Assembly: GCA_963836235.1 (NCBI GenBank)
Contig: CAWIIP010000001.1
Location: forward strand, 384,001 to 448,000
Direction of reading: 5' to 3'
Source of the DNA: an uncultured Pseudomonadota bacterium
GTDB taxonomy: Bacteria; Oederibacteriota; Muellerivitia; Muellerivitales; Muellerivitaceae
Length of the DNA: 64,000 bases
The notes below the pieces were generated by a model. That model saw only the letters and a program-made list of their open reading frames with translations. It was not told where the DNA came from and made no database searches. Positions 1 to 64,000 of this stretch are shown here, piece after piece. The position numbers and the translations under genes are program-made. How positions within the stretch are numbered: the stretch's first letter is position 1; each line of letters starts with the position of its first letter.

Positions 1-1481
1 TCACGGTCCTTGCCGCTCAATTTTTCGGAGGACTCCAATCTCCCTCGAACCTCCCCCGGCAGTTTCGCCGAGGCTTCAAGCAGGGATCTCTCGGCGTCCT
101 TCATTCGGTCCAATGGGATTAGGTCGAAGAGTTTCTCCCCCAACGCCAACAGGACGGCAATCTGCGCGGGAACCGACACCGGGGCCCCTTCCGGCTGTTT
201 CAGGCAGGATCGTATCCGTCGTCCATGCTCAATGGCTTTGTGGGTGTTTTCATCCAGGCTTGCGCCGAACCTGGAAAAAGTCTCAAGTTCCTCGAATTGC
301 GCATAGGCAAGCTTGAGGTCTCCCGCCACCACCCGGTAGGCCTCGCGTTGCGCCTTTCCCCCAACCCTTGAAACGGATTTCCCCACATCGACCGCGGGCA
401 GTACTCCCAATTCAAACAGCGAGGGCGAGAGGTAAATCTGCCCATCCGTTATGGAAATCAGGTTCGTGGGAATATAGGCGGAAATATCCTGGGCCTGGGT
501 CTCGATGATGGGGAGCGCGGTAAGGGAACCTCCCCCGAGTTCCTTTCCCAAATGCGTCGTCCGTTCGAGCATCCGCGAATGGATATAAAAGATGTCGCCC
601 GGAAAGGCTTCCCGGCCTGGCGGACGGTTCAGCAGGAGGGAGAGTTCGCGGTAGGCGCGCGCGTGATGGGTAAGGTCATCGTAAACGATCAAAACATCCC
701 GGCCCGATTCCATGAAGGACTCCGCGATGCTGGTGGCGGCGTAGGGGGCGAGGTAAGTGAGGCCTGGAGGATCGTTACCCTCCGTCACGACGACCACGGT
801 GTAATCCATCGCGCCTTTTTCCCGCAAGGTCGCCACCGCCTTCGCGACGGCGGATGCCCGCTGGCCGATGAAACAATAAACGCACAATACATTCTGGTCC
901 CGCTGGTTGAGGATGGTATCGATGGCGATGGCTGTCTTCCCCGTCCGCCGGTCGCCGAGGATCAACTCCCTTTGGCCCCGCCCGATGGGGATAAGCGCGT
1001 CGATGACCTTGAGGCCAGTCTGGAGCGGGACCGTGACTGGTGCCCGGTCCATGATGGGCGCGGCGGGGCGTTCGACGGGCAGGCGCCCGCTGGAGGCCAC
1101 CGGTCCGTTTTCATCAAGGGGGCGTCCCAGCGGATCAATGACCCTGCCCAGCAATCCCTCGCCCACGGCCACATCCATGACCCGGCCCGTCCGCCGGACT
1201 TCATCCCCCGCCCGCAAATGCCAGTATTCCCCGAGCAGGACTACGCCGATTTCGTTCTCGTCGACGTTAAAGGCGATTCCGAGCACGTCGCCCGGAAACT
1301 CGATCAATTCCTCAAATCCCACTCCCGGAAGACCCGAAACCTTGGCAATACCGGTTCCGACACTCATGATCGTTCCAACCTCTCGTGGCATCAGTTGAGG
1401 CTTGGTCGCTTCCAGCGTTTGGCCTATTCCGGCAAACGCGCTTTCAAAAACACTTTCAAGGTTTTCGGTTTCCATGTTCAT
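1..1481 (-). CDS. atpA: F1 ATP synthase alpha subunit (N-ATPase type), 3' end runs off the window
   Basis: Not in the ORF track because it is truncated. Minus-strand translation from the ATG at 1481 (ATGA overlap with the atpF stop) contains [17 protein letters not shown] and [13 protein letters not shown]; follows atpF. Confidence 0.93.
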
Positions 1482-2623
1482 GCGCTCTTTGTTCCCGGAC
1501 TGACTTTTTCCGGCTTGGGTTCCACTTTGACTTCCGGCCCAGGCTCGGCTTTAACTTCTGTTTTTGGTCCATTTTTTATTTCAGGTTTAGGGGTTACTTC
1601 GGCTTTAGGCTTAAGCGCTACCTCTTCTTCAGGTTTGATCTCGGCTTTGGCCTCGGGCTTTGGCGGTGCTTTGAGCTCAACTTTAGGTTCGACTTTAGCT
1701 TCCGGCTTAGGTTCGGCTTTGATACCCGTCTTCCGAACCTCCCTCTCCGCCTGACTCCAGTCCTGGATCGCCGAATCGTTTTTGCGACCATGCATCTCGT
1801 ACAGTTCGTAAGCGCGCTTGGCGATCCGTGGCGTCAAATCGGACGATGCCTTGCTCGCGGTTTTATCCTTCTCTTTCAGGATCTCCTCAACACCCTTTTC
1901 CATCGACACCAGGTAATCCTCGATGCTCCATGCAAGCTTTTGTCCATTTGTAGTGAGTTCAATACCGTTGATCAATTCCGGGGCGGCTTCGAAACGAACG
2001 CGAATCTCGGATGAAAAAGTCTCGTTCAGCGCCTTTTGGATGGAAGCTCGCTGCTCCATGGGTAAGTCAAAAGCGCTTCGAACCAGCGCGGGTTCAGGAG
2101 CCGTCCGAAGGGCCCCGGCAAGGTCGGCTTTCGCCTGGCCTTCCATCTTCCGCAAACGGTTGATAAACAGGTCAGCCATTCGCTCCTCCAAACCCGTACC
2201 AGCGAGATCAGATAGCGTCTTTCGCGCGATGGAGAATACTTCCTTGCCCGTCCGACGCCGGATGGCCTGGTGCAGGTTATGTTCTTCCGCCTTCAGGGCT
2301 TCCAGCCGTTTATAACTCAAATCCTCGGCGGCCCTTCGCGCCTCCACGAGAAGCCGTTGGCGTTCAGCCTGGGCCTCGACCGTTACCTGGTTCAATAGCA
2401 TGGCTCGTTGCCGATCAAATTCCTCATTTTTGCGCTTGAAATCGTCGCCCTCCTTTTGGGCTTCGGACTTCTTCTTGTCCGCCTCCGCGAGTTCGGCGGC
2501 GATCCTCTTTTCCCGCTCATTGATGGCGTTGAGGATGGGCTTATATAAAAAGCGCTTCATCAGCCACACCAAAATGAGGAAGTTGAGCGCCTGGGCGATG
2601 ACAGTGAACCAATCGATGAGCAT
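1478..2623 (-). CDS. atpF: N-ATPase subunit b (b/delta-like) with extra C-terminal DUF2934-like domain and Lys/Pro/Glu repeat tail
   Basis: [30 protein letters not shown] start; C-terminal [11 protein letters not shown]....[12 protein letters not shown] followed by KPE repeats. Confidence 0.9.
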
Positions 2624-2627
2624 GGGT

Positions 2628-2909
2628 TTACTTTCCCGCCACTTGGGCAATGGCGTGGTTCCAGAAGGGGTTGGCGAAGATGAGAATCATCGAGACCACG
2701 AAACAATAGATGGCAGTGGACTCGATCATCGCCAGTCCCACGAACAAAGTCCGGGTGATGGTGGCGGAGGCATCCGGCTGTTGGGCCAGTGAAGTCAAGG
2801 CCGTCGCGACCGCCCTCCCTTCCGCCAGGGCGGGCCCCATCGTCCCGAAACCGGTGGTTATCCCCGCGATGACAATCGATGCCACCGCGATAATCGTTAA
2901 GCTGTCCAT
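2628..2909 (-). CDS. atpE: N-ATPase subunit c
   Basis: Two hydrophobic helices, QQP loop, ESTAIY (ESTxxY) ion-binding motif. Confidence 0.95.
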   Translation of the reverse strand: MDSLTIIAVASIVIAGITTGFGTMGPALAEGRAVATALTSLAQQPDASATITRTLFVGLAMIESTAIYCFVVSMILIFANPFWNHAIAQVAGK

Positions 2910-2941
2910 GCGTCCTCCTTTTATTTACTATGTTTTTTTCT

Positions 2942-3739
2942 TCAATGATTCAAAACGGGCAAATGATCGGCCACGACCTCCTTTTCGGTTTCGGTCCCAG
3001 GTTTCGGGTCGGCTTTTATCCCGGCCTTCGCCCCACCCTTGCCTTCCGGTTTTGAATCCGTTTCAGGCTTGGGCTTTCGAACCCTTGTCGCCGCCGCGAT
3101 ATAAACCCCTGCCAGGATGCTGAAGATATAGGCCTGAACCATTCCGGTGAGAAGGCCGAGGACCATCATGATGATCGGGAAAACAAACGGCGTGATCGTG
3201 AGCAGGATGGCTATAATCATCGCCCCGCTCATCATGTTGCCGAACAAACGGACAGCCAGGGCCAAGGTGCGCGAAAGTTCGCTGATGATGTTGAAAGGCA
3301 GCATGATGAAGGTGGGCTTCATGTAGGACTTGAGGTAGTTTCCCAACCCTTGATCCTCGATTCCGAAGAAAGGCACGGCCACGAACACGCACAAGGCGAG
3401 CGCGGCTGTGGTCGAAAGCGATCCGGTGGGGGGCTCGTAGCCGGGGATGACCGTGCAAAGGCTGGCTGCGGCGACAAAAAGAAAAAGGGTGCCAAGGAAG
3501 CCAATATATTTCTCGGGCCGGCTCAAACCCACCTCTTGGATTTGCTTTTCGATGGCGGTAACGACAATTTCAAGCAGGTTTTGCCACCGGGAACGGTCCG
3601 GCCCCGTCGAAAGCTTATGGGTGAGGATCTTGGAACCCACCGTCAGGATAAACATGAGCCCCCAAGTGAAAACAATGGTTCCGTTGAGTTTGAGAAAACC
3701 ATGATGCCAAAAGATCATCTCATCTGGAGTAAGGCGCAT
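2942..3739 (-). CDS. atpB: F0 subunit a
   Basis: SRTLALAVRLFGNM and QAYIF motifs. Confidence 0.95.
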   Translation of the reverse strand: MRLTPDEMIFWHHGFLKLNGTIVFTWGLMFILTVGSKILTHKLSTGPDRSRWQNLLEIVVTAIEKQIQEVGLSRPEKYIGFLGTLFLFVAAASLCTVIPGYEPPTGSLSTTAALALCVFVAVPFFGIEDQGLGNYLKSYMKPTFIMLPFNIISELSRTLALAVRLFGNMMSGAMIIAILLTITPFVFPIIMMVLGLLTGMVQAYIFSILAGVYIAAATRVRKPKPETDSKPEGKGGAKAGIKADPKPGTETEKEVVADHLPVLNH

Positions 3740-4040
3740 GGCCGACCCCCTGTGCCAGGATTTTCGGTTTTTCCACCCCACCCGTAAGCCGCGTCACGAT
3801 ATAGCGGCCAATTAAAAACCCCAGCAGGCATACCAGGAGCCTCTCCCAATGTCCGTGAGCGATGAAATAGAAGCCACCCAAGGTGATCCCCATCCTTAAC
3901 AACAGGCTGCCGAGGAACCAAAGGGCGGGCCGTTTGATCGAAACCCCTTTCTGAACCGTCCACCAGAGGCCGCCAAAAAATATTCCGCCTATCAAGACGC
4001 CACCCGCCAAAGCCATCCCCATTTTTAAAAAATCAGTCAT
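3720..4040 (-). CDS. atpR: N-ATPase AtpR subunit
   Basis: FFGGLWWTV motif, hydrophobic, position between atpQ and atpB. Confidence 0.85.
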   Translation of the reverse strand: MTDFLKMGMALAGGVLIGGIFFGGLWWTVQKGVSIKRPALWFLGSLLLRMGITLGGFYFIAHGHWERLLVCLLGFLIGRYIVTRLTGGVEKPKILAQGVGHAPYSR

Positions 4041-4354
4041 TTTGGTCCTCCCCCATTTCCTTGTCCTGTTGGGCCACCCAATGCCAGGCGTTCATGCATC
4101 CAATCGCGAGTCCCGCCGCCATGAGGGCCAACGTCCAGGAATGCCCGCCCGGATGCCGTTTGTCCAACCATAGGCCAAGTGCCGCGCCAAGGAGGGTCGG
4201 CACCACCACCGACCAGCCGATTAGCCCCATCATTCCCAAACCAAACCAGACGCCCTTGACCGGATTCCGTTGGGCCCTGATCTTGCGTACCGCCTTCTCG
4301 CCGACCTCCCGGCTGAACCCTGTCGTATCTTTCCCCTGTTCGGTTTCGGGTTTT

Positions 4355-4362
<8 letters not shown>
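4033..4362 (-). CDS. atpQ: AtpQ/AtpI-like (ATPase_gene1) membrane protein
   Basis: GLGMMGLIGWSVVVPTLLG..LG.WLD motif, N-ATPase operon position. Confidence 0.85.
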
Positions 4363-7409
<3,047 letters not shown>

Positions 7410-7413
<4 letters not shown>

Positions 7414-9779
7414 TGAGTGACGCTCCACTTCCATTTGCGGATTTCGGGCATGTCTTGGCCTTGTTTATCGATGTAAAGCTTGTGCTCGACGAGTTTGTCC
7501 TTGACCATCTGCTTGATGTAAGCCCCTCTCGTTCCCAGCTTTGGTAGGCGGTCCACAACGTCTTGTACTAGGTGGAACCTGTCCAATTTGTTCAACACCC
7601 TCATGTCAAAAGCCGTGGTGATTGCGCCCTCCTCCACATAGCCCCGGACGTGGATATTCCGGTTGGTCCTGCGGTAGGTCAACCGGTGGATCAGCCAGGG
7701 GTATCCATGGAAGGCGAAGACGACGGGTTTATCCTTGGTGAAAAGCGAATCGAAATTCGTATCATTCAGCCCATGTGGGTGCTCGGTTTGCGGCTGTAAT
7801 CTCATCAGATCGACCACATTGATCATCCGGATTTTCAATTCGGGCAAATGTTGGCGAAGGATGGAAACGGCGGCAAGGGTTTCCAAGGTAGGTGTGTCCC
7901 CACAGCAAGCTAGGACCACATCGGGCTCGGCACCTTGGTCGTTGCTAGCCCATTGCCATATGCCGATACCTTCCGTGCAGTGCTTTTCCGCGGCGTCCAT
8001 GTCCAGCCATTGGGGAAGAGCGTGTTTCCCCGCGACCACCACGTTCACATAGTGACGGCTCCGCAGGCAGTGGTCAAAAACCGAAAGGAGGCAGTTGGCG
8101 TCGGGCGGAAGGTAAACGCGAACGATATCGGCCTTCTTGTTCACCACATGGTCGAGGAAGCCGGGGTCCTGGTGGGTGAAACCATTGTGATCCTGTTGCC
8201 AGACGTGGGAGGCCAGAAGGTAGTTCAACGACGCGATCTTCCTCCGCCAGGGCAATTCAGCGGTGATCTTCAACCACTTGGCGTGCTGGTTGAACATCGA
8301 ATCGATAATATGTATGAATGCCTCGTAACAATTGAAAAGTCCGTGCCGCCCCGTGAGCAGATAACCCTCCAGCCAGCCCTCCGACTGGTGCTCACTCAGC
8401 ATCGAGTCCAGCACCCGCCCGGTGGGCGAGAGAAATTCATCGTTCTTTTCGGTTCGGGCATCCCACTGACGGTTGGTTTCCTCAAAGACCGCGCCCAGAA
8501 GGTTCGAGAGGGTTTCATCTGGACCAAAGATACGGAAATTGTTTTGATCCATATTTATCTTGGCCACATCCCGTAGAAACTTTCCAAGCACCATCGTATC
8601 CTGGCCGTTAACGGCTCCAGGTGACGGCACCTTCACGGCATAGACACGGAAATCCGGCATCCGCAGGTCTCGAAGCAGTAACCCCCCATTAGCGTGGGGA
8701 TTAGCGCCCATCCGCCGGTCGCCCTTGGGTGCCAACTCGGCCAATTCCGGCATGATACAGCCATTTTTGTCGAAAAGTTCTTCCGGTTTATAGCTCTTCA
8801 TCCAGCTTTCCAATTGATGGAGGTGATCGGGATGCTCCGAATCCACCAGGAGCGGAACCTGGTGTGCCCGGAACGTGCCCTCCACTTGGAGGCCGTCGAC
8901 GGTTTTTGGTCCCGTCCAACCCTTTGGCGACCTGAGGACGATCATCGGCCAGCGAGGCCGGGTGGTGTCATTTTTGTCCCGCGCGTATTTTTGGATTTGC
9001 CGTATTTCCTCGACGGCCTGTTCCAGGGTAGCCGCCATGAGTTGATGCATCTTTTCCGGGTCATCTCCCTCCACAAAATAAGGTTTCCATCCGCACCCCT
9101 CTAAGAATTTTTCCAATTCCTCAGGTTCGATTCGGGCCAGGACGGTGGGGTTGGATATCTTGTAGCCGTTGAGATGAAGAATCGGCAATACCGCACCATC
9201 GGAAACGGGATTAAGGAATTTGTTGGAATGCCAGGCCGTGGCCAAAGGCCCCGTTTCAGCCTCGCCGTCGCCGATAACACAAGCCACTATGAGGCCAGGA
9301 TTATCGAAGGCGGCCCCGAATGCATGGCTGAGGGAGTACCCCAACTCGCCCCCCTCATGGATCGACCCAGGTGTCGTGGGGGCGACATGGCTGGAAATCC
9401 CGCCAGGAAAGGAAAATTGCGTGAAAAGTTTTTTTAAGCCCTCTTCATTTCGGCTGATGTTGGAGTAAACCTCGCTATAGGTGCCTTCCAGGTAAGTATT
9501 GGCAACCAGGGCCGGCCCGCCGTGGCCGGGACCGGCGATATAAAACATATCCAAGTCATACTTTTTGATGATCCGGTTCAGGTGAACGTATATGAAGTTC
9601 TGGCCGGGGGTCGTGCCCCAATGCCCGACCACCAAAGGCTTAACGTGGGACAGCTTCAAGGGCTCCTTCAGCAACGGATTGTCATAAAGGTATATCTGGC
9701 CGACCGACAGATAGTTCGCGGCGCGCCAATAGGCATCCATTTTGCGGAGCAGTTCAGGTGAAAGTGTTTCGGTCCCCAT
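7410..9779 (-). CDS. xfp: Phosphoketolase (XFP family)
   Basis: [39 protein letters not shown]. Confidence 0.96.
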
Positions 9780-9795
9780 TTTAAATCCCCCTTTT

Positions 9796-10995
9796 TCAGC
9801 CGATGTCGAGAAGGCGGCAAACCATCTTGGCGATCATGAATTCCTCGTCCGTGCAAATGATGCGGACGCTAACCCGGCTTTTGTCTCGGGATATCACCCC
9901 CTCGTTCGCCGTGTTCCGTTTTTCTTCGAGTTCAATCCCCAGAAATTCCAGTCCATCGCAAATCCGGGCCCGGACCGTGGGCGCGTTTTCGCCGATACCG
10001 GCCGAGAATACCAGCGTGTCCAGGCCGCCTAACGCCGCCGCGAAAGCGCCGATCCATTTCTTGACCTGGTAGCAAAATAACGTTATGGCCTCCGCCGCCC
10101 GCTGGTCCATCTTTTCGCTTTTCAACAAATCGCCCATATCCGAACTGGTTTCTGAAACCCCAATGAGTCCGGATTTGAAATTAACCATTTCATTGAATCC
10201 TTTTGCGTCGAGTCCCTCTTCACGCGCCAGGTAACCAAACAATCCGGGATCAATATCCCCGGAACGTGTGCCCATCGGCACACCGGCTGCGGGTGTAAAA
10301 CTCATACTGGTGTCCAGGGACTTTCCTTGCCGGACCGCCGCCAGGCTCGCGCCATTGCCAAGGTGGGCGAGGATGATCTTGCCTTGTGCCGCCTTCACCC
10401 CGGCCAAGCGGGCCAACTCCTCCATGAGGTACGAATAGGATAACCCGTGAAATCCATACCGGAGCACCCCCTTTGCCTCGTACCGGCGCGGAATCGGCAA
10501 CATCCGAGCTACTCGCGGCAAATTTTTATGGAAAGCCGTGTCGAAACAGGCCACTTGGGGCAAGTCGGGAAACCGGCGATGAAAAGCATCAATCAACATG
10601 ATCTCTTCCGGCAAGTGTTCAGGATCGAAAGTCGTGAGTTGCCGTAATTCCTCGATCATTTCTTTTGTGATTATTTTCGGGTCGCTATAATTCGGTCCTC
10701 CATGAACCACCCGGTGTCCTACTGCCGCCAAGGCGTCACGACCGCCGCGTTCTCCTATCCAATCCATTAGTACGCCCACCGCCGATTTGTGATCGGGCGT
10801 CTTAACTGGTCGAGTAAAATTGTCCAAAGGGGCCGGTCCCTTGACCCGCAAGGTGGCATCCGGCAATCCAATCCGGTCAATCCTGCCCGCCAGAATCCGC
10901 CTTAAAGGGTCGCCAATCTCAAATAAGTCGAACTTGATACTTGATGAGCCGCCATTGATGGTCAAAATGCGGGGTTCAGACGGATTCATCGCCAA
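9796..10995 (-). CDS. ackA: Acetate kinase
   Basis: [37 protein letters not shown]. Confidence 0.95.
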
Positions 10996-11623
10996 CTCCT
11001 TCCTGATTCCTCAACCCGAACGAGGCCAACTTCTTCTGCGTGGACTTTATGTCCCTGTGAAGAATGCTTCGAATCCCCAGACCTTCAGCGACTCGGACAA
11101 ACATCGGGGTGTTTTCGATATAGACAACCTGCCGGGCCGGGGCACGGGCTATATCCAGGGCGAACCGGAATATATCCGCGTCGGGTTTGCGGACATGCAC
11201 AAAGCAGGAGGTGATGAATGAATCAACGAAGGTATCGAGCCTGAATTTTCGTATCCGATAGGCGTTTAATTCCCGCGCTTCGTTGCTGACTACGGCGATC
11301 CTTAACTTGTAACGTTTCTTGAGCCCAGGGATCAATTCGATCATTTCGGGGTGGGGTTTTGACTGGGCGAACATGAAGTTCCGAAACTCAAGGCGGGTAA
11401 AGTGCCGTTTTCGGTAAAAAACAACCCGGCTTAGATATTCCTTAAATGAGAGCTTTCCCTCCTCATAGGCATCAAAGGTCAAATGATGGCGGTCCTCCAT
11501 CTCGTCTAAATCTATCTTGAATTTCACCGCCGCCCGTTTACGGGCGTGATGATCCCATCCGTCGGTGAGCAAGACTCCGCCGACATCCAGGAACAGTGTC
11601 GTAATCTCCGTTGGGCGTTTCAT
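10976..11623 (-). CDS. HAD-family phosphatase
   Basis: FLDVGGVL motif I, VSN, RKPD. Confidence 0.88.
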   Translation of the reverse strand: MKRPTEITTLFLDVGGVLLTDGWDHHARKRAAVKFKIDLDEMEDRHHLTFDAYEEGKLSFKEYLSRVVFYRKRHFTRLEFRNFMFAQSKPHPEMIELIPGLKKRYKLRIAVVSNEARELNAYRIRKFRLDTFVDSFITSCFVHVRKPDADIFRFALDIARAPARQVVYIENTPMFVRVAEGLGIRSILHRDIKSTQKKLASFGLRNQEGVGDESV

Positions 11624-11764
11624 AAGGGTCCCAGGGCTTCCGTTGTTTTACCGGGAGCGTTTAGTTTTGAAGGTTCATTCGTCATTTTCATCCCCATTTT
11701 AAATTCCCCTTCCATGCACTCGGAGACACCGGAGACGTAATCGCCCAACTCGCGCACGGGTTTT

Positions 11765-14311
11765 TCATTTTCGTTGCCATAGGATTTGGGCTCCTTCCAG
11801 GGGAACGGCAACGCCAGCCATATGGGGTATCACCCGCGCCGTATAGTCCCCAGGGGAACGGGCCACAGAAACCGCAGCGCCATAAACAAAACCACCTGAT
11901 ATTCCTACAAGTTGACGAAGTTGTTTCATCTCCTGCCGGATGGAAGGCCCGCCCTTGACCCCATCAGCGTAAAGTTCCACTCGGATCGCATTGGAATCGA
12001 GGTCGTTGAGATAGATCTGAACTTCAAATTGATGCTGGTCGCCACAGGGCTCAATCTTTACTTCGCCGAAGCGAATCGCGGCCCACTTCCGATCTAGATT
12101 TTGCCGCCAATCGGCCATTTCCTTGCCCATCGCGCCTTTGTTCGTCGAGCGCGAATGGTAGGCTTCCGCTCTCTGAAGATAATGTTTCTCGGTGTATTCC
12201 CGGACCGCCCGGTCGGAGGAAAAGAGAGGGGTCAGGCGCGCCATGCTCTCCCGCATCCGTTTAACCCAGGCTTTTGGAATACCGTTTCCATCCCGCGCGT
12301 AATATTCAGGGATCACTTCCCTTTCAAGCAGTCCATAAAGTGAATCGGCTTCAACCGCGTCCCATGCTGGATCGTCGCCGTGTTCCCGCCCATCCCCCAA
12401 AGCCCATCCAACCTCCGGCGCGTAAGCTTCTGACCACCAACCGTCCAATTCCGATAGATTGATCCCCCCATTGACGAGTACCTTCATTCCGCTCGTTCCG
12501 CAAGCTTCCCAAGGCCGCCGTGGCGTGTTAATCCAGACATCAACCCCTTGCACAAGGTATTCACTCAGGAGCATGTTGTAGTCACTCAGGAAAATCACGT
12601 GGGGGCGGACCTCGGGCCGCTTGATGAAACGGGACCATTCTTTAATCAGGTCTTGTCCTGCCTGGTCAGCCGGGTGGGCCTTACCGGCGAGGATGAGTTG
12701 CACCGGCCTTTGTGGATTAGTTAAAAGGCGAATCAGCCGGTCCGGATCGTGCAGCAGCATATTAGGCCTTTTGTAGGTCGCGAAGCGGCGCGCAAAACCC
12801 AAAGTCAACACATTTGGATTAAACGTGTGTTTTGCCCATTCAACCTCATCCGGCGGCGCGCCTGATGAAGCGAGTTGAAGAGGAAAGCGTTTCCGGACGT
12901 ATTCAACCAGAGCCTTGCTGGCGTCGATACGGAATTGCCAGAGGGCAGCGTCGGAAACCCCGCGAATATCCTTCTCCATGTTTTCAGTCGGATTCAGCCA
13001 CCGGTCTTTTCCGCAGGCTTTGGTCCAAAGGTCATCGGACGGGGCTGAATCCCAGGTCGGCATATGGACCCCGTTGGTGACATGGCTAATGGGTACTTCT
13101 GCCGTCGGCCAGTGTGAAAAGAGAGGCTCGAAGAGATGCCGACTCACCCGCCCATGTAAGCGGCTTACGCCATTGACAGCACCGCTGCCCCGGATGGCCA
13201 AATAAGCCATGTTGAAACTCTCGGATTGGTCATCGGGGTTTTGGCGGCCGAGCGCCAACAAGTCGCGGAGCGGTATACCAAGCTTCCGTGCGTATCCACT
13301 GAGGTACTGTTCGACGAGAGCCGGACTAAAACGGTCAAAACCGGCGACAACCGCCGTGTGAGTGGTAAACAGGTTGCCTGCCCTGGTAACGGCCAGGGCC
13401 ACGTCAAAAGGCTGTCCTGATTCCTCCATAAATTCCCGTGCGCGTTCCAACACGGCGAAAGCGGCGTGGCCTTCGTTGAGGTGACAGACCTCCGGCTTGA
13501 GGCCCAGCGCGCGGAGCAACCTCCACCCGCCTAACCCAATCACCATCTCTTGTTTCAAGCGTAACTCTGGGCCGCCGCCATAAAGCTCGCTGGTGATCCC
13601 CCGATGGGCTGGGAAATTGGCTACATCGTTGCTATCCAATAAGTAAAGCTTGACCCGGCCCACCTTAACCTGCCAGGCGCGCAACCAGACCGAGTAACCG
13701 GGCAAGGGGATTTCCAACCGCAACCATTCTCCATTCGGATGGCGCAAGGGTGTAATAGGCAACTGGCCGGGGTCGTTGTAAGGAAAGATAGCCTGTTGGG
13801 CCCCATCCTTGTCGATTACCTGGCGAAAATAGCCCTGCTGATACAGAAGTCCGACCCCGACCACGGGAACTCCCAGATCGCTGGCCGCTTTAAGCTGGTC
13901 GCCGGCCACATTTCCAAGTCCCCCCGAATAGATCGGGAGGGCTTCACTCAACATGAATTCCATACTGAAATACGCCACACAACTAAGGGGTGATTGGGGA
14001 TGGTGTTGCTGGTACCACGCTGGCGCTTCCTCCGCCTCCTTTTTGGACTGCACAAGTGCATCTATCTTCTTCCGAAAGACCGGATCAGAAAACATTCCCT
14101 TGATCTTTTCCCGGGAGACCGTCTGAAGGACATCACATGGGTGATGGGTTAGGTCCCACAAAACCGGATCTAGATTTCGCCAAATTTCGTCCGTGGCATG
14201 ATTCCAAGACCATCGCATATCCAAGGCAAGTTCCGCTAGTGAATCGAAGCCCTCGATTTCAGCGATGGGCAGATTGTAAATTGGATGTTTAATGGTTGTT
14301 TTGTCGGTCAT
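11765..14311 (-). CDS. glgP: Alpha-glucan (glycogen) phosphorylase
   Basis: YSGGLGNVAGD, FARRFATYKR, EACGTSGMK PLP-lysine motif. Confidence 0.96.
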   Translation of the reverse strand: MTDKTTIKHPIYNLPIAEIEGFDSLAELALDMRWSWNHATDEIWRNLDPVLWDLTHHPCDVLQTVSREKIKGMFSDPVFRKKIDALVQSKKEAEEAPAWYQQHHPQSPLSCVAYFSMEFMLSEALPIYSGGLGNVAGDQLKAASDLGVPVVGVGLLYQQGYFRQVIDKDGAQQAIFPYNDPGQLPITPLRHPNGEWLRLEIPLPGYSVWLRAWQVKVGRVKLYLLDSNDVANFPAHRGITSELYGGGPELRLKQEMVIGLGGWRLLRALGLKPEVCHLNEGHAAFAVLERAREFMEESGQPFDVALAVTRAGNLFTTHTAVVAGFDRFSPALVEQYLSGYARKLGIPLRDLLALGRQNPDDQSESFNMAYLAIRGSGAVNGVSRLHGRVSRHLFEPLFSHWPTAEVPISHVTNGVHMPTWDSAPSDDLWTKACGKDRWLNPTENMEKDIRGVSDAALWQFRIDASKALVEYVRKRFPLQLASSGAPPDEVEWAKHTFNPNVLTLGFARRFATYKRPNMLLHDPDRLIRLLTNPQRPVQLILAGKAHPADQAGQDLIKEWSRFIKRPEVRPHVIFLSDYNMLLSEYLVQGVDVWINTPRRPWEACGTSGMKVLVNGGINLSELDGWWSEAYAPEVGWALGDGREHGDDPAWDAVEADSLYGLLEREVIPEYYARDGNGIPKAWVKRMRESMARLTPLFSSDRAVREYTEKHYLQRAEAYHSRSTNKGAMGKEMADWRQNLDRKWAAIRFGEVKIEPCGDQHQFEVQIYLNDLDSNAIRVELYADGVKGGPSIRQEMKQLRQLVGISGGFVYGAAVSVARSPGDYTARVIPHMAGVAVPLEGAQILWQRK

Positions 14312-14883
14312 AATTTCACTTTCAATTTTTTCCAAAACGGAATCCCTTGCTCACGAGGGGACGTTGCCGAAGCATCACCGACGATTTCCTGTGCTTCCTC
14401 GAGAATTCGGCCCAAATGGGATTGGCCCTAGATATTCTCCGTTTAGATCTCATAAATTTTTCTATCTTCAACAGACGGGCGGCGCATTTTTATAATACTT
14501 TTTCATCAAATCAAAGTTTTTGATATGACTCCGGTCAGTTTCATCGTGAATTTTTATCGCATTCCTGTATTTAAACTGGGGATTTAAAAGGCCGAGTTGG
14601 TTGAACCAAAGTGAAATTGAAAACTTGGTTCGGATTCCGTTAAGACATTCGCCGGGGCCGGGGATCGTTTTCGCTAGTCCATCGATCAGGATTATTCTAA
14701 TGTTTCCAACTCATAAAACCTCGAGTCGGAGGTTTAATTTGTAAACTTTTCTTCCAATTGACCACACCAAGTATTTGGATCTTCCATATCAAAATGATCT
14801 ATCGGATTCTCATTTTGATTCGTCCCTAAATTTACAAATCCCGAAATAAACAAATAAAAACGGGTTAAAAATAAATTTTTAAA

Positions 14884-14898
14884 CGGCTTAGTTCTTGC
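14884..14898 (+). promoter_or_regulatory. Putative sigma54 (-24/-12) promoter for the DUF2934 gene
   Basis: CGGCTT-AGTTC-TTGC (GG-N10-GC); inverted repeat ATCAAAATGA...TCATTTTGAT at ~14788-14819 upstream as candidate activator site. Confidence 0.5.
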
Positions 14899-14964
14899 CA
14901 TTAGTCAAAGTTAACCATAAATACCATTTCGGTTTGAGTTCAAATAGAGAGGAAGGAAATACCA

Positions 14965-15183
14965 ATGGTTAAGAATGAAATGATCAAAACAGAACCCACC
15001 CCAACAGCCGACGGGGTATTGAACAAAATCGAAGAGGCCGCTTATTACAGTTGGTTAAATCGCGGCCGTTACGCGCAGCCAGGCGATGAGTTGAACGATT
15101 GGATTGAAGCAGAAAAAGAAGTGTTGAACAAGGTACAAAAAAACCAGCCGCTTAAAGAAAAAATACCAAAAGTTAAAAAATAA
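14965..15183 (+). CDS. DUF2934-like small protein
   Basis: IEEAAYYSWLNRG...G.ELNDWIEAEKEV; preceded by GAGGAAGG RBS. Confidence 0.8.
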   Translation: MVKNEMIKTEPTPTADGVLNKIEEAAYYSWLNRGRYAQPGDELNDWIEAEKEVLNKVQKNQPLKEKIPKVKK

Positions 15184-15375
15184 ATTATCTGCTTTTAATT
15201 GTCCATCACGGCTCCTCGTTGCGAAAAATTTAAGCGTGAAAATCCGTTACGCTTCCCACGAAGTGTAACGGCCAAAAACCGGGTAGTACAAGCCCATCAT
15301 CCCGCAAAAGCTTTGGGAGAAAACTCAGAAGGTGATGGGAAAACACTTCAAATTAAGATAATCAGTAGTACTGAG

Positions 15376-15403
15376 TGTTCCTTTTGGGTCCCCGTGGTGG
15401 ACA
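15376..15403 (+). repeat. 28-bp palindromic site, copy 1
   Basis: TGTTCCTTTTG-GGTCCC-CGTGGTGGACA (left arm degenerate). Confidence 0.7.
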
Positions 15404-15500
15404 ACCCCGGATTCGTTCAATTACCCGCCGCCAAAATCCATGGAATGTTCTCGAGAGCATTTTGGACCCGCGAGGCGCCCAAGCCCGGCTCCGTCAAACC

Positions 15501-17144
15501 CTATTGGGGTTTCCCTGTTTCCGGACCGCCCTTATCCCTTTTGTATTCCTTGAGCTTCCGGTAAAGCGTCGCCACACCCATTCTCAAGAGATCCGCCGCT
15601 TTTCTCCGGTTCCCGTCTGATCTTTCAAGGGCATCCAGGATGGAGTCTTTTTCCACATTCCATAAAGAACGGGGTTCTCCCGGGTCGGGGACAGGGGGCC
15701 TATCCATGAGCACCTCGGGGGGAAGATCGGTCACATCGACCCGGTGTGTCTTGGCCACCGCGACCGCCCGCTCCATGGCGTTGGCAAGTTCACGAACGTT
15801 ACCGGGCCAGTTGTACACGAGCAGACGGTCCACCGCCGGGACGGTCATGCCCTCCACGGCCCGTTTCATGTGGATAGCGGCCTCCGCCAAAAGGAGCCGT
15901 GCGAGCGGAAGGATGTCTTCCCGTCGTTTTCGGAGGGGAGGGACAGCCAACTCGACCACGTCCAGCCGGTAGAAAAGGTCCTCGCGGAACCTTTTTTCGG
16001 CAACCTCGACCCTCAGGTCCTTATTGGTAGCGCTTATGATGCGGACATTGATCGGACGGCTTTTGTTCTCCCCGACCCGCCTGACTTCCCTCTCCTGGAT
16101 GGCCCGAAGGAGCTTCACTTGCATGGGAAGGCTGATCTCACCGACTTCATCCAGCAAAAGCGTCCCGCCGTTGGCCGCCTCGAAGAGGCCCATCCGGTCC
16201 GTGGACGCCCCAGTGAAAGCCCCTTTGGCATGGCCGAAAAGTTCGCTCTCCAGGAGGGTGTCAGTGATGGCTCCGCAATTGACCGCGATAAAAGGGCCGT
16301 CCGAGTGAGCCGAATGGTCATGGACATAACGCGCCACCCTTTCCTTGCCCGTGCCGCTCTCGCCCGAAATGAGCACCGTGGAATCGATGGCCGCGATGGT
16401 CTTGGCCAATTCCATTAAATTGCGCATTTCGGGGCTCCGCGTCATGAGCTCCGAAGGGTCTTCCTCGATCTCCGCCAGTTTTTCCAGTTTGCGGGTCTTT
16501 TGGCGCAATTCATTTTCCGTTCGCTTCAACGTGCTGGCGACGTTCCGAAGGGTATCGTCGATCACCACCCGCTTATAAACCACCAGATCGTCCTGGACCT
16601 CATTGCCCCACTCTTCCTCGGCCTTGACGATCACATGGCAGGCCGCATCGCCCTTTCCCATGCACTTGTCCTCCAACGCGTACATTTCCTTGCCCTTGAC
16701 GAAACTCATATAACCGCTGATGAGCCCGCAAAGGTTCCAGCAAACGGGTTTATCCGACCGGCCCTTCAGGAGAAGATGCTGCTCGGCTTCGTAGGAAATG
16801 CGCCAAGTGCCTCCCTCAGGTCCAAAGCCTTCGGGGCTTTTAGGGTCCAGCATGAAAAGGCCTTGGAGGGCCAGGATACGGAATCCGGCCTTTTGCCAAT
16901 CCTCGTCGCTGTCCCATTTGAACTTGCTCTTGAGGGTTTCGGCCAAGCGCTTGCCGTGGATGTAGCCGTAATGACTGAGAATGCCCCGAGCCGTCCTCTC
17001 GCTGAAGGTATCGATGAGTTCTTTACGAAGCAATCCCTGGGACACAGCATCGAATATCAAGGCCCTTTGCCCGGCGAATTGGACCACTCCCCCACTGGGG
17101 TCTGTTTTCAAGAGTTTTGTTAAGGTCAGATCATCCACGCGCAT
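15501..17144 (-). CDS. Sigma54-dependent activator with XylR-N/V4R-type sensory domain
   Basis: EDKCMGKGDAACH (V4R-like), GESGTGKE, GAFTGA, WPGNVREL, C-terminal Fis-type HTH. Confidence 0.92.
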   Translation of the reverse strand: MRVDDLTLTKLLKTDPSGGVVQFAGQRALIFDAVSQGLLRKELIDTFSERTARGILSHYGYIHGKRLAETLKSKFKWDSDEDWQKAGFRILALQGLFMLDPKSPEGFGPEGGTWRISYEAEQHLLLKGRSDKPVCWNLCGLISGYMSFVKGKEMYALEDKCMGKGDAACHVIVKAEEEWGNEVQDDLVVYKRVVIDDTLRNVASTLKRTENELRQKTRKLEKLAEIEEDPSELMTRSPEMRNLMELAKTIAAIDSTVLISGESGTGKERVARYVHDHSAHSDGPFIAVNCGAITDTLLESELFGHAKGAFTGASTDRMGLFEAANGGTLLLDEVGEISLPMQVKLLRAIQEREVRRVGENKSRPINVRIISATNKDLRVEVAEKRFREDLFYRLDVVELAVPPLRKRREDILPLARLLLAEAAIHMKRAVEGMTVPAVDRLLVYNWPGNVRELANAMERAVAVAKTHRVDVTDLPPEVLMDRPPVPDPGEPRSLWNVEKDSILDALERSDGNRRKAADLLRMGVATLYRKLKEYKRDKGGPETGKPQ

Positions 17145-17324
17145 GTTCGTTCTCCTTTCAGGGAAAACGCAGGAAGCTTTCTTTACCATTACTTTACAGC
17201 TTGCGGAAAATCGCAATATGAGCGTGGTTAGGTTAAACGGTTTGTTTACAAAGGCTTTCCAGATCGGTCGCGGAATGCTTCTCCAGACCGGAAAAACCCT
17301 ATTTAATCCAACAGATTTTCCTTT

Positions 17325-17352
17325 TGTCCAATCAGGGTCCCCGTCATGGACA
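17325..17352 (+). repeat. 28-bp palindromic site, copy 2
   Basis: TGTCCAATCAG-GGTCCC-CGTCATGGACA. Confidence 0.85.
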
Positions 17353-17361
17353 AGTAACGAC

Positions 17362-17538
17362 TTAAGGTTTATAGACGAGCATCGCTTTGATATACATGGC
17401 GACGGCTCCCACGATCCAGCCCGCGAAAAATATAGCGACGGGCTTGGCTTGCTCTATACCGCCCTTGAGCCAAAATCCGCCGAGAACGATGGCCATAATG
17501 ATGGCCACAGCGATCCCCCAACTGACGAATGGATTCAT
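17362..17538 (-). CDS. Small two-TM membrane protein (58 aa)
   Basis: GGAGG RBS, two hydrophobic segments, tightly bracketed by sites 2 and 3. Confidence 0.7.
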   Translation of the reverse strand: MNPFVSWGIAVAIIMAIVLGGFWLKGGIEQAKPVAIFFAGWIVGAVAMYIKAMLVYKP

Positions 17539-17558
17539 CTTGTAACCTCCAATTTTGT

Positions 17559-17586
17559 TGTCCAATGCGGCTCCCCGTCCTGGACA
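17559..17586 (+). repeat. 28-bp palindromic site, copy 3
   Basis: TGTCCAATGCG-GCTCCC-CGTCCTGGACA. Confidence 0.85.
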
Positions 17587-17676
17587 AGGTTATCATCTGG
17601 TTTAATGGTCATTCCAGTTCAATTTCACCTTCGTTGAAAACAACGGTTTTCTTCCGAAATGCCCCTCAAAATAAAA

Positions 17677-17707
17677 AAACCCCGGGATTAAAACCCATCC
17701 CGGGGTT
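17677..17707 (-). terminator. Probable rho-independent terminator
   Basis: AACCCCGGGAT...ATCCCGGGGTT hairpin followed by a T-run on the minus strand. Confidence 0.6.
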
Positions 17708-18109
17708 CCGCTGGAAGAGGATTCTTTTTCTTAACACATCGGATTAAATCCCCTGGCACCTTCACGGTGCCCTATCAAGAATCTCTTCCAATTATTATCT
17801 TAAGCCTTTTGGTGGATTTGTTTATGAGCCAAGACATCCAGGCCTTTATATTTATTACGTTTTTTCGTAAAAGGCTTGTGTGTCGTTTCTGCCGGTTTTG
17901 AATTTTTTCGGCTGAAAGGGGATTTTTCACCTTCCAATGCCCATAACAACAGTTTTTCCAAAAAAGACCCGAACCTGCTAACCGCACGGTCAACCACGAT
18001 CTACCTCCCGTTAGTACCGGCTTGATCTTCAAGCCCGAAGACGTTACCGCAAGGGTTTGGGACAGCCCGATTCAGGCTGTGTAGGACAAAGCAAATTGTT
18101 TATTGAGGC

Positions 18110-18280
18110 TTATTTAGAGGCCCCGACTAATTCCTTCTCCGCTTCCACCCAATCACAGATCTCATCGTTGTTCGGGCAGCCACGGTTCTGCCAGTGGTAA
18201 TAAGCCGCCACTTCCAGTTTTTCTTGAGATACTTCTTTTTCTGACTTCACAACCGCATCCTTTTCTTTTGTCTTTGCCAT
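18110..18280 (-). CDS. DUF2934-like small protein
   Basis: LEVAAYYHWQNRGCP..DEICDWVEAEKEL; AGGAG RBS. Confidence 0.8.
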   Translation of the reverse strand: MAKTKEKDAVVKSEKEVSQEKLEVAAYYHWQNRGCPNNDEICDWVEAEKELVGASK

Positions 18281-18362
18281 AAAAATTCTCCTTATTTTAT
18301 TTATTAAATTTACAAGAAATAGCGTGAAAGGTTTATGACCAATCTCACGTTTCAATCTATTT

Positions 18363-19058
18363 TCAAACCTCATCTATTCGATCCACCAAGTCATTCACGT
18401 TCTTAACCGTGATTTGACCATGAACTGATCTTATCAACCCCACATCCTCAAGTCGGATACAGGCCCGAATGCAGGTTTCCACTGCTGTCCCAGCCATTTC
18501 CGCGATCTCCTTGCGGGTCAAAGGAATTACATTTCCGAATTCCCGCACCATTTCCACCAGGACATGCAAAATTCGTTTTTCTGCGCTTTCCTGTGAAAAG
18601 GTCTGCATATCCTTCGACCAGCGTAGGAGTTTAGAAATTTTAGAAAGGATATCCCGTGCCATTTGTGGGTATTTCCCAATAAGAGTCTGGAAAAATTGAA
18701 TAGGAAACGAAATCACCGTTGCATCGGTTTCGGCCAGGCAATGAAAGCCGTATTCACCTCCGCTAAATGCCGAAACCCCAAACATCCCATTAGCTCCCAC
18801 CATGCAAATGGTGTTGGATTGGCCTTCCGGTGAGTGGTGGATCTCCTTTACGTGGCCTTCCTTTACAAACCAGATGGATTCCGCCAGGTCATTTTCCAAA
18901 AAAATGGATTCCCTTTTCGCGTATTTTTTCTCAACCATGTTATGTTCGATTTCCCAAAATGCATCGGAAGGGATATTTTTGAAGAAGGACATCATCGAAA
19001 GAGGGCTCTTTTTTGTCCCATGAAAAGCAATCGGCCTGGTTTTCGTCATTGTCAGCAT
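18363..19058 (-). CDS. Crp/Fnr family transcriptional regulator
   Basis: cNMP-like domain (FVKEGHVK) plus HTH LTRKEIAEMAGTAVETCIR. Confidence 0.92.
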   Translation of the reverse strand: MLTMTKTRPIAFHGTKKSPLSMMSFFKNIPSDAFWEIEHNMVEKKYAKRESIFLENDLAESIWFVKEGHVKEIHHSPEGQSNTICMVGANGMFGVSAFSGGEYGFHCLAETDATVISFPIQFFQTLIGKYPQMARDILSKISKLLRWSKDMQTFSQESAEKRILHVLVEMVREFGNVIPLTRKEIAEMAGTAVETCIRACIRLEDVGLIRSVHGQITVKNVNDLVDRIDEV

Positions 19059-19102
19059 GTCATCCACCTCTTTCCAGTTGTGATACTGATCCTTGTCATA
19101 GA

Positions 19103-19117
19103 GCAAGTGTTGCGCCA
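19103..19117 (-). promoter_or_regulatory. Sigma54 promoter upstream of the crp/fnr gene
   Basis: Minus strand TGGCGC-AACAC-TTGC, near consensus TGGCAC-N5-TTGC. Confidence 0.65.
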
Positions 19118-19314
19118 GTCAAGGAAGGTTAAAAAGAGGTGTTTTATGAACTTTAAAATCCATGAAGGGTAACACTATGGTCTGCCTGCTATGGCGGTAT
19201 AGCCATAGGGAAATGAAATATAGTCGGATGGGAAATTTAATTGATTATCAAAATGAGAGCTAAGTTACACACCCGCATACAAGGGTTATCCACAAAGGGA
19301 AGGTCAAATTCGTT

Positions 19315-19342
19315 TGTCCACTGCGGGTCCCCATCGTGGACA
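19315..19342 (+). repeat. 28-bp palindromic site, copy 4
   Basis: TGTCCACTGCG-GGTCCC-CATCGTGGACA. Confidence 0.85.
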
Positions 19343-19451
19343 ATGAATTTAACACTTTGATACTAAATTTTTAAACTCACGAACTAGTTCAGGGAGATTT
19401 CCAGGGTCAAGTTCGAAGCCGCCTGACACCTGGTGAGGTCGCGTCAAGTTT

Positions 19452-20779
19452 CAGGGTGTAAAAGTTACGGGCGCCTAAATCAAGCAGCCTGACTTTTGAC
19501 CTCCTTGCGACTGGTGTGGACTTTGATTCTGTTCCATCGTTCTTGTTGAGCCGTTGCCACTCCCCACAAAAGTTTCACCAAAGTTCTTTCGTTCGTCATT
19601 CCGCCTACCGGTTTGAACCTCCGTCTCAATTCTCGGTTAAACCGCTCGATCAAGTTTGTACTCCTGAGTAGCATCCAATCTTTGTGGTCCTGTTGAAAGA
19701 AGACAGTGTACTTCTCAAAGTCTTTTTCAGTCATTGCCACCGCCTTAGGGTAGGCTTTTCCCCATTTGGCTTTGAGTTCACCCAAAGCTATTAGCGCCCG
19801 GTTCTTGCCGTCGGCCCAATAAACTTTCGTGAAGTCTTGTAGAAATTCTTTTTGGTCCTTGGCCGCTACCCTCACGCGGACGTTTCTCATCTTGTGAATG
19901 ACACATAATTGGTGGGGAATCGACAGTTTTTCTTCCACCGCCGCCAGAATGCCTGCGTGGGCGTCCGATACCACCAGCTTCAAAACCTTTCGATCCAAGC
20001 CTCGTGAAAGCAGATCCTCCAACAAGGCACTCCAACTCTCTTTGCTCTCTGAGTCTCCCACCACAAAACCCAAGAAATGGCGGTGCATTGTTCCATCCAC
20101 CCCAATGGCCACCAAAAGGGCTTGGTTTTCATAGCTTCCCATGCATTTCAAGGAAACATACAAAGCGTCCAGGTACAGGTATTGAATTCCTTCCGCCAAG
20201 GGCCGTTTTTCCCACGCAACCACCATTGGCTCCAGGTCTTGTGTCCATTGGCTGACCTGATTGGCCGTATGTTTGGTCCCGAACACCCCATTTAATTCCT
20301 CGGCCACCGATCGGGTTGAGGCACCTTTGATCCAAAACCTTCTTCCCAAATGAGCCATCAAATTCCCGGTCCCTTCCCGCAAAGCCTCAAGGGTACGGGG
20401 AATAAATCCACCCTCCCTCAAGACGGGCTTGTTCAACTTCAAGCGCCCAAAAGGCCCCGGCAAAACCATTTTCCGAAACCCATTGCGGTAAACCCCTTCG
20501 GATGGACAAGCCGCGGAAGACCTGCGGCCCAAAAACTCGTCCCGTTCTTCCTTCAAACGGGTATTTAAAGCATCTTCCAGCAAACCATTAATCTCTTGTT
20601 CAACCCAAACCCGAAGATCCCCAGCGTCCAATACAGCCTGAACTTGGGCTTTCACCTTTTCCTTTACCAGCACCTTCAACGACTGTTGTATATTCTTCAT
20701 GGGCGTAACGACCTTTCACAAAAAGGGATATGGCGTCTTCAATCAACACCATGTTACGCCCGCTTCTGTTTACACCCTG
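19452..20779 (-). mobile_element. IS256-family insertion sequence (no target-site duplication seen)
   Basis: Terminal inverted repeats CAGGGTGTAAA..CGGGCG / CGCCCG..TTTACACCCTG enclosing the transposase. Confidence 0.85.
19480..20700 (-). CDS. IS256-family (Mutator-type DDE) transposase
   Basis: YRNG, YLYLDA, VVSDAH.G, QLCVIHKMRN, STNLIERFNRELRRR. Confidence 0.93.
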   Translation of the reverse strand: MKNIQQSLKVLVKEKVKAQVQAVLDAGDLRVWVEQEINGLLEDALNTRLKEERDEFLGRRSSAACPSEGVYRNGFRKMVLPGPFGRLKLNKPVLREGGFIPRTLEALREGTGNLMAHLGRRFWIKGASTRSVAEELNGVFGTKHTANQVSQWTQDLEPMVVAWEKRPLAEGIQYLYLDALYVSLKCMGSYENQALLVAIGVDGTMHRHFLGFVVGDSESKESWSALLEDLLSRGLDRKVLKLVVSDAHAGILAAVEEKLSIPHQLCVIHKMRNVRVRVAAKDQKEFLQDFTKVYWADGKNRALIALGELKAKWGKAYPKAVAMTEKDFEKYTVFFQQDHKDWMLLRSTNLIERFNRELRRRFKPVGGMTNERTLVKLLWGVATAQQERWNRIKVHTSRKEVKSQAA

Positions 20780-21291
20780 GAATCATACGGAACCTGATTA
20801 TCATTAACTGAATCTGCCCTAGCTAAACTTGTCGGAGTTGGCGTTTTTTTCAAACAATTAGTTTTAACACAATTAATTGCGAATAGTTCGGAATCTCTCA
20901 AATCTTCTAAAATACACTTACCAAGGCCAAAAACGTCTTCTGTCAAGCATTTAAGAAATTGTGTTGCAAAAAACAATCCCGCTTTGGCTTCGCAAAATGT
21001 TACGCAATTAACAGTTGGTACTGGGGTGAAGGTTGAAATTATTGAAACGGTAAATGTCGCCGTAGCCGTTAAGGTAAAAGTTTCCGTTGCCGTCGGTGTA
21101 AAGGTAAAGGTTGGAGTTGGAGTAAATGTCGGTGTTGGTGTATCGGTAATAGTCGATGTGTCGGTAAAAGTCGGCGAAATGGTCGGAGTGTTGGTCGGCG
21201 GTGTCGCAGTTACAGTTGGTGTTGCTGGCGTGGCCGATAAAGGCCCACATAAATTGTAAGTACCACCGGTGAATCCAAATCCTGTGTCAAT
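20780..21291 (-). pseudogene. 5'-truncated fragment of a Thr/Pro-repeat, Cys-containing extracellular-type protein
   Basis: TPTPTFTPTPTFTFTPTAT tract; the frame begins directly at the 37-bp repeat with no start codon and runs into the IS256 end. Confidence 0.6.
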
Positions 21292-21328
21292 GTTGCACAC
21301 TATCCTTTTTGCGACAGGCATGTGCAGG
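21292..21328 (-). CRISPR. CRISPR-like 37-bp repeat, cas-distal copy
   Basis: Minus strand CCTGCACATGCCTGTCGCAAAAAGGATAGTGTGCAAC, identical to 47426-47462. Confidence 0.8.
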
Positions 21329-22281
21329 TTCCTTTTTTCGGGCGGGATGAATTTGAAACCTAGTTTTCGATAAACCTCTTCCTCCGTTTTTCCGGCGACG
21401 TATTTCCCCGATTTGTCATATAACCCGTACTCGTTCAACTTGAGCCCCTTGCTGATGGCCATTTTTCGCAACGTTATGTTGTGTTGTTTATTCCCCGTGA
21501 AATAAATCATGGCCGCGCCGAAGGACTCCCCGCCGAACACCCGCAAATCCACCTGCAGGCCGTTATCCAGTATCACCTCCGACTTCTTGGGGCCGTGGAG
21601 GACGACCTTTCGCACGATAGGAAGGGTCGTAAAGGCTTCCATGACCGCTTCCGGCTGATCGGAGACTACTAGGAGGTCGATATCGCCGATGGTTTCCTCC
21701 TTGCGCCGCAGGGACCCTACCAATTCCACCCGTTCCACCTCCCCCATTCGCTTTAAGGCCAAAAGGATTTTATTGGCCGAGGGCAGGACTTCCTCCCTCG
21801 GGTGGCGGTCCTGGTGGGCTTTTTTAATCCCCAAGTTCGCGGCGATCTTCTCCTCGCTTTGGGGGCCAAAACCCCGGATGGCGGCCACCTTGTGTTCCAT
21901 GACGGCGGCCTTCAGGTCGGACGGGGAATGGATGCCATGGTGGTAGAGGCTCTCAGCTCGGTAGGGCCCCAAGCCCGGCACTTTCATGAGGGCCGTTATC
22001 CCCGTAGGCAGGGTTTTTTTCAGTTTTTCGAACTCGGGGATTTTGCCGGTCTCCAGGAATTCGACGATTTTCTTTCCCAACCCCTCGCCGATTCCGGGTA
22101 TTTCTTCCAGGCCCTTAAGCCCGCCTTTATTGTAAATTTTCCGGACGTCCTCCCCCAAAACCTGTAAAGAACGGGCGGCGGCGCGGTAGGCGCGCGGCTT
22201 CCACTCCACGTCCTCGATTTCCAGGATTCCGGCCATGTCATTGAAGATTTCGGCGATTTCACAGTTGGTGCTGGTTGTCAT
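21329..22281 (-). pseudogene. polX: DNA polymerase X (PolX core), interrupted at the repeat; no PHP domain
   Basis: AYRAAA, IPGIG HhH, GSLRR..ETIGDIDLL, YFTGNKQHN, LNEYGL, FIPPEKR; the frame continues through the repeat with no stop. Confidence 0.85.
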
Positions 22282-22285
22282 GGGA

Positions 22286-23035
22286 TTAAAACCGCGACGC
22301 CCAATAGCGTCCACGTTTCCTTTTTTGGTTTTCCGCAGAGGAAATGCCGCCAGGAACAAGATTTTCCAGTCCCAGTTTTGAATAATATTCCGTAATACCC
22401 AGTGGGGGGTTCCACCGAGGGTTGGCGGCTAGGATGTCGGTCCGGGTTGTTATGGTAGAGAGAGGGACAGTCTTGGAACGGGCATATGCCACAAATCTTC
22501 CGGAAGCTGTTTTCAGGCCGATTTCAATGAAGTAGCTTCCCGATGGTTCCTTAAATTCCAGGTAACTGTTCATTTGGCCTGATTCGACCTTGATCTCCTC
22601 CACCAATTCATCAATACCCCCGGGAACCATCCGAAGGACTCTCAAAACCATGTTGCTGTCCCAGTACTCCCCTCCCAGCTGTTTTTTCATGGTCTCCAAA
22701 CTTTCAGAGGCAACCTCCCAATAAACAAAAACGCAGTAAGGATCACGGACAAAAGCCACCACCCGGGTTTCCCCGTGCCGTTGAAAAGGCCTGAAGTAAA
22801 AATGCTTTGGAGGTATGGCGGCGAGACTTTCGGGCGCGCTCATGGATATCATTTCACGGCTTTGGCTACCCATTATGGTTTTGGCTTCGTTTTTCTTATG
22901 GATTGTCCGGTAATCCTTTTCATCCCCTTCTTTTGAGTGGACGGCGGGTGGCTTGCGGGGAACACGAATCCCTTGGGCATATTTGGCCTTAGTGGATGAA
23001 TTGGATGACTTCTTAGTTTTTTTATTTTTCTCCAT
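22286..23035 (-). CDS. DUF4912-like protein
   Basis: ETRVVAFVRDPYCVFVYWE ... YFIEIG....GRF...ARS pattern. Confidence 0.7.
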   Translation of the reverse strand: MEKNKKTKKSSNSSTKAKYAQGIRVPRKPPAVHSKEGDEKDYRTIHKKNEAKTIMGSQSREMISMSAPESLAAIPPKHFYFRPFQRHGETRVVAFVRDPYCVFVYWEVASESLETMKKQLGGEYWDSNMVLRVLRMVPGGIDELVEEIKVESGQMNSYLEFKEPSGSYFIEIGLKTASGRFVAYARSKTVPLSTITTRTDILAANPRWNPPLGITEYYSKLGLENLVPGGISSAENQKRKRGRYWASRF

Positions 23036-23069
23036 AGAATCCGCCTCTTTTTGGTTTTCCCTTTTCCTA

Positions 23070-23765
23070 CTAAAAACCCTTCCATCTCACGACCTGTTCC
23101 ACGGGCCTGCGGGGGCTCAGGGATTCCCCAGGCCGACTTTTTTCCGTCCCGTAGCCCATGGCGATGCCGAAAACGATGGAGAGGTGCTTCGGAATTTCCA
23201 GCTCATCCCGGATGAGGCTGGGATAGGACACCAGCATTATGGCCGGGGCCGTGTCTACCCCCTTGGCCTTTGCGGCCAGCATGAGGCTTTGGGAATAAAG
23301 CCCAAGGTCGAACATGGACCAGAAACCCAGGGTTTTTTCCATGCAGAGGTAAAGCACCACCGGCGCGTTGAAAAACTCGAAATTATGGACCCGGTGCTCA
23401 AGGTCGTCCGTCGTGTCACCCGGGTGGATGCCGTATTTTATTTTGTGGAGGGCCATGATTTCCCGCCGGCGCTCCTCCAAATCGTGGGGCCAATGGTGGG
23501 TAAGAGGGAAATCCGGCCCCGGGGCTATATTCTTTTTGAAATTCCCCATGAAGGCCTCCCGCAATCGGTGCAAGGGCGCGCCCATCGCGACGAAAACCTC
23601 CCAAGGCTGGGTATTGGCCGTGGAAGGCGCCCGGTTGGCCGCCTCCAGGATGGATCGGACCGTCTCCCTGGAAAGGGGATCCGGCTTGAATTCCCGGCAG
23701 GTGTACCGGCTTTGAAGCGATTCCAGAACACCTAAGGTTGTTTCTTTTTTTAGGTTCACAGCCAT
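23070..23765 (-). CDS. Nitroreductase family protein
   Basis: SRYTCREF, APSTANTQPW, FFNAP. Confidence 0.9.
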   Translation of the reverse strand: MAVNLKKETTLGVLESLQSRYTCREFKPDPLSRETVRSILEAANRAPSTANTQPWEVFVAMGAPLHRLREAFMGNFKKNIAPGPDFPLTHHWPHDLEERRREIMALHKIKYGIHPGDTTDDLEHRVHNFEFFNAPVVLYLCMEKTLGFWSMFDLGLYSQSLMLAAKAKGVDTAPAIMLVSYPSLIRDELEIPKHLSIVFGIAMGYGTEKSRPGESLSPRRPVEQVVRWKGF

Positions 23766-23816
23766 GGTTTTCCTCCTGAAAAATTAATTACAGCTATCGC
23801 TTTGCCCCGGGCGGCC

Positions 23817-25706
23817 CTACGAGCTTTTCACCTTCTCCTTTGTGGGGCTTTCCAACAAAAGCTTGTCGAGATCGGAACGTTCCAACGTTTCCTTCGAAAG
23901 CAATTCCTTTGCGATCCGCTCCAAGGCTCCCCGCTTGGAACTCAGGATTTCCTGGGCCCGCTGATATTCTTCCTCCACCAGTTGCCTGACTTCCCCGTCA
24001 ATAGCCTTGGCGGTCTCCTCGCTGTAATTGCGCTCCTCCCCCTGGCCCAAAGGCGTATTGAGGTATTTCAGCTCCAACGAGAGGCCGAAAGTCTGGGGCC
24101 CCAACTTGGCGCTCATGCCGTACCGGCACACCATCTGCCGGGCGGTTTCGGAAGCCCGCTCCAGGTCGTTCCGGGCGCCGGTGGAAACGTCCCCGAACAC
24201 CAGTTCCTCGGCAGCCCGGCCGCCGAACATGACGCACAAGCGGTCCTGCAGTTCCTCCTTGGTCATCAGGTGCCGCTCCTCGGTGGGAAGCTGCAGGGTG
24301 GCCCCCAGGGCCCCGATGGACCGGGGAATGATGGTCACCCGGTGGACCGGGTCGGCCTTGGGGACGGATAGGGCCGTCAGGGCGTGCCCCGCCTCGTGGT
24401 AGGCCACCCGGCGTTTTTCCTCCTCACCCATGACGGTGGATTTCCGCTTGAGCCCCAGTTGGAGCCGGTCGATGGCTTCCTCAAAATCCGGTAAAGCCAC
24501 TTCCGCCACGCCCCGGCGGGCGGCGGCCAGGGCGGCCTCGTTGACTACGTTGGCCAGGTCTGCCCCTACCATCCCCGGCGTGCGCTTGGCCAGGACCTCC
24601 AGGTCCGTTCCCGGGGCCAGTTTCACCTTGCGGCTATGAACCTTCAGGATTGCCAAGCGGCCCTTCAGGTCCGGCGGGTCCAGCACCACCTGCCGGTCGA
24701 AACGGCCAGGGCGCATCAGAGCCTGGTCAAGTACCTCGGGCCGGTTGGTGGCGGCCATCAGGATGACTCCCCCACTGGCATCGAACCCGTCCATCTCGGC
24801 CAAAAGCTGGTTCAAGGTCTGGTCCCGTTCATCGTTGGACCCCGAGAAACCGATGCCGCCCCGGCTCTTGCCGATAGCGTCCAATTCGTCGATGAACACG
24901 ATGCAGGGCGCCCGACCCTTGGCCTGCTCGAAGAGGTCGCGCACGCGGGCCGCCCCCACGCCCACGAACATTTCCATGAACTCCGAACCCGAAAGGGCGA
25001 AGAAAGGCACGTCCGCCTCCCCCGCCACGGCCCGGGCCATCAGTGTCTTACCCGTGCCCGGCAGTCCCACCAAAAGCACGCCCCGGGGTATCCGGGCTCC
25101 CAGGGCCAGGTACTTCTTGGGGTGCTTCAGGAAATCCACCACTTCCTTTAATTCGTCCTTGGCTTCCTCCAGCCCGGCCACATCCTCGAAAGTGGCCTTC
25201 TCCTTTTCCTCCCGCTCATGGAGCTTGGCCCGACTTTTCCCGAAACTGAAGGGGCCCGCCGCGCTGCGGCTCACCCGCCCTGCGACCCAGGTATAAAGGA
25301 GGAACATCAAACCGATGGGCAGAAGCCAGTTGGAGAGGAATTGCTGGAACCAGTTGGGCTTGTCGCTTTTCCCGGTGACCTGCACTTTCCAGTCCAATAA
25401 AAGCTTCATCAGGGAAGTCTGGTCCACTCCCGAAAGCTGGTTGGTGATGACGGTTTCGGTTTTATCGGGGTCCTTGTAGGGAAATCCCATCTTGGCCTCG
25501 GCCACCAGTTGGGACTCGCCCCACTGGACGCTTTGAATCTTTCCCGAATCCGCCAGTTGCAAAAACTCGTTGTAGGACACCGTCCGGGGCCCCGGCGTGA
25601 AGAATATCTGGGCCAGCCAAAGGAAGAAAAACATCATCAGGAAATAGGTAAACCAGGAAACGTTGGAAAAATTAAATTTTGCGGGGCGGACGGGTTGGTC
25701 GTTCAT
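23817..25706 (-). CDS. ftsH: ATP-dependent zinc metalloprotease FtsH
   Basis: Two TMs, [19 protein letters not shown]. Confidence 0.95.
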
Positions 25707-25718
25707 GGAAGACCTCCC

Positions 25719-26078
25719 TCAGGTGGACGGCGAAAGAAAAAAACGTCCGCAAGCCACGAAGAGGGATAAGGACATGAGGGCGAAAGTGACCCCCGCTTCC
25801 CCAATCTCATGGCGCCTCAAGCGGAAACGGACAGCCAAAACCATGATGACGGCAATGCCCAAGGCGGCCAAAGGCGTCAACCAGGGAAAGAGCCGGGCGG
25901 CCGGGGGAAGGAGTAATCCTCCGGCCCCCAAAATCTCGCTGACCCCGATGAAAAGAAGAAGCCCCACGTCGCCCAAACCCTGGGCCTTCATGGTTTCGGG
26001 CTTGAAGATCTTCAAAGACCCATCAATTAAAAAAATGAGGGCCAACAGAACCTGGGCGATCCATAACAAAGTATTCAT
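25719..26078 (-). CDS. DoxX-like membrane protein
   Basis: LWIAQVLLA.IF...G..K, IG..EILGA.GLLLP. Confidence 0.8.
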   Translation of the reverse strand: MNTLLWIAQVLLALIFLIDGSLKIFKPETMKAQGLGDVGLLLFIGVSEILGAGGLLLPPAARLFPWLTPLAALGIAVIMVLAVRFRLRRHEIGEAGVTFALMSLSLFVACGRFFLSPST

Positions 26079-26492
26079 AAGCCCCCCCGTTAAAAGGCTT
26101 CTCCCCACCGGGTTATTCCCTACCGCTTATTTGCAATCGACACCGCAATGAAATTTGCCGCGCGACATCATTCCCTTGCTCTTCAAGACTTTCCCCCCGC
26201 ATCCCGCGCAGGTTTGTAAACTTTCTTGGCTTTTGCCTTGGCTTTTTTCATCTAACCCTCCTTTTGATAGGAACATTCAAACGTCCCTTGTCATTTATCT
26301 TAGGCAAAACTCCATCCGGGATTTATGACCTAAGGCAGGTTAAACGAGGATTTTTATTCAAAAAAAAGCCCCGGAAATACCAGCCTTCCGGGGCAAGGAC
26401 TTGAACCTTTAATTTACGGCGCTGTTCAGTCTCAGTTGGCATTAACCAGAGGTAGCGGACGAAGTTCAAAAAGCAAAACTGCTGCCGACCGA

Positions 26493-26675
26493 TTAAACAT
26501 TGGCCGTGTCAAAAAAGTTGACGCCGGCCTCAAAGGCTTTTTGGATGATGGACCTGGCCTGGTCCTCGCCCAAGGCCCATGCATGGGTACCGCCCTGGGG
26601 GTTGCCGAAACTCATGCAACCCAGGCAAAGGCGCGATATTTTCAAACCGGTGTTTCCTAAACGGACATATTCCAA
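26493..26675 (-). pseudogene. N-terminal fragment of an aldo/keto reductase
   Basis: YVRLGNTGLKISRLCLGCMSFG...GVNFFDTANV then stop at 60 aa. Confidence 0.85.
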
Positions 26676-26705
26676 GAAAAGCCTCCCCGCGAAATTAATT
26701 CCGTC

Positions 26706-27557
26706 TCAAACGCCTTGAGTGGGCCAGCCCGACTCCTCCATGGCCATTTCGGCGGCCTCGCGGCCGGTAAGGGTCGTCCGCCATTTCGTCGCCACGATCC
26801 GGTATCCGGTCACCCCGTCGGATTCGGGCGAAGAGAGCCAAATCAGCGGCGGAACCATGATGGCGGCGTCCAGCAGGGACGCCCGCAGGCCCTCCCGCGC
26901 TTCCACCGGGATCATTCCGGTGAGGACCGCTCCACCGGGAAGAAGCTCGTTCACGGTCACCCCCGTTCCGGCCAGATCCTGGGCCCAGATAATTGTCGCC
27001 GACTCAAGCGCTGCCTTGGAGGGGCCGTAGGGCGAGAACCCCCGTCGGCGTTTCGTCTCGTGATTGATCGAGATGTTGATGATCCGGCCCCAGCCAGCCT
27101 TGAGCATGATCGGCACGGCGCTTCGCGCCATCAGGAAGGGGCCGTTGACGTTGGTATCGATCACCATGCGCCAAGCCTTCGGATCGACCATCCAGAACTG
27201 GGTGGGCTTGGTCATGAAGTTCGGGCTGACGTGCTTCATGCCGCGCCCGGCGTTATTGACCAGGATATCGAGCCGCCCGAAGCGCTTGACCGTATCCTCC
27301 ACGACCCGGCCACAGTCCTCTTCCCTCGTGACATCGGCGATGAGGGGCAGCACCTTTTCCTCACCGCATTCCTGGCTGACTTCGCGCGCGAGGGACTCGA
27401 TCTCCGGGCGTTCAAGCGCGGCGGTGGCCACCACATTGGCCCCCGCGCGGGCAAGCCCGAGTACCATGGCCCGCCCCAGTCCCCTTCCCCCGCCCGTGAC
27501 GATGGCCACCTTCCCCGAAAGCGTTCCCAATTCCATTTTTTTCTTCTCCATGTTCAA
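26706..27557 (-). CDS. SDR-family oxidoreductase
   Basis: TGGGRGLG, NNAG, YGPSK. Confidence 0.92.
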   Translation of the reverse strand: MNMEKKKMELGTLSGKVAIVTGGGRGLGRAMVLGLARAGANVVATAALERPEIESLAREVSQECGEEKVLPLIADVTREEDCGRVVEDTVKRFGRLDILVNNAGRGMKHVSPNFMTKPTQFWMVDPKAWRMVIDTNVNGPFLMARSAVPIMLKAGWGRIINISINHETKRRRGFSPYGPSKAALESATIIWAQDLAGTGVTVNELLPGGAVLTGMIPVEAREGLRASLLDAAIMVPPLIWLSSPESDGVTGYRIVATKWRTTLTGREAAEMAMEESGWPTQGV

Positions 27558-27581
27558 CGGCCCGCCAAGAGGCCTAACGGA

Positions 27582-28070
27582 TCAAAAATAATCCAAGGGG
27601 AGCGTTTCCCGTGGTTTGATATGCGGCACATATTTAGGGGTTTTCATGGCCAAACCCCGAGCGTGAGCCGTTTCCTCGTCCGAAAGGCCTTTTTGAATCA
27701 TAAAATCCTGCTTCGGATAGATCAGGTCCGGGTCCTTGATCGAATCCCGGTTGGCCTTGAAGATCGAAGGCCATTGGAAATTATCCCCGTAAATATCCCG
27801 CTTGCCCGCGATGCCCCAAAGGGTGTCATGGCGGACCACTCTATAGCTTAAGGAAGGAACCGGCGCGGGCTTTTCCGCAGCCACCTTCTCGGTGGTGGCT
27901 GGCTGTTTGGGAACTTCCGTGTTTTCAATCCGCTTTTTACTGTTGCAACCGTAAATCAGGAATCCAACCGCCCCCATGGTTAAAAAAAACGCCGCGATTC
28001 CTCTGCGGTTTATCCCCCCGGCTTTATTTCGCGGTTTTCGGACTCCTTCTTTTTCCATTTTCCTGGCCAT
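27582..28070 (-). CDS. LysM-domain lipoprotein
   Basis: Lipobox-like IYGC; YRVVRHDTLWGIA....YG....W..IFKAN..IKDPDLIYP. Confidence 0.85.
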   Translation of the reverse strand: MARKMEKEGVRKPRNKAGGINRRGIAAFFLTMGAVGFLIYGCNSKKRIENTEVPKQPATTEKVAAEKPAPVPSLSYRVVRHDTLWGIAGKRDIYGDNFQWPSIFKANRDSIKDPDLIYPKQDFMIQKGLSDEETAHARGLAMKTPKYVPHIKPRETLPLDYF

Positions 28071-28144
28071 GGTGACCCTCCTTATTTTCCGTGCTCGATA
28101 ACAACAATATTAACTTTTAAACCCGTTGCGCCTTATGACCAGGA

Positions 28145-28429
28145 TCAGCTTGTTTTTAGTTCCATTTTTTTATAACCAGCCTCGAAAAATTCCTTGAAGG
28201 CTTTTCGGGCTTCTCCGGCGTCATTTCCGTCGAATGTCAATTCCAACTCCGCGCCGTGGGTGGCGCCTAGGGCCAGCAGGCCGAGGATGCTTCGGGCATC
28301 GGCGGGGCCACCCTTGTTCCGGATGGATATGCGACTCGAGAAGCGGGAAGACATCTGGACCAGCTCGGCGGCGTCCCTCATGGAAAGGCCTACGGGGTTT
28401 TGGACCGACATTTTTTCAGTGATTCTCAT
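28145..28429 (-). CDS. HPr-like protein lacking the active-site His
   Basis: NPVGLSMRDAA in place of GLHARPA; ADARSILGLL retained. Confidence 0.8.
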   Translation of the reverse strand: MRITEKMSVQNPVGLSMRDAAELVQMSSRFSSRISIRNKGGPADARSILGLLALGATHGAELELTFDGNDAGEARKAFKEFFEAGYKKMELKTS

Positions 28430-28586
28430 AGATAATCTCCTTCGAACGACGATAAAGCCAATGGCCGGAAAACCGCCTGGCCGTTGTGGGTTTGTTCTAT
28501 TGGATTCTTCCGTGCCCGTCAAAACAAATCCCCCAGCGGTGACCGCAGGGGGATGTTTCTTCACAACAGGAAAGAGAAAGTACGGG

Positions 28587-28820
28587 CTACCGGATTATTT
28601 GGTGGGGGGGGGTCGAAGGTGTCTCGACAGGCGTTTCTTTTTTCTCCTCCTTTTTAGCCTTCTTCACTTTCTTCTTTTTCTCCTTCTTCACCGCCTTGGC
28701 TGGAGCGGGAGTGGCAGAAACGGCGGGAGTGCCCGCCGGGTCCGGGGTTTCATCGGCCAAGATCATCCCGGTGACCCCCATAAAAATAACGGCCATCATC
28801 GCGACTAGTAAACGCTTCAT
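28587..28820 (-). CDS. Small secreted Lys-rich protein
   Basis: AGGAGG RBS, signal-peptide-like N-terminus, Crp-type box upstream, hairpin downstream. Confidence 0.65.
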   Translation of the reverse strand: MKRLLVAMMAVIFMGVTGMILADETPDPAGTPAVSATPAPAKAVKKEKKKKVKKAKKEEKKETPVETPSTPPHQIIR

Positions 28821-29088
28821 GAAATCCTCCTTAAGGATCAGAATCGCGATAATTTAATCCAAAAAGGCCGGGATCTTTATGATCTTGGACAGGATAATGA
28901 TTTTTTTGGAAAAAGTGACAATCAGTCAAAAAAAGGGCTAGTGGACGATCGATCATTGTTCTCAAAGGAAAAGCCATTTTTAAATTCGAGCCAAATCATG
29001 ACTTAAATCATAAAGGCCAAAACCGGACTCAATTAACATTCCTCCACTCAAGACAACCATTCGAGAAGAAAAACAGAGGAGGTTATTA

Positions 29089-30350
29089 ATGCCCAATACC
29101 GAGATAAAGCCCCTGGACCCTCAAAAATACTATCGGATGCCTTGGTCCCTGAGCGACAACGGAATTTTCTGGCTGGAGGTCACTTCCCAATGCAACCTTA
29201 CCTGTGAGGGCTGTTACCACGAGAACATTTTGAACGGCCACAAGACCCTGGAAACCATCGAGGAGGAATTCAAGGTCATCAAGGCCCTGCGAAAGGTCGA
29301 CAGCGTCAGCATCGCCGGGGGCGAACCCCTTTTGCATCCCCAAATCCTGGAGATCGTCAAAATGGTGCGCCGTTACGGTTGGAAGCCCATCATGAACACC
29401 AACGGGCTGGCCCTGACTCACGAGCTTTTAAAAAACCTGAAAAAAGCCGGTTTATTTGGTTTCACATTCCATATAGATACCACCCAGAAGAGGCGGGATT
29501 CCCATGCCCACACAGAGCAGGAACACATCGCCCTGCGCGAACATTTGGCCGAATTGGTCCATAACGAGGGCGGGTTGGTCTGCGGCTTCAACCAAACCGT
29601 CTCCGAGCAGACCCTGGACCAGGTTCCGGACATCGTGCGTTGGGCCGAGAAATTCCCCGAAATGATCAACACCATGGTCTTTATCTTGTTCCGCACTCCC
29701 GGCATGTCGGCCAATTTCGATTTTTATGCCTTCGGCAAGAAGGTGGACCTCTATGAGACCTACATTCCCACCAAATGGGGGGGAAAAAAAATCTCAAGGC
29801 CCACGATATCGTGGCCAAGATCCGGGAAGCGGACCCGGCCTACGAGCCGGCCGGTTACCTGAACGGAACCATCGAGGCCAACGACATGAAATGGACCCTG
29901 GCCACCCGGATCGCCAACAAAAAAAGGACCTTCGGTTACACCAGCCCCAAGTTCATGGAATTCGTCCAGACCTGGCACCACAAGCATATCGGCACCTGGC
30001 TGAGTTACGCCTCGCCCGCCCTGCTTCGCGCCGGAAGGTCCACCCTCCTGTTCCTGGGCTGGGGCGACAAGGCCATGCGCAAATCCCTTTTTAAATTCCT
30101 TTTGGACCCGACGGCCTGGTTTCGCCGGGTCTACCTGCAGAACTTCGCCATCATCCAGCCCGTGGACCTCCTGGCGGATGGCCGGATGAGCATGTGCGAC
30201 AGCTGTCCCGACATCACCGTCCACGAGGGAAAACTTTATTGGAGCTGCCGGCTGGAGGAAATCAAGAAGTACGGCACTTTCGTAACGGCGGTCCCCAAGA
30301 CTTCCATTCATAAAGATAGGGTGGCAAAAACCTTACAAGAAACTCATTAA
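29089..30350 (+). CDS. Radical SAM protein, frameshifted at the G7A8 run (~29777-29791)
   Basis: CNLTCEGC motif, GGEPLLHP; second half in ORF 29775..30350. Confidence 0.8.
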
Positions 30351-30362
30351 CACAGAGTTTTC

Positions 30363-30707
30363 CTAATGGACTAGTTTCCGGTGGTGGGACGGATGGAAAG
30401 CGGCGGCATTTAAATTGTGATCATGCTCCAGAAGAAACGACTTCATCTTTTGAAGGAACGGATAGATTTTTTCAAAATCCAGGTCCTGCATTCCATACCA
30501 GGCTTCGGTATCGGCTTCCTCGAGGGGGGCGAAATAGTCGTACCATTCCCGTACTAATCCCTGATCTTTGAGGTTGGCTAAATCTAAATCTTTCCGCAAT
30601 CCGCACACCAGGGCATGAAAATTGACCCTCCCGTTGTAATAATCCCGGATCAACAGGGTCATTTTTTTCCATAGGTGGAATTGGGAATTATTCATTTCAT
30701 CCTCCAA
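30363..30707 (-). CDS. Hypothetical protein
   Basis: ORF downstream of crp, GGAGG before MNNSQ. Confidence 0.5.
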   Translation of the reverse strand: MEDEMNNSQFHLWKKMTLLIRDYYNGRVNFHALVCGLRKDLDLANLKDQGLVREWYDYFAPLEEADTEAWYGMQDLDFEKIYPFLQKMKSFLLEHDHNLNAAAFHPSHHRKLVH

Positions 30708-30930
30708 ATGCGGAGGAACACAGGAAATGGATCTGGGCTTTATGGGCTAAACGAAACAAGGGGTTCACTGAAGTCGAATGGAATCTATTGAAAAGCCTAG
30801 GTTTCAGACAGGTTTTATCTCCTTTTGAATTATCCGTTTTATTTCCATTTCGGTAAACTTTTTTGATTTTCACCAAAGTCCTCCTATTTGTCATTAACTC
30901 AAATAAACCCCCCAAATTTAATTTCAATAC

Positions 30931-31626
30931 CTAAAGCTCTTCTATCAGATTTTTCAGTTTTTCAATACTCTTAATGATAATCTTGCCATGGGTAGAAGAA
31001 AACCATCCGGAGTTTTTCAGGCGAGAGAAGATGCGTATGCAGGTTTCTACGGAGACCCCCGCGATTTCCGCGATTTCCTTCCGGGTCAAGGGGATAGTAG
31101 TTCCGTATTCCCCCGCCATTTCAATGAGTGCATGCAGGAGGCGTTTTTCGGCGCTTTCCACTGAGATAGTTTCCATTTCTTTGGCTTTGCGAAGGAGTTG
31201 AGAAATATGGAAAATCACGGCTTTTGCGACATCGGGATACTGGCCCATGATGTCCTGGAAAACCTGATTGGGAACGGCAATCACCGTGGCTTCGGTCTCC
31301 GCCATAGCGTAAACGCCGTACTCACTTTGGTCGAAAGCGGAAACTCCGAACATGCCTTCGGGTCCCTTGGTGGCAACGGTATGGCTTTTGCCTTCCAAAG
31401 AATAATGGGCCAGCTTGACGTGGCCTTCCTTGACGAACCAAAGGTAATCGGGCCGGTCATCCTCCTTAAATATGTATTCATGCTTGGCGAGGGTTTTCTG
31501 GAGGATATTTTTTTCATGTTCCCGCAGGACCTTCGGGAGGATTTTATTGAAAGGGTCTAGGGTGGAAAGGGAACTTTTTCGGGCTCCCGGGACATCCAAC
31601 CGCTTGGTTCTTATTATCGTCAACAT
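30931..31626 (-). CDS. Crp/Fnr family regulator (paralog of 18363-19058)
   Basis: WFVKEGHVK, GMFGVSAF, ESAEKR, LTRKEIAEIAGVSVETCIR shared with the first copy. Confidence 0.92.
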   Translation of the reverse strand: MLTIIRTKRLDVPGARKSSLSTLDPFNKILPKVLREHEKNILQKTLAKHEYIFKEDDRPDYLWFVKEGHVKLAHYSLEGKSHTVATKGPEGMFGVSAFDQSEYGVYAMAETEATVIAVPNQVFQDIMGQYPDVAKAVIFHISQLLRKAKEMETISVESAEKRLLHALIEMAGEYGTTIPLTRKEIAEIAGVSVETCIRIFSRLKNSGWFSSTHGKIIIKSIEKLKNLIEEL

Positions 31627-32150
31627 GTCGACCTCCTCGGGTGTAGCCGGAAGCTTATATAACAATGATTAAAGGTGTAATAAGACTGCCGTCTTAGAGT
31701 AGTGATCATAATTAGGTCTTAAAATTCACTTATGACCTAAATCACAAACGGAGAAATAATTTGTCGAAGGAATTGATTGGGTAATCAAAATGCGGTTTAA
31801 AAATTATTTCACTTTGATAGGAATTATATTTTCTGAAATTGATATCGGGCGATCTTGAGCCATTCAATTTAAGCCGTTATTTCATTTTTTAAAAAGCCCT
31901 TTTTCTGGCGGTTTTTTCCCTTTCGGACAACCGGATTATTGAGTAGGTCGTTTAACTATTGAACATCAACAATGCTGACTATAATTTCTTCCGCCGTCCC
32001 TTTCGATTGTCCGAAATCAATGTTTTCCTGCCCCAATTAAGTCCAATCCAAATATACAACTTAAATTTTTTAAACCTGACTTTCATCATAAAGGTTTCAC
32101 TCTCGGAGTCTTATAAAAGATTCTCAAATTATTTTAAAAGGAGGTGCTGT

Positions 32151-32618
32151 ATGGCATTAACCAAAACAAATGGTGAGGAAAGGGCGCTCTCGCTGTTCCG
32201 GCCCTGGGCTTTTGACCGGAGCATCCGCCAGCTATTCGACAACTTCCAGGATTTTTCCAAGGAATTGGATTTCCCCATCATGGGCCGCGAGCTTTTTCCC
32301 TCGGTGGACATATCGGAGACGCCCCAGCAATACAACATCCGGGCGGAAATCCCGGGGATGAAAAAGGAGGACACTAAGATTTCCGTCAACAACAACGTCC
32401 TCACCATTTCAGGCGAGAAAAAGTCCGAGACCAAGACCGACGACAAAAAATTTCACCGTGTGGAAAGTTATTATGGCTCTTTCCAGCGCAGTTTCGTCCT
32501 TCCTGACGGCATCAAAACGGACAAGGTGGAAGCCAATTTCAAAGACGGTGTTTTGACGATAGCTGTCCCCAAAAGCGAGGAAGCTAAGTCCAAAACCGTC
32601 GAAATCAAAGTGGGATAA
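32151..32618 (+). CDS. Hsp20/alpha-crystallin small heat-shock protein
   Basis: PSVDISET, AEIPG, YGSFQRSF.LP, FKDGVLTI; AGGAGG RBS. Confidence 0.93.
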   Translation: MALTKTNGEERALSLFRPWAFDRSIRQLFDNFQDFSKELDFPIMGRELFPSVDISETPQQYNIRAEIPGMKKEDTKISVNNNVLTISGEKKSETKTDDKKFHRVESYYGSFQRSFVLPDGIKTDKVEANFKDGVLTIAVPKSEEAKSKTVEIKVG

Positions 32619-32659
32619 GCCGGTGGGTAAATTGGTGTGGCCCCATCTGGCTGAGGATG

Positions 32660-32692
32660 GAAAGCCCCGGTGTAAAACCGGGGCTTTCATTT
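32660..32692 (+). terminator. Rho-independent terminator after hsp20
   Basis: GAAAGCCCCGG-TGTAAAA-CCGGGGCTTTC then T-rich. Confidence 0.7.
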
Positions 32693-32711
32693 TATTAGTC
32701 GGGAGTAGCCC

Positions 32712-33185
32712 ATGAAACGCGAACCATTCCTTTCCGCGCTCAGGAGCGGGCATCATTCCGCCCTCGTTGTCGGCATGGTGATCCAGCAATGCTTCGATAA
32801 AATCCAATGCGACGCCGCAGAGGAGGTCTTTCGGGGATTGCCCGAAATGGTTGCGGTGTTTTTTCATAGCGAACTAAAACCCCATTTTGCTTCCGAAGAA
32901 AGCATCATTCAGGTTTTCCGGGACCGTTTGGATAAGAAACACTCACAAAGGATCTATTCGGATCACCGTTACTTGATTTCTCTTATCCAAGACGGCTCCC
33001 TTGAAGCATTGAACGAATTCGCGGTCTTCCTAGCCGCCCATATCCAATTCGAGGAGGAGGAATTTTATCCAACATTGGAAAAAATCCTCCAACCCGGGGA
33101 AAAACAGGCCGTCGCTTTGTATTTCGAGAAAACCCTTCCCTCATTTTCCGAAATTGAGCGGGAAAAAGAACCGAAGCCTGGATAA
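32712..33185 (+). CDS. Hemerythrin-like domain protein
   Basis: HH...HFASEE...DH...HIQFEEEEFYP pattern. Confidence 0.75.
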   Translation: MKREPFLSALRSGHHSALVVGMVIQQCFDKIQCDAAEEVFRGLPEMVAVFFHSELKPHFASEESIIQVFRDRLDKKHSQRIYSDHRYLISLIQDGSLEALNEFAVFLAAHIQFEEEEFYPTLEKILQPGEKQAVALYFEKTLPSFSEIEREKEPKPG

Positions 33186-33235
33186 AGCAGACTTCCATCC
33201 GGATTTGACGAACCGGAAAAAACTGGAGACTTGCC

Positions 33236-34282
33236 GTGCTTTATTCCAAGCCGCTTTTTGATAAAAAGACTACGAAAAATGAGCCTCGGAGGATCATCCA
33301 GGAAACGCAACTTCTCCTTCTTCCTTTTTACTCTAAATTCCTTCCAAAAGACCTCCGAATGCGCTTATCCCCCTATTGGGGGAGGGGCTATTACGTTACA
33401 GAAGTTTTTGCGGAGGCGGTCTTTCTGGCTTTTATCCTCCTGGCCCTCGGGAGCTTGGTGGCGGGCCGGAAGGGCGCTGGGGACACCCTTGTCTATGCCC
33501 TCCTTTACAGTTTCCTTTGGATCACCTGGCTTGGGCTGGTCCGCTGGTTCTCCCAACGTTCCGCGTTGGCGGCTTATGTCCGGGGGTTTGGACCTTGGGT
33601 TTCTGTCATGCTCAGTTACAACCTGGTGGGAAAGTTAATCCGGTTGGTCCATCCCGCAATCTATGACGACCAGCTTCAGGATTTGAGCGACCATTTTGGA
33701 ATAAACCCCACTAATGAAAAATTCCGATTCTTGGAAAACCACCCAGGCTGGGTGGATTTTTTCTCCCTGCTTTACCTGGGGCTGTTCGCCTGGCTGTTCC
33801 TGTTCCTTTTTTACTATTCCCTGCGCCGACGCTCCCGCTATCAGGACTTGATGCTGGGATTTATGCTGATTTACGCCGTGGGTTTCATGGGCTACCTTTT
33901 ATATCCGGCCCAGGGCCCGCGATACGCCTCCCCCGAACAATGGGCCCGGCTCAAGGGAGGATGGGCCTTTAACCTCATGAACGGGATCGTATCCCATATG
34001 GGAGCCAAATGGGACGTGTTCCCCAGCCTTCATGCCGCCATCGCCTTTTATCTGTTCGGCTGGCAATGGACCCAGCACAATCCCCTTCACCGGCTTTGGT
34101 CCATCCCGCTAGTAGTAGGAATTTTGGTTTCCACGCTGGTGCTAGGTTTTCATTACCCATTGGATTTGATCAGTGGCGGACTCCTGGGAGGCCTGGCTTT
34201 TCTATTGAGTCTAGGGTGTGAGGCGAAATTCGGAAAGTGGGTGGAATCTCCCCAGGTCGGTTTCCCCGGAAGCCATTCTTGA
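33236..34282 (+). CDS. PAP2/AUR1-like membrane phosphotransferase
   Basis: YPAQGP, FPSLH, HYPLD motifs. Confidence 0.8.
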   Translation: MLYSKPLFDKKTTKNEPRRIIQETQLLLLPFYSKFLPKDLRMRLSPYWGRGYYVTEVFAEAVFLAFILLALGSLVAGRKGAGDTLVYALLYSFLWITWLGLVRWFSQRSALAAYVRGFGPWVSVMLSYNLVGKLIRLVHPAIYDDQLQDLSDHFGINPTNEKFRFLENHPGWVDFFSLLYLGLFAWLFLFLFYYSLRRRSRYQDLMLGFMLIYAVGFMGYLLYPAQGPRYASPEQWARLKGGWAFNLMNGIVSHMGAKWDVFPSLHAAIAFYLFGWQWTQHNPLHRLWSIPLVVGILVSTLVLGFHYPLDLISGGLLGGLAFLLSLGCEAKFGKWVESPQVGFPGSHS

Positions 34283-34321
34283 GTCCTTCCCGTCCAGAGT
34301 GGCCAGTCTAAGGAGGCGTCA

Positions 34322-35194
34322 ATGATTTTGGTAACTGGTGCAAAAAGCAATGTGGGGAGAGAATTGATTTTCCAACTCCTCGGCCTGAAGCAGGATGTGC
34401 GTGTCATCACCCAAAGTCGGTCCGAGGTAGCCTATCTCTCGGGCCGCGCGGAATGCTGTGTGGCCGACCCGGAAAAACCGGAAACCTTGTCCGGCATTCT
34501 GAAAGGGGCGGAGAAGATATTCCTTGCCAGCTCCAACACGCATCAGGACCAAAATATTTTGGAAGAAGCTAAAAACTCCCGGGTCGGCCTCATTGTGAAA
34601 CTCTCTGGATTCGAAGCAGATCTGCGGTCCCCTTCCTGGCACGGAAAAGCCCTCCGCGAACGGGAGGAACTGGTCCAGGCTTCCGGCTTATCCTGGACTT
34701 TCCTTCGCCCCGCCTTGTTATCGGATATGGCCCTCATCTGGGCAAGGAGCATCGCCCGGGATGGCGTTATTTATTGCCCCTGCGGCGGAGGAAAAGTCGC
34801 ACCGGTCGACCCTTACGATGTGGCCGCCGTGGCGGCCCGTGCCCTGACCCAAGACGGCCATGAGGGGCAAACCTACGCTTTGACCGGCCCTGCCCTTCTT
34901 TCTATAGAGCAGATGGCGGGGGTCTTCGCTAGGTATCTCGACAAACCCGTGGAATTCATTGCCGCCGCCGAGTCCGAGTTCATCAGGGAGTCGACCCAAT
35001 ATGGGATGCGCGATGAATCCATCCAAAAATGGTTGGAAGTATTTAAGTCAATACGCCAAGGAAAGTGCTCTTACCTCACCGACACGGTGGAACGGATCAC
35101 CGGCCATAGTCCCCGTTCCTTTGGAACCTGGTGTCAAAACCACTTGGCCGCCTTTCAACCCAGGGCCAGGGTCGAGGGCGGAGCCTACATATGA
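34322..35194 (+). CDS. NmrA-like NAD(P)-binding protein
   Basis: ILVTGA.SNVG, WTFLRP, DVAAVAA, YALTGP. Confidence 0.85.
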   Translation: MILVTGAKSNVGRELIFQLLGLKQDVRVITQSRSEVAYLSGRAECCVADPEKPETLSGILKGAEKIFLASSNTHQDQNILEEAKNSRVGLIVKLSGFEADLRSPSWHGKALREREELVQASGLSWTFLRPALLSDMALIWARSIARDGVIYCPCGGGKVAPVDPYDVAAVAARALTQDGHEGQTYALTGPALLSIEQMAGVFARYLDKPVEFIAAAESEFIRESTQYGMRDESIQKWLEVFKSIRQGKCSYLTDTVERITGHSPRSFGTWCQNHLAAFQPRARVEGGAYI

Positions 35195-35425
35195 GAACCA
35201 GAAACCCCCGAGAAGGACTTCATGCCGAATACAAAAATTTTAAAAGATTTCTTCGATGGACAACAGAGGAATTGGAAGTACTAAATCAATGCCGATGATG
35301 GCCATGGGGAGCCTCCTTACCGAAGATGCTTGTTTTTGGTTCAGGCTTTATTTCCGAGTGTTTTGGAAACAATCCATATGTTCCCAGTCATAAACCCCGT
35401 CCATTAACGAGGTTATGCTTTTCCC

Positions 35426-36193
35426 ATGGAAAAACCCGTTTCGTTCGATTTCCACGGCCAAAAGATGTTTGGGATGCTTCATGTCCCTGATGTCCGCGGA
35501 AAATGTCCGGCGGTGGTGTTTTTACACGGTTTTTCGGGGAACAAAATTGAACCCCACCGTTTGTTCGTCAAATCGGCCAGGCTCCTCGTCCTAAAAGGTA
35601 TCGTCTCAATGCGGTTCGATTTCCGTGGCTCCGGCGACAGTGAGGGAAATTTCGGAGACATGACCGTCAGCGACGAGGTCGCGGACGCGGCCAGAGCTTT
35701 CGACTTCCTTTCCCGCAAAACTTTCGTAGATCCCGACCGCATGGCTTTCCTGGGCCTCAGTCTGGGCGGCGCCGTGGCCGCCTGTGCGACGGCTTTCCGT
35801 CCCCAAGTGAAAGCCCTGGCTCTTTGGGCTCCCCTGGCCCAAATCAACCGCCTTTTCACCCTACCGACCGGCTTGAGCCGAGCGCAACTGCGCGATTGGA
35901 CAAAGCGGGGCAAAACCGATTATCACGGGAATGAGCTTGGCATCAATTGGCTAAAGGGATTGGACTATCACGATGCCTTGGAATCGGCGGCCAGGTTCAA
36001 GGGGAGGGTCCTGATCGTCCACGGCGGCCGGGACCGGGCTGTCCCCCTGTCCCAATCCCACCTTTACTTGAAAAACTTGGGCCGCCGGGCCCGGCTTCAC
36101 GTGGTCCGGGGGGCCGACCATACTTTTAACAAAGTCGAATGGGAAACTGAAGTAATCCGAAAAACCGTCCATTGGCTTAAAAAGACGCTTTAA
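35426..36193 (+). CDS. Alpha/beta hydrolase
   Basis: HGFSG, FDFRGSGDS, GLSLGG, HG..D..VP, GADH. Confidence 0.9.
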   Translation: MEKPVSFDFHGQKMFGMLHVPDVRGKCPAVVFLHGFSGNKIEPHRLFVKSARLLVLKGIVSMRFDFRGSGDSEGNFGDMTVSDEVADAARAFDFLSRKTFVDPDRMAFLGLSLGGAVAACATAFRPQVKALALWAPLAQINRLFTLPTGLSRAQLRDWTKRGKTDYHGNELGINWLKGLDYHDALESAARFKGRVLIVHGGRDRAVPLSQSHLYLKNLGRRARLHVVRGADHTFNKVEWETEVIRKTVHWLKKTL

Positions 36194-36635
36194 TCTAGAA
36201 ACTATAAACCGTCTGGAAAAGACTCATTCGTTTAACGCGGGATCCGTTGCACGAAACTTCTTTTTCATTCTTACTTATCTGCATTTTTGCAGCCTTCTTA
36301 CTGCTAAACGAGCTTGTCAAATTTCCCAGTGTTTTCCGGTGAACCCGAATCGAAAGTTTTGGAAGTGGCGCCGCTGGATTTCAAACGCCTATTTTTTCGG
36401 CGAAGTAAAATCATCTTATACCTCAGGTAACGGGCAAATCCCTGAAGCCTGTTTTGGGGCGAACCCACAGCCCTTTCAGGCGGAAGACCTGGTATTCGAC
36501 CTACAGGTGGTGGGATGGGCCCAACAGGGGGTATGGGATTGCCTAAAGGCATGTATTTCCTCCACTCCAACGGCGCGAAAGCCTTTTCATAAGAAAACGC
36601 GGCGTTAATGAAGCCAGACCGGGATGGAATTTGCC

Positions 36636-37811
36636 TTATCGGATGGAAGGATAGCTATCCGGCATTCCCTTTTTGGAAAGCACGACCTGCCACACCTGTT
36701 TTTTGCGGGACCGGAAGAGTCCCGCGCATTGGAGCAGGTAATATTTCCACATCCGGTAAAACCGCTTCCCGTAACAGGGTTTAATTTCATCCCAATGCTC
36801 GTTGAAGTTCTCAAACCAGGCCATCAAGGTCTTGTCGTAGTCCAACCCGAAATTGTGCCAATCCTCCATCACAAAAAGGCCCTCAATGGCCGAACCAACC
36901 TGTCCAATGGAAGGAATCAGGGAGTTTGGGAAAATGTATTTGTCGATCCAGGGGTCCGATTCAACTTCCGATTGGTTGCCGCCGATGGTGTGAAGAAGGA
37001 AAAGACCGTCATCATTTAGGCAGGAATTCATAATTTCCATGAACCGGCGGTAATTCTTGTAACCGACGTGCTCAAACATTCCCAGGGAGACGATATGGTC
37101 GTATTTCTCCTCCCCTAAGTCGCGGTAATCCTGGAGACGTATCTCAACCGGGAGTCCTTTACATCTTTCCCGCCCAAGTTCGGCTTGGTCCTTTGAAACC
37201 GTGATGGCCGTTACCCGAGCCCCGTACCATTCGGCGGCGAACTTGGCGAAACTGCCCCATCCTCCGCCCACGTCCAGAACATGCTGGTCGGGACGCAGTC
37301 GGATTTTTTGACATACCAGGTCCATCTTAGCCCCTTGCGCCTGGTCCAGATTCCCCGCGTTCTTCCAGTACCCACAGGTATAGGCCATGTGGGAGTCCAG
37401 CATTGCCTGGAACAGGTTATTGCCCAGGTCATAATGCCTTTCCCCAACTTCGAAAGCCCTATTCCGGCTCTGGAGATTCAACACCAACGCTTTGAAGTGC
37501 ATCCAAACCAATTCCCAGGTGGGTTTCACTTTTTCAACCAGTTCCGCTTTGAAGAGACGGTAAAAGAAATCATCCAGGCGAGGGGCATTCCACCATCCGT
37601 CCATGTAGGATTCCCCTAAGCCAAGCGAATGATGGGCGAAAACCCTGGAATAAAACCGATCGTCGACCACTTGAATATCCCAGGGCCTTGGGCCGTTTAT
37701 TTGAATTCCGCCAAATTCGAGGATTTCCCTTGTTTTGGATTTCCAATAGGATCCGCTGAAAGGAACAGGCGCGGAAAAACCCGTGTCGTATAGACTTTTT
37801 GAGTTATCCAT
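36636..37811 (-). CDS. cfa: Cyclopropane-fatty-acyl-phospholipid synthase
   Basis: GLGESYMDGWW, HYDLGN, GMFEHVG, WIDKYIFP. Confidence 0.93.
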   Translation of the reverse strand: MDNSKSLYDTGFSAPVPFSGSYWKSKTREILEFGGIQINGPRPWDIQVVDDRFYSRVFAHHSLGLGESYMDGWWNAPRLDDFFYRLFKAELVEKVKPTWELVWMHFKALVLNLQSRNRAFEVGERHYDLGNNLFQAMLDSHMAYTCGYWKNAGNLDQAQGAKMDLVCQKIRLRPDQHVLDVGGGWGSFAKFAAEWYGARVTAITVSKDQAELGRERCKGLPVEIRLQDYRDLGEEKYDHIVSLGMFEHVGYKNYRRFMEIMNSCLNDDGLFLLHTIGGNQSEVESDPWIDKYIFPNSLIPSIGQVGSAIEGLFVMEDWHNFGLDYDKTLMAWFENFNEHWDEIKPCYGKRFYRMWKYYLLQCAGLFRSRKKQVWQVVLSKKGMPDSYPSIR

Positions 37812-37861
37812 TTCATCCTCTTGCGGCTTCAACCGCCAAGATTGTTCTTGTTAAGTAACTA

Positions 37862-38272
37862 TTAAGCTTTCATCATTTCCCTTTTTTTAATCCGTTTACC
37901 GTGATGTTGTATTGTTTCATCTAGTGTGTCGGATAATTTCATCAATCCGAGGGAAGGCGGCGGCGGGGGAGTGGACAAAAGTTTCCCAATCCAGTGGACC
38001 AAATGCGGCAAGGGTTTCAAATGTGAGGACTTTGACCAGGTCTTATTCTTTGGGGTGGTCTCCAACCTTCCCATTCTTTTTGGTCTACGCGTGGTGTTCA
38101 TCCTGAAGAGCCGCCATAATGGACAAAAACGCAGGATGGCGGTCAATACAAGAAAAAGGCCGATAACGATGAAAACCAGACCGAGAGGATTATCTATCGA
38201 TATCCCATCGGCAATGAGAAGGAACGAGAAAACAAACCTGAAATTCCGGTCGACAAGCCCCACATTTTTCAT
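37862..38272 (-). CDS. DUF2892 (YgaP-like) membrane protein
   Basis: KNVG..DR..R ... FCPL pattern. Confidence 0.75.
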   Translation of the reverse strand: MKNVGLVDRNFRFVFSFLLIADGISIDNPLGLVFIVIGLFLVLTAILRFCPLWRLFRMNTTRRPKRMGRLETTPKNKTWSKSSHLKPLPHLVHWIGKLLSTPPPPPSLGLMKLSDTLDETIQHHGKRIKKREMMKA

Positions 38273-38303
38273 GGCTAATCCCTTAGTTGAAAAGACATTT
38301 CGG

Positions 38304-38492
38304 TTATTTTTTGGCTGGAATCGAGTGGGATTTCTCGGCCCATTTATTTTCGACTTCCACCCAATCCTTGAGGTCGTCGTTCAATGGGCATCCCCTCTGC
38401 TGCCAGTGGTAATAAGCCGCCACTTTCAGGTATTCCCTCGGAATTTCCTTTTTTGGAATTACCGCTGGTTCTTTTTCCTTGGTCTTTAACAT
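38304..38492 (-). CDS. DUF2934-like small protein
   Basis: VAAYYHWQQRGCP..DD.KDWVE, close to 18110-18280. Confidence 0.8.
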   Translation of the reverse strand: MLKTKEKEPAVIPKKEIPREYLKVAAYYHWQQRGCPLNDDLKDWVEVENKWAEKSHSIPAKK

Positions 38493-38801
38493 TTTTCCCT
38501 CCTTGGTTTTGTCCTAGATATACATCGAAACAGTCGGTTGGTTTATGATCTATGGCAGGTTTGGGATTGAATTTCTTCAGTAAACCTATTCCAAAAACCC
38601 CATTTGGACGGCGCGGCTCACAAGGAGGACCGTTATGAGATTTCCAATGCACAAAACCTCGTCCAGGACTCCCGGCAAAACTTCGAGCAGGTTTTTAACG
38701 GCATGAACCGCTGGCAACTCACCTTTTCTTGACCTTCTTTAACGACGTGTCCCCCTTTGCGTGGACACCTAAAAAAAGATAATCAATAATTTTGAAGTGA
38801 A

Positions 38802-39620
38802 TTAAGTTAAAAGGCGGGGGTATTGACGGGTGGCGAGAGCCCATATAAGCAAAGAGGCTCCAAACAGGACCCCTCCGTCCAACAAACCGTGGGCGTAGGA
38901 AGGGTCCAGCAGAAGCCCCCTCAAGCCATCCACTAGGTAGCTTAAAGGGTTCGCTTTGGCGAAAACCTGGAGCCAAGGCGGCATGATGGAAACGGGATAG
39001 AGGGCGCTGGAGGCGAAAAAAAGCGGCATGGTTACCAATTGGCCGATACCCATCATGCGGTCCCGGGTCTTCACGATGGCCGCGATCACCATGGAGAGCC
39101 CGGAAAAAAAGGACGACCCCAAGACGACGAACCCCAAAAGGCCAGCGGCCCTATCCAAACTCCATTGCAAGTGGATACCCAGTAAATAGGCTACGGCCAG
39201 CACCACCGCAAGTTGGCAAAGGGACCGGGCGGTCGAAGCCAGCATCTTTCCCAGGACCAGCGCGGAACGCTCGATTGGCGTGGTAAGGATTTTCTGCAAC
39301 AATCCCATGTCTCTTTCCCAAATAATGGACAATCCGTTGAAGATGGAAACAAAAGTGATGGACTGGGCCAATATACCTGGCGTGAGAAAAGCCAGGTAAT
39401 CCCCTCCCGCTTCCGGCACAGCTTTCAACCGACTAAAAGCCTCCCCGAAGAGCAGGAGCCAAACGACCGGTTGGATGCTCCGGGAAAGGATTTCGGTCGG
39501 GTCCTTCATCATTTTCAGGGTTTCCAATTCGATGATGACGCCCACGTGGTAAAGATAAAGGAGGGGAACAGATCGGCCTTTAGCCGAGTCTTTGGGCAAT
39601 ACGGCGGCTGCGTTTGACAT
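38802..39620 (-). CDS. ABC-2 type transporter permease
   Basis: YLAFLTPG, ERDMG, NPLSYLVDGLR. Confidence 0.9.
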   Translation of the reverse strand: MSNAAAVLPKDSAKGRSVPLLYLYHVGVIIELETLKMMKDPTEILSRSIQPVVWLLLFGEAFSRLKAVPEAGGDYLAFLTPGILAQSITFVSIFNGLSIIWERDMGLLQKILTTPIERSALVLGKMLASTARSLCQLAVVLAVAYLLGIHLQWSLDRAAGLLGFVVLGSSFFSGLSMVIAAIVKTRDRMMGIGQLVTMPLFFASSALYPVSIMPPWLQVFAKANPLSYLVDGLRGLLLDPSYAHGLLDGGVLFGASLLIWALATRQYPRLLT

Positions 39621-40392
39621 TAGCCAAACCTCCTTGCTCGTCGGATTCGGACGGTCCGACGAAATGCACAAACAGTTCGTCCATGGTAGCCCGGGGCTTG
39701 TGGGCTTTCTTGCGCAATTCTTTGAGCGTTCCCATGACCTCAATGCGCCCCTTGTCCATGATGGCGATGCGGTCGCATAATTCCTGGGCTTCTTCCATGT
39801 AATGGGTGGTCATCAACAAAGTTGTCCCATATTCCTTGCGCAGTTCCCGGATATGCTCCCAGAGGGCATTTCGGGCCACGGGATCCAGTCCCGAAGTGGG
39901 TTCATCCAAAAACACCACCGCAGGACGGTGCAAAATGGATTGGCCGATTTCCAGCCGCCGCACCATGCCGCCCGAATAGTGGGCCACGAGCCGATGGGCC
40001 GCCTCGGTTAGGTCCAGCATTTCCAGTATTTGGGGAACCCTCTCCTTAAGTTGGGCCTTTGTCAGGCCATAAAGTTTTCCAAAGATCGTAAGGTTTTCCA
40101 ATCCCGTCAGACTGCCGTCCACCGACAAGGATTGGGGGACGTAACCGATGGATTCACGAATGCGGGCCGATTCTTTTTTCAGGGAAAAGCCGTTTACTTT
40201 CGCATCGCCGGAGTCCGGGGAAATCATGGTAATGAGCATTTTGATGGTGGTGCTTTTACCGGCGCCGTTGGGTCCCAGGAGGGCGAAACATTCTCCTGGG
40301 GCGACGTCGAAACTCACGTTCTGGACGGCGTGGACTTCCTTGAAGCTCTTGGTGAGGCCGCAAACTTCGATCATGGGTGCCATGGGGATCAA
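39580..40392 (-). CDS. ABC transporter ATP-binding protein (DrrA-like)
   Basis: GPNGAGKS, YSGGM, LDEPT, TTHYM. Confidence 0.93.
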   Translation of the reverse strand: MIPMAPMIEVCGLTKSFKEVHAVQNVSFDVAPGECFALLGPNGAGKSTTIKMLITMISPDSGDAKVNGFSLKKESARIRESIGYVPQSLSVDGSLTGLENLTIFGKLYGLTKAQLKERVPQILEMLDLTEAAHRLVAHYSGGMVRRLEIGQSILHRPAVVFLDEPTSGLDPVARNALWEHIRELRKEYGTTLLMTTHYMEEAQELCDRIAIMDKGRIEVMGTLKELRKKAHKPRATMDELFVHFVGPSESDEQGGLANVKRSRRIAQRLG

Positions 40393-40476
40393 AACCTTTC
40401 AAGCCTGGATAGGCCCAGGAGGACATTGTAATTCATTCCTCCATTGGACGTTCCGGCTCGATTCAAAGAGTCGTAT

Positions 40477-41091
40477 CTACGCCGTTATCCAGTTTAAAAT
40501 CCGTGGCGGATTTCTCGGCGTCCTGGGGGAATCCTCCGACGGGTATCCGACGATGATGGGAAGGACCGGGAAATGCCCTTCCGGTATTCCCAATTTATGT
40601 TTCATTGAATCGGTCCGCAGAATGTCCCAAGCCAGCCCGATGGGACAAGTACCCAGCCCCATTCCATAAGCGGCCAACATCAGGTTTTGGCAGGCTAGGT
40701 AGCAATCCGCCTCGGGAACTAACCCTTCCTGTGTAGCGCAAACGATAATGAGGGTTGAAGCGCCATAGAAAATATTGAAACCCGGGTCCAGGAAACGGCT
40801 GGGCCCGTGTTGGGCTTCGGACTTCCACCTGGGATCTCCGGCCAGCGTCTTCTTAGCCTCGTTGGAAATTCCCCGTAGGAGAACCGCATCCTGGACAACG
40901 GCAAAGCTCCAGGGCTGGCTGTTGACAGCGCTGGGAGCTTGAACGGCGAATTCCAAGAGGATTCCCACGGTTTTTTCGTCAACCGCCTTGGCCGTGTAAT
41001 GGCGGACGGCCCTCCGGTCACAGATCGCATCGAGAACGCTGATCGAAGCGCCTGTCTTCTTACTTTTTTTCGCTTCATCTAAAAGTGTCAT
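40477..41091 (-). CDS. Nitroreductase family protein
   Basis: RRAVRHY, APSAVNSQPW, NLMLAA..MGLGTC. Confidence 0.9.
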   Translation of the reverse strand: MTLLDEAKKSKKTGASISVLDAICDRRAVRHYTAKAVDEKTVGILLEFAVQAPSAVNSQPWSFAVVQDAVLLRGISNEAKKTLAGDPRWKSEAQHGPSRFLDPGFNIFYGASTLIIVCATQEGLVPEADCYLACQNLMLAAYGMGLGTCPIGLAWDILRTDSMKHKLGIPEGHFPVLPIIVGYPSEDSPRTPRNPPRILNWITA

Positions 41092-41296
41092 ATTGTTTCC
41101 TCCGACTCAAGCTGAATAAGTCGAGAAATGAATTGAAGAACTTGTATTAGGATAATTACTAAATGGAGCCTCTCATGTGACCTCCGTCATACCCATCCGT
41201 TTTTTTATGGGATATTCTTTTTAGAAACCTGCGCCGAAAAGGTCATAAGGACCGGTAAATGGAGCCCGTATTAATACATAAAATTTTCGGGTTGAC

Positions 41297-42334
41297 ATGG
41301 GAGATGAACCAAAACTTCAGAATGTTCCCATGAATAAAAAGACAATGCAGGCCATGGTGTTGGCGGCACAGGGACAACCCCTGAAACCCCTCTTTCTTCC
41401 CAAACCAATTCCAGGACGGGGCCAAGTACTTGTACGGGTCCTCGCTTGCGGCCTATGCCGCACCGACCTGCACGTGGTGGACGGCGACCTGAAGGAGCCC
41501 AAACTGCCCCTTGTTCCGGGCCATCAAGTGGTGGGCGTAGTGGAGAGCTTGGGCCCCAGCATAACGGCCGTTCAAATCGGTGAACGCATTGGTATCCCCT
41601 GGCTTGGCGGCAGTTGCGGCTCATGCGATTACTGCCGAAGCGGAAGGGAAAACCTTTGCGACCATGCTCGATACACCGGCTATCAATTGGACGGCGGCTT
41701 CGCCGAATACTGCCTGGCGGATGAGCGCTTTGTTTTCCCCATTCCCAAGTCCTACCCTGACCCGCAAGCCGCGCCCCTTTTATGCGCGGGCCTGATTGGC
41801 TACCGCTCTTTACGGATGGCGGGAAATGGAAAAAAACTTGGATTTTACGGTTTCGGCGCGTCGGCCCACCTTTTAATCCAAGTCGCGAAATACCAAGGGC
41901 GTGAAGTTTATGTCTTTACCCGCAAAGGAGATACCGAAAGCCAGGCCTTTGCCGAAAAACTGGGGGCCACGTGGGTGGGAACATCGGGTGAAACCCCGCC
42001 AAAACATTTGGATGCGGCCATCATCTTCGCACCCGTTGGGGAATTAGTGCCGATGGCCCTTAAAGCGGTTGCCAAGGGCGGGGTGGTTGTCTGCGCGGGC
42101 ATCCATATGAGCGATATCCCCTCTTTCCCCTATTCCATCCTTTGGGGCGAGCGGCAGGTGCGTTCAGTGGCAAATTTAACCCGCCAAGACGGAGAGGAAT
42201 TCCTGAAGTTGGCCCCCCAAATCCCCATCAAAACGCAGGTGAAAATCTATCCTCTTGATCAGGCTAATGAGGCTTTGGCCGACCTTCGCGCGGGCCGCCT
42301 TCAGGGGGCTGCAGTATTAAGAATCGGGTCTTAA
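41297..42334 (+). CDS. Zinc-dependent alcohol dehydrogenase family protein
   Basis: CRTDLH, PGHQ, CGSCDYC...ENLC, LLCAG. Confidence 0.93.
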   Translation: MGDEPKLQNVPMNKKTMQAMVLAAQGQPLKPLFLPKPIPGRGQVLVRVLACGLCRTDLHVVDGDLKEPKLPLVPGHQVVGVVESLGPSITAVQIGERIGIPWLGGSCGSCDYCRSGRENLCDHARYTGYQLDGGFAEYCLADERFVFPIPKSYPDPQAAPLLCAGLIGYRSLRMAGNGKKLGFYGFGASAHLLIQVAKYQGREVYVFTRKGDTESQAFAEKLGATWVGTSGETPPKHLDAAIIFAPVGELVPMALKAVAKGGVVVCAGIHMSDIPSFPYSILWGERQVRSVANLTRQDGEEFLKLAPQIPIKTQVKIYPLDQANEALADLRAGRLQGAAVLRIGS

Positions 42335-42425
42335 ATCCCCAAATGATTAACAAGTTATCCACAATTTTATCCTCTTAATCCCCAATCATGCAGGCCGGAA
42401 CGATGCCCTCCCTTTGGCGCCATCC

Positions 42426-43238
42426 CTATTCCAGCATTCCCTCCAAGTAACGAATTGCTTTACGGGCGCGGCGGAGCAACCTCCATTCTTTCCGCTCCAG
42501 GATTTCAAAGCCACCCTTCTTCCCTTCTGCGGTTATCCCGAGTCGTTCGAAGGATTTTTCCACTCCTTGCCAATCCCTCAACTGTCCCAGGGCATACTGG
42601 ACCTCGTTGGTGGCCTTGAGAAGTTTCTTCCTCTTAGGAGGATGCAGGAAGTCAAACAGTTCCAGGTCGTAACGGAGGCGTTTGGCTTGGATGCGCAGAT
42701 GATGCAAGACTTTTCGTTTGGGGCCCCCCTGGTCATAGTTCGAAATGGATTTTTGAACCCGTTCCATCTCCTTACAAAAAGAAGCCTCAACCTTTTTTTG
42801 CAATTTACTCCTTTTCATCTTTCTCTCAATCTCTTGAAACACCATGGCAATGTCCGAAAAAAACAGGTCGAAAGCCTTATTAACCAGGATGGCTTGGAAG
42901 GCTCCCTCCTTCTTCCTCCTTCGGGCGGACCCGCTGGTTGCCTGGCGTTTTTTGGAAAATCCCTCCGACCGCAATATTTTCGAGGACACATGTGACTCCC
43001 TCAGGGGCCCTGTCAAACCTTGCAAGTATTTTATTTGTTCGATTTCATGTTCGAAACGCCGTTTTTCCAAAAGATGCTTTTCCAAGCGCAGTACCGCTTC
43101 GATGCGTCTTAAGGAAGTCCTGAAATCGTGGAGGGTGCGTGGGTCAATCCGTTTTATCAGCTTTCGACGGCACACTTTTCGAGCGGCGCTAGCATCAATA
43201 GCCTCTTCAAATGCCCGCTCGCGATGGTCTACCGGCAT
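42426..43238 (-). CDS. CHAD domain protein
   Basis: LHDFRTSLRR and LHHLRIQAKRLRY.LE, LG.LRD. Confidence 0.85.
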   Translation of the reverse strand: MPVDHRERAFEEAIDASAARKVCRRKLIKRIDPRTLHDFRTSLRRIEAVLRLEKHLLEKRRFEHEIEQIKYLQGLTGPLRESHVSSKILRSEGFSKKRQATSGSARRRKKEGAFQAILVNKAFDLFFSDIAMVFQEIERKMKRSKLQKKVEASFCKEMERVQKSISNYDQGGPKRKVLHHLRIQAKRLRYDLELFDFLHPPKRKKLLKATNEVQYALGQLRDWQGVEKSFERLGITAEGKKGGFEILERKEWRLLRRARKAIRYLEGMLE

Positions 43239-43753
43239 CAGGCCACCTCTTCGCGAAGATCGATTTTCCCTGTCATGGCTGCCGAAATTAACGTTTGGCG
43301 ATATTCTCTAAGTTTTTCAATTTGAGTTTTGATTTTTCCAGCGGGTTCATCAAGATGCTGATTTCCACCCCTTTCATTTTTGATGGCAAGCAAATCTATT
43401 CTCGTTGTTTTTTTATCCAAGAAAGAAACAATTTCTAATTGTTCTTTCGCCTCAGGAATATAAATTTCTAAATCTCCCAATTTATCGCCAGTTAAGTGTG
43501 CAATTGTCGCCCTATTACACAAAACTTCAAACCAACCAAACCAATCCATAGTTTCGAGTAAATATTTTAAAAACTTCAAAGAGTTCTTTTTTTTGCTTCG
43601 AATTCTGTGAAGAGCATTTTGAATTATGCATTTATTTGGAACATTTTTTAAAATGGAAGCTCGACCTACTTCTCCGCCCTCACAAACAAGCAAGTCCCCA
43701 TCTAAAACTTCAAATTTCTCTAGTTCGTTTTTATTTGTCCACATTTCAGGCAG

Positions 43754-45177
43754 GAAGTTGTCCCGCCGCCAGTTGAATTAGTGAAGTGACGGCCCCTGGT
43801 TTGCCTACCTTAGGCCACAGCCGTTTCTGCGTCAACGTCGTTCGCCGTGCACCTCCTCAAAGCCGCCTGCAAAATTGGAATTTCCCTGTATCCTCTGAGG
43901 CGTTTGAAAGCTCCTTCCGCACGCATCAGGCCCGCTGTCGCCCAACGCTGGCGCATGTCCCCACCCCTCCACCGCTTCACCCGCACCGTCACCTTACCCG
44001 CCACACTGAACGCCGACTCGATGGGGTTTGTCGTCACCAAGCTTTTCGCCAACAGGGCCGGTAGACCCAGCTTGGCCACCGTCAGGGTCTCTTCGAGGCC
44101 TTCTCTCAGGCTTGCGGCCGCGTCCTGGTTGATCCGGGTGAGCCAGGCGCCCAGAGTGTTGAGGCGCTTCTCGCCTTCACGCCAGTCCTTGCAGGCGTAA
44201 GCCTCCGCCATGCGGCTTCGGATTTCGTCGTGGTGCTTCTTTGCCACGTAGCCCAGCACGTTTCGGATCTTGTGCTGCTGGCAGCGCTGAATTTGGACAT
44301 TGGATCCACACAGCCGCTTCACCGCCGCCGCCAAAGCCTTGGACCCGTCCAGTACGAACAGCATGGGGGTTTCGAAGCTTAAGCCCCGATCTCTCAAGTC
44401 CGTCAACAGATCGGTGCAGACCTGGGCATTCTCCGTGGCCCCTTGGCGCAGACCCAAAATGACCTTCTCCCCGGCCCCTTTCCCGGCTTTCACCCCCAGG
44501 GCCACCACCAGCATCTCTCCCCCATAGGGCACCCCGTCGATGAACACTGCCACGAACTCTTGCCCCTCAAAACGTCTTTCTGCAAGGGTTTTCATCTGTT
44601 TGGCCGAGGCCTTCACGAAGCCACGGCTCACACTGGAGCGCTTCATCCCAAACCCTTTAGCCAAGGGCTCTAGGCACCCTTCGTACTCTCGGCAGGACAC
44701 CCCCCGCACCATGCGCCGAAGGGCGTTTTCAGGCATGGCTTCGGGGTTTTGGAGTTTCTGATAGGTCTGAAGAAGGACTTCACCGCCCTCTTTCATCCGC
44801 GCCCGGGGCTTCTGGAGGGGCACCTTGCGTCCGGCCAGTACAACCGTCCCACCCTGGCTTCCCCAACGGCTGGCCGATCGCCCCAGCTGGCGCTGGTGCA
44901 TCGGCCCGCACAGGTCTTGGATTTCCGCTTGTAGCAACTCCTGGGCCGCCAACAACCCCAACTGACAAGCCAGGCTGTTGAGCCCATCCTGAATCATCGC
45001 CAATCGCTCTTCCCGGCTTAACGGCAGTTGTCCAAAATTCTTGTCGCCTTTCGAGGTGTTACGGTGTAACTTTCTCATGGTGGTTTCCTCTCTTTTTTAA
45101 AAAAATTGGTCACCCAGACTTTACAGTCTGGGCAGAGGAGCCACCACCTTCTTTTCAACTACGAACGGGACAATTTC
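43754..45177 (-). mobile_element. IS256-family element with 8-bp target-site duplication
   Basis: IRs GAAGTTGTCCCG..AGTTGAA / TTCAACT..CGGGACAATTTC; TSD TCAGGCAG at 43746-43753 and 45178-45185. Confidence 0.92.
43810..45078 (-). CDS. IS256-family transposase
   Basis: VFIDG, VLDGSKAL, QRCQQHKIRN, TTNPIES. Confidence 0.92.
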   Translation of the reverse strand: MRKLHRNTSKGDKNFGQLPLSREERLAMIQDGLNSLACQLGLLAAQELLQAEIQDLCGPMHQRQLGRSASRWGSQGGTVVLAGRKVPLQKPRARMKEGGEVLLQTYQKLQNPEAMPENALRRMVRGVSCREYEGCLEPLAKGFGMKRSSVSRGFVKASAKQMKTLAERRFEGQEFVAVFIDGVPYGGEMLVVALGVKAGKGAGEKVILGLRQGATENAQVCTDLLTDLRDRGLSFETPMLFVLDGSKALAAAVKRLCGSNVQIQRCQQHKIRNVLGYVAKKHHDEIRSRMAEAYACKDWREGEKRLNTLGAWLTRINQDAAASLREGLEETLTVAKLGLPALLAKSLVTTNPIESAFSVAGKVTVRVKRWRGGDMRQRWATAGLMRAEGAFKRLRGYREIPILQAALRRCTANDVDAETAVA

Positions 45178-45411
45178 TCAGGCAGATCAGTCACGTCTAC
45201 CTTGTACCACAGAACATGAACGGCTTTTAAATAAGGTACGAGAATATCGCTTTCGTCCTTTCGTTCAGATTGGAGCATTTTTCCAAGTTGTATCGAATAT
45301 TCAAACTTGATCTTTGTTTTTTGCCAATGACTTGGAACCCGATCCACCCATTCAACGGACGAACTTTTATATTCGGGATAGGGTTTGTATCTGTCTTGAC
45401 TTGGATGGGTG

Positions 45412-46122
45412 TTATTTTCCAATTATTTTACTTTCAAATATTTCCAATTTAGTTAACCACTCATTAAAATGCAGGCATTCGCCCCTGATTCTGGCCAACC
45501 CGATTCTTTGAGTGACCAACGGTCCGTAAATCTTTTTTTGATATCCAGGGAAAATATCCGAAAGTCTTTTAGATGGAGCCGTTTGTGGGTTGTCGTTAAT
45601 GTCTTCGGGAGTCTCAAATTTTCCCTTTATCTCAGCCAGTTTTTTTTCTTTCCCCGTGTCCAACAGCGCCCCAGCCGTTTCACCGGGGTCCACAAAAAGC
45701 ATGGCTTCGAACTCATGGACCTCAAAATTAGGGATAAACCTTCCATCACCGATATCCTCCTTGAACTTTTGTTCCAGGAACTTTACCCGTTCGATACCGC
45801 GCTTTGAGGTTGAATGATAGCCTGGAAAATCGGAAGGGAGGCCGTAATAATCAATCATGGTGGTGACACAAACCACATCCGTGTCCTTCAAAAGATTCAT
45901 CAGGTCGTACCTGACTTTTCCATATGAAACAATGCCGCCCTTAAAATCCGGCCCCTTTTTCACCCGCTTCGTGGTGGCCAGTTTTGCGATTAGGAAAATC
46001 CCTTTCAGAGCAAAATAGGGGCCTAGTACGTCCCGGACGAAGGTTTCTTCCGTTTGCCCTTCAGCCAAGACCAGGATTCGGCTCAATGGGTTGGCCTTCC
46101 GCCCAGAATGTTTTTCTCCCAT
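45412..46122 (-). CDS. DUF4276-like (TOPRIM/RloB-related) protein
   Basis: EGQTEE.FV, DYYGLP, HEFEA, PE.IND...APSKR; overlaps the upstream AAA gene. Confidence 0.75.
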   Translation of the reverse strand: MGEKHSGRKANPLSRILVLAEGQTEETFVRDVLGPYFALKGIFLIAKLATTKRVKKGPDFKGGIVSYGKVRYDLMNLLKDTDVVCVTTMIDYYGLPSDFPGYHSTSKRGIERVKFLEQKFKEDIGDGRFIPNFEVHEFEAMLFVDPGETAGALLDTGKEKKLAEIKGKFETPEDINDNPQTAPSKRLSDIFPGYQKKIYGPLVTQRIGLARIRGECLHFNEWLTKLEIFESKIIGK

Positions 46123-47171
46123 AGATCGCCCAATCCGTATTCCTCAAGCCAATCATCCATCTTGGCTTTCTCCAACTTGGAAAAGACCGATTGTCCTTCC
46201 TGCCGATCAACAACAACAATATCGGCTGGCTCAAACTGGTTGACAAGTCCAACGGACTGGGTAGATGCGATGATTTGTGTTTTAGTGGAAGTGCTTTTAA
46301 GAAGATCAGCGAGCAAAGCAACGGCGTAGGGATGAAGGCCAAGTTCGGGCTCATCTAGCAAAATGACGGATGGTAGTTCCGGTTGCAACAATAGTGTGGC
46401 CAGACAGATGAACCTTAAGGTACCGTCCGATAGGGTATGGGCGTTGAAATAGTCGTCCGAACCCTTTTGGTGCCATTCCAAAAGAATTTTTCCCTTATTC
46501 AACTTGGAGGGGCGCAAAAAGAAATCATCAAAGAATGGTGCCGCCAATCGCACGGTTTCAACGATATTTTTATAATTGCCTTTATGGCGTTCCTGTAGGA
46601 AGTAAAGGAAAGCCGCGAGGTTTGACGCATCGGGCCTGAAAACCTCGTTATCATCTATTTCTCCCGTTTGTTTCATCTTGGAGCTTTCGCTTGTGTCATG
46701 AAAGTGGTAGACACGCCAGCTTTCCATGTTTTTTAAAACATGATTGACGGTCGCTTTTTGCTTAGCCAAAGTATGTAGTTTTGTTTCCTTGTGCCCTTCA
46801 CCGAGGCCTTCCTCATATGGGCGTTTATACCCGGCACCTTGAAAATAGGCGGATTCTTCCAGGAAAATCAGCGAATCATCCGTTGAGGGGCCCAATTTGC
46901 AGGAATATCCATTCGGATTGAAATCACAATGTATAAAAATTTCATTGGTTATTTTGGAGCCGAAGTACAAGAACGTGTTCGCGCCGCCTGATTTACCGAC
47001 AAAAACCTGGAGGTTTTTTAGGACAATTTGGTTTAAAAGCTTAAAGAGAGAAATAAAATTTGACTTCCCTGCCCCGTTGGGACCAATGAGAACATTTAAG
47101 GGTCTTAGTTTCAAATCCATATCTTTTATGGATTTGAAACCTTGAACTTTAACGCTTTTAAGTGCGTGCAT
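46083..47171 (-). CDS. AAA_21/ABC-type ATPase
   Basis: GFKS, IGPNGAGKSN, LSDGT, LLDEPE.GLHP. Confidence 0.88.
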   Translation of the reverse strand: MHALKSVKVQGFKSIKDMDLKLRPLNVLIGPNGAGKSNFISLFKLLNQIVLKNLQVFVGKSGGANTFLYFGSKITNEIFIHCDFNPNGYSCKLGPSTDDSLIFLEESAYFQGAGYKRPYEEGLGEGHKETKLHTLAKQKATVNHVLKNMESWRVYHFHDTSESSKMKQTGEIDDNEVFRPDASNLAAFLYFLQERHKGNYKNIVETVRLAAPFFDDFFLRPSKLNKGKILLEWHQKGSDDYFNAHTLSDGTLRFICLATLLLQPELPSVILLDEPELGLHPYAVALLADLLKSTSTKTQIIASTQSVGLVNQFEPADIVVVDRQEGQSVFSKLEKAKMDDWLEEYGLGDLWEKNILGGRPTH

Positions 47172-47247
47172 GATAATCTCCGGGATTCGATGCGTTTATT
47201 ATAACCCAGCTCTTTGGGTGCTTTAAACAAATCGGCTTTTGAAATTT

Positions 47248-47424
47248 TTATAATTCCTTTAATTCCTCAGCGATCTCGGCTTCCAACTGTTTAATCTCCG
47301 CCTCAATGACATCCAAGGGTCTTATGGTCTGATACTTGTAAAAATGCCGAGTGAAGGGAATTTCATAACCTATCTTGGTCTTACCATCGTCAATCCAGGC
47401 ATCCGGCACGTGTGGCAGAACTTC
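47248..47424 (-). pseudogene. hsdM: 3' fragment (last ~58 aa) of a type I R-M methyltransferase
   Basis: Manual translation EVLPHVPDAWIDDGKTKIGYEIPFTRHFYKYQ..RPLDVIEAEIKQLEAEI; begins 1 bp after the 37-bp repeat, no start codon. Confidence 0.85.
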
Positions 47425-47425
47425 A

Positions 47426-47462
47426 GTTGCACACTATCCTTTTTGCGACAGGCATGTGCAGG
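47426..47462 (-). CRISPR. CRISPR-like 37-bp repeat, cas-proximal copy
   Basis: 22 bp downstream of the cas2 stop; TGCACA...TGTGCA terminal dyad and TGCAAC 3' end; identical to 21292-21328. Confidence 0.82.
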
Positions 47463-47484
47463 AGCCTGCAATTATTGGTGTTTT

Positions 47485-47820
47485 TCACCGTTCCGCCGAA
47501 TTCGGCGTGATTTGGATAAGTTCAAACGCAGTTTCAATGTCGACATCATCTTTCTTAGAACTAAGCGTACCACCGAAAACCGAATCTTCAAAGCACGACC
47601 GACAGAGCGTACTGATAAAAAACTTTTCGGTCTTCTTTGCGAAAGCCCCCTTGAATTTATTCTCGAGTTTTTCCCGTTCTTTTGAATACAATTTTCCGAT
47701 ATACATATTCCGGAAAACCGGCTTGAGACCATAATTCTTGCACCACAGAACCGCCTTGTCCCGATGCCGCCAGTCGCGCGTTTCCCACGATACTAGGGTG
47801 ATGGCATTGAAATTGTTCAT
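47485..47820 (-). CDS. cas2: Divergent Cas2-like protein
   Basis: 111 aa, ATGA overlap with cas1; Cas2-like pattern (R.K....KNYGL.....Y.G.L...E ... LC..C) but SWET in place of YDI. Confidence 0.7.
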   Translation of the reverse strand: MNNFNAITLVSWETRDWRHRDKAVLWCKNYGLKPVFRNMYIGKLYSKEREKLENKFKGAFAKKTEKFFISTLCRSCFEDSVFGGTLSSKKDDVDIETAFELIQITPNSAER

Positions 47821-48827
47821 GATATCGAAAAAAGTTTTTCCGCACGAAACGGGTTGTACTTGTCCTCCTTTTCGACAAAGTGACGTGCCAACGCCCTAAT
47901 CTGGTTATCTATGATCTGCTTAAGAGTATATTGTTTCCCCCGCCATGCCGTCGTTTCATTCAACCGCCTCATGATCGCCCCCACCACGACGCTTTTTCCC
48001 TCAGGCGATAACAGATATTGCCCAACCGCGGTTTTTTCAAAATATTTCCGTTGGCTCAGTTTCTTTTCTATGAAAAGCGGGAAAAGCACCGAGTCGACGA
48101 TTGGTACGCGGAATTCTTCGACAAGATCGAGAACGAGGGCAGGCTTACCATAGCGTTCACTGTGGTAGAGGCCGAGATATGGATCAAGACCGACGTAAAG
48201 GCATGCCCGTTCGACTTCATTGTAAAGGATGCCGTAACCATAATTCAGTACGCTGTTAAACTGGTCCCTGCCTTGTGGTTTTCGGCCCGGGAATCTATAG
48301 AATTTTTTTAACCCGCTGAAATATTTGTCCGCGATGTATCCTTCCGTACCAAGGAGTTGCTCCTTGCCTTTCTCCGAACACGGGACATTGTCCAAGACAT
48401 CAAAAAGGGTCTGCGCTTGTAAGAGCTCGGTCCCCACATCCTTTTTATATCGGTACGCGAGATATCGGAGTAGATCGAGCTGATTAGCGCATTTGCCCCG
48501 CACTAATTCTTTTGCGATTTTGAACGATCGCTCAAGCGAAGTTGACGCTTCCAGTTGCGCTTTACGAAGACTCGCCAACCCTTTTGGTTCGCTTGAAAAT
48601 AGTCTTCCGATGGGCTTGCCAAAAGAACCGAGATAGACGATATCAACATCGTGCTCAATCGCGAGCTGAACTGCGTGAGTCGTGAGCGAGGCCGGCCGCA
48701 GTATGACTATTTTCTCCAGTCTGTGGATTGGGTATTCTTTTTTCTCTTTAACTTTCGGAAAAGAAAGGACGATGCGCTCACCATTTACGCCGATCTTGGT
48801 ACCGTAAGTATCAATAAGCAAGTCCAT
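47817..48827 (-). CDS. cas1: CRISPR-associated integrase Cas1
   Basis: LLGTEG..A..YF, D.FNS.LNYGYGIL, GLDPY.G.YH, LVLDLVEEFR; catalytic E/H/D-E positions present. Confidence 0.93.
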   Translation of the reverse strand: MDLLIDTYGTKIGVNGERIVLSFPKVKEKKEYPIHRLEKIVILRPASLTTHAVQLAIEHDVDIVYLGSFGKPIGRLFSSEPKGLASLRKAQLEASTSLERSFKIAKELVRGKCANQLDLLRYLAYRYKKDVGTELLQAQTLFDVLDNVPCSEKGKEQLLGTEGYIADKYFSGLKKFYRFPGRKPQGRDQFNSVLNYGYGILYNEVERACLYVGLDPYLGLYHSERYGKPALVLDLVEEFRVPIVDSVLFPLFIEKKLSQRKYFEKTAVGQYLLSPEGKSVVVGAIMRRLNETTAWRGKQYTLKQIIDNQIRALARHFVEKEDKYNPFRAEKLFSIS

Positions 48828-48901
48828 GTGATCTGCCCCCCAAATTTCGTAAACCATCTTTGTACGGAAGATGCCTGGCTACCATTATCCATCATTTTCG
48901 T

Positions 48902-48929
48902 TGTTCACGAAGGGTCCCCGCCGTGGACA
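48902..48929 (+). repeat. 28-bp palindromic site, copy 5
   Basis: TGTTCACGAAG-GGTCCC-CGCCGTGGACA. Confidence 0.85.
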
Positions 48930-48968
48930 GTGTTTTCTACGCTTCTCCTTGTTCAAGACTCCTCCGGC

Positions 48969-51632
48969 CTACCGAACCCCGAATTTCCTAATAAACCAGG
49001 TTTTCACAAATTGGGTGAGCACGCAATAGCACAATAAGGTGAGGGCGATAAACCCAAAATAATGAAGGGGCAAGGGCATGAGGCCGACCTTGGAGGCTAA
49101 GGGTGAAAAAGGGAAATAAATGCCGACCGCCATGACGCATAGGGTCGTCAAAGCCAACGCCGGCGCTGCCCGGCTTTGGATGAAAGGAATCTTGTTGGTG
49201 CGGATCACGTGGACGATTAGGGTCTGGGTCAGAAGACCCTCCACGAACCAGCCGGATTGAAACAAGGACTGTCTTTCGGGGCTATTGGCCCCGAAGAAGA
49301 ACCACATCAAGGCGAAGGTGGTGTAGTCAAAGATGGAGCTGATGGGGCCAATGAAAAGCATGAAGCGGCCGATATCGGCGATTTCCCATTTGCGAGGCCG
49401 GGAAAGGTATTCCTCGTCCACCCGGTCCAAGGGGATGGCCGTCTGGGAAACGTCGTAAAGAAGGTTCTGAATAAGAATTTGCACCGGCAACATGGGAAGA
49501 AATGGCAGAAGAGCGCTGGCCCCCACCACGGAAAACATATTGCCGAAGTTGGAACTGGCCCCCATCTTGATGTATTTGATGATGTTGCCGAAGACCTTGC
49601 GACCCTCCAAAACCCCATCCGCCAACACTAGCAGGCTTTGTTCCAGCAAGATGATGTCGGCGGATTCTTTGGCGATGTCCACCGCGTTGTCCACGGAGAT
49701 TCCTACGTCCGATGCCCGCAGGGCAGGCGCGTCGTTGATGCCGTCCCCTAAATACCCGACCACATGGCCCTTCTGATGCATGGCTTTGATGACGCGTTCT
49801 TTTTGGGAAGGGGAAAGTTTGGCGAATACGTAACAGCCCTCCACGGCCTCGGCCAGTTCCCCGTCCCCCATGGCCTCAATTTGCCCGCCCAATAAAATCT
49901 TTTCCGCGTCAATGCCCACCTGGGAACAAACCATACGGGTCACCGTTTCATTGTCCCCGGTGAGGACCTTCACCGCCACGCCATGATCCTTCAAGAGGGC
50001 TACCGCTTCCTTGGTGGTTTCCTTCGGTGGGTCCAGGAAAGCCAGATAGCCGAGCAACACCAAGTTGCATTCGTCTTTCATCGAATAGGCAGGGTGATCG
50101 GTGGGCATTTCCTTATAGGCTACGGCAATGACTCTTAGGCCTTCCCCGTTCAAATTTTCGGGGATACCCTTCAGGCCCTTTCGCGTTACTTCGTCTAAGG
50201 GAGTAAGCACCCCGTCAATTTCCACTTGGTCACAGACGCTGAAAACTTCCTCAAGGGCTCCCTTGCAGATAAGAATGTCCCTTTTGCCTTCCTCCTCTAC
50301 GACCACCGACATGCGCCGACGTTGAAAATCGAAGGGGATTTCATCGACCTTCTTATAGTTGGCCTGGGGTTTCAAGGATTTTTCCAGATCCACAAAGGCA
50401 AGCACCGCCACGTCCAGGAGATTTTTCAAACCGGTTTGGTAAAAGCTGTTCAAGTAGGCATATTCGAGGGTTTTAGGGCTCTTGGAGCCGCGCGCGTCCG
50501 CGACTTTCAACAGGGCCACCTTGTTCTGGGTCAGGGTCCCGGTCTTATCCGTGCAAAGGACGTCCATGGCCCCAAAGTTCTGGATGGAATTCAGGCGCTT
50601 CACGATGACCTTCTTGCGGGACATCATCATGGCCCCCTTGGACAGGTTGACGGTCACGATCATGGGGAGCATCTCGGGCGTCAACCCCACGGCCACTGCC
50701 ACAGCGAACATGAAAGCCTCGAACCAATTGTGTTTTTCAATACCGTTGATCACAAAGACCAGTGGCACCATTACCAGCATGAAACGCAACATGAGGGTCG
50801 TGAATCGGTTTACTCCCGTTTCAAAGCTGGTAAGGACACGACGGCCCACCACGGATTTCGCCAAAGTGCCCAGATAGGTTTCGGCGCCGGTGCGGAGTAC
50901 TAAAGCTGTGGCAGTACCGCTCAAGATGTTGCTCCCCATGAAACAAAGGGTCGGCCATTCCAGGGGGGTGGCAGGAGAGGCTTCCAGGGGTGCCGCCGTC
51001 TTTTCCACCGGCAGGGATTCCCCCGTGAGGGCGGCCTGGCTGACAAAGAGGTCCTTGCAGGAGAGAAACCGCAGGTCGGCGGGAACCATGTCACCAGCGG
51101 CTAGGTGGAGAACATCGCCCGGTACTAAATTCTCGATGGGTTCCTCCAAGTTTTGAATCGGCTCGTCCCCACGACGGCGCAGGACCGTGGCCCTATTGGT
51201 CACCATGGCCTTGAGTTTTTCGGCGGCCTGGCTGGAACGGTATTCCTGGTAAAAGCCGAGAGTCACGCTGATGAAGGCCATCGCGGCGATCACGATTCCC
51301 CCCGCGAAGTCGTGTGTGAGGAAGGAAATGAGGGAAAGGACTCCCAAGAGTAGTGTGAAGGGAGTGCGGAAGTTACGGAACAGCTGTAGGTACCAGGGGT
51401 CGGGTTTTTCATGCACCACTAGGTTGGGTCCGTGAAGCTCAAGACGATGGCGGACTTGGCTTTCGGTGAGGCCCTCGGGCGAACTGTGCAGTTGCTTGAG
51501 TAACGCGGGAATATCAGCCTTTCCCATTTCCAAAAGAGAGGCGAGGGAAAGGGCCGCTTGGGCCTTCGCAGTTTCGCCTTTGAGCCTTTCCGGTTGCAAC
51601 AATCGGTAGAAATGGTTTTTTAATAAGGGCAT
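48969..51632 (-). CDS. mgtA: Magnesium-translocating P-type ATPase
   Basis: TGES, TPEMLP, DKTGT, GDGIND, SSNFGNMFSV. Confidence 0.94.
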   Translation of the reverse strand: MPLLKNHFYRLLQPERLKGETAKAQAALSLASLLEMGKADIPALLKQLHSSPEGLTESQVRHRLELHGPNLVVHEKPDPWYLQLFRNFRTPFTLLLGVLSLISFLTHDFAGGIVIAAMAFISVTLGFYQEYRSSQAAEKLKAMVTNRATVLRRRGDEPIQNLEEPIENLVPGDVLHLAAGDMVPADLRFLSCKDLFVSQAALTGESLPVEKTAAPLEASPATPLEWPTLCFMGSNILSGTATALVLRTGAETYLGTLAKSVVGRRVLTSFETGVNRFTTLMLRFMLVMVPLVFVINGIEKHNWFEAFMFAVAVAVGLTPEMLPMIVTVNLSKGAMMMSRKKVIVKRLNSIQNFGAMDVLCTDKTGTLTQNKVALLKVADARGSKSPKTLEYAYLNSFYQTGLKNLLDVAVLAFVDLEKSLKPQANYKKVDEIPFDFQRRRMSVVVEEEGKRDILICKGALEEVFSVCDQVEIDGVLTPLDEVTRKGLKGIPENLNGEGLRVIAVAYKEMPTDHPAYSMKDECNLVLLGYLAFLDPPKETTKEAVALLKDHGVAVKVLTGDNETVTRMVCSQVGIDAEKILLGGQIEAMGDGELAEAVEGCYVFAKLSPSQKERVIKAMHQKGHVVGYLGDGINDAPALRASDVGISVDNAVDIAKESADIILLEQSLLVLADGVLEGRKVFGNIIKYIKMGASSNFGNMFSVVGASALLPFLPMLPVQILIQNLLYDVSQTAIPLDRVDEEYLSRPRKWEIADIGRFMLFIGPISSIFDYTTFALMWFFFGANSPERQSLFQSGWFVEGLLTQTLIVHVIRTNKIPFIQSRAAPALALTTLCVMAVGIYFPFSPLASKVGLMPLPLHYFGFIALTLLCYCVLTQFVKTWFIRKFGVR

Positions 51633-51857
51633 GGATTAAACTCGCTTTCCAAAACGTCCTCAACACTGACCAATTCTACTCCCCCTTCTGGCCGCACCGA
51701 AAACTCATTACCTTTCGAAATTGGGGCGACGTCAAGTCTACGCAATCAGGAAAGTAACGGCCGTTTCCCGATCTGCTTCTAAATATGAATATGGGTGTGG
51801 CTAAGGCCGTCGGGGACGTTGTGGGCGAAGCGGCGAGGAAGGCTTTGGGTCTTTAGA

Positions 51858-51885
51858 TGTCCACGACGGGTCCCCATCGTGGACA
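51858..51885 (+). repeat. 28-bp palindromic site, copy 6
   Basis: TGTCCACGACG-GGTCCC-CATCGTGGACA. Confidence 0.88.
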
Positions 51886-51934
51886 ACCTTTAAAACAGAA
51901 AACCTTAATTAAGCGGTTAATAAAATCCTATTTT

Positions 51935-52569
51935 CTAAAATCGAAACTGAAGATAAAAATTAGGAACAACGATAGACGTGTTGTTGGTCGGAGAATAAGA
52001 ATCCCAGGAGTAATAGGGCGGGGAAAAGACCGCGTAACCGGGAACAGAATTGGTTCTGAGAAAGCTTTTCATGTAATCCATGGTTAAACCGACACCCAAA
52101 TTGGAAAGGATGAAATATTCGATGCCCAAGCCAACAAGTAAATCATGTTCCGTTGTGTTTGCATTTGGATAAACCCCGTTTTCGTAATAATTCACGGAAT
52201 TCGCGGACGTGGTTCCGCTGATGAAATCGTAGCCGAAATGAAGGTAGGTTTGAAACAAGTTGAACACCCGTCTTTTGCGGGTGCTGAGATTATATCTTCC
52301 TTGAAGGGTAAGCCTGAAAAAGTCGACTGAGCCTCCAAAGGATGAGTCAGAGGTATTGAAGGAGGTCCCGCGGAGACTTCCCAATGGGGATCGATCAGGT
52401 AACCGAGGGTGATCCCGGTAAGCAGTGGAAAACCGTAATCCAGCTCAATTAAGAACTGCTGTTTCCCGGATAAGTCATTTCCGCCATTGGAGTCAAAATT
52501 ACCACCTGAACAAAACCCCACCGGAATCAGTATCAATAAAAAACAAAAAATACTTTTTTTCATAATCAC
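51935..52569 (-). CDS. Outer-membrane beta-barrel-like protein, frameshifted near 52365
   Basis: Signal peptide in ORF 52192..52569; amphipathic strands and C-terminal YLQFRF in ORF 51935..52384. Confidence 0.6.
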
Positions 52570-52586
52570 ACCTTTCTAATATCGCC

Positions 52587-52614
52587 TATTCACGACGGGG
52601 CCCCGTCACGAATA
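52587..52614 (+). repeat. 28-bp palindromic site, copy 7
   Basis: TATTCACGACG-GGGCCC-CGTCACGAATA (compensated outer arms). Confidence 0.75.
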
Positions 52615-52635
52615 GGTTGGTTTGATAAAAAATAT

Positions 52636-52663
52636 TGTTCCTTCAGGATCCCCGTCGTGGACA
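52636..52663 (+). repeat. 28-bp palindromic site, copy 8
   Basis: TGTTCCTTCAG-GATCCC-CGTCGTGGACA. Confidence 0.75.
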
Positions 52664-52700
52664 GCGACCCCTCATCCATATCCATCATAATTTCACGGAG

Positions 52701-53105
52701 TTAACCGCCAAGCACTTCCAAAAATTCCCGCGGGCTCAACACTTTTATGCCGTGGCACTTGGAATGTGGAAAATGCTTTAGATTGCCACTGACGAGGTAG
52801 GCGTTCTCTTGTTCCCGGGCGGCCTCCAAAAAAGCCTCATCATGCGGGTCGGGCAGCCCCGCCGGCGGGAAAGGCTGGACGGAACGGATTCCCTCGCTCC
52901 GAATCCGCAAAATCAAGAAATGAACAGCTTGCGTTTCAAAACCAAACTCAGGCCTCGACAGCACTTTTTCATATTCCCCAATGATATCTTCGTTATAAAC
53001 CGGCTGAAACCCGCCTTCGTTCATGAAATCCAGCAAACGGGCGCAGGGTCCGGTTGCGGTTAAAAGGCCGGAAACCAAAACATTGGTGTCGAGCACCACC
53101 TTCAA
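52701..53105 (-). CDS. PIN-domain toxin
   Basis: VVLDTNVLVS, DPHD..FLEAA, LVSGN.KHF. Confidence 0.88.
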   Translation of the reverse strand: MKVVLDTNVLVSGLLTATGPCARLLDFMNEGGFQPVYNEDIIGEYEKVLSRPEFGFETQAVHFLILRIRSEGIRSVQPFPPAGLPDPHDEAFLEAAREQENAYLVSGNLKHFPHSKCHGIKVLSPREFLEVLGG

Positions 53106-53389
53106 CGGCGTTCGGCCTTCCTCGTTTTGGCCACAACCGCGTCAACTTGTCCCATCTTCCATCGGTCAAGTCCCTTTGCCTTTGCCTTGGCCCTCATATG
53201 GTCAATGGCTAAACGGGCCTTCGCCTGGTGCCAGGCCTCCAAGGTTTCTTCCAATTCCAGTTCCCCAACCCGGCAAAGGAGGGCCATCGGTTTTCCGTTA
53301 TTAGTGACCACTACGTCCCCTTGTTGGTCCAATTCCTTCCAGACCATGCCCGATTTGCCTTTCAATTCCCTCACCGAAATAAATTTCAT
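53102..53389 (-). CDS. Phd/YefM-like antitoxin
   Basis: ISVRELK...VVVT.NGKP.A; overlaps the toxin start. Confidence 0.85.
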   Translation of the reverse strand: MKFISVRELKGKSGMVWKELDQQGDVVVTNNGKPMALLCRVGELELEETLEAWHQAKARLAIDHMRAKAKAKGLDRWKMGQVDAVVAKTRKAERR

Positions 53390-53464
53390 GGCGTCTCCTT
53401 ATCGTATAACAATATGATACTCAATCGTGACACGCTTTCAAGTCCATAAATTAGTGGCTGGGAT

Positions 53465-53492
53465 TGTCCACGAAGGGTCCCCGTCGTAGACA
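53465..53492 (+). repeat. 28-bp palindromic site, copy 9 (border with core genes)
   Basis: TGTCCACGAAG-GGTCCC-CGTCGTAGACA. Confidence 0.85.
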
Positions 53493-53581
53493 CCTGTATT
53501 CCGGCGACACCGGTTAAATGCTTTTAAGTGCTACTTCTTGCCAAAGACCAATAGTTGTTGGTGAAGGATGAAGTTCCGTGA

Positions 53582-56500
53582 TTAAACCTTAGAAAGCTGC
53601 TTTGGCGGGTTGGCGGGATTGAAAGCTGGCAGCAAAGCTGTTCCTGACAGAATCTTCTCGGCTTGTTCCATGGCCTGTTCCATCTTTGGGTAACGAACCA
53701 GACGGTATCCCCTCACTTCTTCGGGCAAAGAAAGAACAGCCACCCATCGCTCGTACATCTCCGGGCTGGTATATTCAAAACGGTCTACCAGGGCCTCGTA
53801 CCAGGCCCTAAAGCCTTTTTCTCGCTTGTGCCAGGTGGGCATCAGGCGGCGGAGGAATTTCATGTGTTTCATGGTGTTCAGCATCCAATCGCGGCTGTTG
53901 AAATCGAATTCGATATTCATGCCCATTATGTCGAAATGGGGTCGGTTGAAGTGCTTGTAGATGATCTTGTCCCCGTGGGCTAAATCCACCTTGTAACGCT
54001 TGGCGTCCTTCTCGTATTTCTCGGGGCTGGTCAAGAGATGGGCCACATAGACCTCGTCCTTGATTTCCATAACCTTATGCAAATACTTCACCACCGCTTT
54101 GGTGGCTGAGAATTCGGCGGCTTTAGAATCCTTCTTCAAGGTGGCCAGCACCCGGTTCAAGTATTTTTGGGCGTAGGCGGTATTCTCGAACTCGATGAGG
54201 TCGTAGAGGCGGTTGGCGAATTGGACCCGGGTGTCCTCGTCCCCTTCCCAGGCTTTAAGGAACTCTTCGGTCATCCTGATGTAAACATCGGCGCGGCTTC
54301 CACCTAATAGCCCGGCCTTCTTTGCCATGATTTCCTGGAAACTCAAGCGCACTTCGGCGTTGTACTTTTCGGGATGGACGGCCACATCCCGGCCCAAATG
54401 GAAGGCGTCAATATTGTGCTTGGCGGCGCTGGGGTTGAAGTTGTCCTTAATGGAATCGATCATCTCGTGAAGGGTGACGGGCAAAAGGCCCCTTTGGAAG
54501 GCCACGCCCAAAAGGAGGACGTTCACGAACACCTTGTTGCCCAGGTAATGCTCGGCAATGGCGCTCATATCGGCGCCGAAATAATCCTTGGTGTATTTCT
54601 TGAAAAGCTCGGCCAGTTCGACAGGGCTGAAATCTTCCTTCCCCATCAGGCTCAGGATGGTATGGGTTTTGTGGGTGTTCACGACCGATTGGGTATATTG
54701 CTTGGAGCCCACCCGGAAATTTAGGCGGGGGTCCAGGCCCCGGGCCGCTTCCAGGATATCCAAACCCAAGAGCAGGTTTGTTTTACCTTGGGGTTGAAGG
54801 GGTGAGACCACTTTTTTCTTTTTGGAAAAGGTAATTTGGGAATTAACGCCGCCATTGCGGATGGCGATGCCCTTTTTATCGCAAAATGTGATGTGGTAGC
54901 CATGTTTTTCGGCGGCCCGGACCAGGACGGCGGTGGAACTGCCGATACCCATGCCCCCAACGCCTGATATATAAGCCCGCCAGTCTTCCTCAAATTCGGT
55001 GGGCTTGGGCATGGGAATGAGGCCGGGGTCCGGCAAGGGCAGATTTTCCTGCTTGTGGGCGCGGACGATGGTGAGTTCCTCGAAGGCTGGGCAAGCCTTG
55101 ATGCGGGTGCAGGCCATGTCGGAAACGCAATAGGACAAGTCAGTAGACATCTTGGGGCCGTAAAGGGTGTCCTCGATGGCCAAGCCGGGACAGCCGGTCA
55201 AGCGGGTGCATTCCAGGCAATATTCGCAGGTATGGTCGTTCACGTTGACGCGCTTTTGAACGGGGAAATAGCCGTTCTTGGCCTTGAACTGGCTGACTTC
55301 CCGGCGCTTGCGGCGGTGGTAGGTGATGCCGCATTCCTTGTCGGCGATAACGAATTTCACGCCCGGTTCCAAAAGCATGTCTTCCAACAGGAAGCGGTAG
55401 TCGTCCCGTTTCTCCGGGTTGACCCTGGCGATGGTGAGGTCGTTGCCTTTCGTCAAGCCCTTCAAAACCTTCTCGATATCCTGGCCGAAAGTGGGGTTGC
55501 CCATCAAATCCGACTCCATGCCGGGATGGGGCTGGTGGCCGGTCATAGCGGTGGTCTTGTTGTCCAAAATGACGTAAAGCACGTCCTGGTTGTTCTTGAT
55601 GGAATCTGAAACTTCGGAAAGCCCGGAATGAAAGAAAGTGGAATCACCAATGAAGCAGACCGACTTGTTCGTCGAGAAGGGTGAAAGCCCAGCGCCCGTG
55701 CCGCCGCCCAGGCCCATGCCGATATAGTTGTGCATCAAAGGCCCGTTAGGAGGCATGAAGAGTAGGACGTAACAGCCGGCGTCGCCGTGGAAGAGAATGT
55801 CCAGGGGACCCATCTTGTGATGTTTCTTCATGTAAGCGGGGTCTTTAAAGTCCGCCACCAATTGAAGGAAGACCGAAGAGGAATCCCGATGGGGGCAACC
55901 GGGGCAGAAGGACGGCGTGCGTTTGGGGATATTGATTTCCAGGTCGTCCAGGCTATGAATAAATTGGATTTCCTTGTTCACCTTGGGAGTCGAGAGCTCG
56001 AAATGCTTCAAGAGGGGCGCCAAGGTGGTCATGACCACCGCCGGACTAAGACCCTTGCCTTCTGAAAAGCCTTCCAGGCTGTTAGGGAAGGATTTTCCCC
56101 AGACCGTCGGCATTTCCTTGAGCTTGCCGGACTGGTAGAGGTCCATGGCGATGTTGCGGACTTGGCTTTCGATAAAGCGGCGTTTTTCCTCCACCACCAC
56201 CAGGGTCGTGGAGTATTTCAGGATTTCCTCGACCGCCTGGGGGTCGACCGGAAAGGTAAGGCCCAACTTCAAGATCGGGAATTTTCCCGACATGCCAAAT
56301 TCGGAGAGGGCCTGTTCCAAGTAGGTATAGGACGCCCCCGCGGTAATAAAGGCGAAACTCTTTTCCTTGCCCGGAAGAACCTTATTAATGCCTTTCGCCC
56401 GGGCGGATTCCAGGAGCCGGGGAAACTTGACTTCCAGCGCCTCTTTTTCCAGGGGGATGGTGTGGGGCGGCAGGACGATGGAATGGGTGACGTCGAATTT

Positions 56501-57124
56501 GGAACTATCGATGGTGACCCTATTTAAAGTCGTGGCGCCCTTTGGTGGCTGGTTGGGATGGACTTCCACGCTTCCCCCGCCCTCGGCCGTATAGGTGATG
56601 AGCAGATAGGCGATGAAGAGGTCGGCTTCTTCCGAAAGCTCAAAGGCGACCTTGACCCAATCCTTGATTTCCTGGAAGGTGGCCGGTTCTAAAACGGGGA
56701 TGAATAAATGGTCGGAGAGGCGGCGGGAATCGACCGGAACCTGGGTAGTGTCGCTCCAGGGGTCGTCGCCAATAACGATCACCCCGGCGCCTTGATGGTC
56801 TTTCTTGGCCAGGCTTCCTGCCACCAGGGCGTCGGCGGCCACGTGGAAACCCACCGATTTCATCACCGTAATGGCCCGCAGACCCGCCATTTGGGCCCCG
56901 TTGAGCCTGGCGGCCGAGAGGGCTTCGTTGTTGGCGATTTGGGCGAGAATGCCGTGTTCTTTGAGGTAGGGCGTGGCGTTGGCGGCGGCCTCAAAAACAT
57001 CCGCCACGGGGGAACCGGGATAACCGGTTAAAAGGTTCATCCCCGCTTCCAGCCCGCCTTTGAGAATCAACTCGTTGCCGGTATAGGTTTCTGTGCCCGT
57101 ATCTTTGACAAATCTTGGGTCCAT
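53582..57124 (-). CDS. Indolepyruvate:ferredoxin oxidoreductase, fused alpha/beta
   Basis: GYPGSP, FCPGCPH, GDSTFFHSG, DNKTTAMTG.QP, GVGGMG, KDEVYVA. Confidence 0.85.
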   Translation of the reverse strand: MDPRFVKDTGTETYTGNELILKGGLEAGMNLLTGYPGSPVADVFEAAANATPYLKEHGILAQIANNEALSAARLNGAQMAGLRAITVMKSVGFHVAADALVAGSLAKKDHQGAGVIVIGDDPWSDTTQVPVDSRRLSDHLFIPVLEPATFQEIKDWVKVAFELSEEADLFIAYLLITYTAEGGGSVEVHPNQPPKGATTLNRVTIDSSKFDVTHSIVLPPHTIPLEKEALEVKFPRLLESARAKGINKVLPGKEKSFAFITAGASYTYLEQALSEFGMSGKFPILKLGLTFPVDPQAVEEILKYSTTLVVVEEKRRFIESQVRNIAMDLYQSGKLKEMPTVWGKSFPNSLEGFSEGKGLSPAVVMTTLAPLLKHFELSTPKVNKEIQFIHSLDDLEINIPKRTPSFCPGCPHRDSSSVFLQLVADFKDPAYMKKHHKMGPLDILFHGDAGCYVLLFMPPNGPLMHNYIGMGLGGGTGAGLSPFSTNKSVCFIGDSTFFHSGLSEVSDSIKNNQDVLYVILDNKTTAMTGHQPHPGMESDLMGNPTFGQDIEKVLKGLTKGNDLTIARVNPEKRDDYRFLLEDMLLEPGVKFVIADKECGITYHRRKRREVSQFKAKNGYFPVQKRVNVNDHTCEYCLECTRLTGCPGLAIEDTLYGPKMSTDLSYCVSDMACTRIKACPAFEELTIVRAHKQENLPLPDPGLIPMPKPTEFEEDWRAYISGVGGMGIGSSTAVLVRAAEKHGYHITFCDKKGIAIRNGGVNSQITFSKKKKVVSPLQPQGKTNLLLGLDILEAARGLDPRLNFRVGSKQYTQSVVNTHKTHTILSLMGKEDFSPVELAELFKKYTKDYFGADMSAIAEHYLGNKVFVNVLLLGVAFQRGLLPVTLHEMIDSIKDNFNPSAAKHNIDAFHLGRDVAVHPEKYNAEVRLSFQEIMAKKAGLLGGSRADVYIRMTEEFLKAWEGDEDTRVQFANRLYDLIEFENTAYAQKYLNRVLATLKKDSKAAEFSATKAVVKYLHKVMEIKDEVYVAHLLTSPEKYEKDAKRYKVDLAHGDKIIYKHFNRPHFDIMGMNIEFDFNSRDWMLNTMKHMKFLRRLMPTWHKREKGFRAWYEALVDRFEYTSPEMYERWVAVLSLPEEVRGYRLVRYPKMEQAMEQAEKILSGTALLPAFNPANPPKQLSKV

Positions 57125-57198
57125 TGGTCTATTACATTACAAGTTTAAACCGGTGATTTCAACCTTCCAAAAGACCATAAGGAAAGGACTTAGAAGTT

Positions 57199-58185
57199 TT
57201 AAATAAACAACAGTGGATCGACGGGTTTGTTGTTCCTGCGGATTTCGAAATGAAGATGGGGCCCGGTTACTCGGCCCGTGGCACCAACCCGCCCAATCAA
57301 GTTTCCGCGGCGCACCTTTTGGCCCTGCTTGGCGTAAATTTTGGAAAGATGCCCGTAGTAAGTGTGATAGGAACCAGCGCTGGCGATGATAATCAGGTTT
57401 CCGTAGCCGCCGGAAACCCCCGTGAAGGTGACCTTGCCGCCCGCCGCCGCGTAAACAGGATCGCCATATTTGGCCTTCAGGTCCACTCCGTTATGGTGGC
57501 GAATCTCGCCCGTGATGGGGTCCGTCCGAAAGCTGAAGGGGGAGTTGATCCTTCCCCAATGTCCCAAGGGGTCGCCGAAAATGCCCCGGCGGCTGAAATA
57601 ATCCTTCCACTCCTTCACCATTAGGGTCGGCTTGACACTGGGAATAAAAAGGACGTCCCCTTCCTTCAAACTGTTCCACCAGTTGATGCCGTTTTCCGCT
57701 TTGATGGTTTTCGCGTCCGTGCCGAAAGCTTCGGCAATTTTGGAGGGGTCATCCCCTTTTTGGGCGGTATAAAGAACCCCTTTGCGGGAAAGGAGGTTCA
57801 AAGGCTGTTTGATTTTGGCCTTGAAGGGCATGGTGGGGTTGGCACCGATGAGGGTGTAGATGTCAATGTTGTTGTTTTTAGCGATGGTCCAATAGTTCTC
57901 GCCCATGGCGATGGCATGGGCCAGGACCTTGACAGTTTTGGACCGGAGCTTGGCGATGTTGAAATCGTCGCTGGGGCTGGATTGCGCGATAGGGACGGGA
58001 GATTTGCGGGCCGCGATGGTTAGGGGAACGGCTTCGACCGTTGGGGTGATGAGGATGTTTTCGCTTAAAGGCTTTTGCGCGGGAACGAAGGCGTGATTGA
58101 CCGCGGCGAAAACCCCCATGAGCGCCAGGAGAATGACCGCGTCCAGAAGAAGAAATTTAAAGACCCGACGGTTGAAAAACGGCAT
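57199..58185 (-). CDS. LysM + M23 peptidase
   Basis: Two LysM-like repeats, HNGVD, YGHL, TGPHLHFE. Confidence 0.9.
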   Translation of the reverse strand: MPFFNRRVFKFLLLDAVILLALMGVFAAVNHAFVPAQKPLSENILITPTVEAVPLTIAARKSPVPIAQSSPSDDFNIAKLRSKTVKVLAHAIAMGENYWTIAKNNNIDIYTLIGANPTMPFKAKIKQPLNLLSRKGVLYTAQKGDDPSKIAEAFGTDAKTIKAENGINWWNSLKEGDVLFIPSVKPTLMVKEWKDYFSRRGIFGDPLGHWGRINSPFSFRTDPITGEIRHHNGVDLKAKYGDPVYAAAGGKVTFTGVSGGYGNLIIIASAGSYHTYYGHLSKIYAKQGQKVRRGNLIGRVGATGRVTGPHLHFEIRRNNKPVDPLLFI

Positions 58186-58186
58186 T

Positions 58187-60103
58187 TTAAGAGACGACTC
58201 CCAACATGTAAGGCGTTTGATCCTTTAACATTGTTTTCACGGCTTCGGCAACTTGGGCCGGTTCCAGGCCGCACATTTCCCTTTGCAACTGCGGCTTGCC
58301 ATGCTCGATAAAGCGGTCGGGAATGCCGATACATTTGACGGCGCAATCGGTGATGCCGTTTTTTTGTAGGGCTTCCAGGACGGCGCTGCCGAAGCCCCCG
58401 ATGGCCGAATTTTCCTCCAGAGTGACGAGGACCTTCGTTTTTTGGGCGATGGAAACCAGAAGTTTTTCATCCAACGGCTTCACGAAACGGAAATTCGCGA
58501 CGGCGCCTTCCAGGCCTTCCTTCTTCAGCGCCTCGCGGACCGTCTTGGCCACGCCTACCATCCGGCCTACCGCCAGCAGAGCGTAATCTTTTCCTTCTTC
58601 CAGGAGGATTCCCCTGCCGATTTCGATTTTCTTGAACCCTTCTTCCAGCTTTACCCCTTCCCCGTTCCCCCGGGGATAACGCAAAGCGATGGGACCGTTG
58701 TGCTCGACGGCGGTATAAAGCATGTTCCGCAATTCATTCTCGTCGGAAGGGGCCATGACCACCATGTTGGGGATACAGCGGAGATAGGAAAGGTCGTAGA
58801 CTCCCTGGTGCGTCTCGCCGTCTTCGCCGACCAGGCCGCCCCGGTCGAGGGCGAAAATAACGGGCAGTTTCTGCAAACAGACGTCATGGATGATCTGGTC
58901 ATAGGCCCGTTGTAAGAACGTGGAGTAAATGGCGACAACCGGTTTGATGCCTTCGCAGGCCAGGCCCGCCGCCATGCAAACCCCGTGGCCCTCCGCGATG
59001 CCGACGTCGATATAGCGGTCGGTAAAGACTTCCCCGAATTTCTTGAGCCCTGTTCCCTCGGGCATGGCCGCGGTGATGGCCACCAGCTTCGAATTATTTT
59101 TGGCCAGCTCGATCATAGCGTCCCCGAAAACTTTCGTGTAAGCGGGGGCCGCGCCGGCGGCCGGAACCGCCGTGCTCTTTCCGGTTTCCTTGTCGAATAC
59201 CGTGACACCGTGGAACTTCTCGGGGTTTTCCTCGGCCGGGCTGTAACCCTTACCCTTCCGGGTCACGACATGCAGCATGATAGGGCCCTTCAACTGCTTG
59301 ACCTTCTTGAAGATCTCCACCAGGGTCCGCAGGTCATGGCCGTCGATGGGGCCGTAATAGCGCAGGCCTAATTCTTCGAAAAGGGTCCCTGGCGTCATGA
59401 AACCCTTGAGGGCTTCCTCGGCATGGTGGGTCATTTGGAGCATTTGGTGGCCGACTTTGGGGATGCGGTCGATCAGGCGCTCCACGTGGGTTTTCGCCTC
59501 GTTGTAGGACTTGCCCGCCAGGATTTTGTTCAGGTAGGCGGTCATGGCCCCCACGCTGGGGGAAATGGACATTTCATTGTCGTTTAGGATGACCGTCATA
59601 TTCATGTTGGGGTGGTCTCCGATATTGTTGAGGGCTTCCATGGAAAGGCCGTTGGAAATGGCCGCGTCCCCGACTACCGCCACGACGTGGAAATCTTTTT
59701 TCTGGATATCACGGGCCCGGGCCATGCCATAGGCGGCGGAAAGAGCCGTGCCGGCGTGGCCGACGGCGAAGGTGTCATATTCGCTTTCGTTGCGCTTCGG
59801 AAAGCCGCAAAGGCCCTGGAATTGGCGGAGGGTCGGAAACTTTTCCCGGCGTCCGGTGATGGCTTTGTGGCCGTAAGCCTGGTGCCCTACGTCCCAAACG
59901 ATGCGGTCCTGGGGAGTGTCGTAAACGTAATGCATGGCCAGCGTCAGCTCCACCGCGCCCATGCTGGAGCCCAAATGGCCCCCGGTTTGGGCGACGGAAG
60001 TCACGAGGAAATCGCGCAATTCCTCCGCCACTTTGGGAAGGGCTTCGACCGGCAAAGCCCGCAAGTGGGCCGGGGTTTGGATTTTATCTAAATATTCGTA
60101 CAT
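58187..60103 (-). CDS. dxs: 1-deoxy-D-xylulose-5-phosphate synthase
   Basis: GGHLG, WDVGHQAY, GIAEGH, DRGGLVGEDG.THQG. Confidence 0.96.
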   Translation of the reverse strand: MYEYLDKIQTPAHLRALPVEALPKVAEELRDFLVTSVAQTGGHLGSSMGAVELTLAMHYVYDTPQDRIVWDVGHQAYGHKAITGRREKFPTLRQFQGLCGFPKRNESEYDTFAVGHAGTALSAAYGMARARDIQKKDFHVVAVVGDAAISNGLSMEALNNIGDHPNMNMTVILNDNEMSISPSVGAMTAYLNKILAGKSYNEAKTHVERLIDRIPKVGHQMLQMTHHAEEALKGFMTPGTLFEELGLRYYGPIDGHDLRTLVEIFKKVKQLKGPIMLHVVTRKGKGYSPAEENPEKFHGVTVFDKETGKSTAVPAAGAAPAYTKVFGDAMIELAKNNSKLVAITAAMPEGTGLKKFGEVFTDRYIDVGIAEGHGVCMAAGLACEGIKPVVAIYSTFLQRAYDQIIHDVCLQKLPVIFALDRGGLVGEDGETHQGVYDLSYLRCIPNMVVMAPSDENELRNMLYTAVEHNGPIALRYPRGNGEGVKLEEGFKKIEIGRGILLEEGKDYALLAVGRMVGVAKTVREALKKEGLEGAVANFRFVKPLDEKLLVSIAQKTKVLVTLEENSAIGGFGSAVLEALQKNGITDCAVKCIGIPDRFIEHGKPQLQREMCGLEPAQVAEAVKTMLKDQTPYMLGVVS

Positions 60104-60111
60104 TCCATTTC

Positions 60112-60567
60112 CTATCGCATCCATTGGTACATCAACAAAACCACCCCGATACCGAGGAGGGCACCCGCGAACACCTGGACCGGAGTATGGCCCAACAGTT
60201 CTTTCAGCTTTTTTTCAGCGACGGGCCTGGAACTGTACAGGTCGTCCACGATTTCATTGAGGATTTTGGCTTGCTGGCCTGCCGCCCGGCGGACACCCGC
60301 CGCATCCGACATAATGATCAAAGCCATTCCCACCGATAAAAGGAAAATCGGCGAGTCCCAGCCGCTTTCCAGTCCGATGGCGGTGGCAAGGGAACAAACA
60401 AAAGCCGAATGGGAACTGGGCATGCCTCCCGTACCGACGAACAAACGAAAGTTGATTTTATGGTTGCGAATCCAGTAAATCAACACCTTTAGGCCCTGGG
60501 CGAGGATCCAGGCTACGGTTGTCACATATAAAATCTTGATACTTCCCTTTTCATCCAAGGGTTTCAT
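60112..60567 (-). CDS. DUF212 / divergent PAP2 protein
   Basis: GGMPSSHS, DA.GVRR.AG.QA, LGHTP. Confidence 0.9.
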   Translation of the reverse strand: MKPLDEKGSIKILYVTTVAWILAQGLKVLIYWIRNHKINFRLFVGTGGMPSSHSAFVCSLATAIGLESGWDSPIFLLSVGMALIIMSDAAGVRRAAGQQAKILNEIVDDLYSSRPVAEKKLKELLGHTPVQVFAGALLGIGVVLLMYQWMR

Positions 60568-60569
60568 GG

Positions 60570-61466
60570 TTAGTTAGTCCTCCGGGCCATGTGACGCACC
60601 AGTTCCCGGAGCGGTTCTCCTTGGGCGCCAAAAGGCTTCAAGGCTAAGACAGCTTTTCGAGTCAGGTTTTCGACCTCGCTTTTTGATTTTTCCAACCCAA
60701 TGGCCGAAGGAAAAGTCATCTTCCCCCTGGCCCGGTCACTCCCAGCGGACTTCCCCAGGTCCTTGCTGTTTCCGGTTTCATTCAGGATATCGTCCACGAT
60801 TTGGAAAGCCAGGCCCGCCGACCAGCCGTAATCCGTCAGGGCCTTGAGTTTTGGACCCGTGATGCCCGCCAAAATTGCCGGAAGCCGGACGCTGGACAGC
60901 AGAAGAGCTCCGGTTTTGCGGCGGTGGATGGAAAGCACCTGGGACAGGCGGGGCCTTTGCTTTTCGGCTAGGACGTCGTCCACCTGCCCTCCCACCATGC
61001 CGGGATAGCCCGCATAGTGGGCCAGTTCGAAGACGGTTTGTGAAAGGTTCTTTCGGTAACGGCTGTCATAGGCAGCGGGATTGGAAATCCACTCGAAGGC
61101 CAGGGTTTGAAGTCCATCCCCCGCCAAAAGGGCTATGGCTTCCCCATAAACCTTGTGGTTGGTCTTACGGCCCCGCCGGTAATCATCGTTGTCTAAAGCG
61201 GGCAAATCGTCGTGAATCAGGCTATAGGTATGGATTAGTTCCAAGGCACAGGCGACTCGAAGGGCATTCTTGAGGGGCAAACCCACGGCTTCCCCCGAGG
61301 CCAGGCAAAGGATGGGTCTCAGGCGTTTGCCGCCCGCGAAGACGCTGTACTTCATGCTGTTCCAGAGCTTCGAGGGACACTGGGAACCATCACGGAAGAC
61401 CCGATGGAGCGCCTGGTCGACCACCCGGGCTTTTTGTTCAAGGTAGGATTGAAGGGAAAAGGACAT
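60570..61466 (-). CDS. ispA: Polyprenyl (farnesyl) diphosphate synthase
   Basis: GGKRLRP, SLIHDDLPALDNDDYRRG, FQIVDDIL. Confidence 0.93.
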   Translation of the reverse strand: MSFSLQSYLEQKARVVDQALHRVFRDGSQCPSKLWNSMKYSVFAGGKRLRPILCLASGEAVGLPLKNALRVACALELIHTYSLIHDDLPALDNDDYRRGRKTNHKVYGEAIALLAGDGLQTLAFEWISNPAAYDSRYRKNLSQTVFELAHYAGYPGMVGGQVDDVLAEKQRPRLSQVLSIHRRKTGALLLSSVRLPAILAGITGPKLKALTDYGWSAGLAFQIVDDILNETGNSKDLGKSAGSDRARGKMTFPSAIGLEKSKSEVENLTRKAVLALKPFGAQGEPLRELVRHMARRTN

Positions 61467-61471
61467 GCGTA

Positions 61472-61696
61472 TCAGCTCTTGGACTCTTCATTTTTGGATT
61501 TCGCCGAGGCGCTTTTCAGGAGCAGTTTGACCTTTTTTTCAATTTCGTTCAGGCGGGAATTGCATTCTTTGGTAAGTTTCATTCCCTCTTCAAAAAGTTT
61601 AAGGGAATCTTCCAACTTGAGGTCTCCCGATTCCATCTTTTCGACGATGGCTTCGAGCTTCGTGAGCGAGTCTTCAAACGCGGGCTGTGTTGGCAT
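61472..61696 (-). CDS. xseB: Exodeoxyribonuclease VII small subunit
   Basis: FE..L.KLE.IV..ME.G.L.LE.SL.LFEEG. Confidence 0.93.
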   Translation of the reverse strand: MPTQPAFEDSLTKLEAIVEKMESGDLKLEDSLKLFEEGMKLTKECNSRLNEIEKKVKLLLKSASAKSKNEESKS

Positions 61697-61744
61697 AACC
61701 GATCCTCGGATAAATTTGGAGACTTAGTTTACCCCAAGACAGGC

Positions 61745-63700
61745 CTATTTTTCGATGGAGAAAACCCGATAGGAATGCGGTGGAATTTGGACCTTGAAAT
61801 TCGTTTTCGGCGCTTCGGGGTTTTGCTGGGCCCACCAATTGTTCGGATCGGGAGTCGGTACCGGCTGGGTTTCCACCGGCATGTCCAGCAGCGCATCCCT
61901 CAACTTGCCTCCCGTTCCCGGCAAGGTCACCGTCACGTCACAGGGCTCGGAGCGGAAGGACTCCACCACGAAACGGTTGTTGTCGTAGGCAAAGAGGGCC
62001 ACTTGGGCAGGAGAATCGATCCGTACCGGAAAATTACCTTGTAAGTAACCCTTGATCGCGGTCACCACACCTTGGGGCAGGTTGTAAAGGTCGGAAATGT
62101 TTTCCGGAATGGTGAGAACGTAAAGGATGCCTTTGGAATAGCGGTTCATCAGCAGGATCGGGAATCCCTTGGATGTGGCCACGCCCCGGATGATGCCCCA
62201 GGTGTCGTTCGTGAAGAAGCGGATTTCGGGGAATAGAATGGAAGGGTTCTCGTGCTTGGCATCGTTCAAAGGGGTTCCGTTTCCGGCCCCGTATCCATTG
62301 ATGAAATCGTGGATGGAGACCGTGCGCCCGGTGCACTCCAGTTCAGCGATGTCCTCGATTCCCTTCTCCTGCAAGGCCTTCAAGAGCCCGGATGTTATAA
62401 AGACGCTCTTTCCCGCCTTCAGGCTGGACTTGATCTTGGAGACGATTCGCGGATCGAACTTTGCCGATTCGGTCAACAATATAGTATCTGCGTCCTTCGG
62501 GTATTCGGGTTGGAGCTCAATGGGAATCCCGATGTTGCCCAGGTAGTTGTGGAGAAAATCCTCTCCCGTGGATTGGTAGGGTTTGTAGCTGGCGATGCCG
62601 ATGGGATTCCCCAGCTTGCCCAAGACCTGATCGATTTTCTCGAGTGAATAGCCCGCGGCTCTTCCCCAACCTGGAGGAGCGGTATCACCTGGCGCCGATT
62701 TATAGGTTTTGATCATTTCGTCCCAGTTGAAGCTGGTTGACAGTTTCTTCCAAGCTTCCCGGTTACCAGGTTCCAGCGCGCGGGTTTCGGACATGGGGGC
62801 CCAGTTGAAAAGGGTGATCTCCGGCGCCTTGGCGAAAAGGGTATCCCACAATTCTTCAGCGTAACGGTCCACGTAACGGGTGCTATAGACGTCGACCCAA
62901 CCACCCAAGTTCTCGCCGTCTGGACGGATGTTGCTGAAATAACGGAAAATCTCATAGCTTTCGTACTGCTGCAGAAGCTGGTCCGTAATATAGGGATCGC
63001 GGGTTTCCGTTCCGGTATAGATGTAGTCGAACATCTGGGACTGTTTTTCCAGGTCGTATCCGAGTCCCTGGAAATGCTCGTACCAATTGGGGTACTTGAT
63101 GATCATCTTTATCTTCGGATTGATTTTTCGCGCGGGTTTCAGCACGAGGTCTTGGGATGCCTCGCGCATGATGTCCAGCCGGTATTGGGTCCAGGAACGC
63201 TTGCCCTTGGCGGCGATATCCGCGTCGGATTTGCTGGTGTAGAAGAAAAAATCATCCAGGATGACATGGTCGAAATGCCGGGCGGCCATCTCCACGGCCT
63301 TCTTGCATTCGGCCCGATCCTCCGACTTTTCATAATCAAAGGTTCCGAACTGGCCTCCATGCCCGCCCTTGGCCAGGGTAATGCCGCCCCATACCTCCAC
63401 CCCGTGGTCGGTAAAAAACTTTTTGATCCCGTCCAACGTGGATTCGTCGGCAAATTGCTTATCCCGGTAAACTTCCAGGTAGACCTTGTCAAACTTGACC
63501 TGGGCCATGGTCCGGTCGAATTCTCTTTGGAGCCTTTGGGGATCGGTAAAGGAACGGGTTGCGTTCACCACGATATAAATAGCGGTTTTGAAGTTTTTGT
63601 AATGTCCTTCGGGCATTGTTCCTTCTGAATGAACCAAGGATGGGAGTAAAACCGAAGCCATGAAAACGGATTGGGTGACCATTTTCGACAAAGCCTTCAT
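61745..63700 (-). CDS. Secreted hypothetical protein, possibly glycoside-hydrolase-like
   Basis: Signal-peptide-like start, ILDDFFF, IIKYPNWYE; function not recognised. Confidence 0.6.
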   Translation of the reverse strand: MKALSKMVTQSVFMASVLLPSLVHSEGTMPEGHYKNFKTAIYIVVNATRSFTDPQRLQREFDRTMAQVKFDKVYLEVYRDKQFADESTLDGIKKFFTDHGVEVWGGITLAKGGHGGQFGTFDYEKSEDRAECKKAVEMAARHFDHVILDDFFFYTSKSDADIAAKGKRSWTQYRLDIMREASQDLVLKPARKINPKIKMIIKYPNWYEHFQGLGYDLEKQSQMFDYIYTGTETRDPYITDQLLQQYESYEIFRYFSNIRPDGENLGGWVDVYSTRYVDRYAEELWDTLFAKAPEITLFNWAPMSETRALEPGNREAWKKLSTSFNWDEMIKTYKSAPGDTAPPGWGRAAGYSLEKIDQVLGKLGNPIGIASYKPYQSTGEDFLHNYLGNIGIPIELQPEYPKDADTILLTESAKFDPRIVSKIKSSLKAGKSVFITSGLLKALQEKGIEDIAELECTGRTVSIHDFINGYGAGNGTPLNDAKHENPSILFPEIRFFTNDTWGIIRGVATSKGFPILLMNRYSKGILYVLTIPENISDLYNLPQGVVTAIKGYLQGNFPVRIDSPAQVALFAYDNNRFVVESFRSEPCDVTVTLPGTGGKLRDALLDMPVETQPVPTPDPNNWWAQQNPEAPKTNFKVQIPPHSYRVFSIEK

Positions 63701-63834
63701 GCCTACCTCCGGGGACAGATGATATAAGCGGATTTCAAAAGAGGCCAAGAAAATTAAAATCATTTAAAAGAAAATTGGATTGGAGTCGGACAAAACCCCA
63801 AAAAAGCGCTTTTACAAATACTTAATAATCCATT

Positions 63835-64000
63835 TTAAGAAAGCCCGGGCCTTTCTCCGTCCAGTGAGCTGACTTCCGATTCCAGTGTTCCCTGCTGAAG
63901 TTGTATGCCAAGCCGGTTACCTTTCTTTAAACCCCTAGGTGATCGGAGGATTTCCCCAGTTTTTTTAAGACTTACCACCGCGTATCCCCGTTTCAAAGGT
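63835..64000 (-). CDS. xseA: Exodeoxyribonuclease VII large subunit, 3' end
   Basis: Manual translation PLKRGYAVV...LKKGNRLGIQLQQGTLESEV then TAA; upstream of xseB-ispA-dxs. Confidence 0.8.
   Translation of the reverse strand, partial: PLKRGYAVVSLKKTGEILRSPRGLKKGNRLGIQLQQGTLESEVSSLDGERPGLS

Follow-up and report, generated by a model that had tools for sequence, protein, structure and literature searches.

Co-oriented 28-bp palindromes that very probably bound mobile gene cassettes, and a short serine recombinase as their candidate enzyme

Palindromic sites of 28 bp in the window (the whole 64-kb stretch of DNA that was analysed) and elsewhere in its genome very probably bound independently mobile, co-oriented and mostly single-gene cassettes, and gene content breaks at these sites. 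Recombination is read here from sequence comparison rather than from direct observation. That a site-specific recombination system for cassettes crosses over at the palindrome, with a short serine recombinase (SR) as its enzyme, we put at slightly better than even.

All nine palindromes reported by the initial annotation were located at their positions in the window, and all are intergenic:

15376–15403, plus strand: site 1; left half TGTTCCTTTTG of the recombinase-proximal type, consensus core and right arm
17325–17352, plus strand: site 2
17559–17586, plus strand: site 3; core GCTCCC
19315–19342, plus strand: site 4
48902–48929, plus strand: site 5; a relative is 98.6% identical on the left up to the site and unrelated to the right
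51858–51885, plus strand: site 6; differs from the consensus at one position
52587–52614, no strand: copy 7; divergent symmetric palindrome with a GC centre
52636–52663, plus strand: site 8; left half TGTTCCTTCAG, core GATCCC
53465–53492, plus strand: site 9; ends the array

The full consensus (≤3 mismatches) has five matches in the window and none in shuffles, while the right arm (≤1 mismatch) has ten matches against 0.71 expected. At these thresholds no additional site occurs elsewhere in the window, in agreement with the reported lack of sites in the housekeeping block and the glgP-atp operon. An asymmetric core in one orientation is present in eight of the nine sites (GGTCCC in five, plus the variants GCTCCC and GATCCC), and copy 7 is symmetric, both as annotated. 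Copy 7 shows seven differences from the consensus and occurs a single time in the genome; its membership in the site family is doubtful. The right arm had been described as better conserved than the left, and this holds over 391 distinct sites. The intervals between the sites comprise the following:

15404–17324, minus strand: cassette with a sigma-54-dependent activator (ORF 15501–17216)
17353–17558, minus strand: cassette with one small ORF (17362–17565; 67 aa from TTG or shorter)
17587–19314, minus strand: cassette with a Crp-like regulator (18363–19106), a DUF2934 protein (18110–18373) and an 85-aa ORF (17775–18032)
19343–48901, both strands: block of 29.6 kb between sites 4 and 5
48930–51857, minus strand: cassette with an Mg2+-translocating P-type ATPase (MgtA; ORF 48969–51632; 1251 bits)
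51886–52586, minus strand: cassette with a 149-aa ORF (51935–52384)
52664–53464, minus strand: cassette with a PIN toxin (52701–53105) and a Phd/YefM-like antitoxin (53102–53389)

The annotated pattern of one minus-strand module per interval applies to most intervals and fails for 19343–48901, which has genes on both strands and is not a simple cassette. This block contains unrelated IS256-family and Mutator-family transposases, PolX, FtsH, SDR, PAP2, CFA synthase, ADH, an AbiEii-like ATPase and Cas1. Cas1 is thus confirmed from the cas1-cas2 module that had been proposed there, and the supposed cas2 beside it gave no Pfam match; the window contains no CRISPR array. Gene calls for the sigma-54 activator, crp with DUF2934 (37 bits) and mgtA agree with the annotation. 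The toxin-antitoxin call stands for the PIN toxin, the antitoxin being a weak match below the cut-off (23.1 bits), and the supposed beta-barrel protein (ORF 51935–52384) likewise matches the OMP beta-barrel only weakly and below the cut-off (21.2 bits). No Pfam family matched the small ORF at 17362–17565, and a stretch homologous to its cassette is present in the loci of two relatives. The MgtA cassette has an 88%-identical copy between sites in a relative (locus L042). Beyond site 9 lies a co-directional gene for a 1180-aa 2-oxoacid:ferredoxin oxidoreductase-like protein (53582–57124), reading towards the array.

Genome-wide, the motif is clustered rather than scattered. The genome, G000, has 76 sites, 69 of which fall in 13 arrays that together span about 73 kb (1.8% of the genome). 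All 56 pairs of neighbouring sites less than 6 kb apart are co-oriented, at odds with repeats lying in both orientations between core genes. ORFs in the arrays total 18,142 aa on one strand versus 2,803 aa on the other. Their cargo comprises toxin-antitoxin (TA) pairs, GNAT and HAD proteins, regulators and many proteins without a Pfam match. Sites are spaced 49–4747 bp apart with ORFs in between, which rules out a CRISPR array with its spacers of 25–50 bp. Within its phylum the motif is restricted to one family (f1). Among 31 genomes of this family, ten have at least 20 sites and 21 have fewer, four of them being motif-free; the number reaches about 80 per genome (80 in G018). The genome source is an uncultured soil bacterium.

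Homology between cassettes ends at the sites. A 1273-bp cassette occurs at C2:1195352–1196624 and at C4:57529–58801 with 100% identity, and this identity stops at the outer edges of both sites. Many homologous cassettes are common to different genomes, again with homology ending at sites. Locus L015 is 98.6% identical to window positions 47672–48930 up to site 5 and then continues with other cassettes. In locus L044, a C5 flank (99.6%) is joined via a site to a cassette that is found in a C4 array in G000. Both loci place gene-content breaks in relatives exactly at the sites. As to the excised circles that the annotation had proposed as a check, no circle junction was seen, and the only read-level joint comes from a single low-depth soil-metagenome contig, in which 7445 bp are missing precisely between sites C2:1193140 and C2:1200585, with only 20 nt shared at the joint.

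The point of exchange can be narrowed down within the palindrome. In informative pairs, left-arm variants follow the left flank and right-arm variants the right flank, which places the exchange at positions 14–17 (between 13|14 and 17|18). Among pairs whose outer context differs (10 left sites), mismatches number 29 at positions 1–13 versus nine at positions 14–28, a count in which one place enters three times as L005, L008 and L010 overlap. The consensus of the 391 distinct sites is a perfect 13-2-13 palindrome around an asymmetric TC, which is present in 375 of them; positions 11–18 are best conserved, and conservation around the site ends sharply at 30 bp. The interval 14–17 contains the TC and also fits a 6-bp overlap. 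The 11-6-11 geometry of the initial annotation therefore fits the sites without being forced by them, since 13-2-13 around TC can be read from the consensus equally well.

The initial annotation placed the recombinase outside the window. The only site-linked recombinase gene, however, is that of the short SR, of which the window contains a remnant 14 nt ahead of site 1:

15287–15361, plus strand: short SR remnant (last 24 codons and stop; tblastn 88% over 26 aa, E 9e-8, to the C-terminus of a relative's SR)

Spacer and half-site next to this remnant are as beside intact genes in relatives, and the same SR tail, spacer and site occur in L074, L045 and L132. A co-oriented site lies 8–34 nt past the SR stop in four of the five genomes with an intact gene; the fifth has a half-site 36 nt past the stop. 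The same gene-then-site arrangement is seen in four out of four remnants that keep or point to the SR 3' end, as well as in the window. The protein is conserved (275–283 aa, its length constant over 19 clusters; dN/dS = 0.08–0.16) and consists of a Resolvase domain (PF00239; 79.3 bits versus a cut-off of 23.3) and a Recombinase domain (PF07508; 52.7 bits), right after which the ORF stops. R18, S20, S21, D89, R90 and R93, which by homology we take to be the catalytic residues, are invariant in 20 sequences. Neither a coiled coil nor a zinc ribbon (PF13408) is present, and the short SR was rejected as a typical large serine recombinase on the latter ground and on its length (about 450–700 aa for the typical enzyme). 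To our knowledge, a serine recombinase with only Resolvase and Recombinase domains has no studied precedent. Its full-length relatives (484–595 aa) have no sites nearby: zero out of four full-length SR paralogue loci in the family carry one.

The distribution of the short SR follows that of the sites in part. It is restricted to family f1 within its phylum, and intact genes occur in five of the ten genomes with at least 20 sites versus none of the 21 with fewer. G000 has an intact gene at one of its 13 arrays and a remnant at one more. The array beside the intact gene is bounded by two halves of a different palindrome, as predicted for insertion into a primary site. Five site-rich genomes gave no Resolvase-domain match (G023, G021, G005 and G010, with 26–38 sites, and G016, with 18), and G018 has only an SR remnant and two small resolvases; sites in SR-less genomes look as well conserved as elsewhere. 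As only half of the ten site-rich genomes hold the short SR, its role as the recombinase is one that we infer. Several homologues lie on contigs of 0.9–1.5 kb, and L145 ends 22 bp past the stop. The gene may have been lost from site-rich genomes during MAG binning, which we offer as an excuse and not as evidence.

In the mechanism that we propose, the system would supply arrays on the chromosome with cassettes that are small, poor in promoters and mostly single-gene. A cassette would comprise a site's right half, a body, and the left half of the site that follows; the gene or genes of the body run against the direction in which the core reads GGTCCC. If two sites in direct repeat recombined, a circle with one hybrid site would be released and could re-enter at any site. 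The short SR gene stops a few bases short of the first array site; its product would attach to both 13-bp half-sites and cleave at the asymmetric TC in the middle, and this TC would give the site its polarity. Arrays without an SR gene may be served in trans or may be relics like CALINs. More broadly, we give even chances to a 'serine integron', i.e., a second, independently evolved gene-capture platform. Its enzyme (~277 aa) would be a large serine recombinase minus zinc ribbon and coiled coil, encoded next to a primary half-site. It would insert, excise and shuffle single-gene cassettes via a minimal double-stranded palindrome of 28 bp, cut at TC. If true, such a platform would occur across one entire family of the uncultured candidate division FCPU426, with as many as ~80 sites per genome.

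A less probable reading, though one with a real share of the probability, is that a different enzyme, a tyrosine recombinase or one of another kind, acts on the same arrays at an 11-6-11 site. The SR gene would then be no more than a preferred neighbour or target, with an attB-like primary site in its 3' end. The site geometry suits a tyrosine recombinase, the crossover interval at positions 14–17 fits one with a 6-bp overlap equally well, five site-rich genomes are devoid of a serine recombinase, and G000 encodes eight tyrosine recombinases. Among the latter, a family of ~370-aa integrases increases in copy number loosely with the number of sites over the 31 genomes, and one paralogue, 88–90% identical across genera, is encoded at a distance of 5.4 kb from the largest C2 array. 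The correlation is broken by G021 (36 sites, one ~370-aa integrase) and G044 (nine sites, none). A tRNA gene lies no more than 100 bp from four of the six paralogues, as with island integrases, while the other two have none within 3 kb; no paralogue recurs at array ends. The seventh non-Xer tyrosine recombinase, outside this family, adjoins a tRNA gene. The tyrosine-recombinase cassette array put forward in the initial annotation was thus not substantiated, as none of these seven flanks an array. IntI is not found in G000 either (best TIGR02249 score 40.9 bits versus a cut-off of 265). Moreover, each short SR 3' end has a site while most arrays are without SR, which is the pattern of a platform gene and not of a random target.

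It is far less probable that the palindromes act as hairpins of a REP-like or regulatory kind (terminator, mRNA stabiliser or operator), with the boundaries produced by homologous recombination between repeats. The sites are intergenic, they can form a stable RNA or single-stranded DNA hairpin (−22.9 kcal/mol, z = −4.9), and the genome has three Y1 transposase genes. However, these genes lie at least 10 kb from any site, the hairpin lacks the T-run of a terminator, and exchange in the informative pairs never falls in the conserved outer blocks. Inner arm positions 7–10 and 19–22 are complementary in only 50–71% of the 391 sites; covariation thus does not preserve the hairpin. The strict co-orientation and the clustering in 1.8% of the genome also argue against this reading. 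Known REP/BIME elements with their RAYTs resemble the sites as abundant intergenic palindromes of ~30 bp; the sites described here differ in being clustered, co-oriented, not next to Y1 transposases and in delimiting exchangeable genes.

Hardly credible is the use of the palindromes as Xer/dif-like (chromosomal pdif-type) sites by the host chromosome-dimer resolvase: a symmetric 28-bp site would be in keeping with a lone Xer-like recombinase, but the xer gene has its own 11-6-11 palindrome (GTTCGGTATAT-CTGTAA-TTATACCGAAC, 2 bp upstream of its start), whose arms share nothing with the motif and which occurs once per genome in seven of the 31 genomes (≤2 mismatches), next to xer in five of the seven. 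The gene is core (30 of 31 family genomes, including all four motif-free ones), and the only copy in G000 sits at the gene-orientation switch. The sites are unlike this dif-like palindrome of the host, and the Xer/pdif reading of the annotation was not supported. In pdif modules, successive sites alternate in orientation; here, all sites in an array are in direct orientation. Shared with Acinetobacter pdif (XerCD) are the 28-bp sites that bound small gene modules in a host with no need of an element-borne enzyme. Chromosomal dif-like modules are reported from Acinetobacter, a precedent for this reading (PMC12907356).

The cassette system with the short SR as its candidate enzyme shares traits with several known systems; among the titles and abstracts covered for the motif, the taxon and the concept, no published description of it was found. 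Staphylococcal cassette chromosome (SCC) elements use the large serine recombinases CcrAB; they are tandem elements of tens of kb at the 3' end of rlmH, with their own ccr genes and attB/attS pairs. Serine-recombinase cassette insertion in tandem beside the 3' end of a gene would be common to both, whereas the cassettes described here measure 0.2–3 kb, lack a recombinase gene and have a single palindromic site in common. Small serine recombinases act at crossover sites (res site I, hix, gix) with inverted half-sites of 12–13 bp around an asymmetric 2-bp centre, much like the half-sites around TC described above; here, the candidate enzyme has a Recombinase domain instead of a C-terminal HTH, and no accessory sites or enhancer were seen. 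The attC sites of integrons are imperfect palindromes of 55–140 bp with R''/L''-L'/R' boxes and extrahelical bases. Measured against this layout as we know it, the 28-bp near-perfect palindromes, with conservation ending at 30 bp and a perfect 13-2-13 consensus, show no sign of it, and the window has no Rfam match. Given the lack of IntI in G000, the system is not an integron; its candidate enzyme belongs to the serine and not the tyrosine superfamily. Positioned at their 3' side, the SR gene is convergent with the cassette genes instead of divergent, and so cannot supply an integron-like Pc promoter. Like integrons, the arrays consist of compact, co-oriented, promoterless and mostly single-ORF cassettes that are gained, lost and shuffled at recombination sites, with TA pairs, acetyltransferases and unknowns as cargo. 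Some arrays are flanked on one side by a recombinase gene and its divergent primary half-site and many have no such gene, and in one relative group II introns lie beside the sites, a further likeness to integrons.

The initial annotation had placed nine 28-bp palindromes, read as 11-bp arms around a 6-bp core (GGTCCC), between 15376 and 53492 of the window, and each was confirmed at its position. The full consensus (≤3 mismatches) matches the window five times, against none in 100 shuffles, and the right arm (≤1 mismatch) matches ten times where 0.71 matches are expected. The core points the same way in eight sites, as had been reported, while the membership of copy 7 (52587), which is unique in the genome, is doubtful, given its seven differences from the consensus and its symmetric GC centre. 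This GC-centred palindrome (52587-52614) lies 21 bp ahead of site 8 and carries the inner part of the motif in its arms, but not the outer TGTCCA. A scan of the whole assembly (G000; 3.97 Mb, 5 contigs, C1-C5, with the window at G000:C1:384001-448000) returned 76 sites at ≤7 mismatches. The motif is clustered rather than scattered, as 69 of the 76 fall in 13 arrays with a joint span of approximately 73 kb. Neighbouring sites less than 6 kb apart are co-oriented in all 56 pairs, and conservation stops abruptly at 30 bp, i.e., the 28-bp site with a flanking T and A. Within the family, the motif occurs in 27 of 31 genomes (G000 included), at 0 to 80 copies each. It is present once in the single genome from a sister family and was not found in 15 searched genomes from the other families of the phylum. 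Among the matches listed, public records with the motif are labelled mainly as candidate division FCPU426; one is labelled Firestonebacteria and a few others proteobacterium or uncultured bacterium.

Most intervals between two sites are almost completely taken up by a single ORF or by a toxin-antitoxin pair. Non-overlapping inter-site ORFs add up to 18,142 aa on the strand that runs against the GGTCCC reading and to 2,803 aa on its complement, and an IS66 insertion accounts for part of the smaller figure. Elements of this IS66 family are inserted in cassettes of two arrays (C2:1203253-1204677 and C5:1083-4421), with 99.9% identity between the two copies over 1494 bp. A Pfam scan of 30 ORFs from the two largest G000 arrays revealed HAD hydrolases, a GNAT acetyltransferase, a peroxiredoxin, a pirin, a LOG-like protein, an OMP beta-barrel, an NHL-repeat protein, AraC plus hemerythrin, and the toxin-antitoxin pairs BrnT/RHH and MazE/PIN; for 11 of the 30, no Pfam family was found. 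In the three arrays examined for it, a co-directional gene lies upstream, from which the array could be read through. A recurring array-end gene was also considered as a component of the system. Large proteins of 530-784 aa, which match ParB_N only weakly, adjoin arrays in nine loci, but their position and orientation are inconsistent and they were taken as cargo or neighbours. They include:

C1:368632-370986, ParB_N-like large protein (G000)
C2:1205629-1207404, ParB_N-like large protein (G000)
C5:39555-41432, ParB_N-like large protein (G000)
L081, L110 and L038, loci of relatives with ParB_N-like large proteins

Most gene calls of the initial annotation within the window were upheld, the interval 19343-48901 being the one misdescribed. 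It had been presented as a cas1-cas2 module, yet it is a 29.6-kb block coding in both directions, in which PolX, FtsH, Cas1 and other genes accompany two unrelated transposases, and no Pfam match was obtained for the putative cas2. The transposases are of the IS256 and Mutator families without detectable DNA similarity to each other; a CFA synthase and an AbiEii-like AAA ATPase are encoded as well, and the Cas1 stands alone. Two small DUF2934 proteins occur in the window, at 14965-15183 and, in the cassette of the Crp-like regulator, at 18110-18373.

There is good support for the arrays and for cassette mobility at the centre of the palindrome. Two copies of a 1273-bp unit (C2:1195352-1196624 and C4:57529-58801) are 100% identical, and the identity ends at the outer edges of both sites. 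When 258 intervals, each running from one site to the next in G000 or in a relative's locus, were compared, many homologous pairs (75-100% identical) were seen to start and end their homology at the sites in unrelated contexts. Gene-content breaks between relatives likewise coincide with sites. One relative's locus (L015) follows window positions 47672-48930 at 98.6% identity through site 5 and then continues with unrelated cassettes where G000 has mgtA. Another (L044) follows a flank on C5 at 99.6% up to a site and then carries a cassette that sits in a C4 array of G000. Moreover, a soil-metagenome contig joins position 4149 of locus L001 to 11595 with 20 nt common at the joint, and the 7445 bp skipped are the exact distance between the sites C2:1193140 and C2:1200585, this being a single low-depth contig from a run that may not be independent of the assembly. 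The read runs cover only small shares (0.19, 0.14 and 0.05), as short contigs, so that depth and uncovered parts are uninformative, and other joints were set aside for short sides or positions off the sites.

Homologous intervals in different contexts also indicate where within the site the exchange falls. In the 100% identical pair G0C4_856661 and L053_1016, differences are confined to positions 7-10 of the left site and position 28 of the right one. For L032_4324 and L095_4352, with 100% identical bodies, the left sites differ at positions 5, 7, 9, 12 and 13. G0C4_135627 and L096_3282 (96% identical) have a rare left arm of the right-hand site in common and differ from position 18 on. Consequently, the left half of a site goes with its left neighbour and the right half with its right neighbour, which places the exchange between positions 13|14 and 17|18. 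Mismatches were pooled over pairs with differing outer context, where the rows from L005, L008 and L010 represent the same place counted three times:

Left sites (n = 10): 29 mismatches at positions 1-13, 9 at positions 14-28
Right sites (n = 11): 7 mismatches at positions 1-13, 11 at positions 14-28

Part of this result is forced by the centre being the block of highest conservation; no exchange fell within the equally conserved outer blocks. The consensus of 391 distinct sites is a perfect palindrome with 13-bp arms around a central TC, which is present in 375 of them, and conservation is highest at positions 11-18. As TC is the only asymmetry, it alone sets the orientation that all arrays obey. 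Arms of 13 bp around an asymmetric dinucleotide are the layout of a serine-recombinase crossover site, and the same geometry is compatible with the 11-6-11 reading.

Clustering of the ORFs around sites in 117 loci yielded a short serine recombinase with Resolvase and Recombinase domains. Intact copies occur in five of the 31 genomes, namely in five of the ten with at least 20 sites versus none of the 21 with fewer. The G000 gene and the remnant in the window are:

C2:163827-164663, short serine recombinase of 278 aa; the first site of its array starts 34 nt past the stop
Window 15287-15361, remnant of such a recombinase (last 24 residues); a 14-nt spacer and the unusual half-site of site 1 follow, as in G042

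One of the DUF2934 genes (14965-15183) lies just upstream of this remnant. In relatives, the stop-to-site gap is 8 nt (G022) or 14 nt (G042 and G045), and in G001 a half-site lies 36 nt past the stop. A site also follows, at matching distance, each of the remnants in G042 (two), G018 and G046, whereas none lies near any of the four full-length paralogues (512-570 aa). Across 19 database clusters (71-86% identity) the protein measures 275-283 aa and ends just past the Recombinase domain, lacking the zinc-ribbon domain. Active-site residues are invariant and dN/dS is 0.08-0.16. A split large serine recombinase was rejected, as a genome search found the C-terminal half nowhere else. Judged from these sequence features, the short form is probably a real, functional gene; its AlphaFold model is mediocre (pLDDT 67.2, pTM 0.42). 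Metagenome relatives at ≤62% identity, like those in other families of the phylum, are large serine recombinases of the ordinary kind and lack the motif. A metagenome scan gave 79 of the former, nearly all of them full-length or cut short by a contig end and none with the motif, as well as one orthologue of the short form, whose contig stops 22 bp past the stop codon.

The array beside the G000 recombinase has a half-site at its left end and a near reverse complement of it at its right end (11 of 13 positions), and the two halves together form a palindrome other than the motif. Such halves are expected if cassettes entered a pre-existing primary site by conservative central exchange. They are readable as a pair in G000 alone, as the recombinase-linked contigs of relatives end inside arrays. 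The right half of the site at C1:370995-371022 and the recombinase-proximal left half of site 1 (15376-15403) are almost reverse complements of each other. The 28 kb in between, which include the first 15 kb of the window, may have entered as a single unit together with a recombinase platform. The recombinase gene converges on the cassettes and therefore gives them no upstream promoter.

The short serine recombinase is the best candidate for the enzyme acting on the sites, a predicted role that we consider as probable as not. The main rival is that another enzyme, possibly a tyrosine recombinase, acts on them. In its favour, no Resolvase domain was found in five site-rich genomes (G023, G021, G005, G010 and G016; 18-38 sites each). 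These assemblies are MAGs, from which a gene that often sits on very short contigs may be lost, yet its absence cannot be explained away in this manner. G018, with 80 sites, holds the remnant and two small resolvases. Against the rival, none of the tyrosine integrases recurs at array ends. Six of these (C2:1185612-1186715 and five paralogues) are approximately 370 aa long with 57-70% mutual identity, four of the six have a tRNA gene within 100 bp, and their copy number tracks the number of sites only loosely across genomes. The copy next to tRNA-Ser shows 88-90% identity across six other genera and is thus more conserved than the core Xer (59-78%), which suggests recent horizontal spread of this island. 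The arrays and the central exchange are well supported even if the assignment to the short serine recombinase fails. The initial annotation had proposed an undescribed tyrosine-recombinase array; the mobile cassettes stand, and the preferred enzyme, at even chances, comes from the serine superfamily.

A link to a XerC-like gene, or an identity of the motif with the chromosomal dif, had also been raised and is not supported, as a separate palindrome adjoins the gene of the sole Xer. This gene (353 aa; 168.9 bits with the XerC model, below the cut-off) belongs to the core set, with one copy in 30 of the 31 genomes, among them all four that lack the motif. Outside the window, an 11-6-11 palindrome at C1:329898-329925 (L003:3899-3926) lies 2 bp upstream of its start and is likely the chromosomal dif. 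Gene orientation on C1 switches here; GC skew alone is too weak a signal to place the terminus. With a search pattern too strict at the outer base, the xer-side palindrome (≤2 mismatches) was found once per genome in seven of 31 genomes, adjoining xer in five of the seven. A maintained hairpin was rejected too: a perfect copy is predicted to fold well, but complementarity between arm positions 7-10 and 19-22 is kept in only 50-71% of the 391 sites. No integron integrase is present (best whole-genome score 40.9 bits versus a cut-off of 265). Y1 transposases lie far from the sites, contrary to a REP/RAYT system, and solitary CRISPR repeats are dismissed by a window with neither a CRISPR array nor an Rfam match. 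By these features the arrays do not qualify as integrons, pdif modules, REP elements or CRISPR.

To our knowledge, integrons are the sole well-understood means of accumulating single-gene cassettes and rearranging them; they rely on one tyrosine-recombinase lineage and on folded attC sites. The arrays of this uncultured soil and peat phylum resemble them in genome architecture and type of cargo, while the short site is an unrelated one, of wholly double-stranded design, and the most likely enzyme is a serine recombinase from the other superfamily. Searches by motif, taxon and concept, covering the openings of abstracts, found no description of such arrays. If confirmed, cassette capture would have evolved at least twice, such arrays would escape current integron finders, and a very small recombinase with a 28-bp site would be available for study. 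In relatives, group II introns, matched by Rfam RF02003 and RF00029 and accompanied by an RT/maturase ORF of 529 aa, occur near the palindromic sites:

L064 2642-4569 and 7742-7878, group II introns
L076 6073-8000, group II intron
L091 1811-1947 and 3336-5263, group II introns
L041, group II intron

They start at a fixed 52 bp (four copies) or 13 bp (one copy) from a palindrome and recall the group IIC-attC introns, which target the attC sites of integrons.

Follow-up and report, generated by a model that had tools for sequence, protein, structure and literature searches.

Introduction

The known Cas1-Cas2 complexes of CRISPR adaptation modules measure their substrate, and CRISPR inserts have a fixed length of ~30-40 bp. 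Casposons, whose Cas1-family integrase places kb-scale DNA into the chromosome with duplication of the target, carry PolB and terminal inverted repeats, generate a target duplication of 14-15 bp and use tRNA genes as targets. Integron cassette arrays are variable, gene-bearing regions in which kb-scale units lie between short, hairpin-capable direct repeats, the attC sites being imperfect and 57-141 bp long.

The locus described here resembles a CRISPR adaptation module in its Cas1 catalytic motifs and predicted Cas2 fold (generic and I-B-like Cas1 models are nearest), in a repeat that begins a few bases past the cas operon at a conserved leader-repeat junction, and in its identical, co-oriented repeats with unique DNA copied from elsewhere between them. 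It differs in the length of the inserts (from 30 bp up to 26 kb, with a median of 1.5 kb), in its short arrays (1-11 repeats), in having no effector genes beside any copy of the cas unit, and in the mobility of that unit. Self-mobility, the position of some unit copies right after tRNA genes, and what would be insertion of kb-scale DNA by a Cas1-family integrase with target duplication recall casposons, whereas Cas2 is present, PolB is missing from the unit, and the inserted DNA is arbitrary rather than the element itself; moreover, neither terminal inverted repeats nor a target duplication were found around five full unit copies. Cas1 scores 124 bits against the CRISPR Cas1 structure 4n06 and 94 bits against 6opm, which we take to be a casposase. 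The general layout is also that of integron cassette arrays, from which the locus differs in that no IntI-type recombinase was found here, the repeats are identical and 37 bp long, and what lies between them is often a truncated gene, pointing either way. CRISPRCasFinder has length limits, and standard array finders would miss such arrays. One survey, for example, relied on CRISPRCasFinder (PMC12669027).

Anatomy of the Locus

The window, by which we mean the whole stretch of 64,000 nucleotides analysed (part of genome G000), contains two exact copies of a 37-bp repeat, R, where none is expected by chance (100 shuffles). On the plus strand R starts GTTGCAC and finishes GTGCAGG, and on the minus strand the series runs cas1, a 111-aa ORF, 22 bp, R, 26,097 bp and R again (Table 1), just as the preliminary description had read it. 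A third R lies 3.4 kb to the left of the window (G000:C1:380527-380563) and closes the second insert (S2).

Table 1. Coordinates of features in the window, with the observations that define them.
Feature	Position	Strand	Evidence or remark
S2 (second insert), window part	1..21291	.	full S2 24,728 bp, up to third R
IS256 copy within S2	19480-20700
R, second copy	21292..21328	-	direct reading and shuffle test
S1 (first insert), 26,097 bp	21329..47425	.	profile searches of ORFs
polX fragment, pol-beta-like part, residues 1-344	21329..22359	-	Pfam; cut at R, after thumb domain
Partial hsdS adjoining IS256 transposase	43238-43744		Methylase_S profile positions 52-160 of 168
IS256/Mutator-family transposase in S1	43810..45078	-	PF00872, 6.6e-33
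hsdM fragment, last 58 codons only	47251..47424	-	begins one base past R
R, cas-proximal copy	47426..47462	-	direct reading; every other copy of the cas unit loses homology precisely at 47426
Leader, 22 bp, cas2 stop codon to R	47463..47484	-	final bases GGCT
cas2 (divergent), 111 aa	47485..47820	-	4-base overlap with cas1
cas1, 346 aa	47817..48857	-	PF01867, 3.2e-68
Cas unit 5' end, untranslated cas1 leader	48858..48930	-	homology to other unit copies halts at 48929/48930

Homologues and Pfam bear out the earlier claim that the first insert (S1) is bounded by an hsdM fragment and by a polX frame that runs into R. The former shares 70-80% identity with the C-termini of HsdM proteins of ~670 aa (~650-710 aa, with PF02384+PF12161) and has no other copy in the genome. 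The latter (ORF 22359-20770) has pol-beta domains that finish at residue 344, where R starts, and it continues through R for 173 further codons without a Pfam match; no PHP domain was found downstream of the fragment, and the matches of relatives' DNA to the polX end extend to 0-9 bases from the repeat boundary (query positions 1-10). From the hsdM end, S1 carries genes for an AAA_21 ATPase, DUF4276, the IS256-family transposase, the hsdS fragment, CHAD, ADH, two nitroreductases, an ABC-2 permease, cyclopropane synthase, a hydrolase, PAP2, hemerythrin, Hsp20, Crp, radical SAM, DoxX, FtsH and DUF4912, then the 5' fragment of polX. Apart from weak paralogues S1 has no second copy in the genome, and its genes find patchy matches in family members (64-94% identity). 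S2 carries ATPase subunits, phosphoketolase, acetate kinase, a HAD hydrolase, glycogen phosphorylase, a sigma-54 activator and Crp. The segment had been described as free of a phage-type integrase, which holds for tyrosine integrases among the scanned ORFs and has to be amended for the IS256/Mutator transposase. S1 carries this transposase and looks mosaic, which lends no support to entry of the 26 kb in a single step; S1 may have expanded after entry.

The Cas Unit and Its Distribution

The conserved cas1-cas2-R unit is 1505 bp long, its first ~31-39 bases (48893-48931) being a REP-like hairpin (H) with about 61 similar copies in the genome. Cas1 is the sole PF01867 match in the genome and scores 250.9 bits against TIGR00287 (cut-off 71.7), and the E, H and D/E of its motifs LLGxEG, GxxH and DLxEEFR align with those of Archaeoglobus fulgidus Cas1 (4n06). 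The 111-aa ORF gave no match in a Pfam search; it matches PADLOC Cas2b (1.9e-7), is kept in all aligned clade loci, and is predicted to form a ferredoxin-like beta-alpha-beta-beta-alpha-beta fold (core pLDDT 85-94) whose best matches in the PDB are Cas2 proteins (2ivy, 1.9e-5; 3exc; 8d3l_E). On these grounds the ORF is a divergent Cas2 despite the silence of Pfam, and the Cas1 motifs together with the modelled Cas2 fold make the enzyme look intact. No RAMP, Cas3 or Cas9 was found above family cut-off in the genome. Of 11 clade loci, 10 have GCT immediately 5' of the repeat nearest cas2.

A search of the whole genome and its relatives for R returned 10 copies in G000 (nine exact, one with 2 mismatches) and, at up to 3 mismatches, copies in 5 of 60 relatives, all of the same family. 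Near-identical Cas1 is encoded by four of these five and by none of the genomes without R. The unit is 92-100% identical in five genomes from four other genera of the family. Cas1 relatives at 52-72% identity, several of them in MAGs titled Patescibacteria, have a homologous 37-mer directly after cas2, with extra copies, where present, spaced 140-4044 bp. This 37-mer begins 3-22 bp past cas2 in 11 of 13 scored clade loci (in the other two, L080 and L083, the copy is diverged or overlapping), which ties R to cas1-cas2. Clusters of R without cas genes occur in G000:C2, G000:C4 and G012:C6, and two arrays without cas genes in G000 have spacers of 68-1327 bp. The cas1-cas2-R unit is itself mobile, being near-identical across genera (98-100% in three of them), present in 3-4 copies in G025 and accompanied by deletion derivatives.

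Array Organization and Source of the Inserts

Successive R copies of the same orientation enclose 58 gaps of 30 to 26,097 bp (median 1531 bp), only two of them 60 bp or shorter. The gaps belong to 24 arrays, found in 8 family genomes, at 5 genome loci of Patescibacteria type and on 1 metagenome contig. The kb-scale, mid-gene-bounded inserts anticipated for homologous loci are found in five related genomes and beside distant Cas1 relatives, and long gaps also occur on contigs of other projects (L075, L080, L088). Ordinary short-spacer arrays, the other outcome envisaged beforehand, were found by an array scanner at 0 of 18 and 0 of 21 clade loci; of 7 distant Cas1 genes, 5 had an ordinary array beside them that the scanner picked up. 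Adjacent repeats share their orientation in 58 of 59 pairs and are identical in 40 of 47, versus 227 of 426 pairs across different loci of the same genome, which speaks for local copying of the repeats. A degenerate far repeat was seen in no array. At one locus (G025:C16) two R copies stand upstream of cas1.

For several inserts the source DNA was identified. But for 3 mismatches, a 386-bp insert (L074:19088-19473) is identical to the reverse complement of G061:C1:492486-492871; its source is the interior of a 202-aa ORF 136 kb distant, and the homology stops exactly at both repeats. The full 885 bp of a G025:C3 insert correspond, with at most one mismatch, to positions 44-928 of a 971-bp insert in G000:C4 and are inverted relative to R, two genera thus holding nested pieces of one source. 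Two G025 inserts share 1303 identical bp, with R at the end of the stretch in one and at its start in the other, and one G025 insert consists of cas1 codons 103-346, cas2 and the leader. Both ends of a G025:C15 insert fall inside genes conserved in the family. R also links DNA stretches that have nothing to do with each other: at one R junction a GmrSD_N fragment abuts a FecR protein, and convergent cut frames also meet at R. The inserts are copies of DNA pieces cut at arbitrary points, often within a gene. These ends are not simply random, since 45% (n = 66) touch an open frame of at least 100 codons versus 71% of random genome positions. The proposal that this Cas1-Cas2 captures multi-kilobase DNA gains from the recurrence of such inserts and from their sources; the gene-acquisition role attached to it gains no support from inserts that occur in either orientation, many of them cut gene fragments.

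An empty allele, which the preliminary description had suggested looking for, is roughly represented by G025:C16. There cas2-R is joined straight to about 19 kb of DNA colinear with S2 (74-90% identity), with no middle R and no counterpart of most of S1; S1-like sequence is limited to a 2.3-kb stretch. Both S1 and S2 have island-type genes in common with the DNA adjoining the unit in G025:C16, and for this reason part of the 50 kb may have been carried along by the unit rather than captured here.

Proposed Mechanism and Alternatives

From these comparisons of sequence we consider it reasonably likely that this Cas1-Cas2 puts DNA of almost any length in at R and duplicates R. The window would then hold the head of a CRISPR-like array built by a Cas1-Cas2 integrase without a length ruler, for which we know of no precedent. 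The 1.5-kb unit (hairpin/promoter region, cas1, divergent cas2, short GCT-ending leader and R) would integrate linear DNA at R, R being copied during integration, and successive rounds would yield R-insert-R-insert-R in a single orientation. The captured DNA would be whatever is at hand, including the cell's genes, the cas unit and DNA of related bacteria, cut at arbitrary points and entering either way round, and this array would have two inserts, the 26-kb and 24.7-kb stretches, which rank among the longest in the distribution. We infer that Cas1-Cas2 is the enzyme responsible, that integration occurs at the cas-proximal R, and that each long insert was acquired in a single step. The weakest point is the purpose of the array: as no effector was found, it might not work as an immune memory but be a side product, or a store of cargo, of a selfish integrase unit.

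It is possible, if unlikely, that the unit is instead a transposon-like element with its 5' hairpin region and R acting in cis as ends; R copies would then mark where an element ends, whether it is complete, internally deleted or truncated, and arrays would arise by repeated insertion nearby, read-through mobilisation of adjacent DNA and recombination, with no free fragments being captured at R. The sharp ends of the unit and its multiple near-identical copies fit this, as do four loci (L116, L118, L123, L121), among 15 that are truncated or solo, in which 36-63 bp of the 5' end are fused to the 3' part, the H that heads the G000:C4 array 9 bp before R, and the units that start 0-7 nt after a tRNA gene in L074, L076 and L080. 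However, most R copies within arrays have no adjoining unit remnant, the five full copies lack the terminal inverted repeat or target duplication, and neither the 386-bp excerpt of a distant gene with R at both sides nor the nested, oppositely oriented pieces of one source are explained. The transposon-like reading may be true of the unit's own movement without accounting for the arrays. The R end is kept in 14 of 15 partial copies, some also having the 5' end; this is expected of a transposon with cis-acting ends, and capture at R requires the added assumption of R-adjacent deletions.

Very improbable, in our view, is R as the att-like site of a site-specific recombinase (integron-like or other) that swaps circular R-bearing segments, with Cas1-Cas2 as a passenger. 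Kb-scale units in one orientation between short hairpin-capable repeats, and clusters of R without cas genes, would suit it; yet a Pfam scan of 44 window ORFs turned up neither a tyrosine nor a serine recombinase, none was found next to the other G000 arrays, R co-varies with Cas1 over 52-100% identity close to cas2, and recombination between sites makes no new repeat copies. The inserts are often cut gene fragments in place of whole cassettes, and cassette exchange would not yield one source found inverted with differing end points.

An assembly artefact, in which a short repeat led to false joins of contigs or short spacers matching hsdM and polX were merged with their genomic targets, is hardly credible. 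The window junctions come from an assembly and most family genomes are metagenome bins as titled, but the same architecture appears in 8 genomes of the family, in 5 whose titles read Patescibacteria or uncultured bacterium, and on metagenome contigs from other projects. G000 comprises 5 contigs with zero N and holds no ordinary R array anywhere that could collapse, and in independent runs there are contigs built from short reads that pass through R into unrelated DNA. The DNA flanking the window junctions is absent from every indexed sequencing run, the top share (0.32) being the cas unit alone. Contigs from 3 independent DNA runs split from the window at 48929-48931, and contigs from 4 independent runs (3 DNA and 1 RNA library, from four studies) split at 47420-47426.

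The cas1-cas2 locus and its repeat

Direct reading and a repeat search both bear out the preliminary description of two exact copies of a 37-bp repeat (R) behind cas1-cas2: the window contains exactly two, with a chance expectation of none, and the minus-strand order is cas1, a 111-aa ORF, 22 bp, R, 26,097 bp (the first insert, S1) and R again. Cas1 is a full-length member of its family (PF01867, TIGR00287) and the sole copy in the source genome (G000), and its conserved E, H and D/E residues, which we take to be catalytic, are intact. These motifs align with those of the A. fulgidus Cas1 structure 4n06. In the plasmid collection no relative of this Cas1 exceeds 33.5% identity, and among phages the highest value is 30.3%. 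The 111-aa ORF had no match in Pfam or NCBIfam searches and therefore belongs to a divergent subfamily; PADLOC Cas2 models do match it (best Cas2b), and a fold model built on an alignment of ten relatives gives a beta-alpha-beta-beta-alpha-beta order, with Cas2 proteins as the closest solved structures. Proteins like this Cas2 are rare: of 1.84 billion cluster representatives, 57 match it at E<=1e-10. R matches no Rfam family; its hairpin is 79.9% paired and its covariation does not rise above shuffles, 99 of 500 being equally high. Consensus scans of the 1505-bp segment that holds cas1, cas2 and R (the unit) gave no promoter-like site and three terminator-like sites against 2.0 expected.

Coordinates of the features discussed
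Feature	Sequence	Position	Strand	Match
cas1	window	48857-47817	minus	PF01867 3.2e-68; TIGR00287 250.9 bits vs cut-off 71.7
cas2 (111-aa ORF)	window	47820-47485	minus	PADLOC Cas2b 1.9e-7; fold model
R, cas-proximal	window	47426-47462	minus	
R, second copy	window	21292-21328	minus	
Unit	window	48930 to 47426		
H palindromes	window	48893-48931; 51859-51889; 53465-53492		
H palindromes	G000:C2	1193141-1201158		
Decayed restriction-modification locus	window	43238-47424		
IS256/Mutator-family element	window	19480-20700		
IS256/Mutator-family element	G000:C2	913860-915220		
Metabolic island	window	1-15215		
Metabolic island	G025:C16	42439-62001		
386-bp insert	L074	19088-19473		
Source of 386-bp insert	G061:C1	492486-492871		
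885-bp insert (G025:C3)	L132	1504-2388		
971-bp insert (G000:C4)	L131	1501-2471		
Array with mixed insert lengths (L124)	G021:C12	142645-148687		
Units beside tRNA genes	L074; L076; L080	9879-10022; 9857-9992; 8307-8466		
Broken unit fused to R	L098	1512-2266		
Broken unit beside tRNA-Ile	L101	9998-10721		
RNA-library contigs (run X20)	window	47425-48226		

The G000 assembly (5 contigs, 3.97 Mb, no N) carries nine exact copies of R and one with two mismatches, all with sharp borders and each flank different. A third R lies 24,728 bp past the second window copy, and the array therefore reads cas1-cas2-R-26.1 kb-R-24.7 kb-R, the second insert (S2) running past the window start. Contigs C2 and C4 hold three copies each, with gaps of 68 and 1327 bp and of 971 and 920 bp respectively, and no cas genes nearby; two proteins encoded in the C4 inserts had no close relative among viral contigs. 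An array scanner found no ordinary CRISPR array in this genome, and an effector search with RAMP, Cas3_core and Cas9 models gave no RAMP match and, for the other two, matches only below cut-off.

Repeat spacing across relatives

R is present in five of the 60 relatives searched and remnants of the unit in eight of 30 family genomes, the R copies of the family lying hundreds to thousands of bases apart in the same direction. The next Cas1 relatives, 52-72% identical, come from metagenome contigs and from MAGs titled as Patescibacteria-group bacteria; in 11 of the 13 loci scored in this clade a 37-mer homologous to R stands 3-22 bases behind a conserved cas2, and further copies, where a locus has them, are spaced by 140 to 4044 bases. 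Recurrence of R with kb-scale gaps, which the preliminary description had named as a check on its idea, thus extends through both family and clade. The 58 gaps between repeats of the same orientation range from 30 to 26,097 bp with a median of 1531 bp (2 of 60 bp or less, 5 of 61-300 bp, 14 of 301-1000 bp, 28 of 1-5 kb, 7 of 5-15 kb and 2 above 15 kb). The array scanner, which found an ordinary array beside five of seven distant Cas1 genes of the same phylum, found none at 18 + 21 clade loci. A sequencing-adapter artefact is ruled out, since R co-varies with Cas1 and is present in assemblies of several projects.

Adjacent repeats are identical in 40 of 47 pairs and co-oriented in 58 of 59 cases; for different loci within one genome, identity holds in 227 of 426 comparisons. 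Repeat variants are array-specific in three genomes (G012, G026, G030), and the leader ends in GCT before the cas-proximal repeat at 10 of 11 clade loci, a triplet that is not conserved before the other copies. Neighbour identity, array-specific variants, co-orientation and the GCT end may be read as signs that repeats are copied locally. None of the arrays has a degenerate terminal repeat. One array (L124) mixes ordinary-sized spacers (30 and 38 bp) with inserts of 1077 and 2329 bp between copies of one repeat; its first repeat stands behind a remnant of the unit's 5' leader, the cas1-cas2 genes being deleted.

The two inserts of the window

S1 opens with the 3' end of a gene for the type I methylase HsdM; these last 58 codons show 70-80% identity to the ends of proteins of ~670 aa, and the fragment had no match among solved structures. 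S1 stops inside polX right behind the thumb domain, at residue 344, in a frame that stays open through R. Its ~24 genes belong in part to stress and redox families by Pfam (FtsH, Hsp20, two nitroreductases, hemerythrin, DoxX, ADH, radical SAM and others), and the Pfam scan also found an IS256-family transposase beside a partial hsdS, which the preliminary account of S1 had overlooked. The hsdM end, an AAA_21 ATPase with DUF4276, this transposase and half of hsdS make up a decayed type I restriction-modification locus. Together S1 and S2 carry about 45 genes, including FtsH, Hsp20, nitroreductases, phosphoketolase, acetate kinase and ATPase subunits. That a circle was integrated through homology of spacer size is ruled out, because S1 has unrelated ends and no duplicated sequence. 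Genes of S1 agree patchily with those of family members (64-94% identity), S1 carries an IS, and its 26 kb may or may not have entered in one step. The window junctions at R are those of the assembly.

An allele lacking S1, as the preliminary description had sought, is approached in a relative of another genus (G025, contig C16), where the R of the unit is followed by 17 bases and then by DNA colinear with S2 (window 18281 down to -1184, 74-90% identity). The middle R is absent there, and of S1 there is only a 2.3-kb stretch resembling window 38760-41103. The comparison is consistent with S1 and a repeat having been inserted at the cas-proximal R, and it shows S1 and S2 to be related 'island' DNA that either travels with the unit or is often taken up by it. 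Synteny with a genome of the same genus (G001) gave no clean empty site, the two flanks lying on different contigs there.

A metabolic island encoding ATPase subunits, phosphoketolase, acetate kinase, a HAD hydrolase and glycogen phosphorylase is shared between the window and the same G025 contig at 85-90% identity, whereas core genes of both genera are ~77% identical, which suggests recent transfer of the island. An IS256/Mutator-family element of 1361 bp occurs in two 100% identical copies, one within S2 at 0.6 kb from R and the other at 2.6 kb from the C2 repeat cluster.

Nature and origin of the inserts

The inserts are unique DNA, and many end within genes. Unrelated DNA stands on the two sides of a single R, such as an N-terminal fragment of GmrSD and a FecR protein, polX and an unassigned frame, or convergent cut frames; R was therefore not simply dropped into continuous genes, and its insertion into such genes is ruled out. 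A weak point of reading the inserts as captured fragments is that their ends lie in long open frames less often than random positions do: an open frame of 100 codons or longer lies next to 45% of the 66 insert ends, compared with 71% at random genome positions.

Several inserts are copies of DNA found elsewhere and are bounded by R. A 386-bp insert in a 0.9-Mb genome is the reverse complement, with three mismatches, of a segment 136 kb away within a 202-aa ORF, and the match runs from the first to the last insert base, stopping at both repeats. An 885-bp insert of G025 corresponds, with at most one mismatch, to positions 44-928 of the 971-bp insert on C4 of G000, in opposite orientation relative to R, so that the longer insert has exactly 43 additional bp on either side, for which no terminal inverted repeat accounts. 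Two G025 inserts have 1303 identical bases in common, ending at R in one and starting at R in the other, and a further G025 insert consists of cas1 from codon 103, cas2 and leader. An insert on G025:C15 has both ends inside genes of many family members (76-90% identity), with alignments that stop at the repeat borders. These inserts match what would be predicted if fragments were copied independently from a common DNA pool, whereas exchange of cassettes between fixed sites does not predict the overlaps and ends observed.

For most inserts, those of G012:C6 and L080 included, the genomes searched contained no source; in the insert of L083 only the two ends match, at 92-95%, a tRNA-Ala region of the genome that carries it. 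GC content of inserts and flanks at five Patescibacteria-type loci is variable (37-55%).

Mobility of the cas1-cas2 unit

The unit has sharp ends, beginning with a hairpin (H) and 40-odd leader bases and finishing at the last base of R. Identity to it is 98-100% in G012 and G025, the latter with three full copies, and 92-93% in G026 and G030, so that five genomes of four genera bear it, while their core genes are only about 72-83% identical to those of the window. Contigs from three DNA runs and one RNA library (four studies) cover the unit and leave the window sequence at 47420-47426; at the other end, 48929-48931, contigs from the DNA runs, all three, leave it again, and the DNA beyond differs between them. 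The family contains seven full copies, 14 without the 5' part, whose terminus coincides exactly with that of R, and one without the 3' part; at four of 15 truncated or solo loci the remnant is joined to 36-63 bp of the unit's own 5' end.

We regard the unit as mobile: it has sharp ends and deletion derivatives, is nearly identical across genera and, in three Patescibacteria-type loci, starts next to a tRNA gene. A transposon model fits the partial copies, which preferentially keep the R end, better. The likeness to hairpin-ended transposons (IS200/IS605, IS91, Helitron-like) is limited to hairpins at both ends and to the 3' end kept in partial copies, and unlike them the unit encodes no HUH-type transposase. 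That the unit moves by its own integrase activity, acting at hairpin targets, is a speculative possibility.

In the three tRNA-adjacent loci the start of the cas unit is 0-7 bases from the end of a gene for tRNA-Arg, tRNA-Gly or tRNA-Ser and is immediately followed by a TTGACA box; between the tRNA end and the cas1 start lie 63-71 bases. Two broken units were also seen, one with cas1 cut at residue 241 and fused straight to R, the other with cas1 from residue 98 directly beside tRNA-Ile. H is a REP-like palindrome, TGTCCAC..GGG.CCC..GTGGACA. The genome has about 61 copies of it, frequently in clusters with a spacing of 0.6-2 kb, and it is common in G001, G005 and G010 too; as a dispersed palindrome of this number it is ruled out as a second array repeat.

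Proposed mechanism and comparison with known systems

In the mechanism that we propose, Cas1-Cas2 of this clade would recognise the junction of leader and R, the two ends of a linear DNA would be joined to the two borders of R, and repair would then duplicate R, as in CRISPR adaptation, except that the enzyme would not measure its substrate. What is observed is the layout of the locus, its recurrence, copied inserts with R at their borders and enzyme motifs that are intact; that Cas1-Cas2 is the responsible enzyme, that the leader-R junction is the site of entry and that long DNA enters in a single step is inferred. To our knowledge, all Cas1-Cas2 integrases examined to date measure their substrate, and the DNA that they store is about 30-40 bp long.

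The system resembles CRISPR adaptation in having a Cas1 integrase with the motif residues and an adjacent Cas2, and it resembles CRISPR arrays in its identical, co-oriented direct repeats beginning beside cas genes and in inserts that copy DNA found elsewhere (386-bp self-derived, nested inverted, overlapping and cas1-cas2-derived). Unlike the uniform spacers of about 25-50 bp in such arrays, only two of 58 gaps here are of 60 bp or less. Unlike casposons, the five full unit copies have neither terminal inverted repeats nor a short target-site duplication at their flanks, and the unit encodes only cas1 and cas2, with no family B DNA polymerase. Integrons carry the tyrosine recombinase IntI, with attI beside the cassette array; no such family was present among the ORFs scanned, 44 in the window (all but four of the S1 ORFs that reach 90 aa being covered) and 20 around the C2 and C4 arrays. 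Integron cassettes are whole, mostly promoterless genes with attC, whereas here genes are cut at R.

We see no evidence for immunity or for directed gene acquisition, the latter being the role suggested in the preliminary description, because no effector was found among the types searched, inserts lie either way round and many are cut fragments. Whole operons are nonetheless carried in inserts, and given the genes that S1 and S2 carry the process can move working genes, whatever its purpose. As a tentative reading, which we consider possible but rather doubtful, the clade would represent a still living intermediate stage from casposons to CRISPR, in which a Cas1-Cas2 unit moves by itself, settles beside hairpins (tRNA ends, REP) and inserts arbitrary DNA, from 30 bp to tens of kb, at its own 37-bp repeat with duplication, building heritable libraries of self and foreign DNA, whole operons included, with no RNA-guided effector. 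If this intermediate reading were true, the unit would be one way in which genes are captured in nature and would supply, ready for use, an enzyme that inserts long DNA site-specifically. A clade storing hundreds to tens of thousands of bases at a 37-bp site would show that a length ruler is no inherent property of the integrase, would provide a model in which the step proposed between casposon and CRISPR (arbitrary DNA, target duplication) can be tested, and would supply a compact system of two proteins, together about 460 aa, for placing long DNA at a chosen site.

The cas-linked loci form a whole class that is missed by array finders with spacer-length limits. Among the papers listed by full-text searches, outside which lie subscription journals and supplements where a prior description is possible, none describes kb-scale inserts between cas-linked repeats. 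In the passages searched, the 2025 classification (PMC12669027), in which arrays were detected with a standard finder, makes no mention of such arrays, and PMC13059738 does not describe them.

Expression and junction sequences

In the RNA library (run X20, a metatranscriptome), R stands on contigs between two flanks different from those here, and two pieces of cas1, each of 151 bases, agree fully with the window. Transcription is possible on this ground, but DNA carry-over may also explain contigs in an RNA library. A weak base bias is seen at the junctions of 54 R copies (G000, G012, G025, G026, G030): A stands five bases before R in 34 of them and three bases after R in 28, and C stands three bases before R in one.

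Follow-up and report, generated by a model that had tools for sequence, protein, structure and literature searches.

Casposons employ a Cas1-family integrase to insert kilobase-sized DNA, with a copy of the duplicated target on either side of each insert, and several inserts can follow one another at one site. CRISPR adaptation modules combine Cas1 with Cas2, and their spacers of about 30-40 bp lie between direct repeats that follow a leader. In the case of integrons, a fixed platform by the gene of a tyrosine recombinase gathers kilobase units of accessory genes, whose boundary sites (attC) are borne by the cassettes. To our knowledge, no Cas1-Cas2 integrates DNA of kilobase size. A description of Cas1-Cas2 with kilobase spacers is absent from the full-text literature covered, including 10.1101/2024.03.08.584096 and PMC12669027; this coverage leaves subscription journals aside, and the clade could still appear in the Cas1 trees or locus lists of supplements.

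Here we describe Cas1-Cas2 loci that carry a 37-nt repeat (R), and that point to a CRISPR-derived machine capturing long DNA instead of short immune memories. In the window, which is the whole stretch of 64,000 nt that was analysed, positions 47426-48929 comprise an intact cas1, a divergent cas2, a 22-nt leader and one copy of R. The features, in cas orientation, are the following:

48858-48929, minus strand: upstream untranslated stretch ending in P, the outer border of a shared 1504-bp module
48901-48929: P, a 29-nt perfect-type palindrome
47817-48857, minus strand: cas1, 346 aa, intact (Pfam Cas_Cas1, TIGR00287, alignment, PDB match)
47485-47820, minus strand: cas2-like gene, divergent, 111 aa (Pfam, family profile, AF2 fold, Foldseek)
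47463-47484, minus strand: leader, 22 nt, ending ...TTGCAGGCT directly before the repeat
47426-47462, minus strand: leader-proximal copy of R, 37 nt, CCTGCACATGCCTGTCGCAAAAAGGATAGTGTGCAAC
21329-47425, minus strand: 26.1-kb segment from the first R to the second (the "spacer 1" position), with a gene cut through at either end
21292-21328, minus strand: second exact copy of R
1-21291, minus strand: window part of a 24.7-kb segment between the second and third R
G000:C1:380527-380563: third copy of R, 3.4 kb ahead of the window start

Between the two bounding sites, no gene was seen besides cas1 and cas2, and all other listed ORFs overlap these two (the cas2-like ORF itself overlaps cas1 by 4 nt). 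An earlier note on this DNA had read it as an adaptation-only module with an intact-looking Cas1, a degenerate Cas2 and almost no leader, and without cas4, cas6 or an effector gene. This reading holds, with the Cas2 being divergent but apparently real; the bounding sites, which the note gave as 28 bp long, are instead the 37-nt R (47426-47462) and the 29-nt P (48901-48929), which bear no relation to one another. Other genomes have copies of the block 47426-48929 at 98-99% identity, with the similarity stopping exactly at P and at R, and metagenome contigs cover 47425-48929 only, with loose ends past both borders. The 1504-bp module occurs in several unrelated contexts and in three full copies in one MAG; the precise outer border at P and these three copies imply that a further mobility mechanism is needed. 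P itself is a clustered repeat (61 copies at ≤5 mismatches, in arrays spaced 0.5-3 kb) and is absent from the Patescibacteria loci, where R keeps a fixed distance from cas2. Scans for promoters and terminators gave no signal above shuffles, and an att site in a tRNA gene was ruled out, the window having no such gene. One X1 contig skips 48374-48751, with 26 letters on its shorter side.

Cas1 matches Pfam Cas_Cas1 with an E-value of 3.2e-68 (230.4 bits, cut-off 22.3) and NCBIfam TIGR00287 with 250.9 bits (cut-off 71.7); its best subtype-specific NCBIfam scores are for I-G, I-D and I-C, and its best PDB match is the Cas1 4n06 (9.8e-35). The catalytic residues, which the earlier note had considered to be retained, are indeed in place: E172, H232, D244 and E247, which we take from Cas1 motifs, not from superposition, to be the catalytic Glu, His and acidic residues, are invariant among 20 sequences (alignment A1 of relatives). 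The homolog consensus suggests that the true start of cas1 may be Met11, at 48827.

The replacement of the usual YD(I/V) of Cas2 by SWET, also pointed out before, is present at residues 11-14 of the Cas2-like protein. This protein scores under the cut-off of Pfam Cas2 (E 0.021, 15.5 bits, cut-off 23.8), and 20 of the 26 members of its family match the same profile at E≤0.1 (best 6.8e-6). The family profile has Cas2 chains as its best PDB matches (E 0.0044), the AF2 model shows a ferredoxin-like fold with a beta-alpha-beta-beta-alpha-beta core (mean pLDDT 77.5, and >90 for residues ~11-70), and the top five Foldseek matches of this model in the PDB are all Cas2 (E 2e-5 to 6e-4). The column at the end of strand 1, presumably that of the catalytic Asp, holds E, Q, R, D, I or F across the 26 family members, so that Asp is not conserved, and three Cys (C27, C73 and C76) are invariant in the family. 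Judged from the predicted fold, the protein is a divergent but real Cas2 that appears to have lost the catalytic Asp. A predicted complex of two Cas1 and two Cas2-like chains, with scores of 0.18 and 0.05 against a mark of 0.32, says nothing either way.

The distance from the cas2 stop codon to the repeat is exactly the 22 nt (47463-47484) previously given, and the leaders of the clade loci are about 2-67 nt long. A dyad, TGCAGG-AG-CCTGCA (47457-47470, also listed as a 5-pair stem), straddles the leader-repeat junction as the earlier note described. Its proposed role as a mark of the integration site is not supported by comparison: of 46 distinct leader/repeat pairs, only 2 have the full 6/6 dyad, and what is conserved instead is GCT directly before the first repeat (37/46, with GGCT in 28/46). 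This motif is limited to the first repeat: the spacer ends ahead of later repeats have none, and the orphan R arrays of this genome (contigs C2 and C4) are without it.

R is repeated beyond chance. A 24-mer of it has two matches in the window against 0.00 expected (100 shuffles), and the 37-mer has ten matches in the genome (nine exact, one with two mismatches), the reversed control having none. These copies are 68 bp to 26 kb apart, and have unrelated flanks and sharp borders. Among 36 genome loci, 30 have an R-like 37-mer that begins 341-377 nt after cas1, and 23 of 35 clade metagenome contigs have one that begins 344-382 nt after cas1; at least five of the 12 contigs that do not show it have less than 400 nt after cas1. 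These 53 related loci (+341 to +382), mostly of Patescibacteria, conserve the ...GGCT leader end before R. In the 19 multi-copy loci, 64 of the 66 R copies are exact and none is inverted; only two copies lie upstream of cas1, equal flanks having been searched on both sides. The 46 distinct variants of R differ between lineages and are identical within one array, which fits local duplication and not sites that travel with cassettes. The architecture of these loci and its conservation, their polarity and the repeat identity within arrays are all directly supported by the data, as is the nature of the inserts.

In at least ten pairs of orthologous or duplicated loci, the homology ends 0-6 nt from the far border of the first repeat. 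Loci such as L049 and L034 have a single R followed by non-homologous DNA until the shared synteny resumes, with neither a second nor a degenerate R, and simple repeat duplication leaves these single-R loci unexplained. The ends of R are symmetric (columns 3-8 pair with columns 30-35 in 90.6% of cells), and therefore both borders read nYTGCA from outside. An inner hairpin was rejected, with only 50.7% of cells paired and an inconsistent register. R was likewise dismissed as a shared gene start (it encodes MPVAKRIVCN), its frame closing soon after R in most copies as judged from the flanks, and as an inserted small mobile piece, because in no case do its two flanks join up into a single gene (no cas1 N-terminus, for example, precedes the truncated cas1 of L035) and all copies have one orientation. 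No Rfam family matches R or the module, and a search for degenerate terminal repeats gave 0 matches at 6-11 mismatches (control 0). A polymorphic joint at R was not seen in the available sequencing runs, which consist of contigs and are informative for the covered parts of the stretch. An RNA library holds one R-containing contig and two cas1 contigs, which is no proof of transcription.

The earlier note had supposed that a divergent Cas2 could relax the control of spacer length, and this is strikingly matched by the inserts: the 47 spacers of the 19 multi-copy loci measure 140-8291 bp (median 1429), and none is shorter than 100 bp. They contain ORFs in both orientations (9651 aa vs 8227 aa), mostly of ordinary metabolic genes and not recognisably phage, among which are full-length genes for an isochorismatase, an SDR, an ATP-grasp protein, a CDP-alcohol transferase, a polyprenyl synthase and methyltransferases. 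Most spacers have a lower GC content than the host flank (8/8 in L048 and 4/4 in L053, for example), and the insert ends show no terminal inverted repeats and no motif of any kind. In several genes the cut falls exactly at R:

NDK, profile positions 57-134 of 135
TPR fragment, open over 224/224 codons
pro-kumamolisin, prodomain alone
RHS fragment
Cas1, profile positions 106-280 of 283
47251-47427, minus strand: 3' end of hsdM
polX without its PHP domain

The hsdM piece is the 3' end of a type I gene, with 84% identity to the C-terminus of plasmid methyltransferases whose genes precede hsdS and hsdR, and a full hsdM was not found elsewhere in the genome. The domains of the polX ORF, which belongs to the 26.1-kb segment, stop at residue 344, and this is precisely the border of R. 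Both large segments (26.1 and 24.7 kb) have a native-like GC content (0.52-0.53, genome 0.506) and contain Mutator-family transposases, so that insertions or rearrangement at a later time may explain their size. Only 53582-57000 (84%) and 41372-42318 (74%) of the window are shared with G001, a genome of the same genus (80% complete), from which the pre-insertion state cannot be reconstructed, and the orthologous Patescibacteria loci (65-84% identity) are too divergent for a clean reconstruction of single insertion events. In one relative's orphan array, a 60-100-nt element is common to all three spacers, each of which holds one whole ORF; some units may therefore be duplications or related cassettes.

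The nearest Cas1 homologs (50-100% identity) all have the two-gene architecture, and not the complete CRISPR-Cas loci with normal arrays that the earlier note had named as the sign of a decayed remnant. In a Cas1 tree, all 38 R-bearing rows fall in one clade (SH-aLRT 98) with none of the 24 canonical-array rows, and the Cas1 groups with CRISPR Cas1s; it should be noted that this is a quick tree of 84 rows chosen by hand, not systematically, from 136 loci, that partial matches, near-duplicates and many outgroup contigs were left out, and that its label "Rlong" denotes an R-like 37-mer after cas1 in single or multiple copies. A scan for canonical arrays picked them up in 10 of 20 outgroup loci and, in the 36 clade loci, gave only one unrelated 83-nt tandem repeat; regular short spacers (about 25-75 bp) were not found, the 47 spacers of the multi-copy loci being of the lengths given above. 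No effector gene was found in this or the related loci, none of nine large upstream ORFs is a Cas effector or PolB (the latter judged on these ORFs and not by family search), and no gene is conserved near the module, the largest neighbour family occurring in 3 of 34 loci. Besides the copies of R, the 99.4%-complete genome yielded no RAMP, no Cas3 or Cas9 over the cut-off (Cas10 and Cas12 lie outside this search) and no canonical CRISPR array. Six k-mer array candidates turned out to be coding tandem repeats within long open frames. Among 15 pattern matches in viral contigs there was no relative, and truncated cas1 and cas2 copies occur in a relative.

We infer, as somewhat more probable than not, that Cas1-Cas2 inserts DNA of any length at the leader-proximal repeat, which is duplicated in the process, so that the locus works as a gene- and fragment-capture array. 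The locus would be a derived, effector-less CRISPR adaptation module, whose Cas1 and divergent Cas2 would recognise the short leader end (...GGCT) and the adjacent 37-bp repeat. Double-stranded DNA would enter through the usual pair of transesterifications, one at each border of the repeat, which would then be duplicated by gap repair. Unlike canonical Cas1-Cas2, the complex would apply no ruler to the incoming DNA, and inserts from about 0.14 kb up to several kb, and possibly up to tens of kb, would enter with arbitrary ends and in either orientation, often as whole genes. With repeated rounds, captured DNA would accumulate downstream of cas2 as a polar array. The performance of the integration by Cas1-Cas2, the divergence of Cas2 as the cause of the missing ruler and any benefit to the host are presumed in this account.

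A different machinery could be responsible for the arrays, in which R would be the recombination or attachment site of a tyrosine or HUH recombinase or of REP-associated mobility, the segments would be shuffled cassettes, and Cas1-Cas2 would be a passenger, or just a single cassette, of a mobile module with P and R as its borders. This would account for the exact module borders, the unrelated contexts and three full copies in one MAG, the metagenome contigs that break at both borders, the 61 clustered copies of P, the orphan R arrays without a leader, and the orphan array whose spacers share an element and hold one whole ORF each. We nevertheless regard it as unlikely, given that the Patescibacteria loci are without P and yet have a fixed R-cas2 distance and an R that changes with the Cas1 lineage, that no further gene is conserved near the module, that the repeats are identical within arrays but genome-specific, unlike attC-type sites, and that the cassettes have no consistent orientation, with gene fragments making up many of them. 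If the arrays are built by another recombinase, their close and conserved association with Cas1-Cas2 still lacks an explanation and merits study.

Slightly less probable again is that the locus still serves immune memory, with long spacers that are integrated by Cas1-Cas2 and, once transcribed, either are cut into guides or act as long antisense RNA, serving effectors or nucleases whose genes lie elsewhere, and with whole-gene capture as a by-product. Cas1, Cas2, leader and repeat follow the logic of CRISPR adaptation, the symmetric repeat ends could also form an RNA stem, and R and cas1 contigs are present in the RNA library, albeit without proving transcription. This view is opposed by the genome and the related loci, in which the searches described above gave no RAMP, no Cas3 or Cas9 over the cut-off and no effector gene at the loci, by the missing Rfam match and unsupported inner hairpin of R, by spacers of mostly ordinary metabolic genes that are not recognisably phage, and by viral contigs without relatives. 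We consider it very improbable that the locus is the decayed remnant of an ordinary CRISPR-Cas locus that lost its effectors and whose array was broken by insertions or rearrangements, leaving R copies far apart by accident. Although the two segments of the window are very large, native-like in GC and equipped with transposases, and a relative has truncated cas1 and cas2 copies, the same architecture recurs in 53 loci of a Cas1 clade that is monophyletic, spans 50-100% identity and keeps many residues invariant. Moreover, the repeats are exact (64/66) with no degenerate copies, 0 of 47 spacers are below 100 bp, and canonical arrays appear in half of the 20 outgroup loci, as against the single unrelated tandem repeat in the 36 clade loci. 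Counted against the capture reading are the contigs that show no polymorphic joint at R, the want of a known Cas1-Cas2 that integrates kilobase DNA, single-R loci such as L049 and L034, the leaderless orphan arrays C2 and C4 and the shared 60-100-nt spacer element, and also the P-bordered module copies and the native-like GC and transposases of the window's large segments.

Taking integration by Cas1-Cas2 as the preferred reading, we put forward, more tentatively, that a widespread Cas1-Cas2 lineage, mainly of Patescibacteria and transferred to other phyla, may have lost its effector and its ruler and may now be a site-specific, sequence-independent kilobase integrase that builds repeat-delimited arrays of captured genes; it would be a CRISPR-derived counterpart of integrons and a living analogue of a step between casposon integration and CRISPR adaptation. 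If true, insertion of any length at a 37-bp site, with duplication of the site, alters the view of what CRISPR adaptation enzymes are able to do, and provides the small-genome Patescibacteria with a dedicated gene-acquisition locus. It would also make the proposed casposon-to-CRISPR transition experimentally approachable via a natural enzyme, and offer a candidate tool for placing large DNA at a defined site independently of homology.

Compared with known systems, the locus resembles type I/III-like CRISPR adaptation modules in having a Cas1 above curated cut-offs, a partner with the Cas2 fold, and a short leader followed by a direct repeat, with array-identical repeats in a polar array downstream of the cas genes. 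It differs from them in its gene-holding spacers of 140-8291 bp (up to 26 kb in the window), in a Cas2 with a non-conserved catalytic Asp position and three invariant Cys, in having no effector, Cas4 or Cas6, and in a leader of only about 2-67 nt. With casposons it shares the association of a Cas1-family integrase with kilobase inserts between duplicated target copies, whereas there is no conserved polymerase or cargo gene, the inserts have no terminal inverted repeats or end motif, the Cas1 groups with CRISPR Cas1s, a Cas2 is present, and the integrase genes lie outside the inserts. As in integrons, a fixed platform by an integrase gene gathers kilobase units of accessory genes in a variable genome region; however, Cas1 takes the place of a tyrosine recombinase, the units are bounded by identical 37-mers made in place and not by cassette-borne attC sites, these units lie in either orientation and are often gene fragments, and no neighbour gene is conserved in the manner of IntI. 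On the capture reading, the locus is casposon-like in the size of its inserts, CRISPR-like in its target site and repeat duplication, and integron-like in its outcome.

The cas module of the window contains, beside the outer palindrome described below, the following elements:

47817-48857, minus strand: cas1, 346 aa
47485-47820, minus strand: cas2-like ORF, 111 aa, with a 4-nt overlap with cas1
between the cas2-like ORF and R, minus strand: leader, 22 nt
47426-47462, minus strand: R, the 37-nt repeat, leader-proximal copy

Judged by its sequence, the 346-aa protein is unambiguously a Cas1 (Pfam, E 3.2e-68; TIGR00287, 250.9 bits), and its closest solved structure is the Cas1 4n06 (9.8e-35). Among the subtype-specific models, those for I-G, I-D and I-C fitted it best, each scoring far under its own cut-off. 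The 111-aa protein reaches only 15.5 bits with Pfam Cas2 and has SWET at the position where Cas2 usually has YD(I/V), which bears out the divergent Cas2 described in the earlier note. It is a genuine Cas2 relative, because (i) 26 orthologues from related loci align with good conservation, (ii) 20 of these match Pfam Cas2 at E<=0.1, (iii) Cas2 chains rank first in a PDB search with the family profile, and (iv) AlphaFold predicts a beta-alpha-beta-beta-alpha-beta core with confidence, and every top Foldseek match of this model is a Cas2. The residue at the usual Cas2 Asp position varies across the family, and hence the Cas2 nuclease site is gone. The residues C27, G31, G42, E48, C73 and C76 are invariant. 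The three cysteines (motif LCxSC), present in all 26 proteins of the family alignment A2 (window 47485-47820), hint at a metal site or a disulfide; to our knowledge, ordinary Cas2 has no such invariant three-Cys feature.

There is no array in the 16 kb surrounding the module, and the second exact copy of R lies 26.1 kb off, at 21292-21328. The whole genome, which is 99.4% complete, holds nine exact copies and one with two mismatches, and no further copies at up to eight mismatches; the reversed control pattern gave no matches. Three copies are on the window's contig (spacing 24.7 and 26.1 kb), three on contig C2 (spacers of 68 and 1327 bp) and three on contig C4 (spacers of 971 and 920 bp), and one is solitary. 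Their borders are sharp and their flanks unrelated, and the short spacers have no second copy within the genome. The genome encodes a single Cas1 and a single Cas2-like protein; in a search for RAMP, Cas3 and Cas9 families, RAMP proteins were absent and no Cas3 or Cas9 scored over the cut-off. No canonical array was found in the genome either: six k-mer candidates were examined and rejected as coding tandem repeats. Close to the second R copy (0.6 kb), at 19480-20700, lies a Mutator-family (IS256-like) transposase; contig C2 carries the identical sequence (100% over 1361 bp) near an orphan R array.

More than 1000 Cas1 relatives are present in the databases, the nearest being 57-82% identical; where a source is named, it is mostly Patescibacteria. 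The loci retrieved for comparison numbered 56 from species genomes and 80 from metagenomes. Within the clade, an R-like 37-mer begins 341-377 nt past cas1 in 30 of 36 genome loci and 344-382 nt past cas1 in 23 of 35 metagenome contigs, at least five of the 12 misses being contigs that are too short. The consensus is CCTGCA-N8-GTCGCA(A/C)AAAGGA-NN-TTGTGCAAC, with 46 distinct variants. In the 19 multi-copy loci, 64 of the 66 R copies are exact and none is inverted, and the 47 spacers measure 140-8291 bp (median 1429, none under 100 bp). Only two R copies lie upstream of cas1. The first repeat is directly preceded by GCT in 37 of 46 cases (GGCT in 28 of 46); neither a motif nor inverted repeats were found at the spacer ends. 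The two ends of R are complementary: in 90.6% of cells columns 3-8 pair with columns 30-35, largely owing to conservation, so that nYTGCA stands at both borders. An inner hairpin of R was unsupported by the pairing analysis. Of 20 outgroup loci (Cas1 identity <=34%), 10 gave canonical arrays in a simple array scan; the 36 clade loci gave just one three-copy tandem repeat of 83-nt period, 6.7 kb upstream of cas1 in locus L030. In a quick maximum-likelihood Cas1 tree of 84 rows, rooted for drawing only, all 38 R-bearing rows fall within one set of 42 (SH-aLRT 98) that includes none of the 24 canonical-array rows; the window Cas1 nests among Patescibacteria sequences.

The earlier note had also stated that the module lacks an effector, and the survey of clade neighbourhoods agrees: in the 6 kb upstream of cas1 there is no conserved gene family, and even the largest family occurs in just 3 of 34 loci. 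Nine large upstream ORFs encode housekeeping proteins, namely DnaE, glutamate synthase, RecJ (twice), a PEP-utilising enzyme, FtsH, PolX, an LCAT-like protein and an fn3 protein. Among 30 spacer and R-border proteins and fragments scanned, the sole Cas match was the truncated Cas1 of locus L035.

The spacers carry ordinary accessory genes, mostly full-length, for isochorismatase, short-chain dehydrogenase, ATP-grasp, CDP-alcohol phosphatidyltransferase, polyprenyl synthase, methyltransferases, CoiA, a SET domain protein and a short protein with a phage-integrase domain. Their ORFs run in both orientations (9651 aa versus 8227 aa), and their GC content is usually below that of the host flank. 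Genes are cut at many R borders. The leader-proximal segment of the window opens inside a type I hsdM, of which it keeps the final ~59 codons; this piece matches, at 84% identity, the C-terminus of methyltransferases on plasmids, where hsdS and hsdR come next. A full hsdM was not found anywhere else in the genome. The segment's far end cuts polX just past the thumb domain (residue 344), without the PHP domain. Cut genes in spacers of related loci are:

NDK fragment, profile positions 57-134 of 135
TPR fragment, open through all 224 codons
gene that stops past a pro-kumamolisin prodomain
fragment that begins within an RHS-repeat gene
Cas1 profile positions 106-280, then cas2 (L035)

RHS/YD-repeat gene fragments start directly at R in two genomes, at G000:C2:916954-917826 in the window's genome (locus L004, 658-1530), where the frame continues from an ATG inside R, and in locus L023 right after R at 7537. 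The window stretch 43238-47427 is what is left of a type I restriction-modification operon:

47251-47427: hsdM 3' end
46083-47171: AAA_21 ATPase
45412-46122: DUF4276 protein, inserted after the ATPase
45159-45422: 87-aa ORF, no Pfam match, taken to be the putative start of hsdS
43810-45078: Mutator-family transposase, between the 87-aa ORF and the hsdS piece
43238-43744: hsdS piece

Locus L020 (G012:C6:72000-90000), from a relative of another genus, has an orphan array of four R at 6387-10699. Its three spacers (1589, 1271 and 1305 bp) hold one whole ORF each, of 323-370 aa, in the repeat's orientation and beginning with an apparent signal peptide; the proteins have no significant mutual similarity, and a common 60-100-nt element lies upstream of the ORFs. 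Just upstream of the array, at 4933-5871, is an ORF in which an apparent HUH/Y1 (IS200-/REP-associated) transposase motif was recognized by eye.

The genome of this relative, G012, encodes a Cas1 100% identical to that of the window and holds 11 copies of R, with intervals of 1.3-3.5 kb within the examined arrays L020 and L021. Its DNA similarity to the window's genome covers exactly 47426-48929, from R to P, at 98% over 1504 bp. One MAG has three full copies of this block and one truncated copy (L026, L028, L031 and L035; 99.7-100% identity) with different flanks each time, and the 5'-truncated copy (Cas1 from residue ~104) lies between two R inside a six-repeat array. In four runs compared, metagenome contigs from three studies end their cover at both module borders with unrelated loose ends; depth in one run was 79 at R versus 6 at genes. 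Sampled module words are present in runs of 13 studies, whose samples came from lake, soil, peat and sediment. A second repeat family, the 28-29-nt palindrome P of the TGTCCACGACGGGTCCCCGTCGTGGACA type, forms the module's outer border; P may be a REP-like element, a cassette boundary or an element of another kind. P occurs in the window at:

19314-19342
48901-48929
51857-51885
52586-52614
52635-52663
53464-53492

The genome has 61 copies at up to five mismatches, which form clustered arrays with intervals of 0.5-3 kb (16 of them, for example, at G000:C2:1192093-1205568), and G001, a genome of the same genus, is likewise rich in P. The region from ~38 to 53.5 kb of the window is largely missing from G001, except for one gene at 41372-42318, and is therefore a variable island.

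On balance, we lean slightly towards CRISPR-type integration with repeat duplication, acting on DNA of unlimited length; we infer the catalytic step, and likewise the part that the altered Cas2 would play in the integration of long DNA. The signature of such integration is seen in the fixed geometry of cas1, cas2, short leader and repeat, in the polarity, in repeats that are identical within arrays, divergent between lineages and symmetric at their borders, in a leader motif at the first repeat only, and in inserts with arbitrary ends in either orientation. In at least 10 locus pairs with synteny up to 11 kb upstream, similarity stops 0-6 nt from the first repeat's far border, which is what leader-proximal insertion predicts and which also fits any recombination there. 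Against CRISPR-type integration stand the single-R loci with differing downstream DNA and no second repeat, the orphan arrays without a leader, and the orphan array whose three spacers have a common element and one whole ORF each. The precise P border and the multiple copies of the module itself also argue against it, as do the two very large segments of the window, which are native-like in composition and contain transposases.

Full-text literature searches turned up no description of such a Cas1-Cas2 system. In insert size the system is like casposons, whose terminal inverted repeats and linked polymerase it lacks. It has no IntI, attC sites or oriented cassettes, although it is like integrons in outcome. 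Short regular spacers and an effector, which define CRISPR, were not found; the system has its parts and its target logic in common with CRISPR adaptation.
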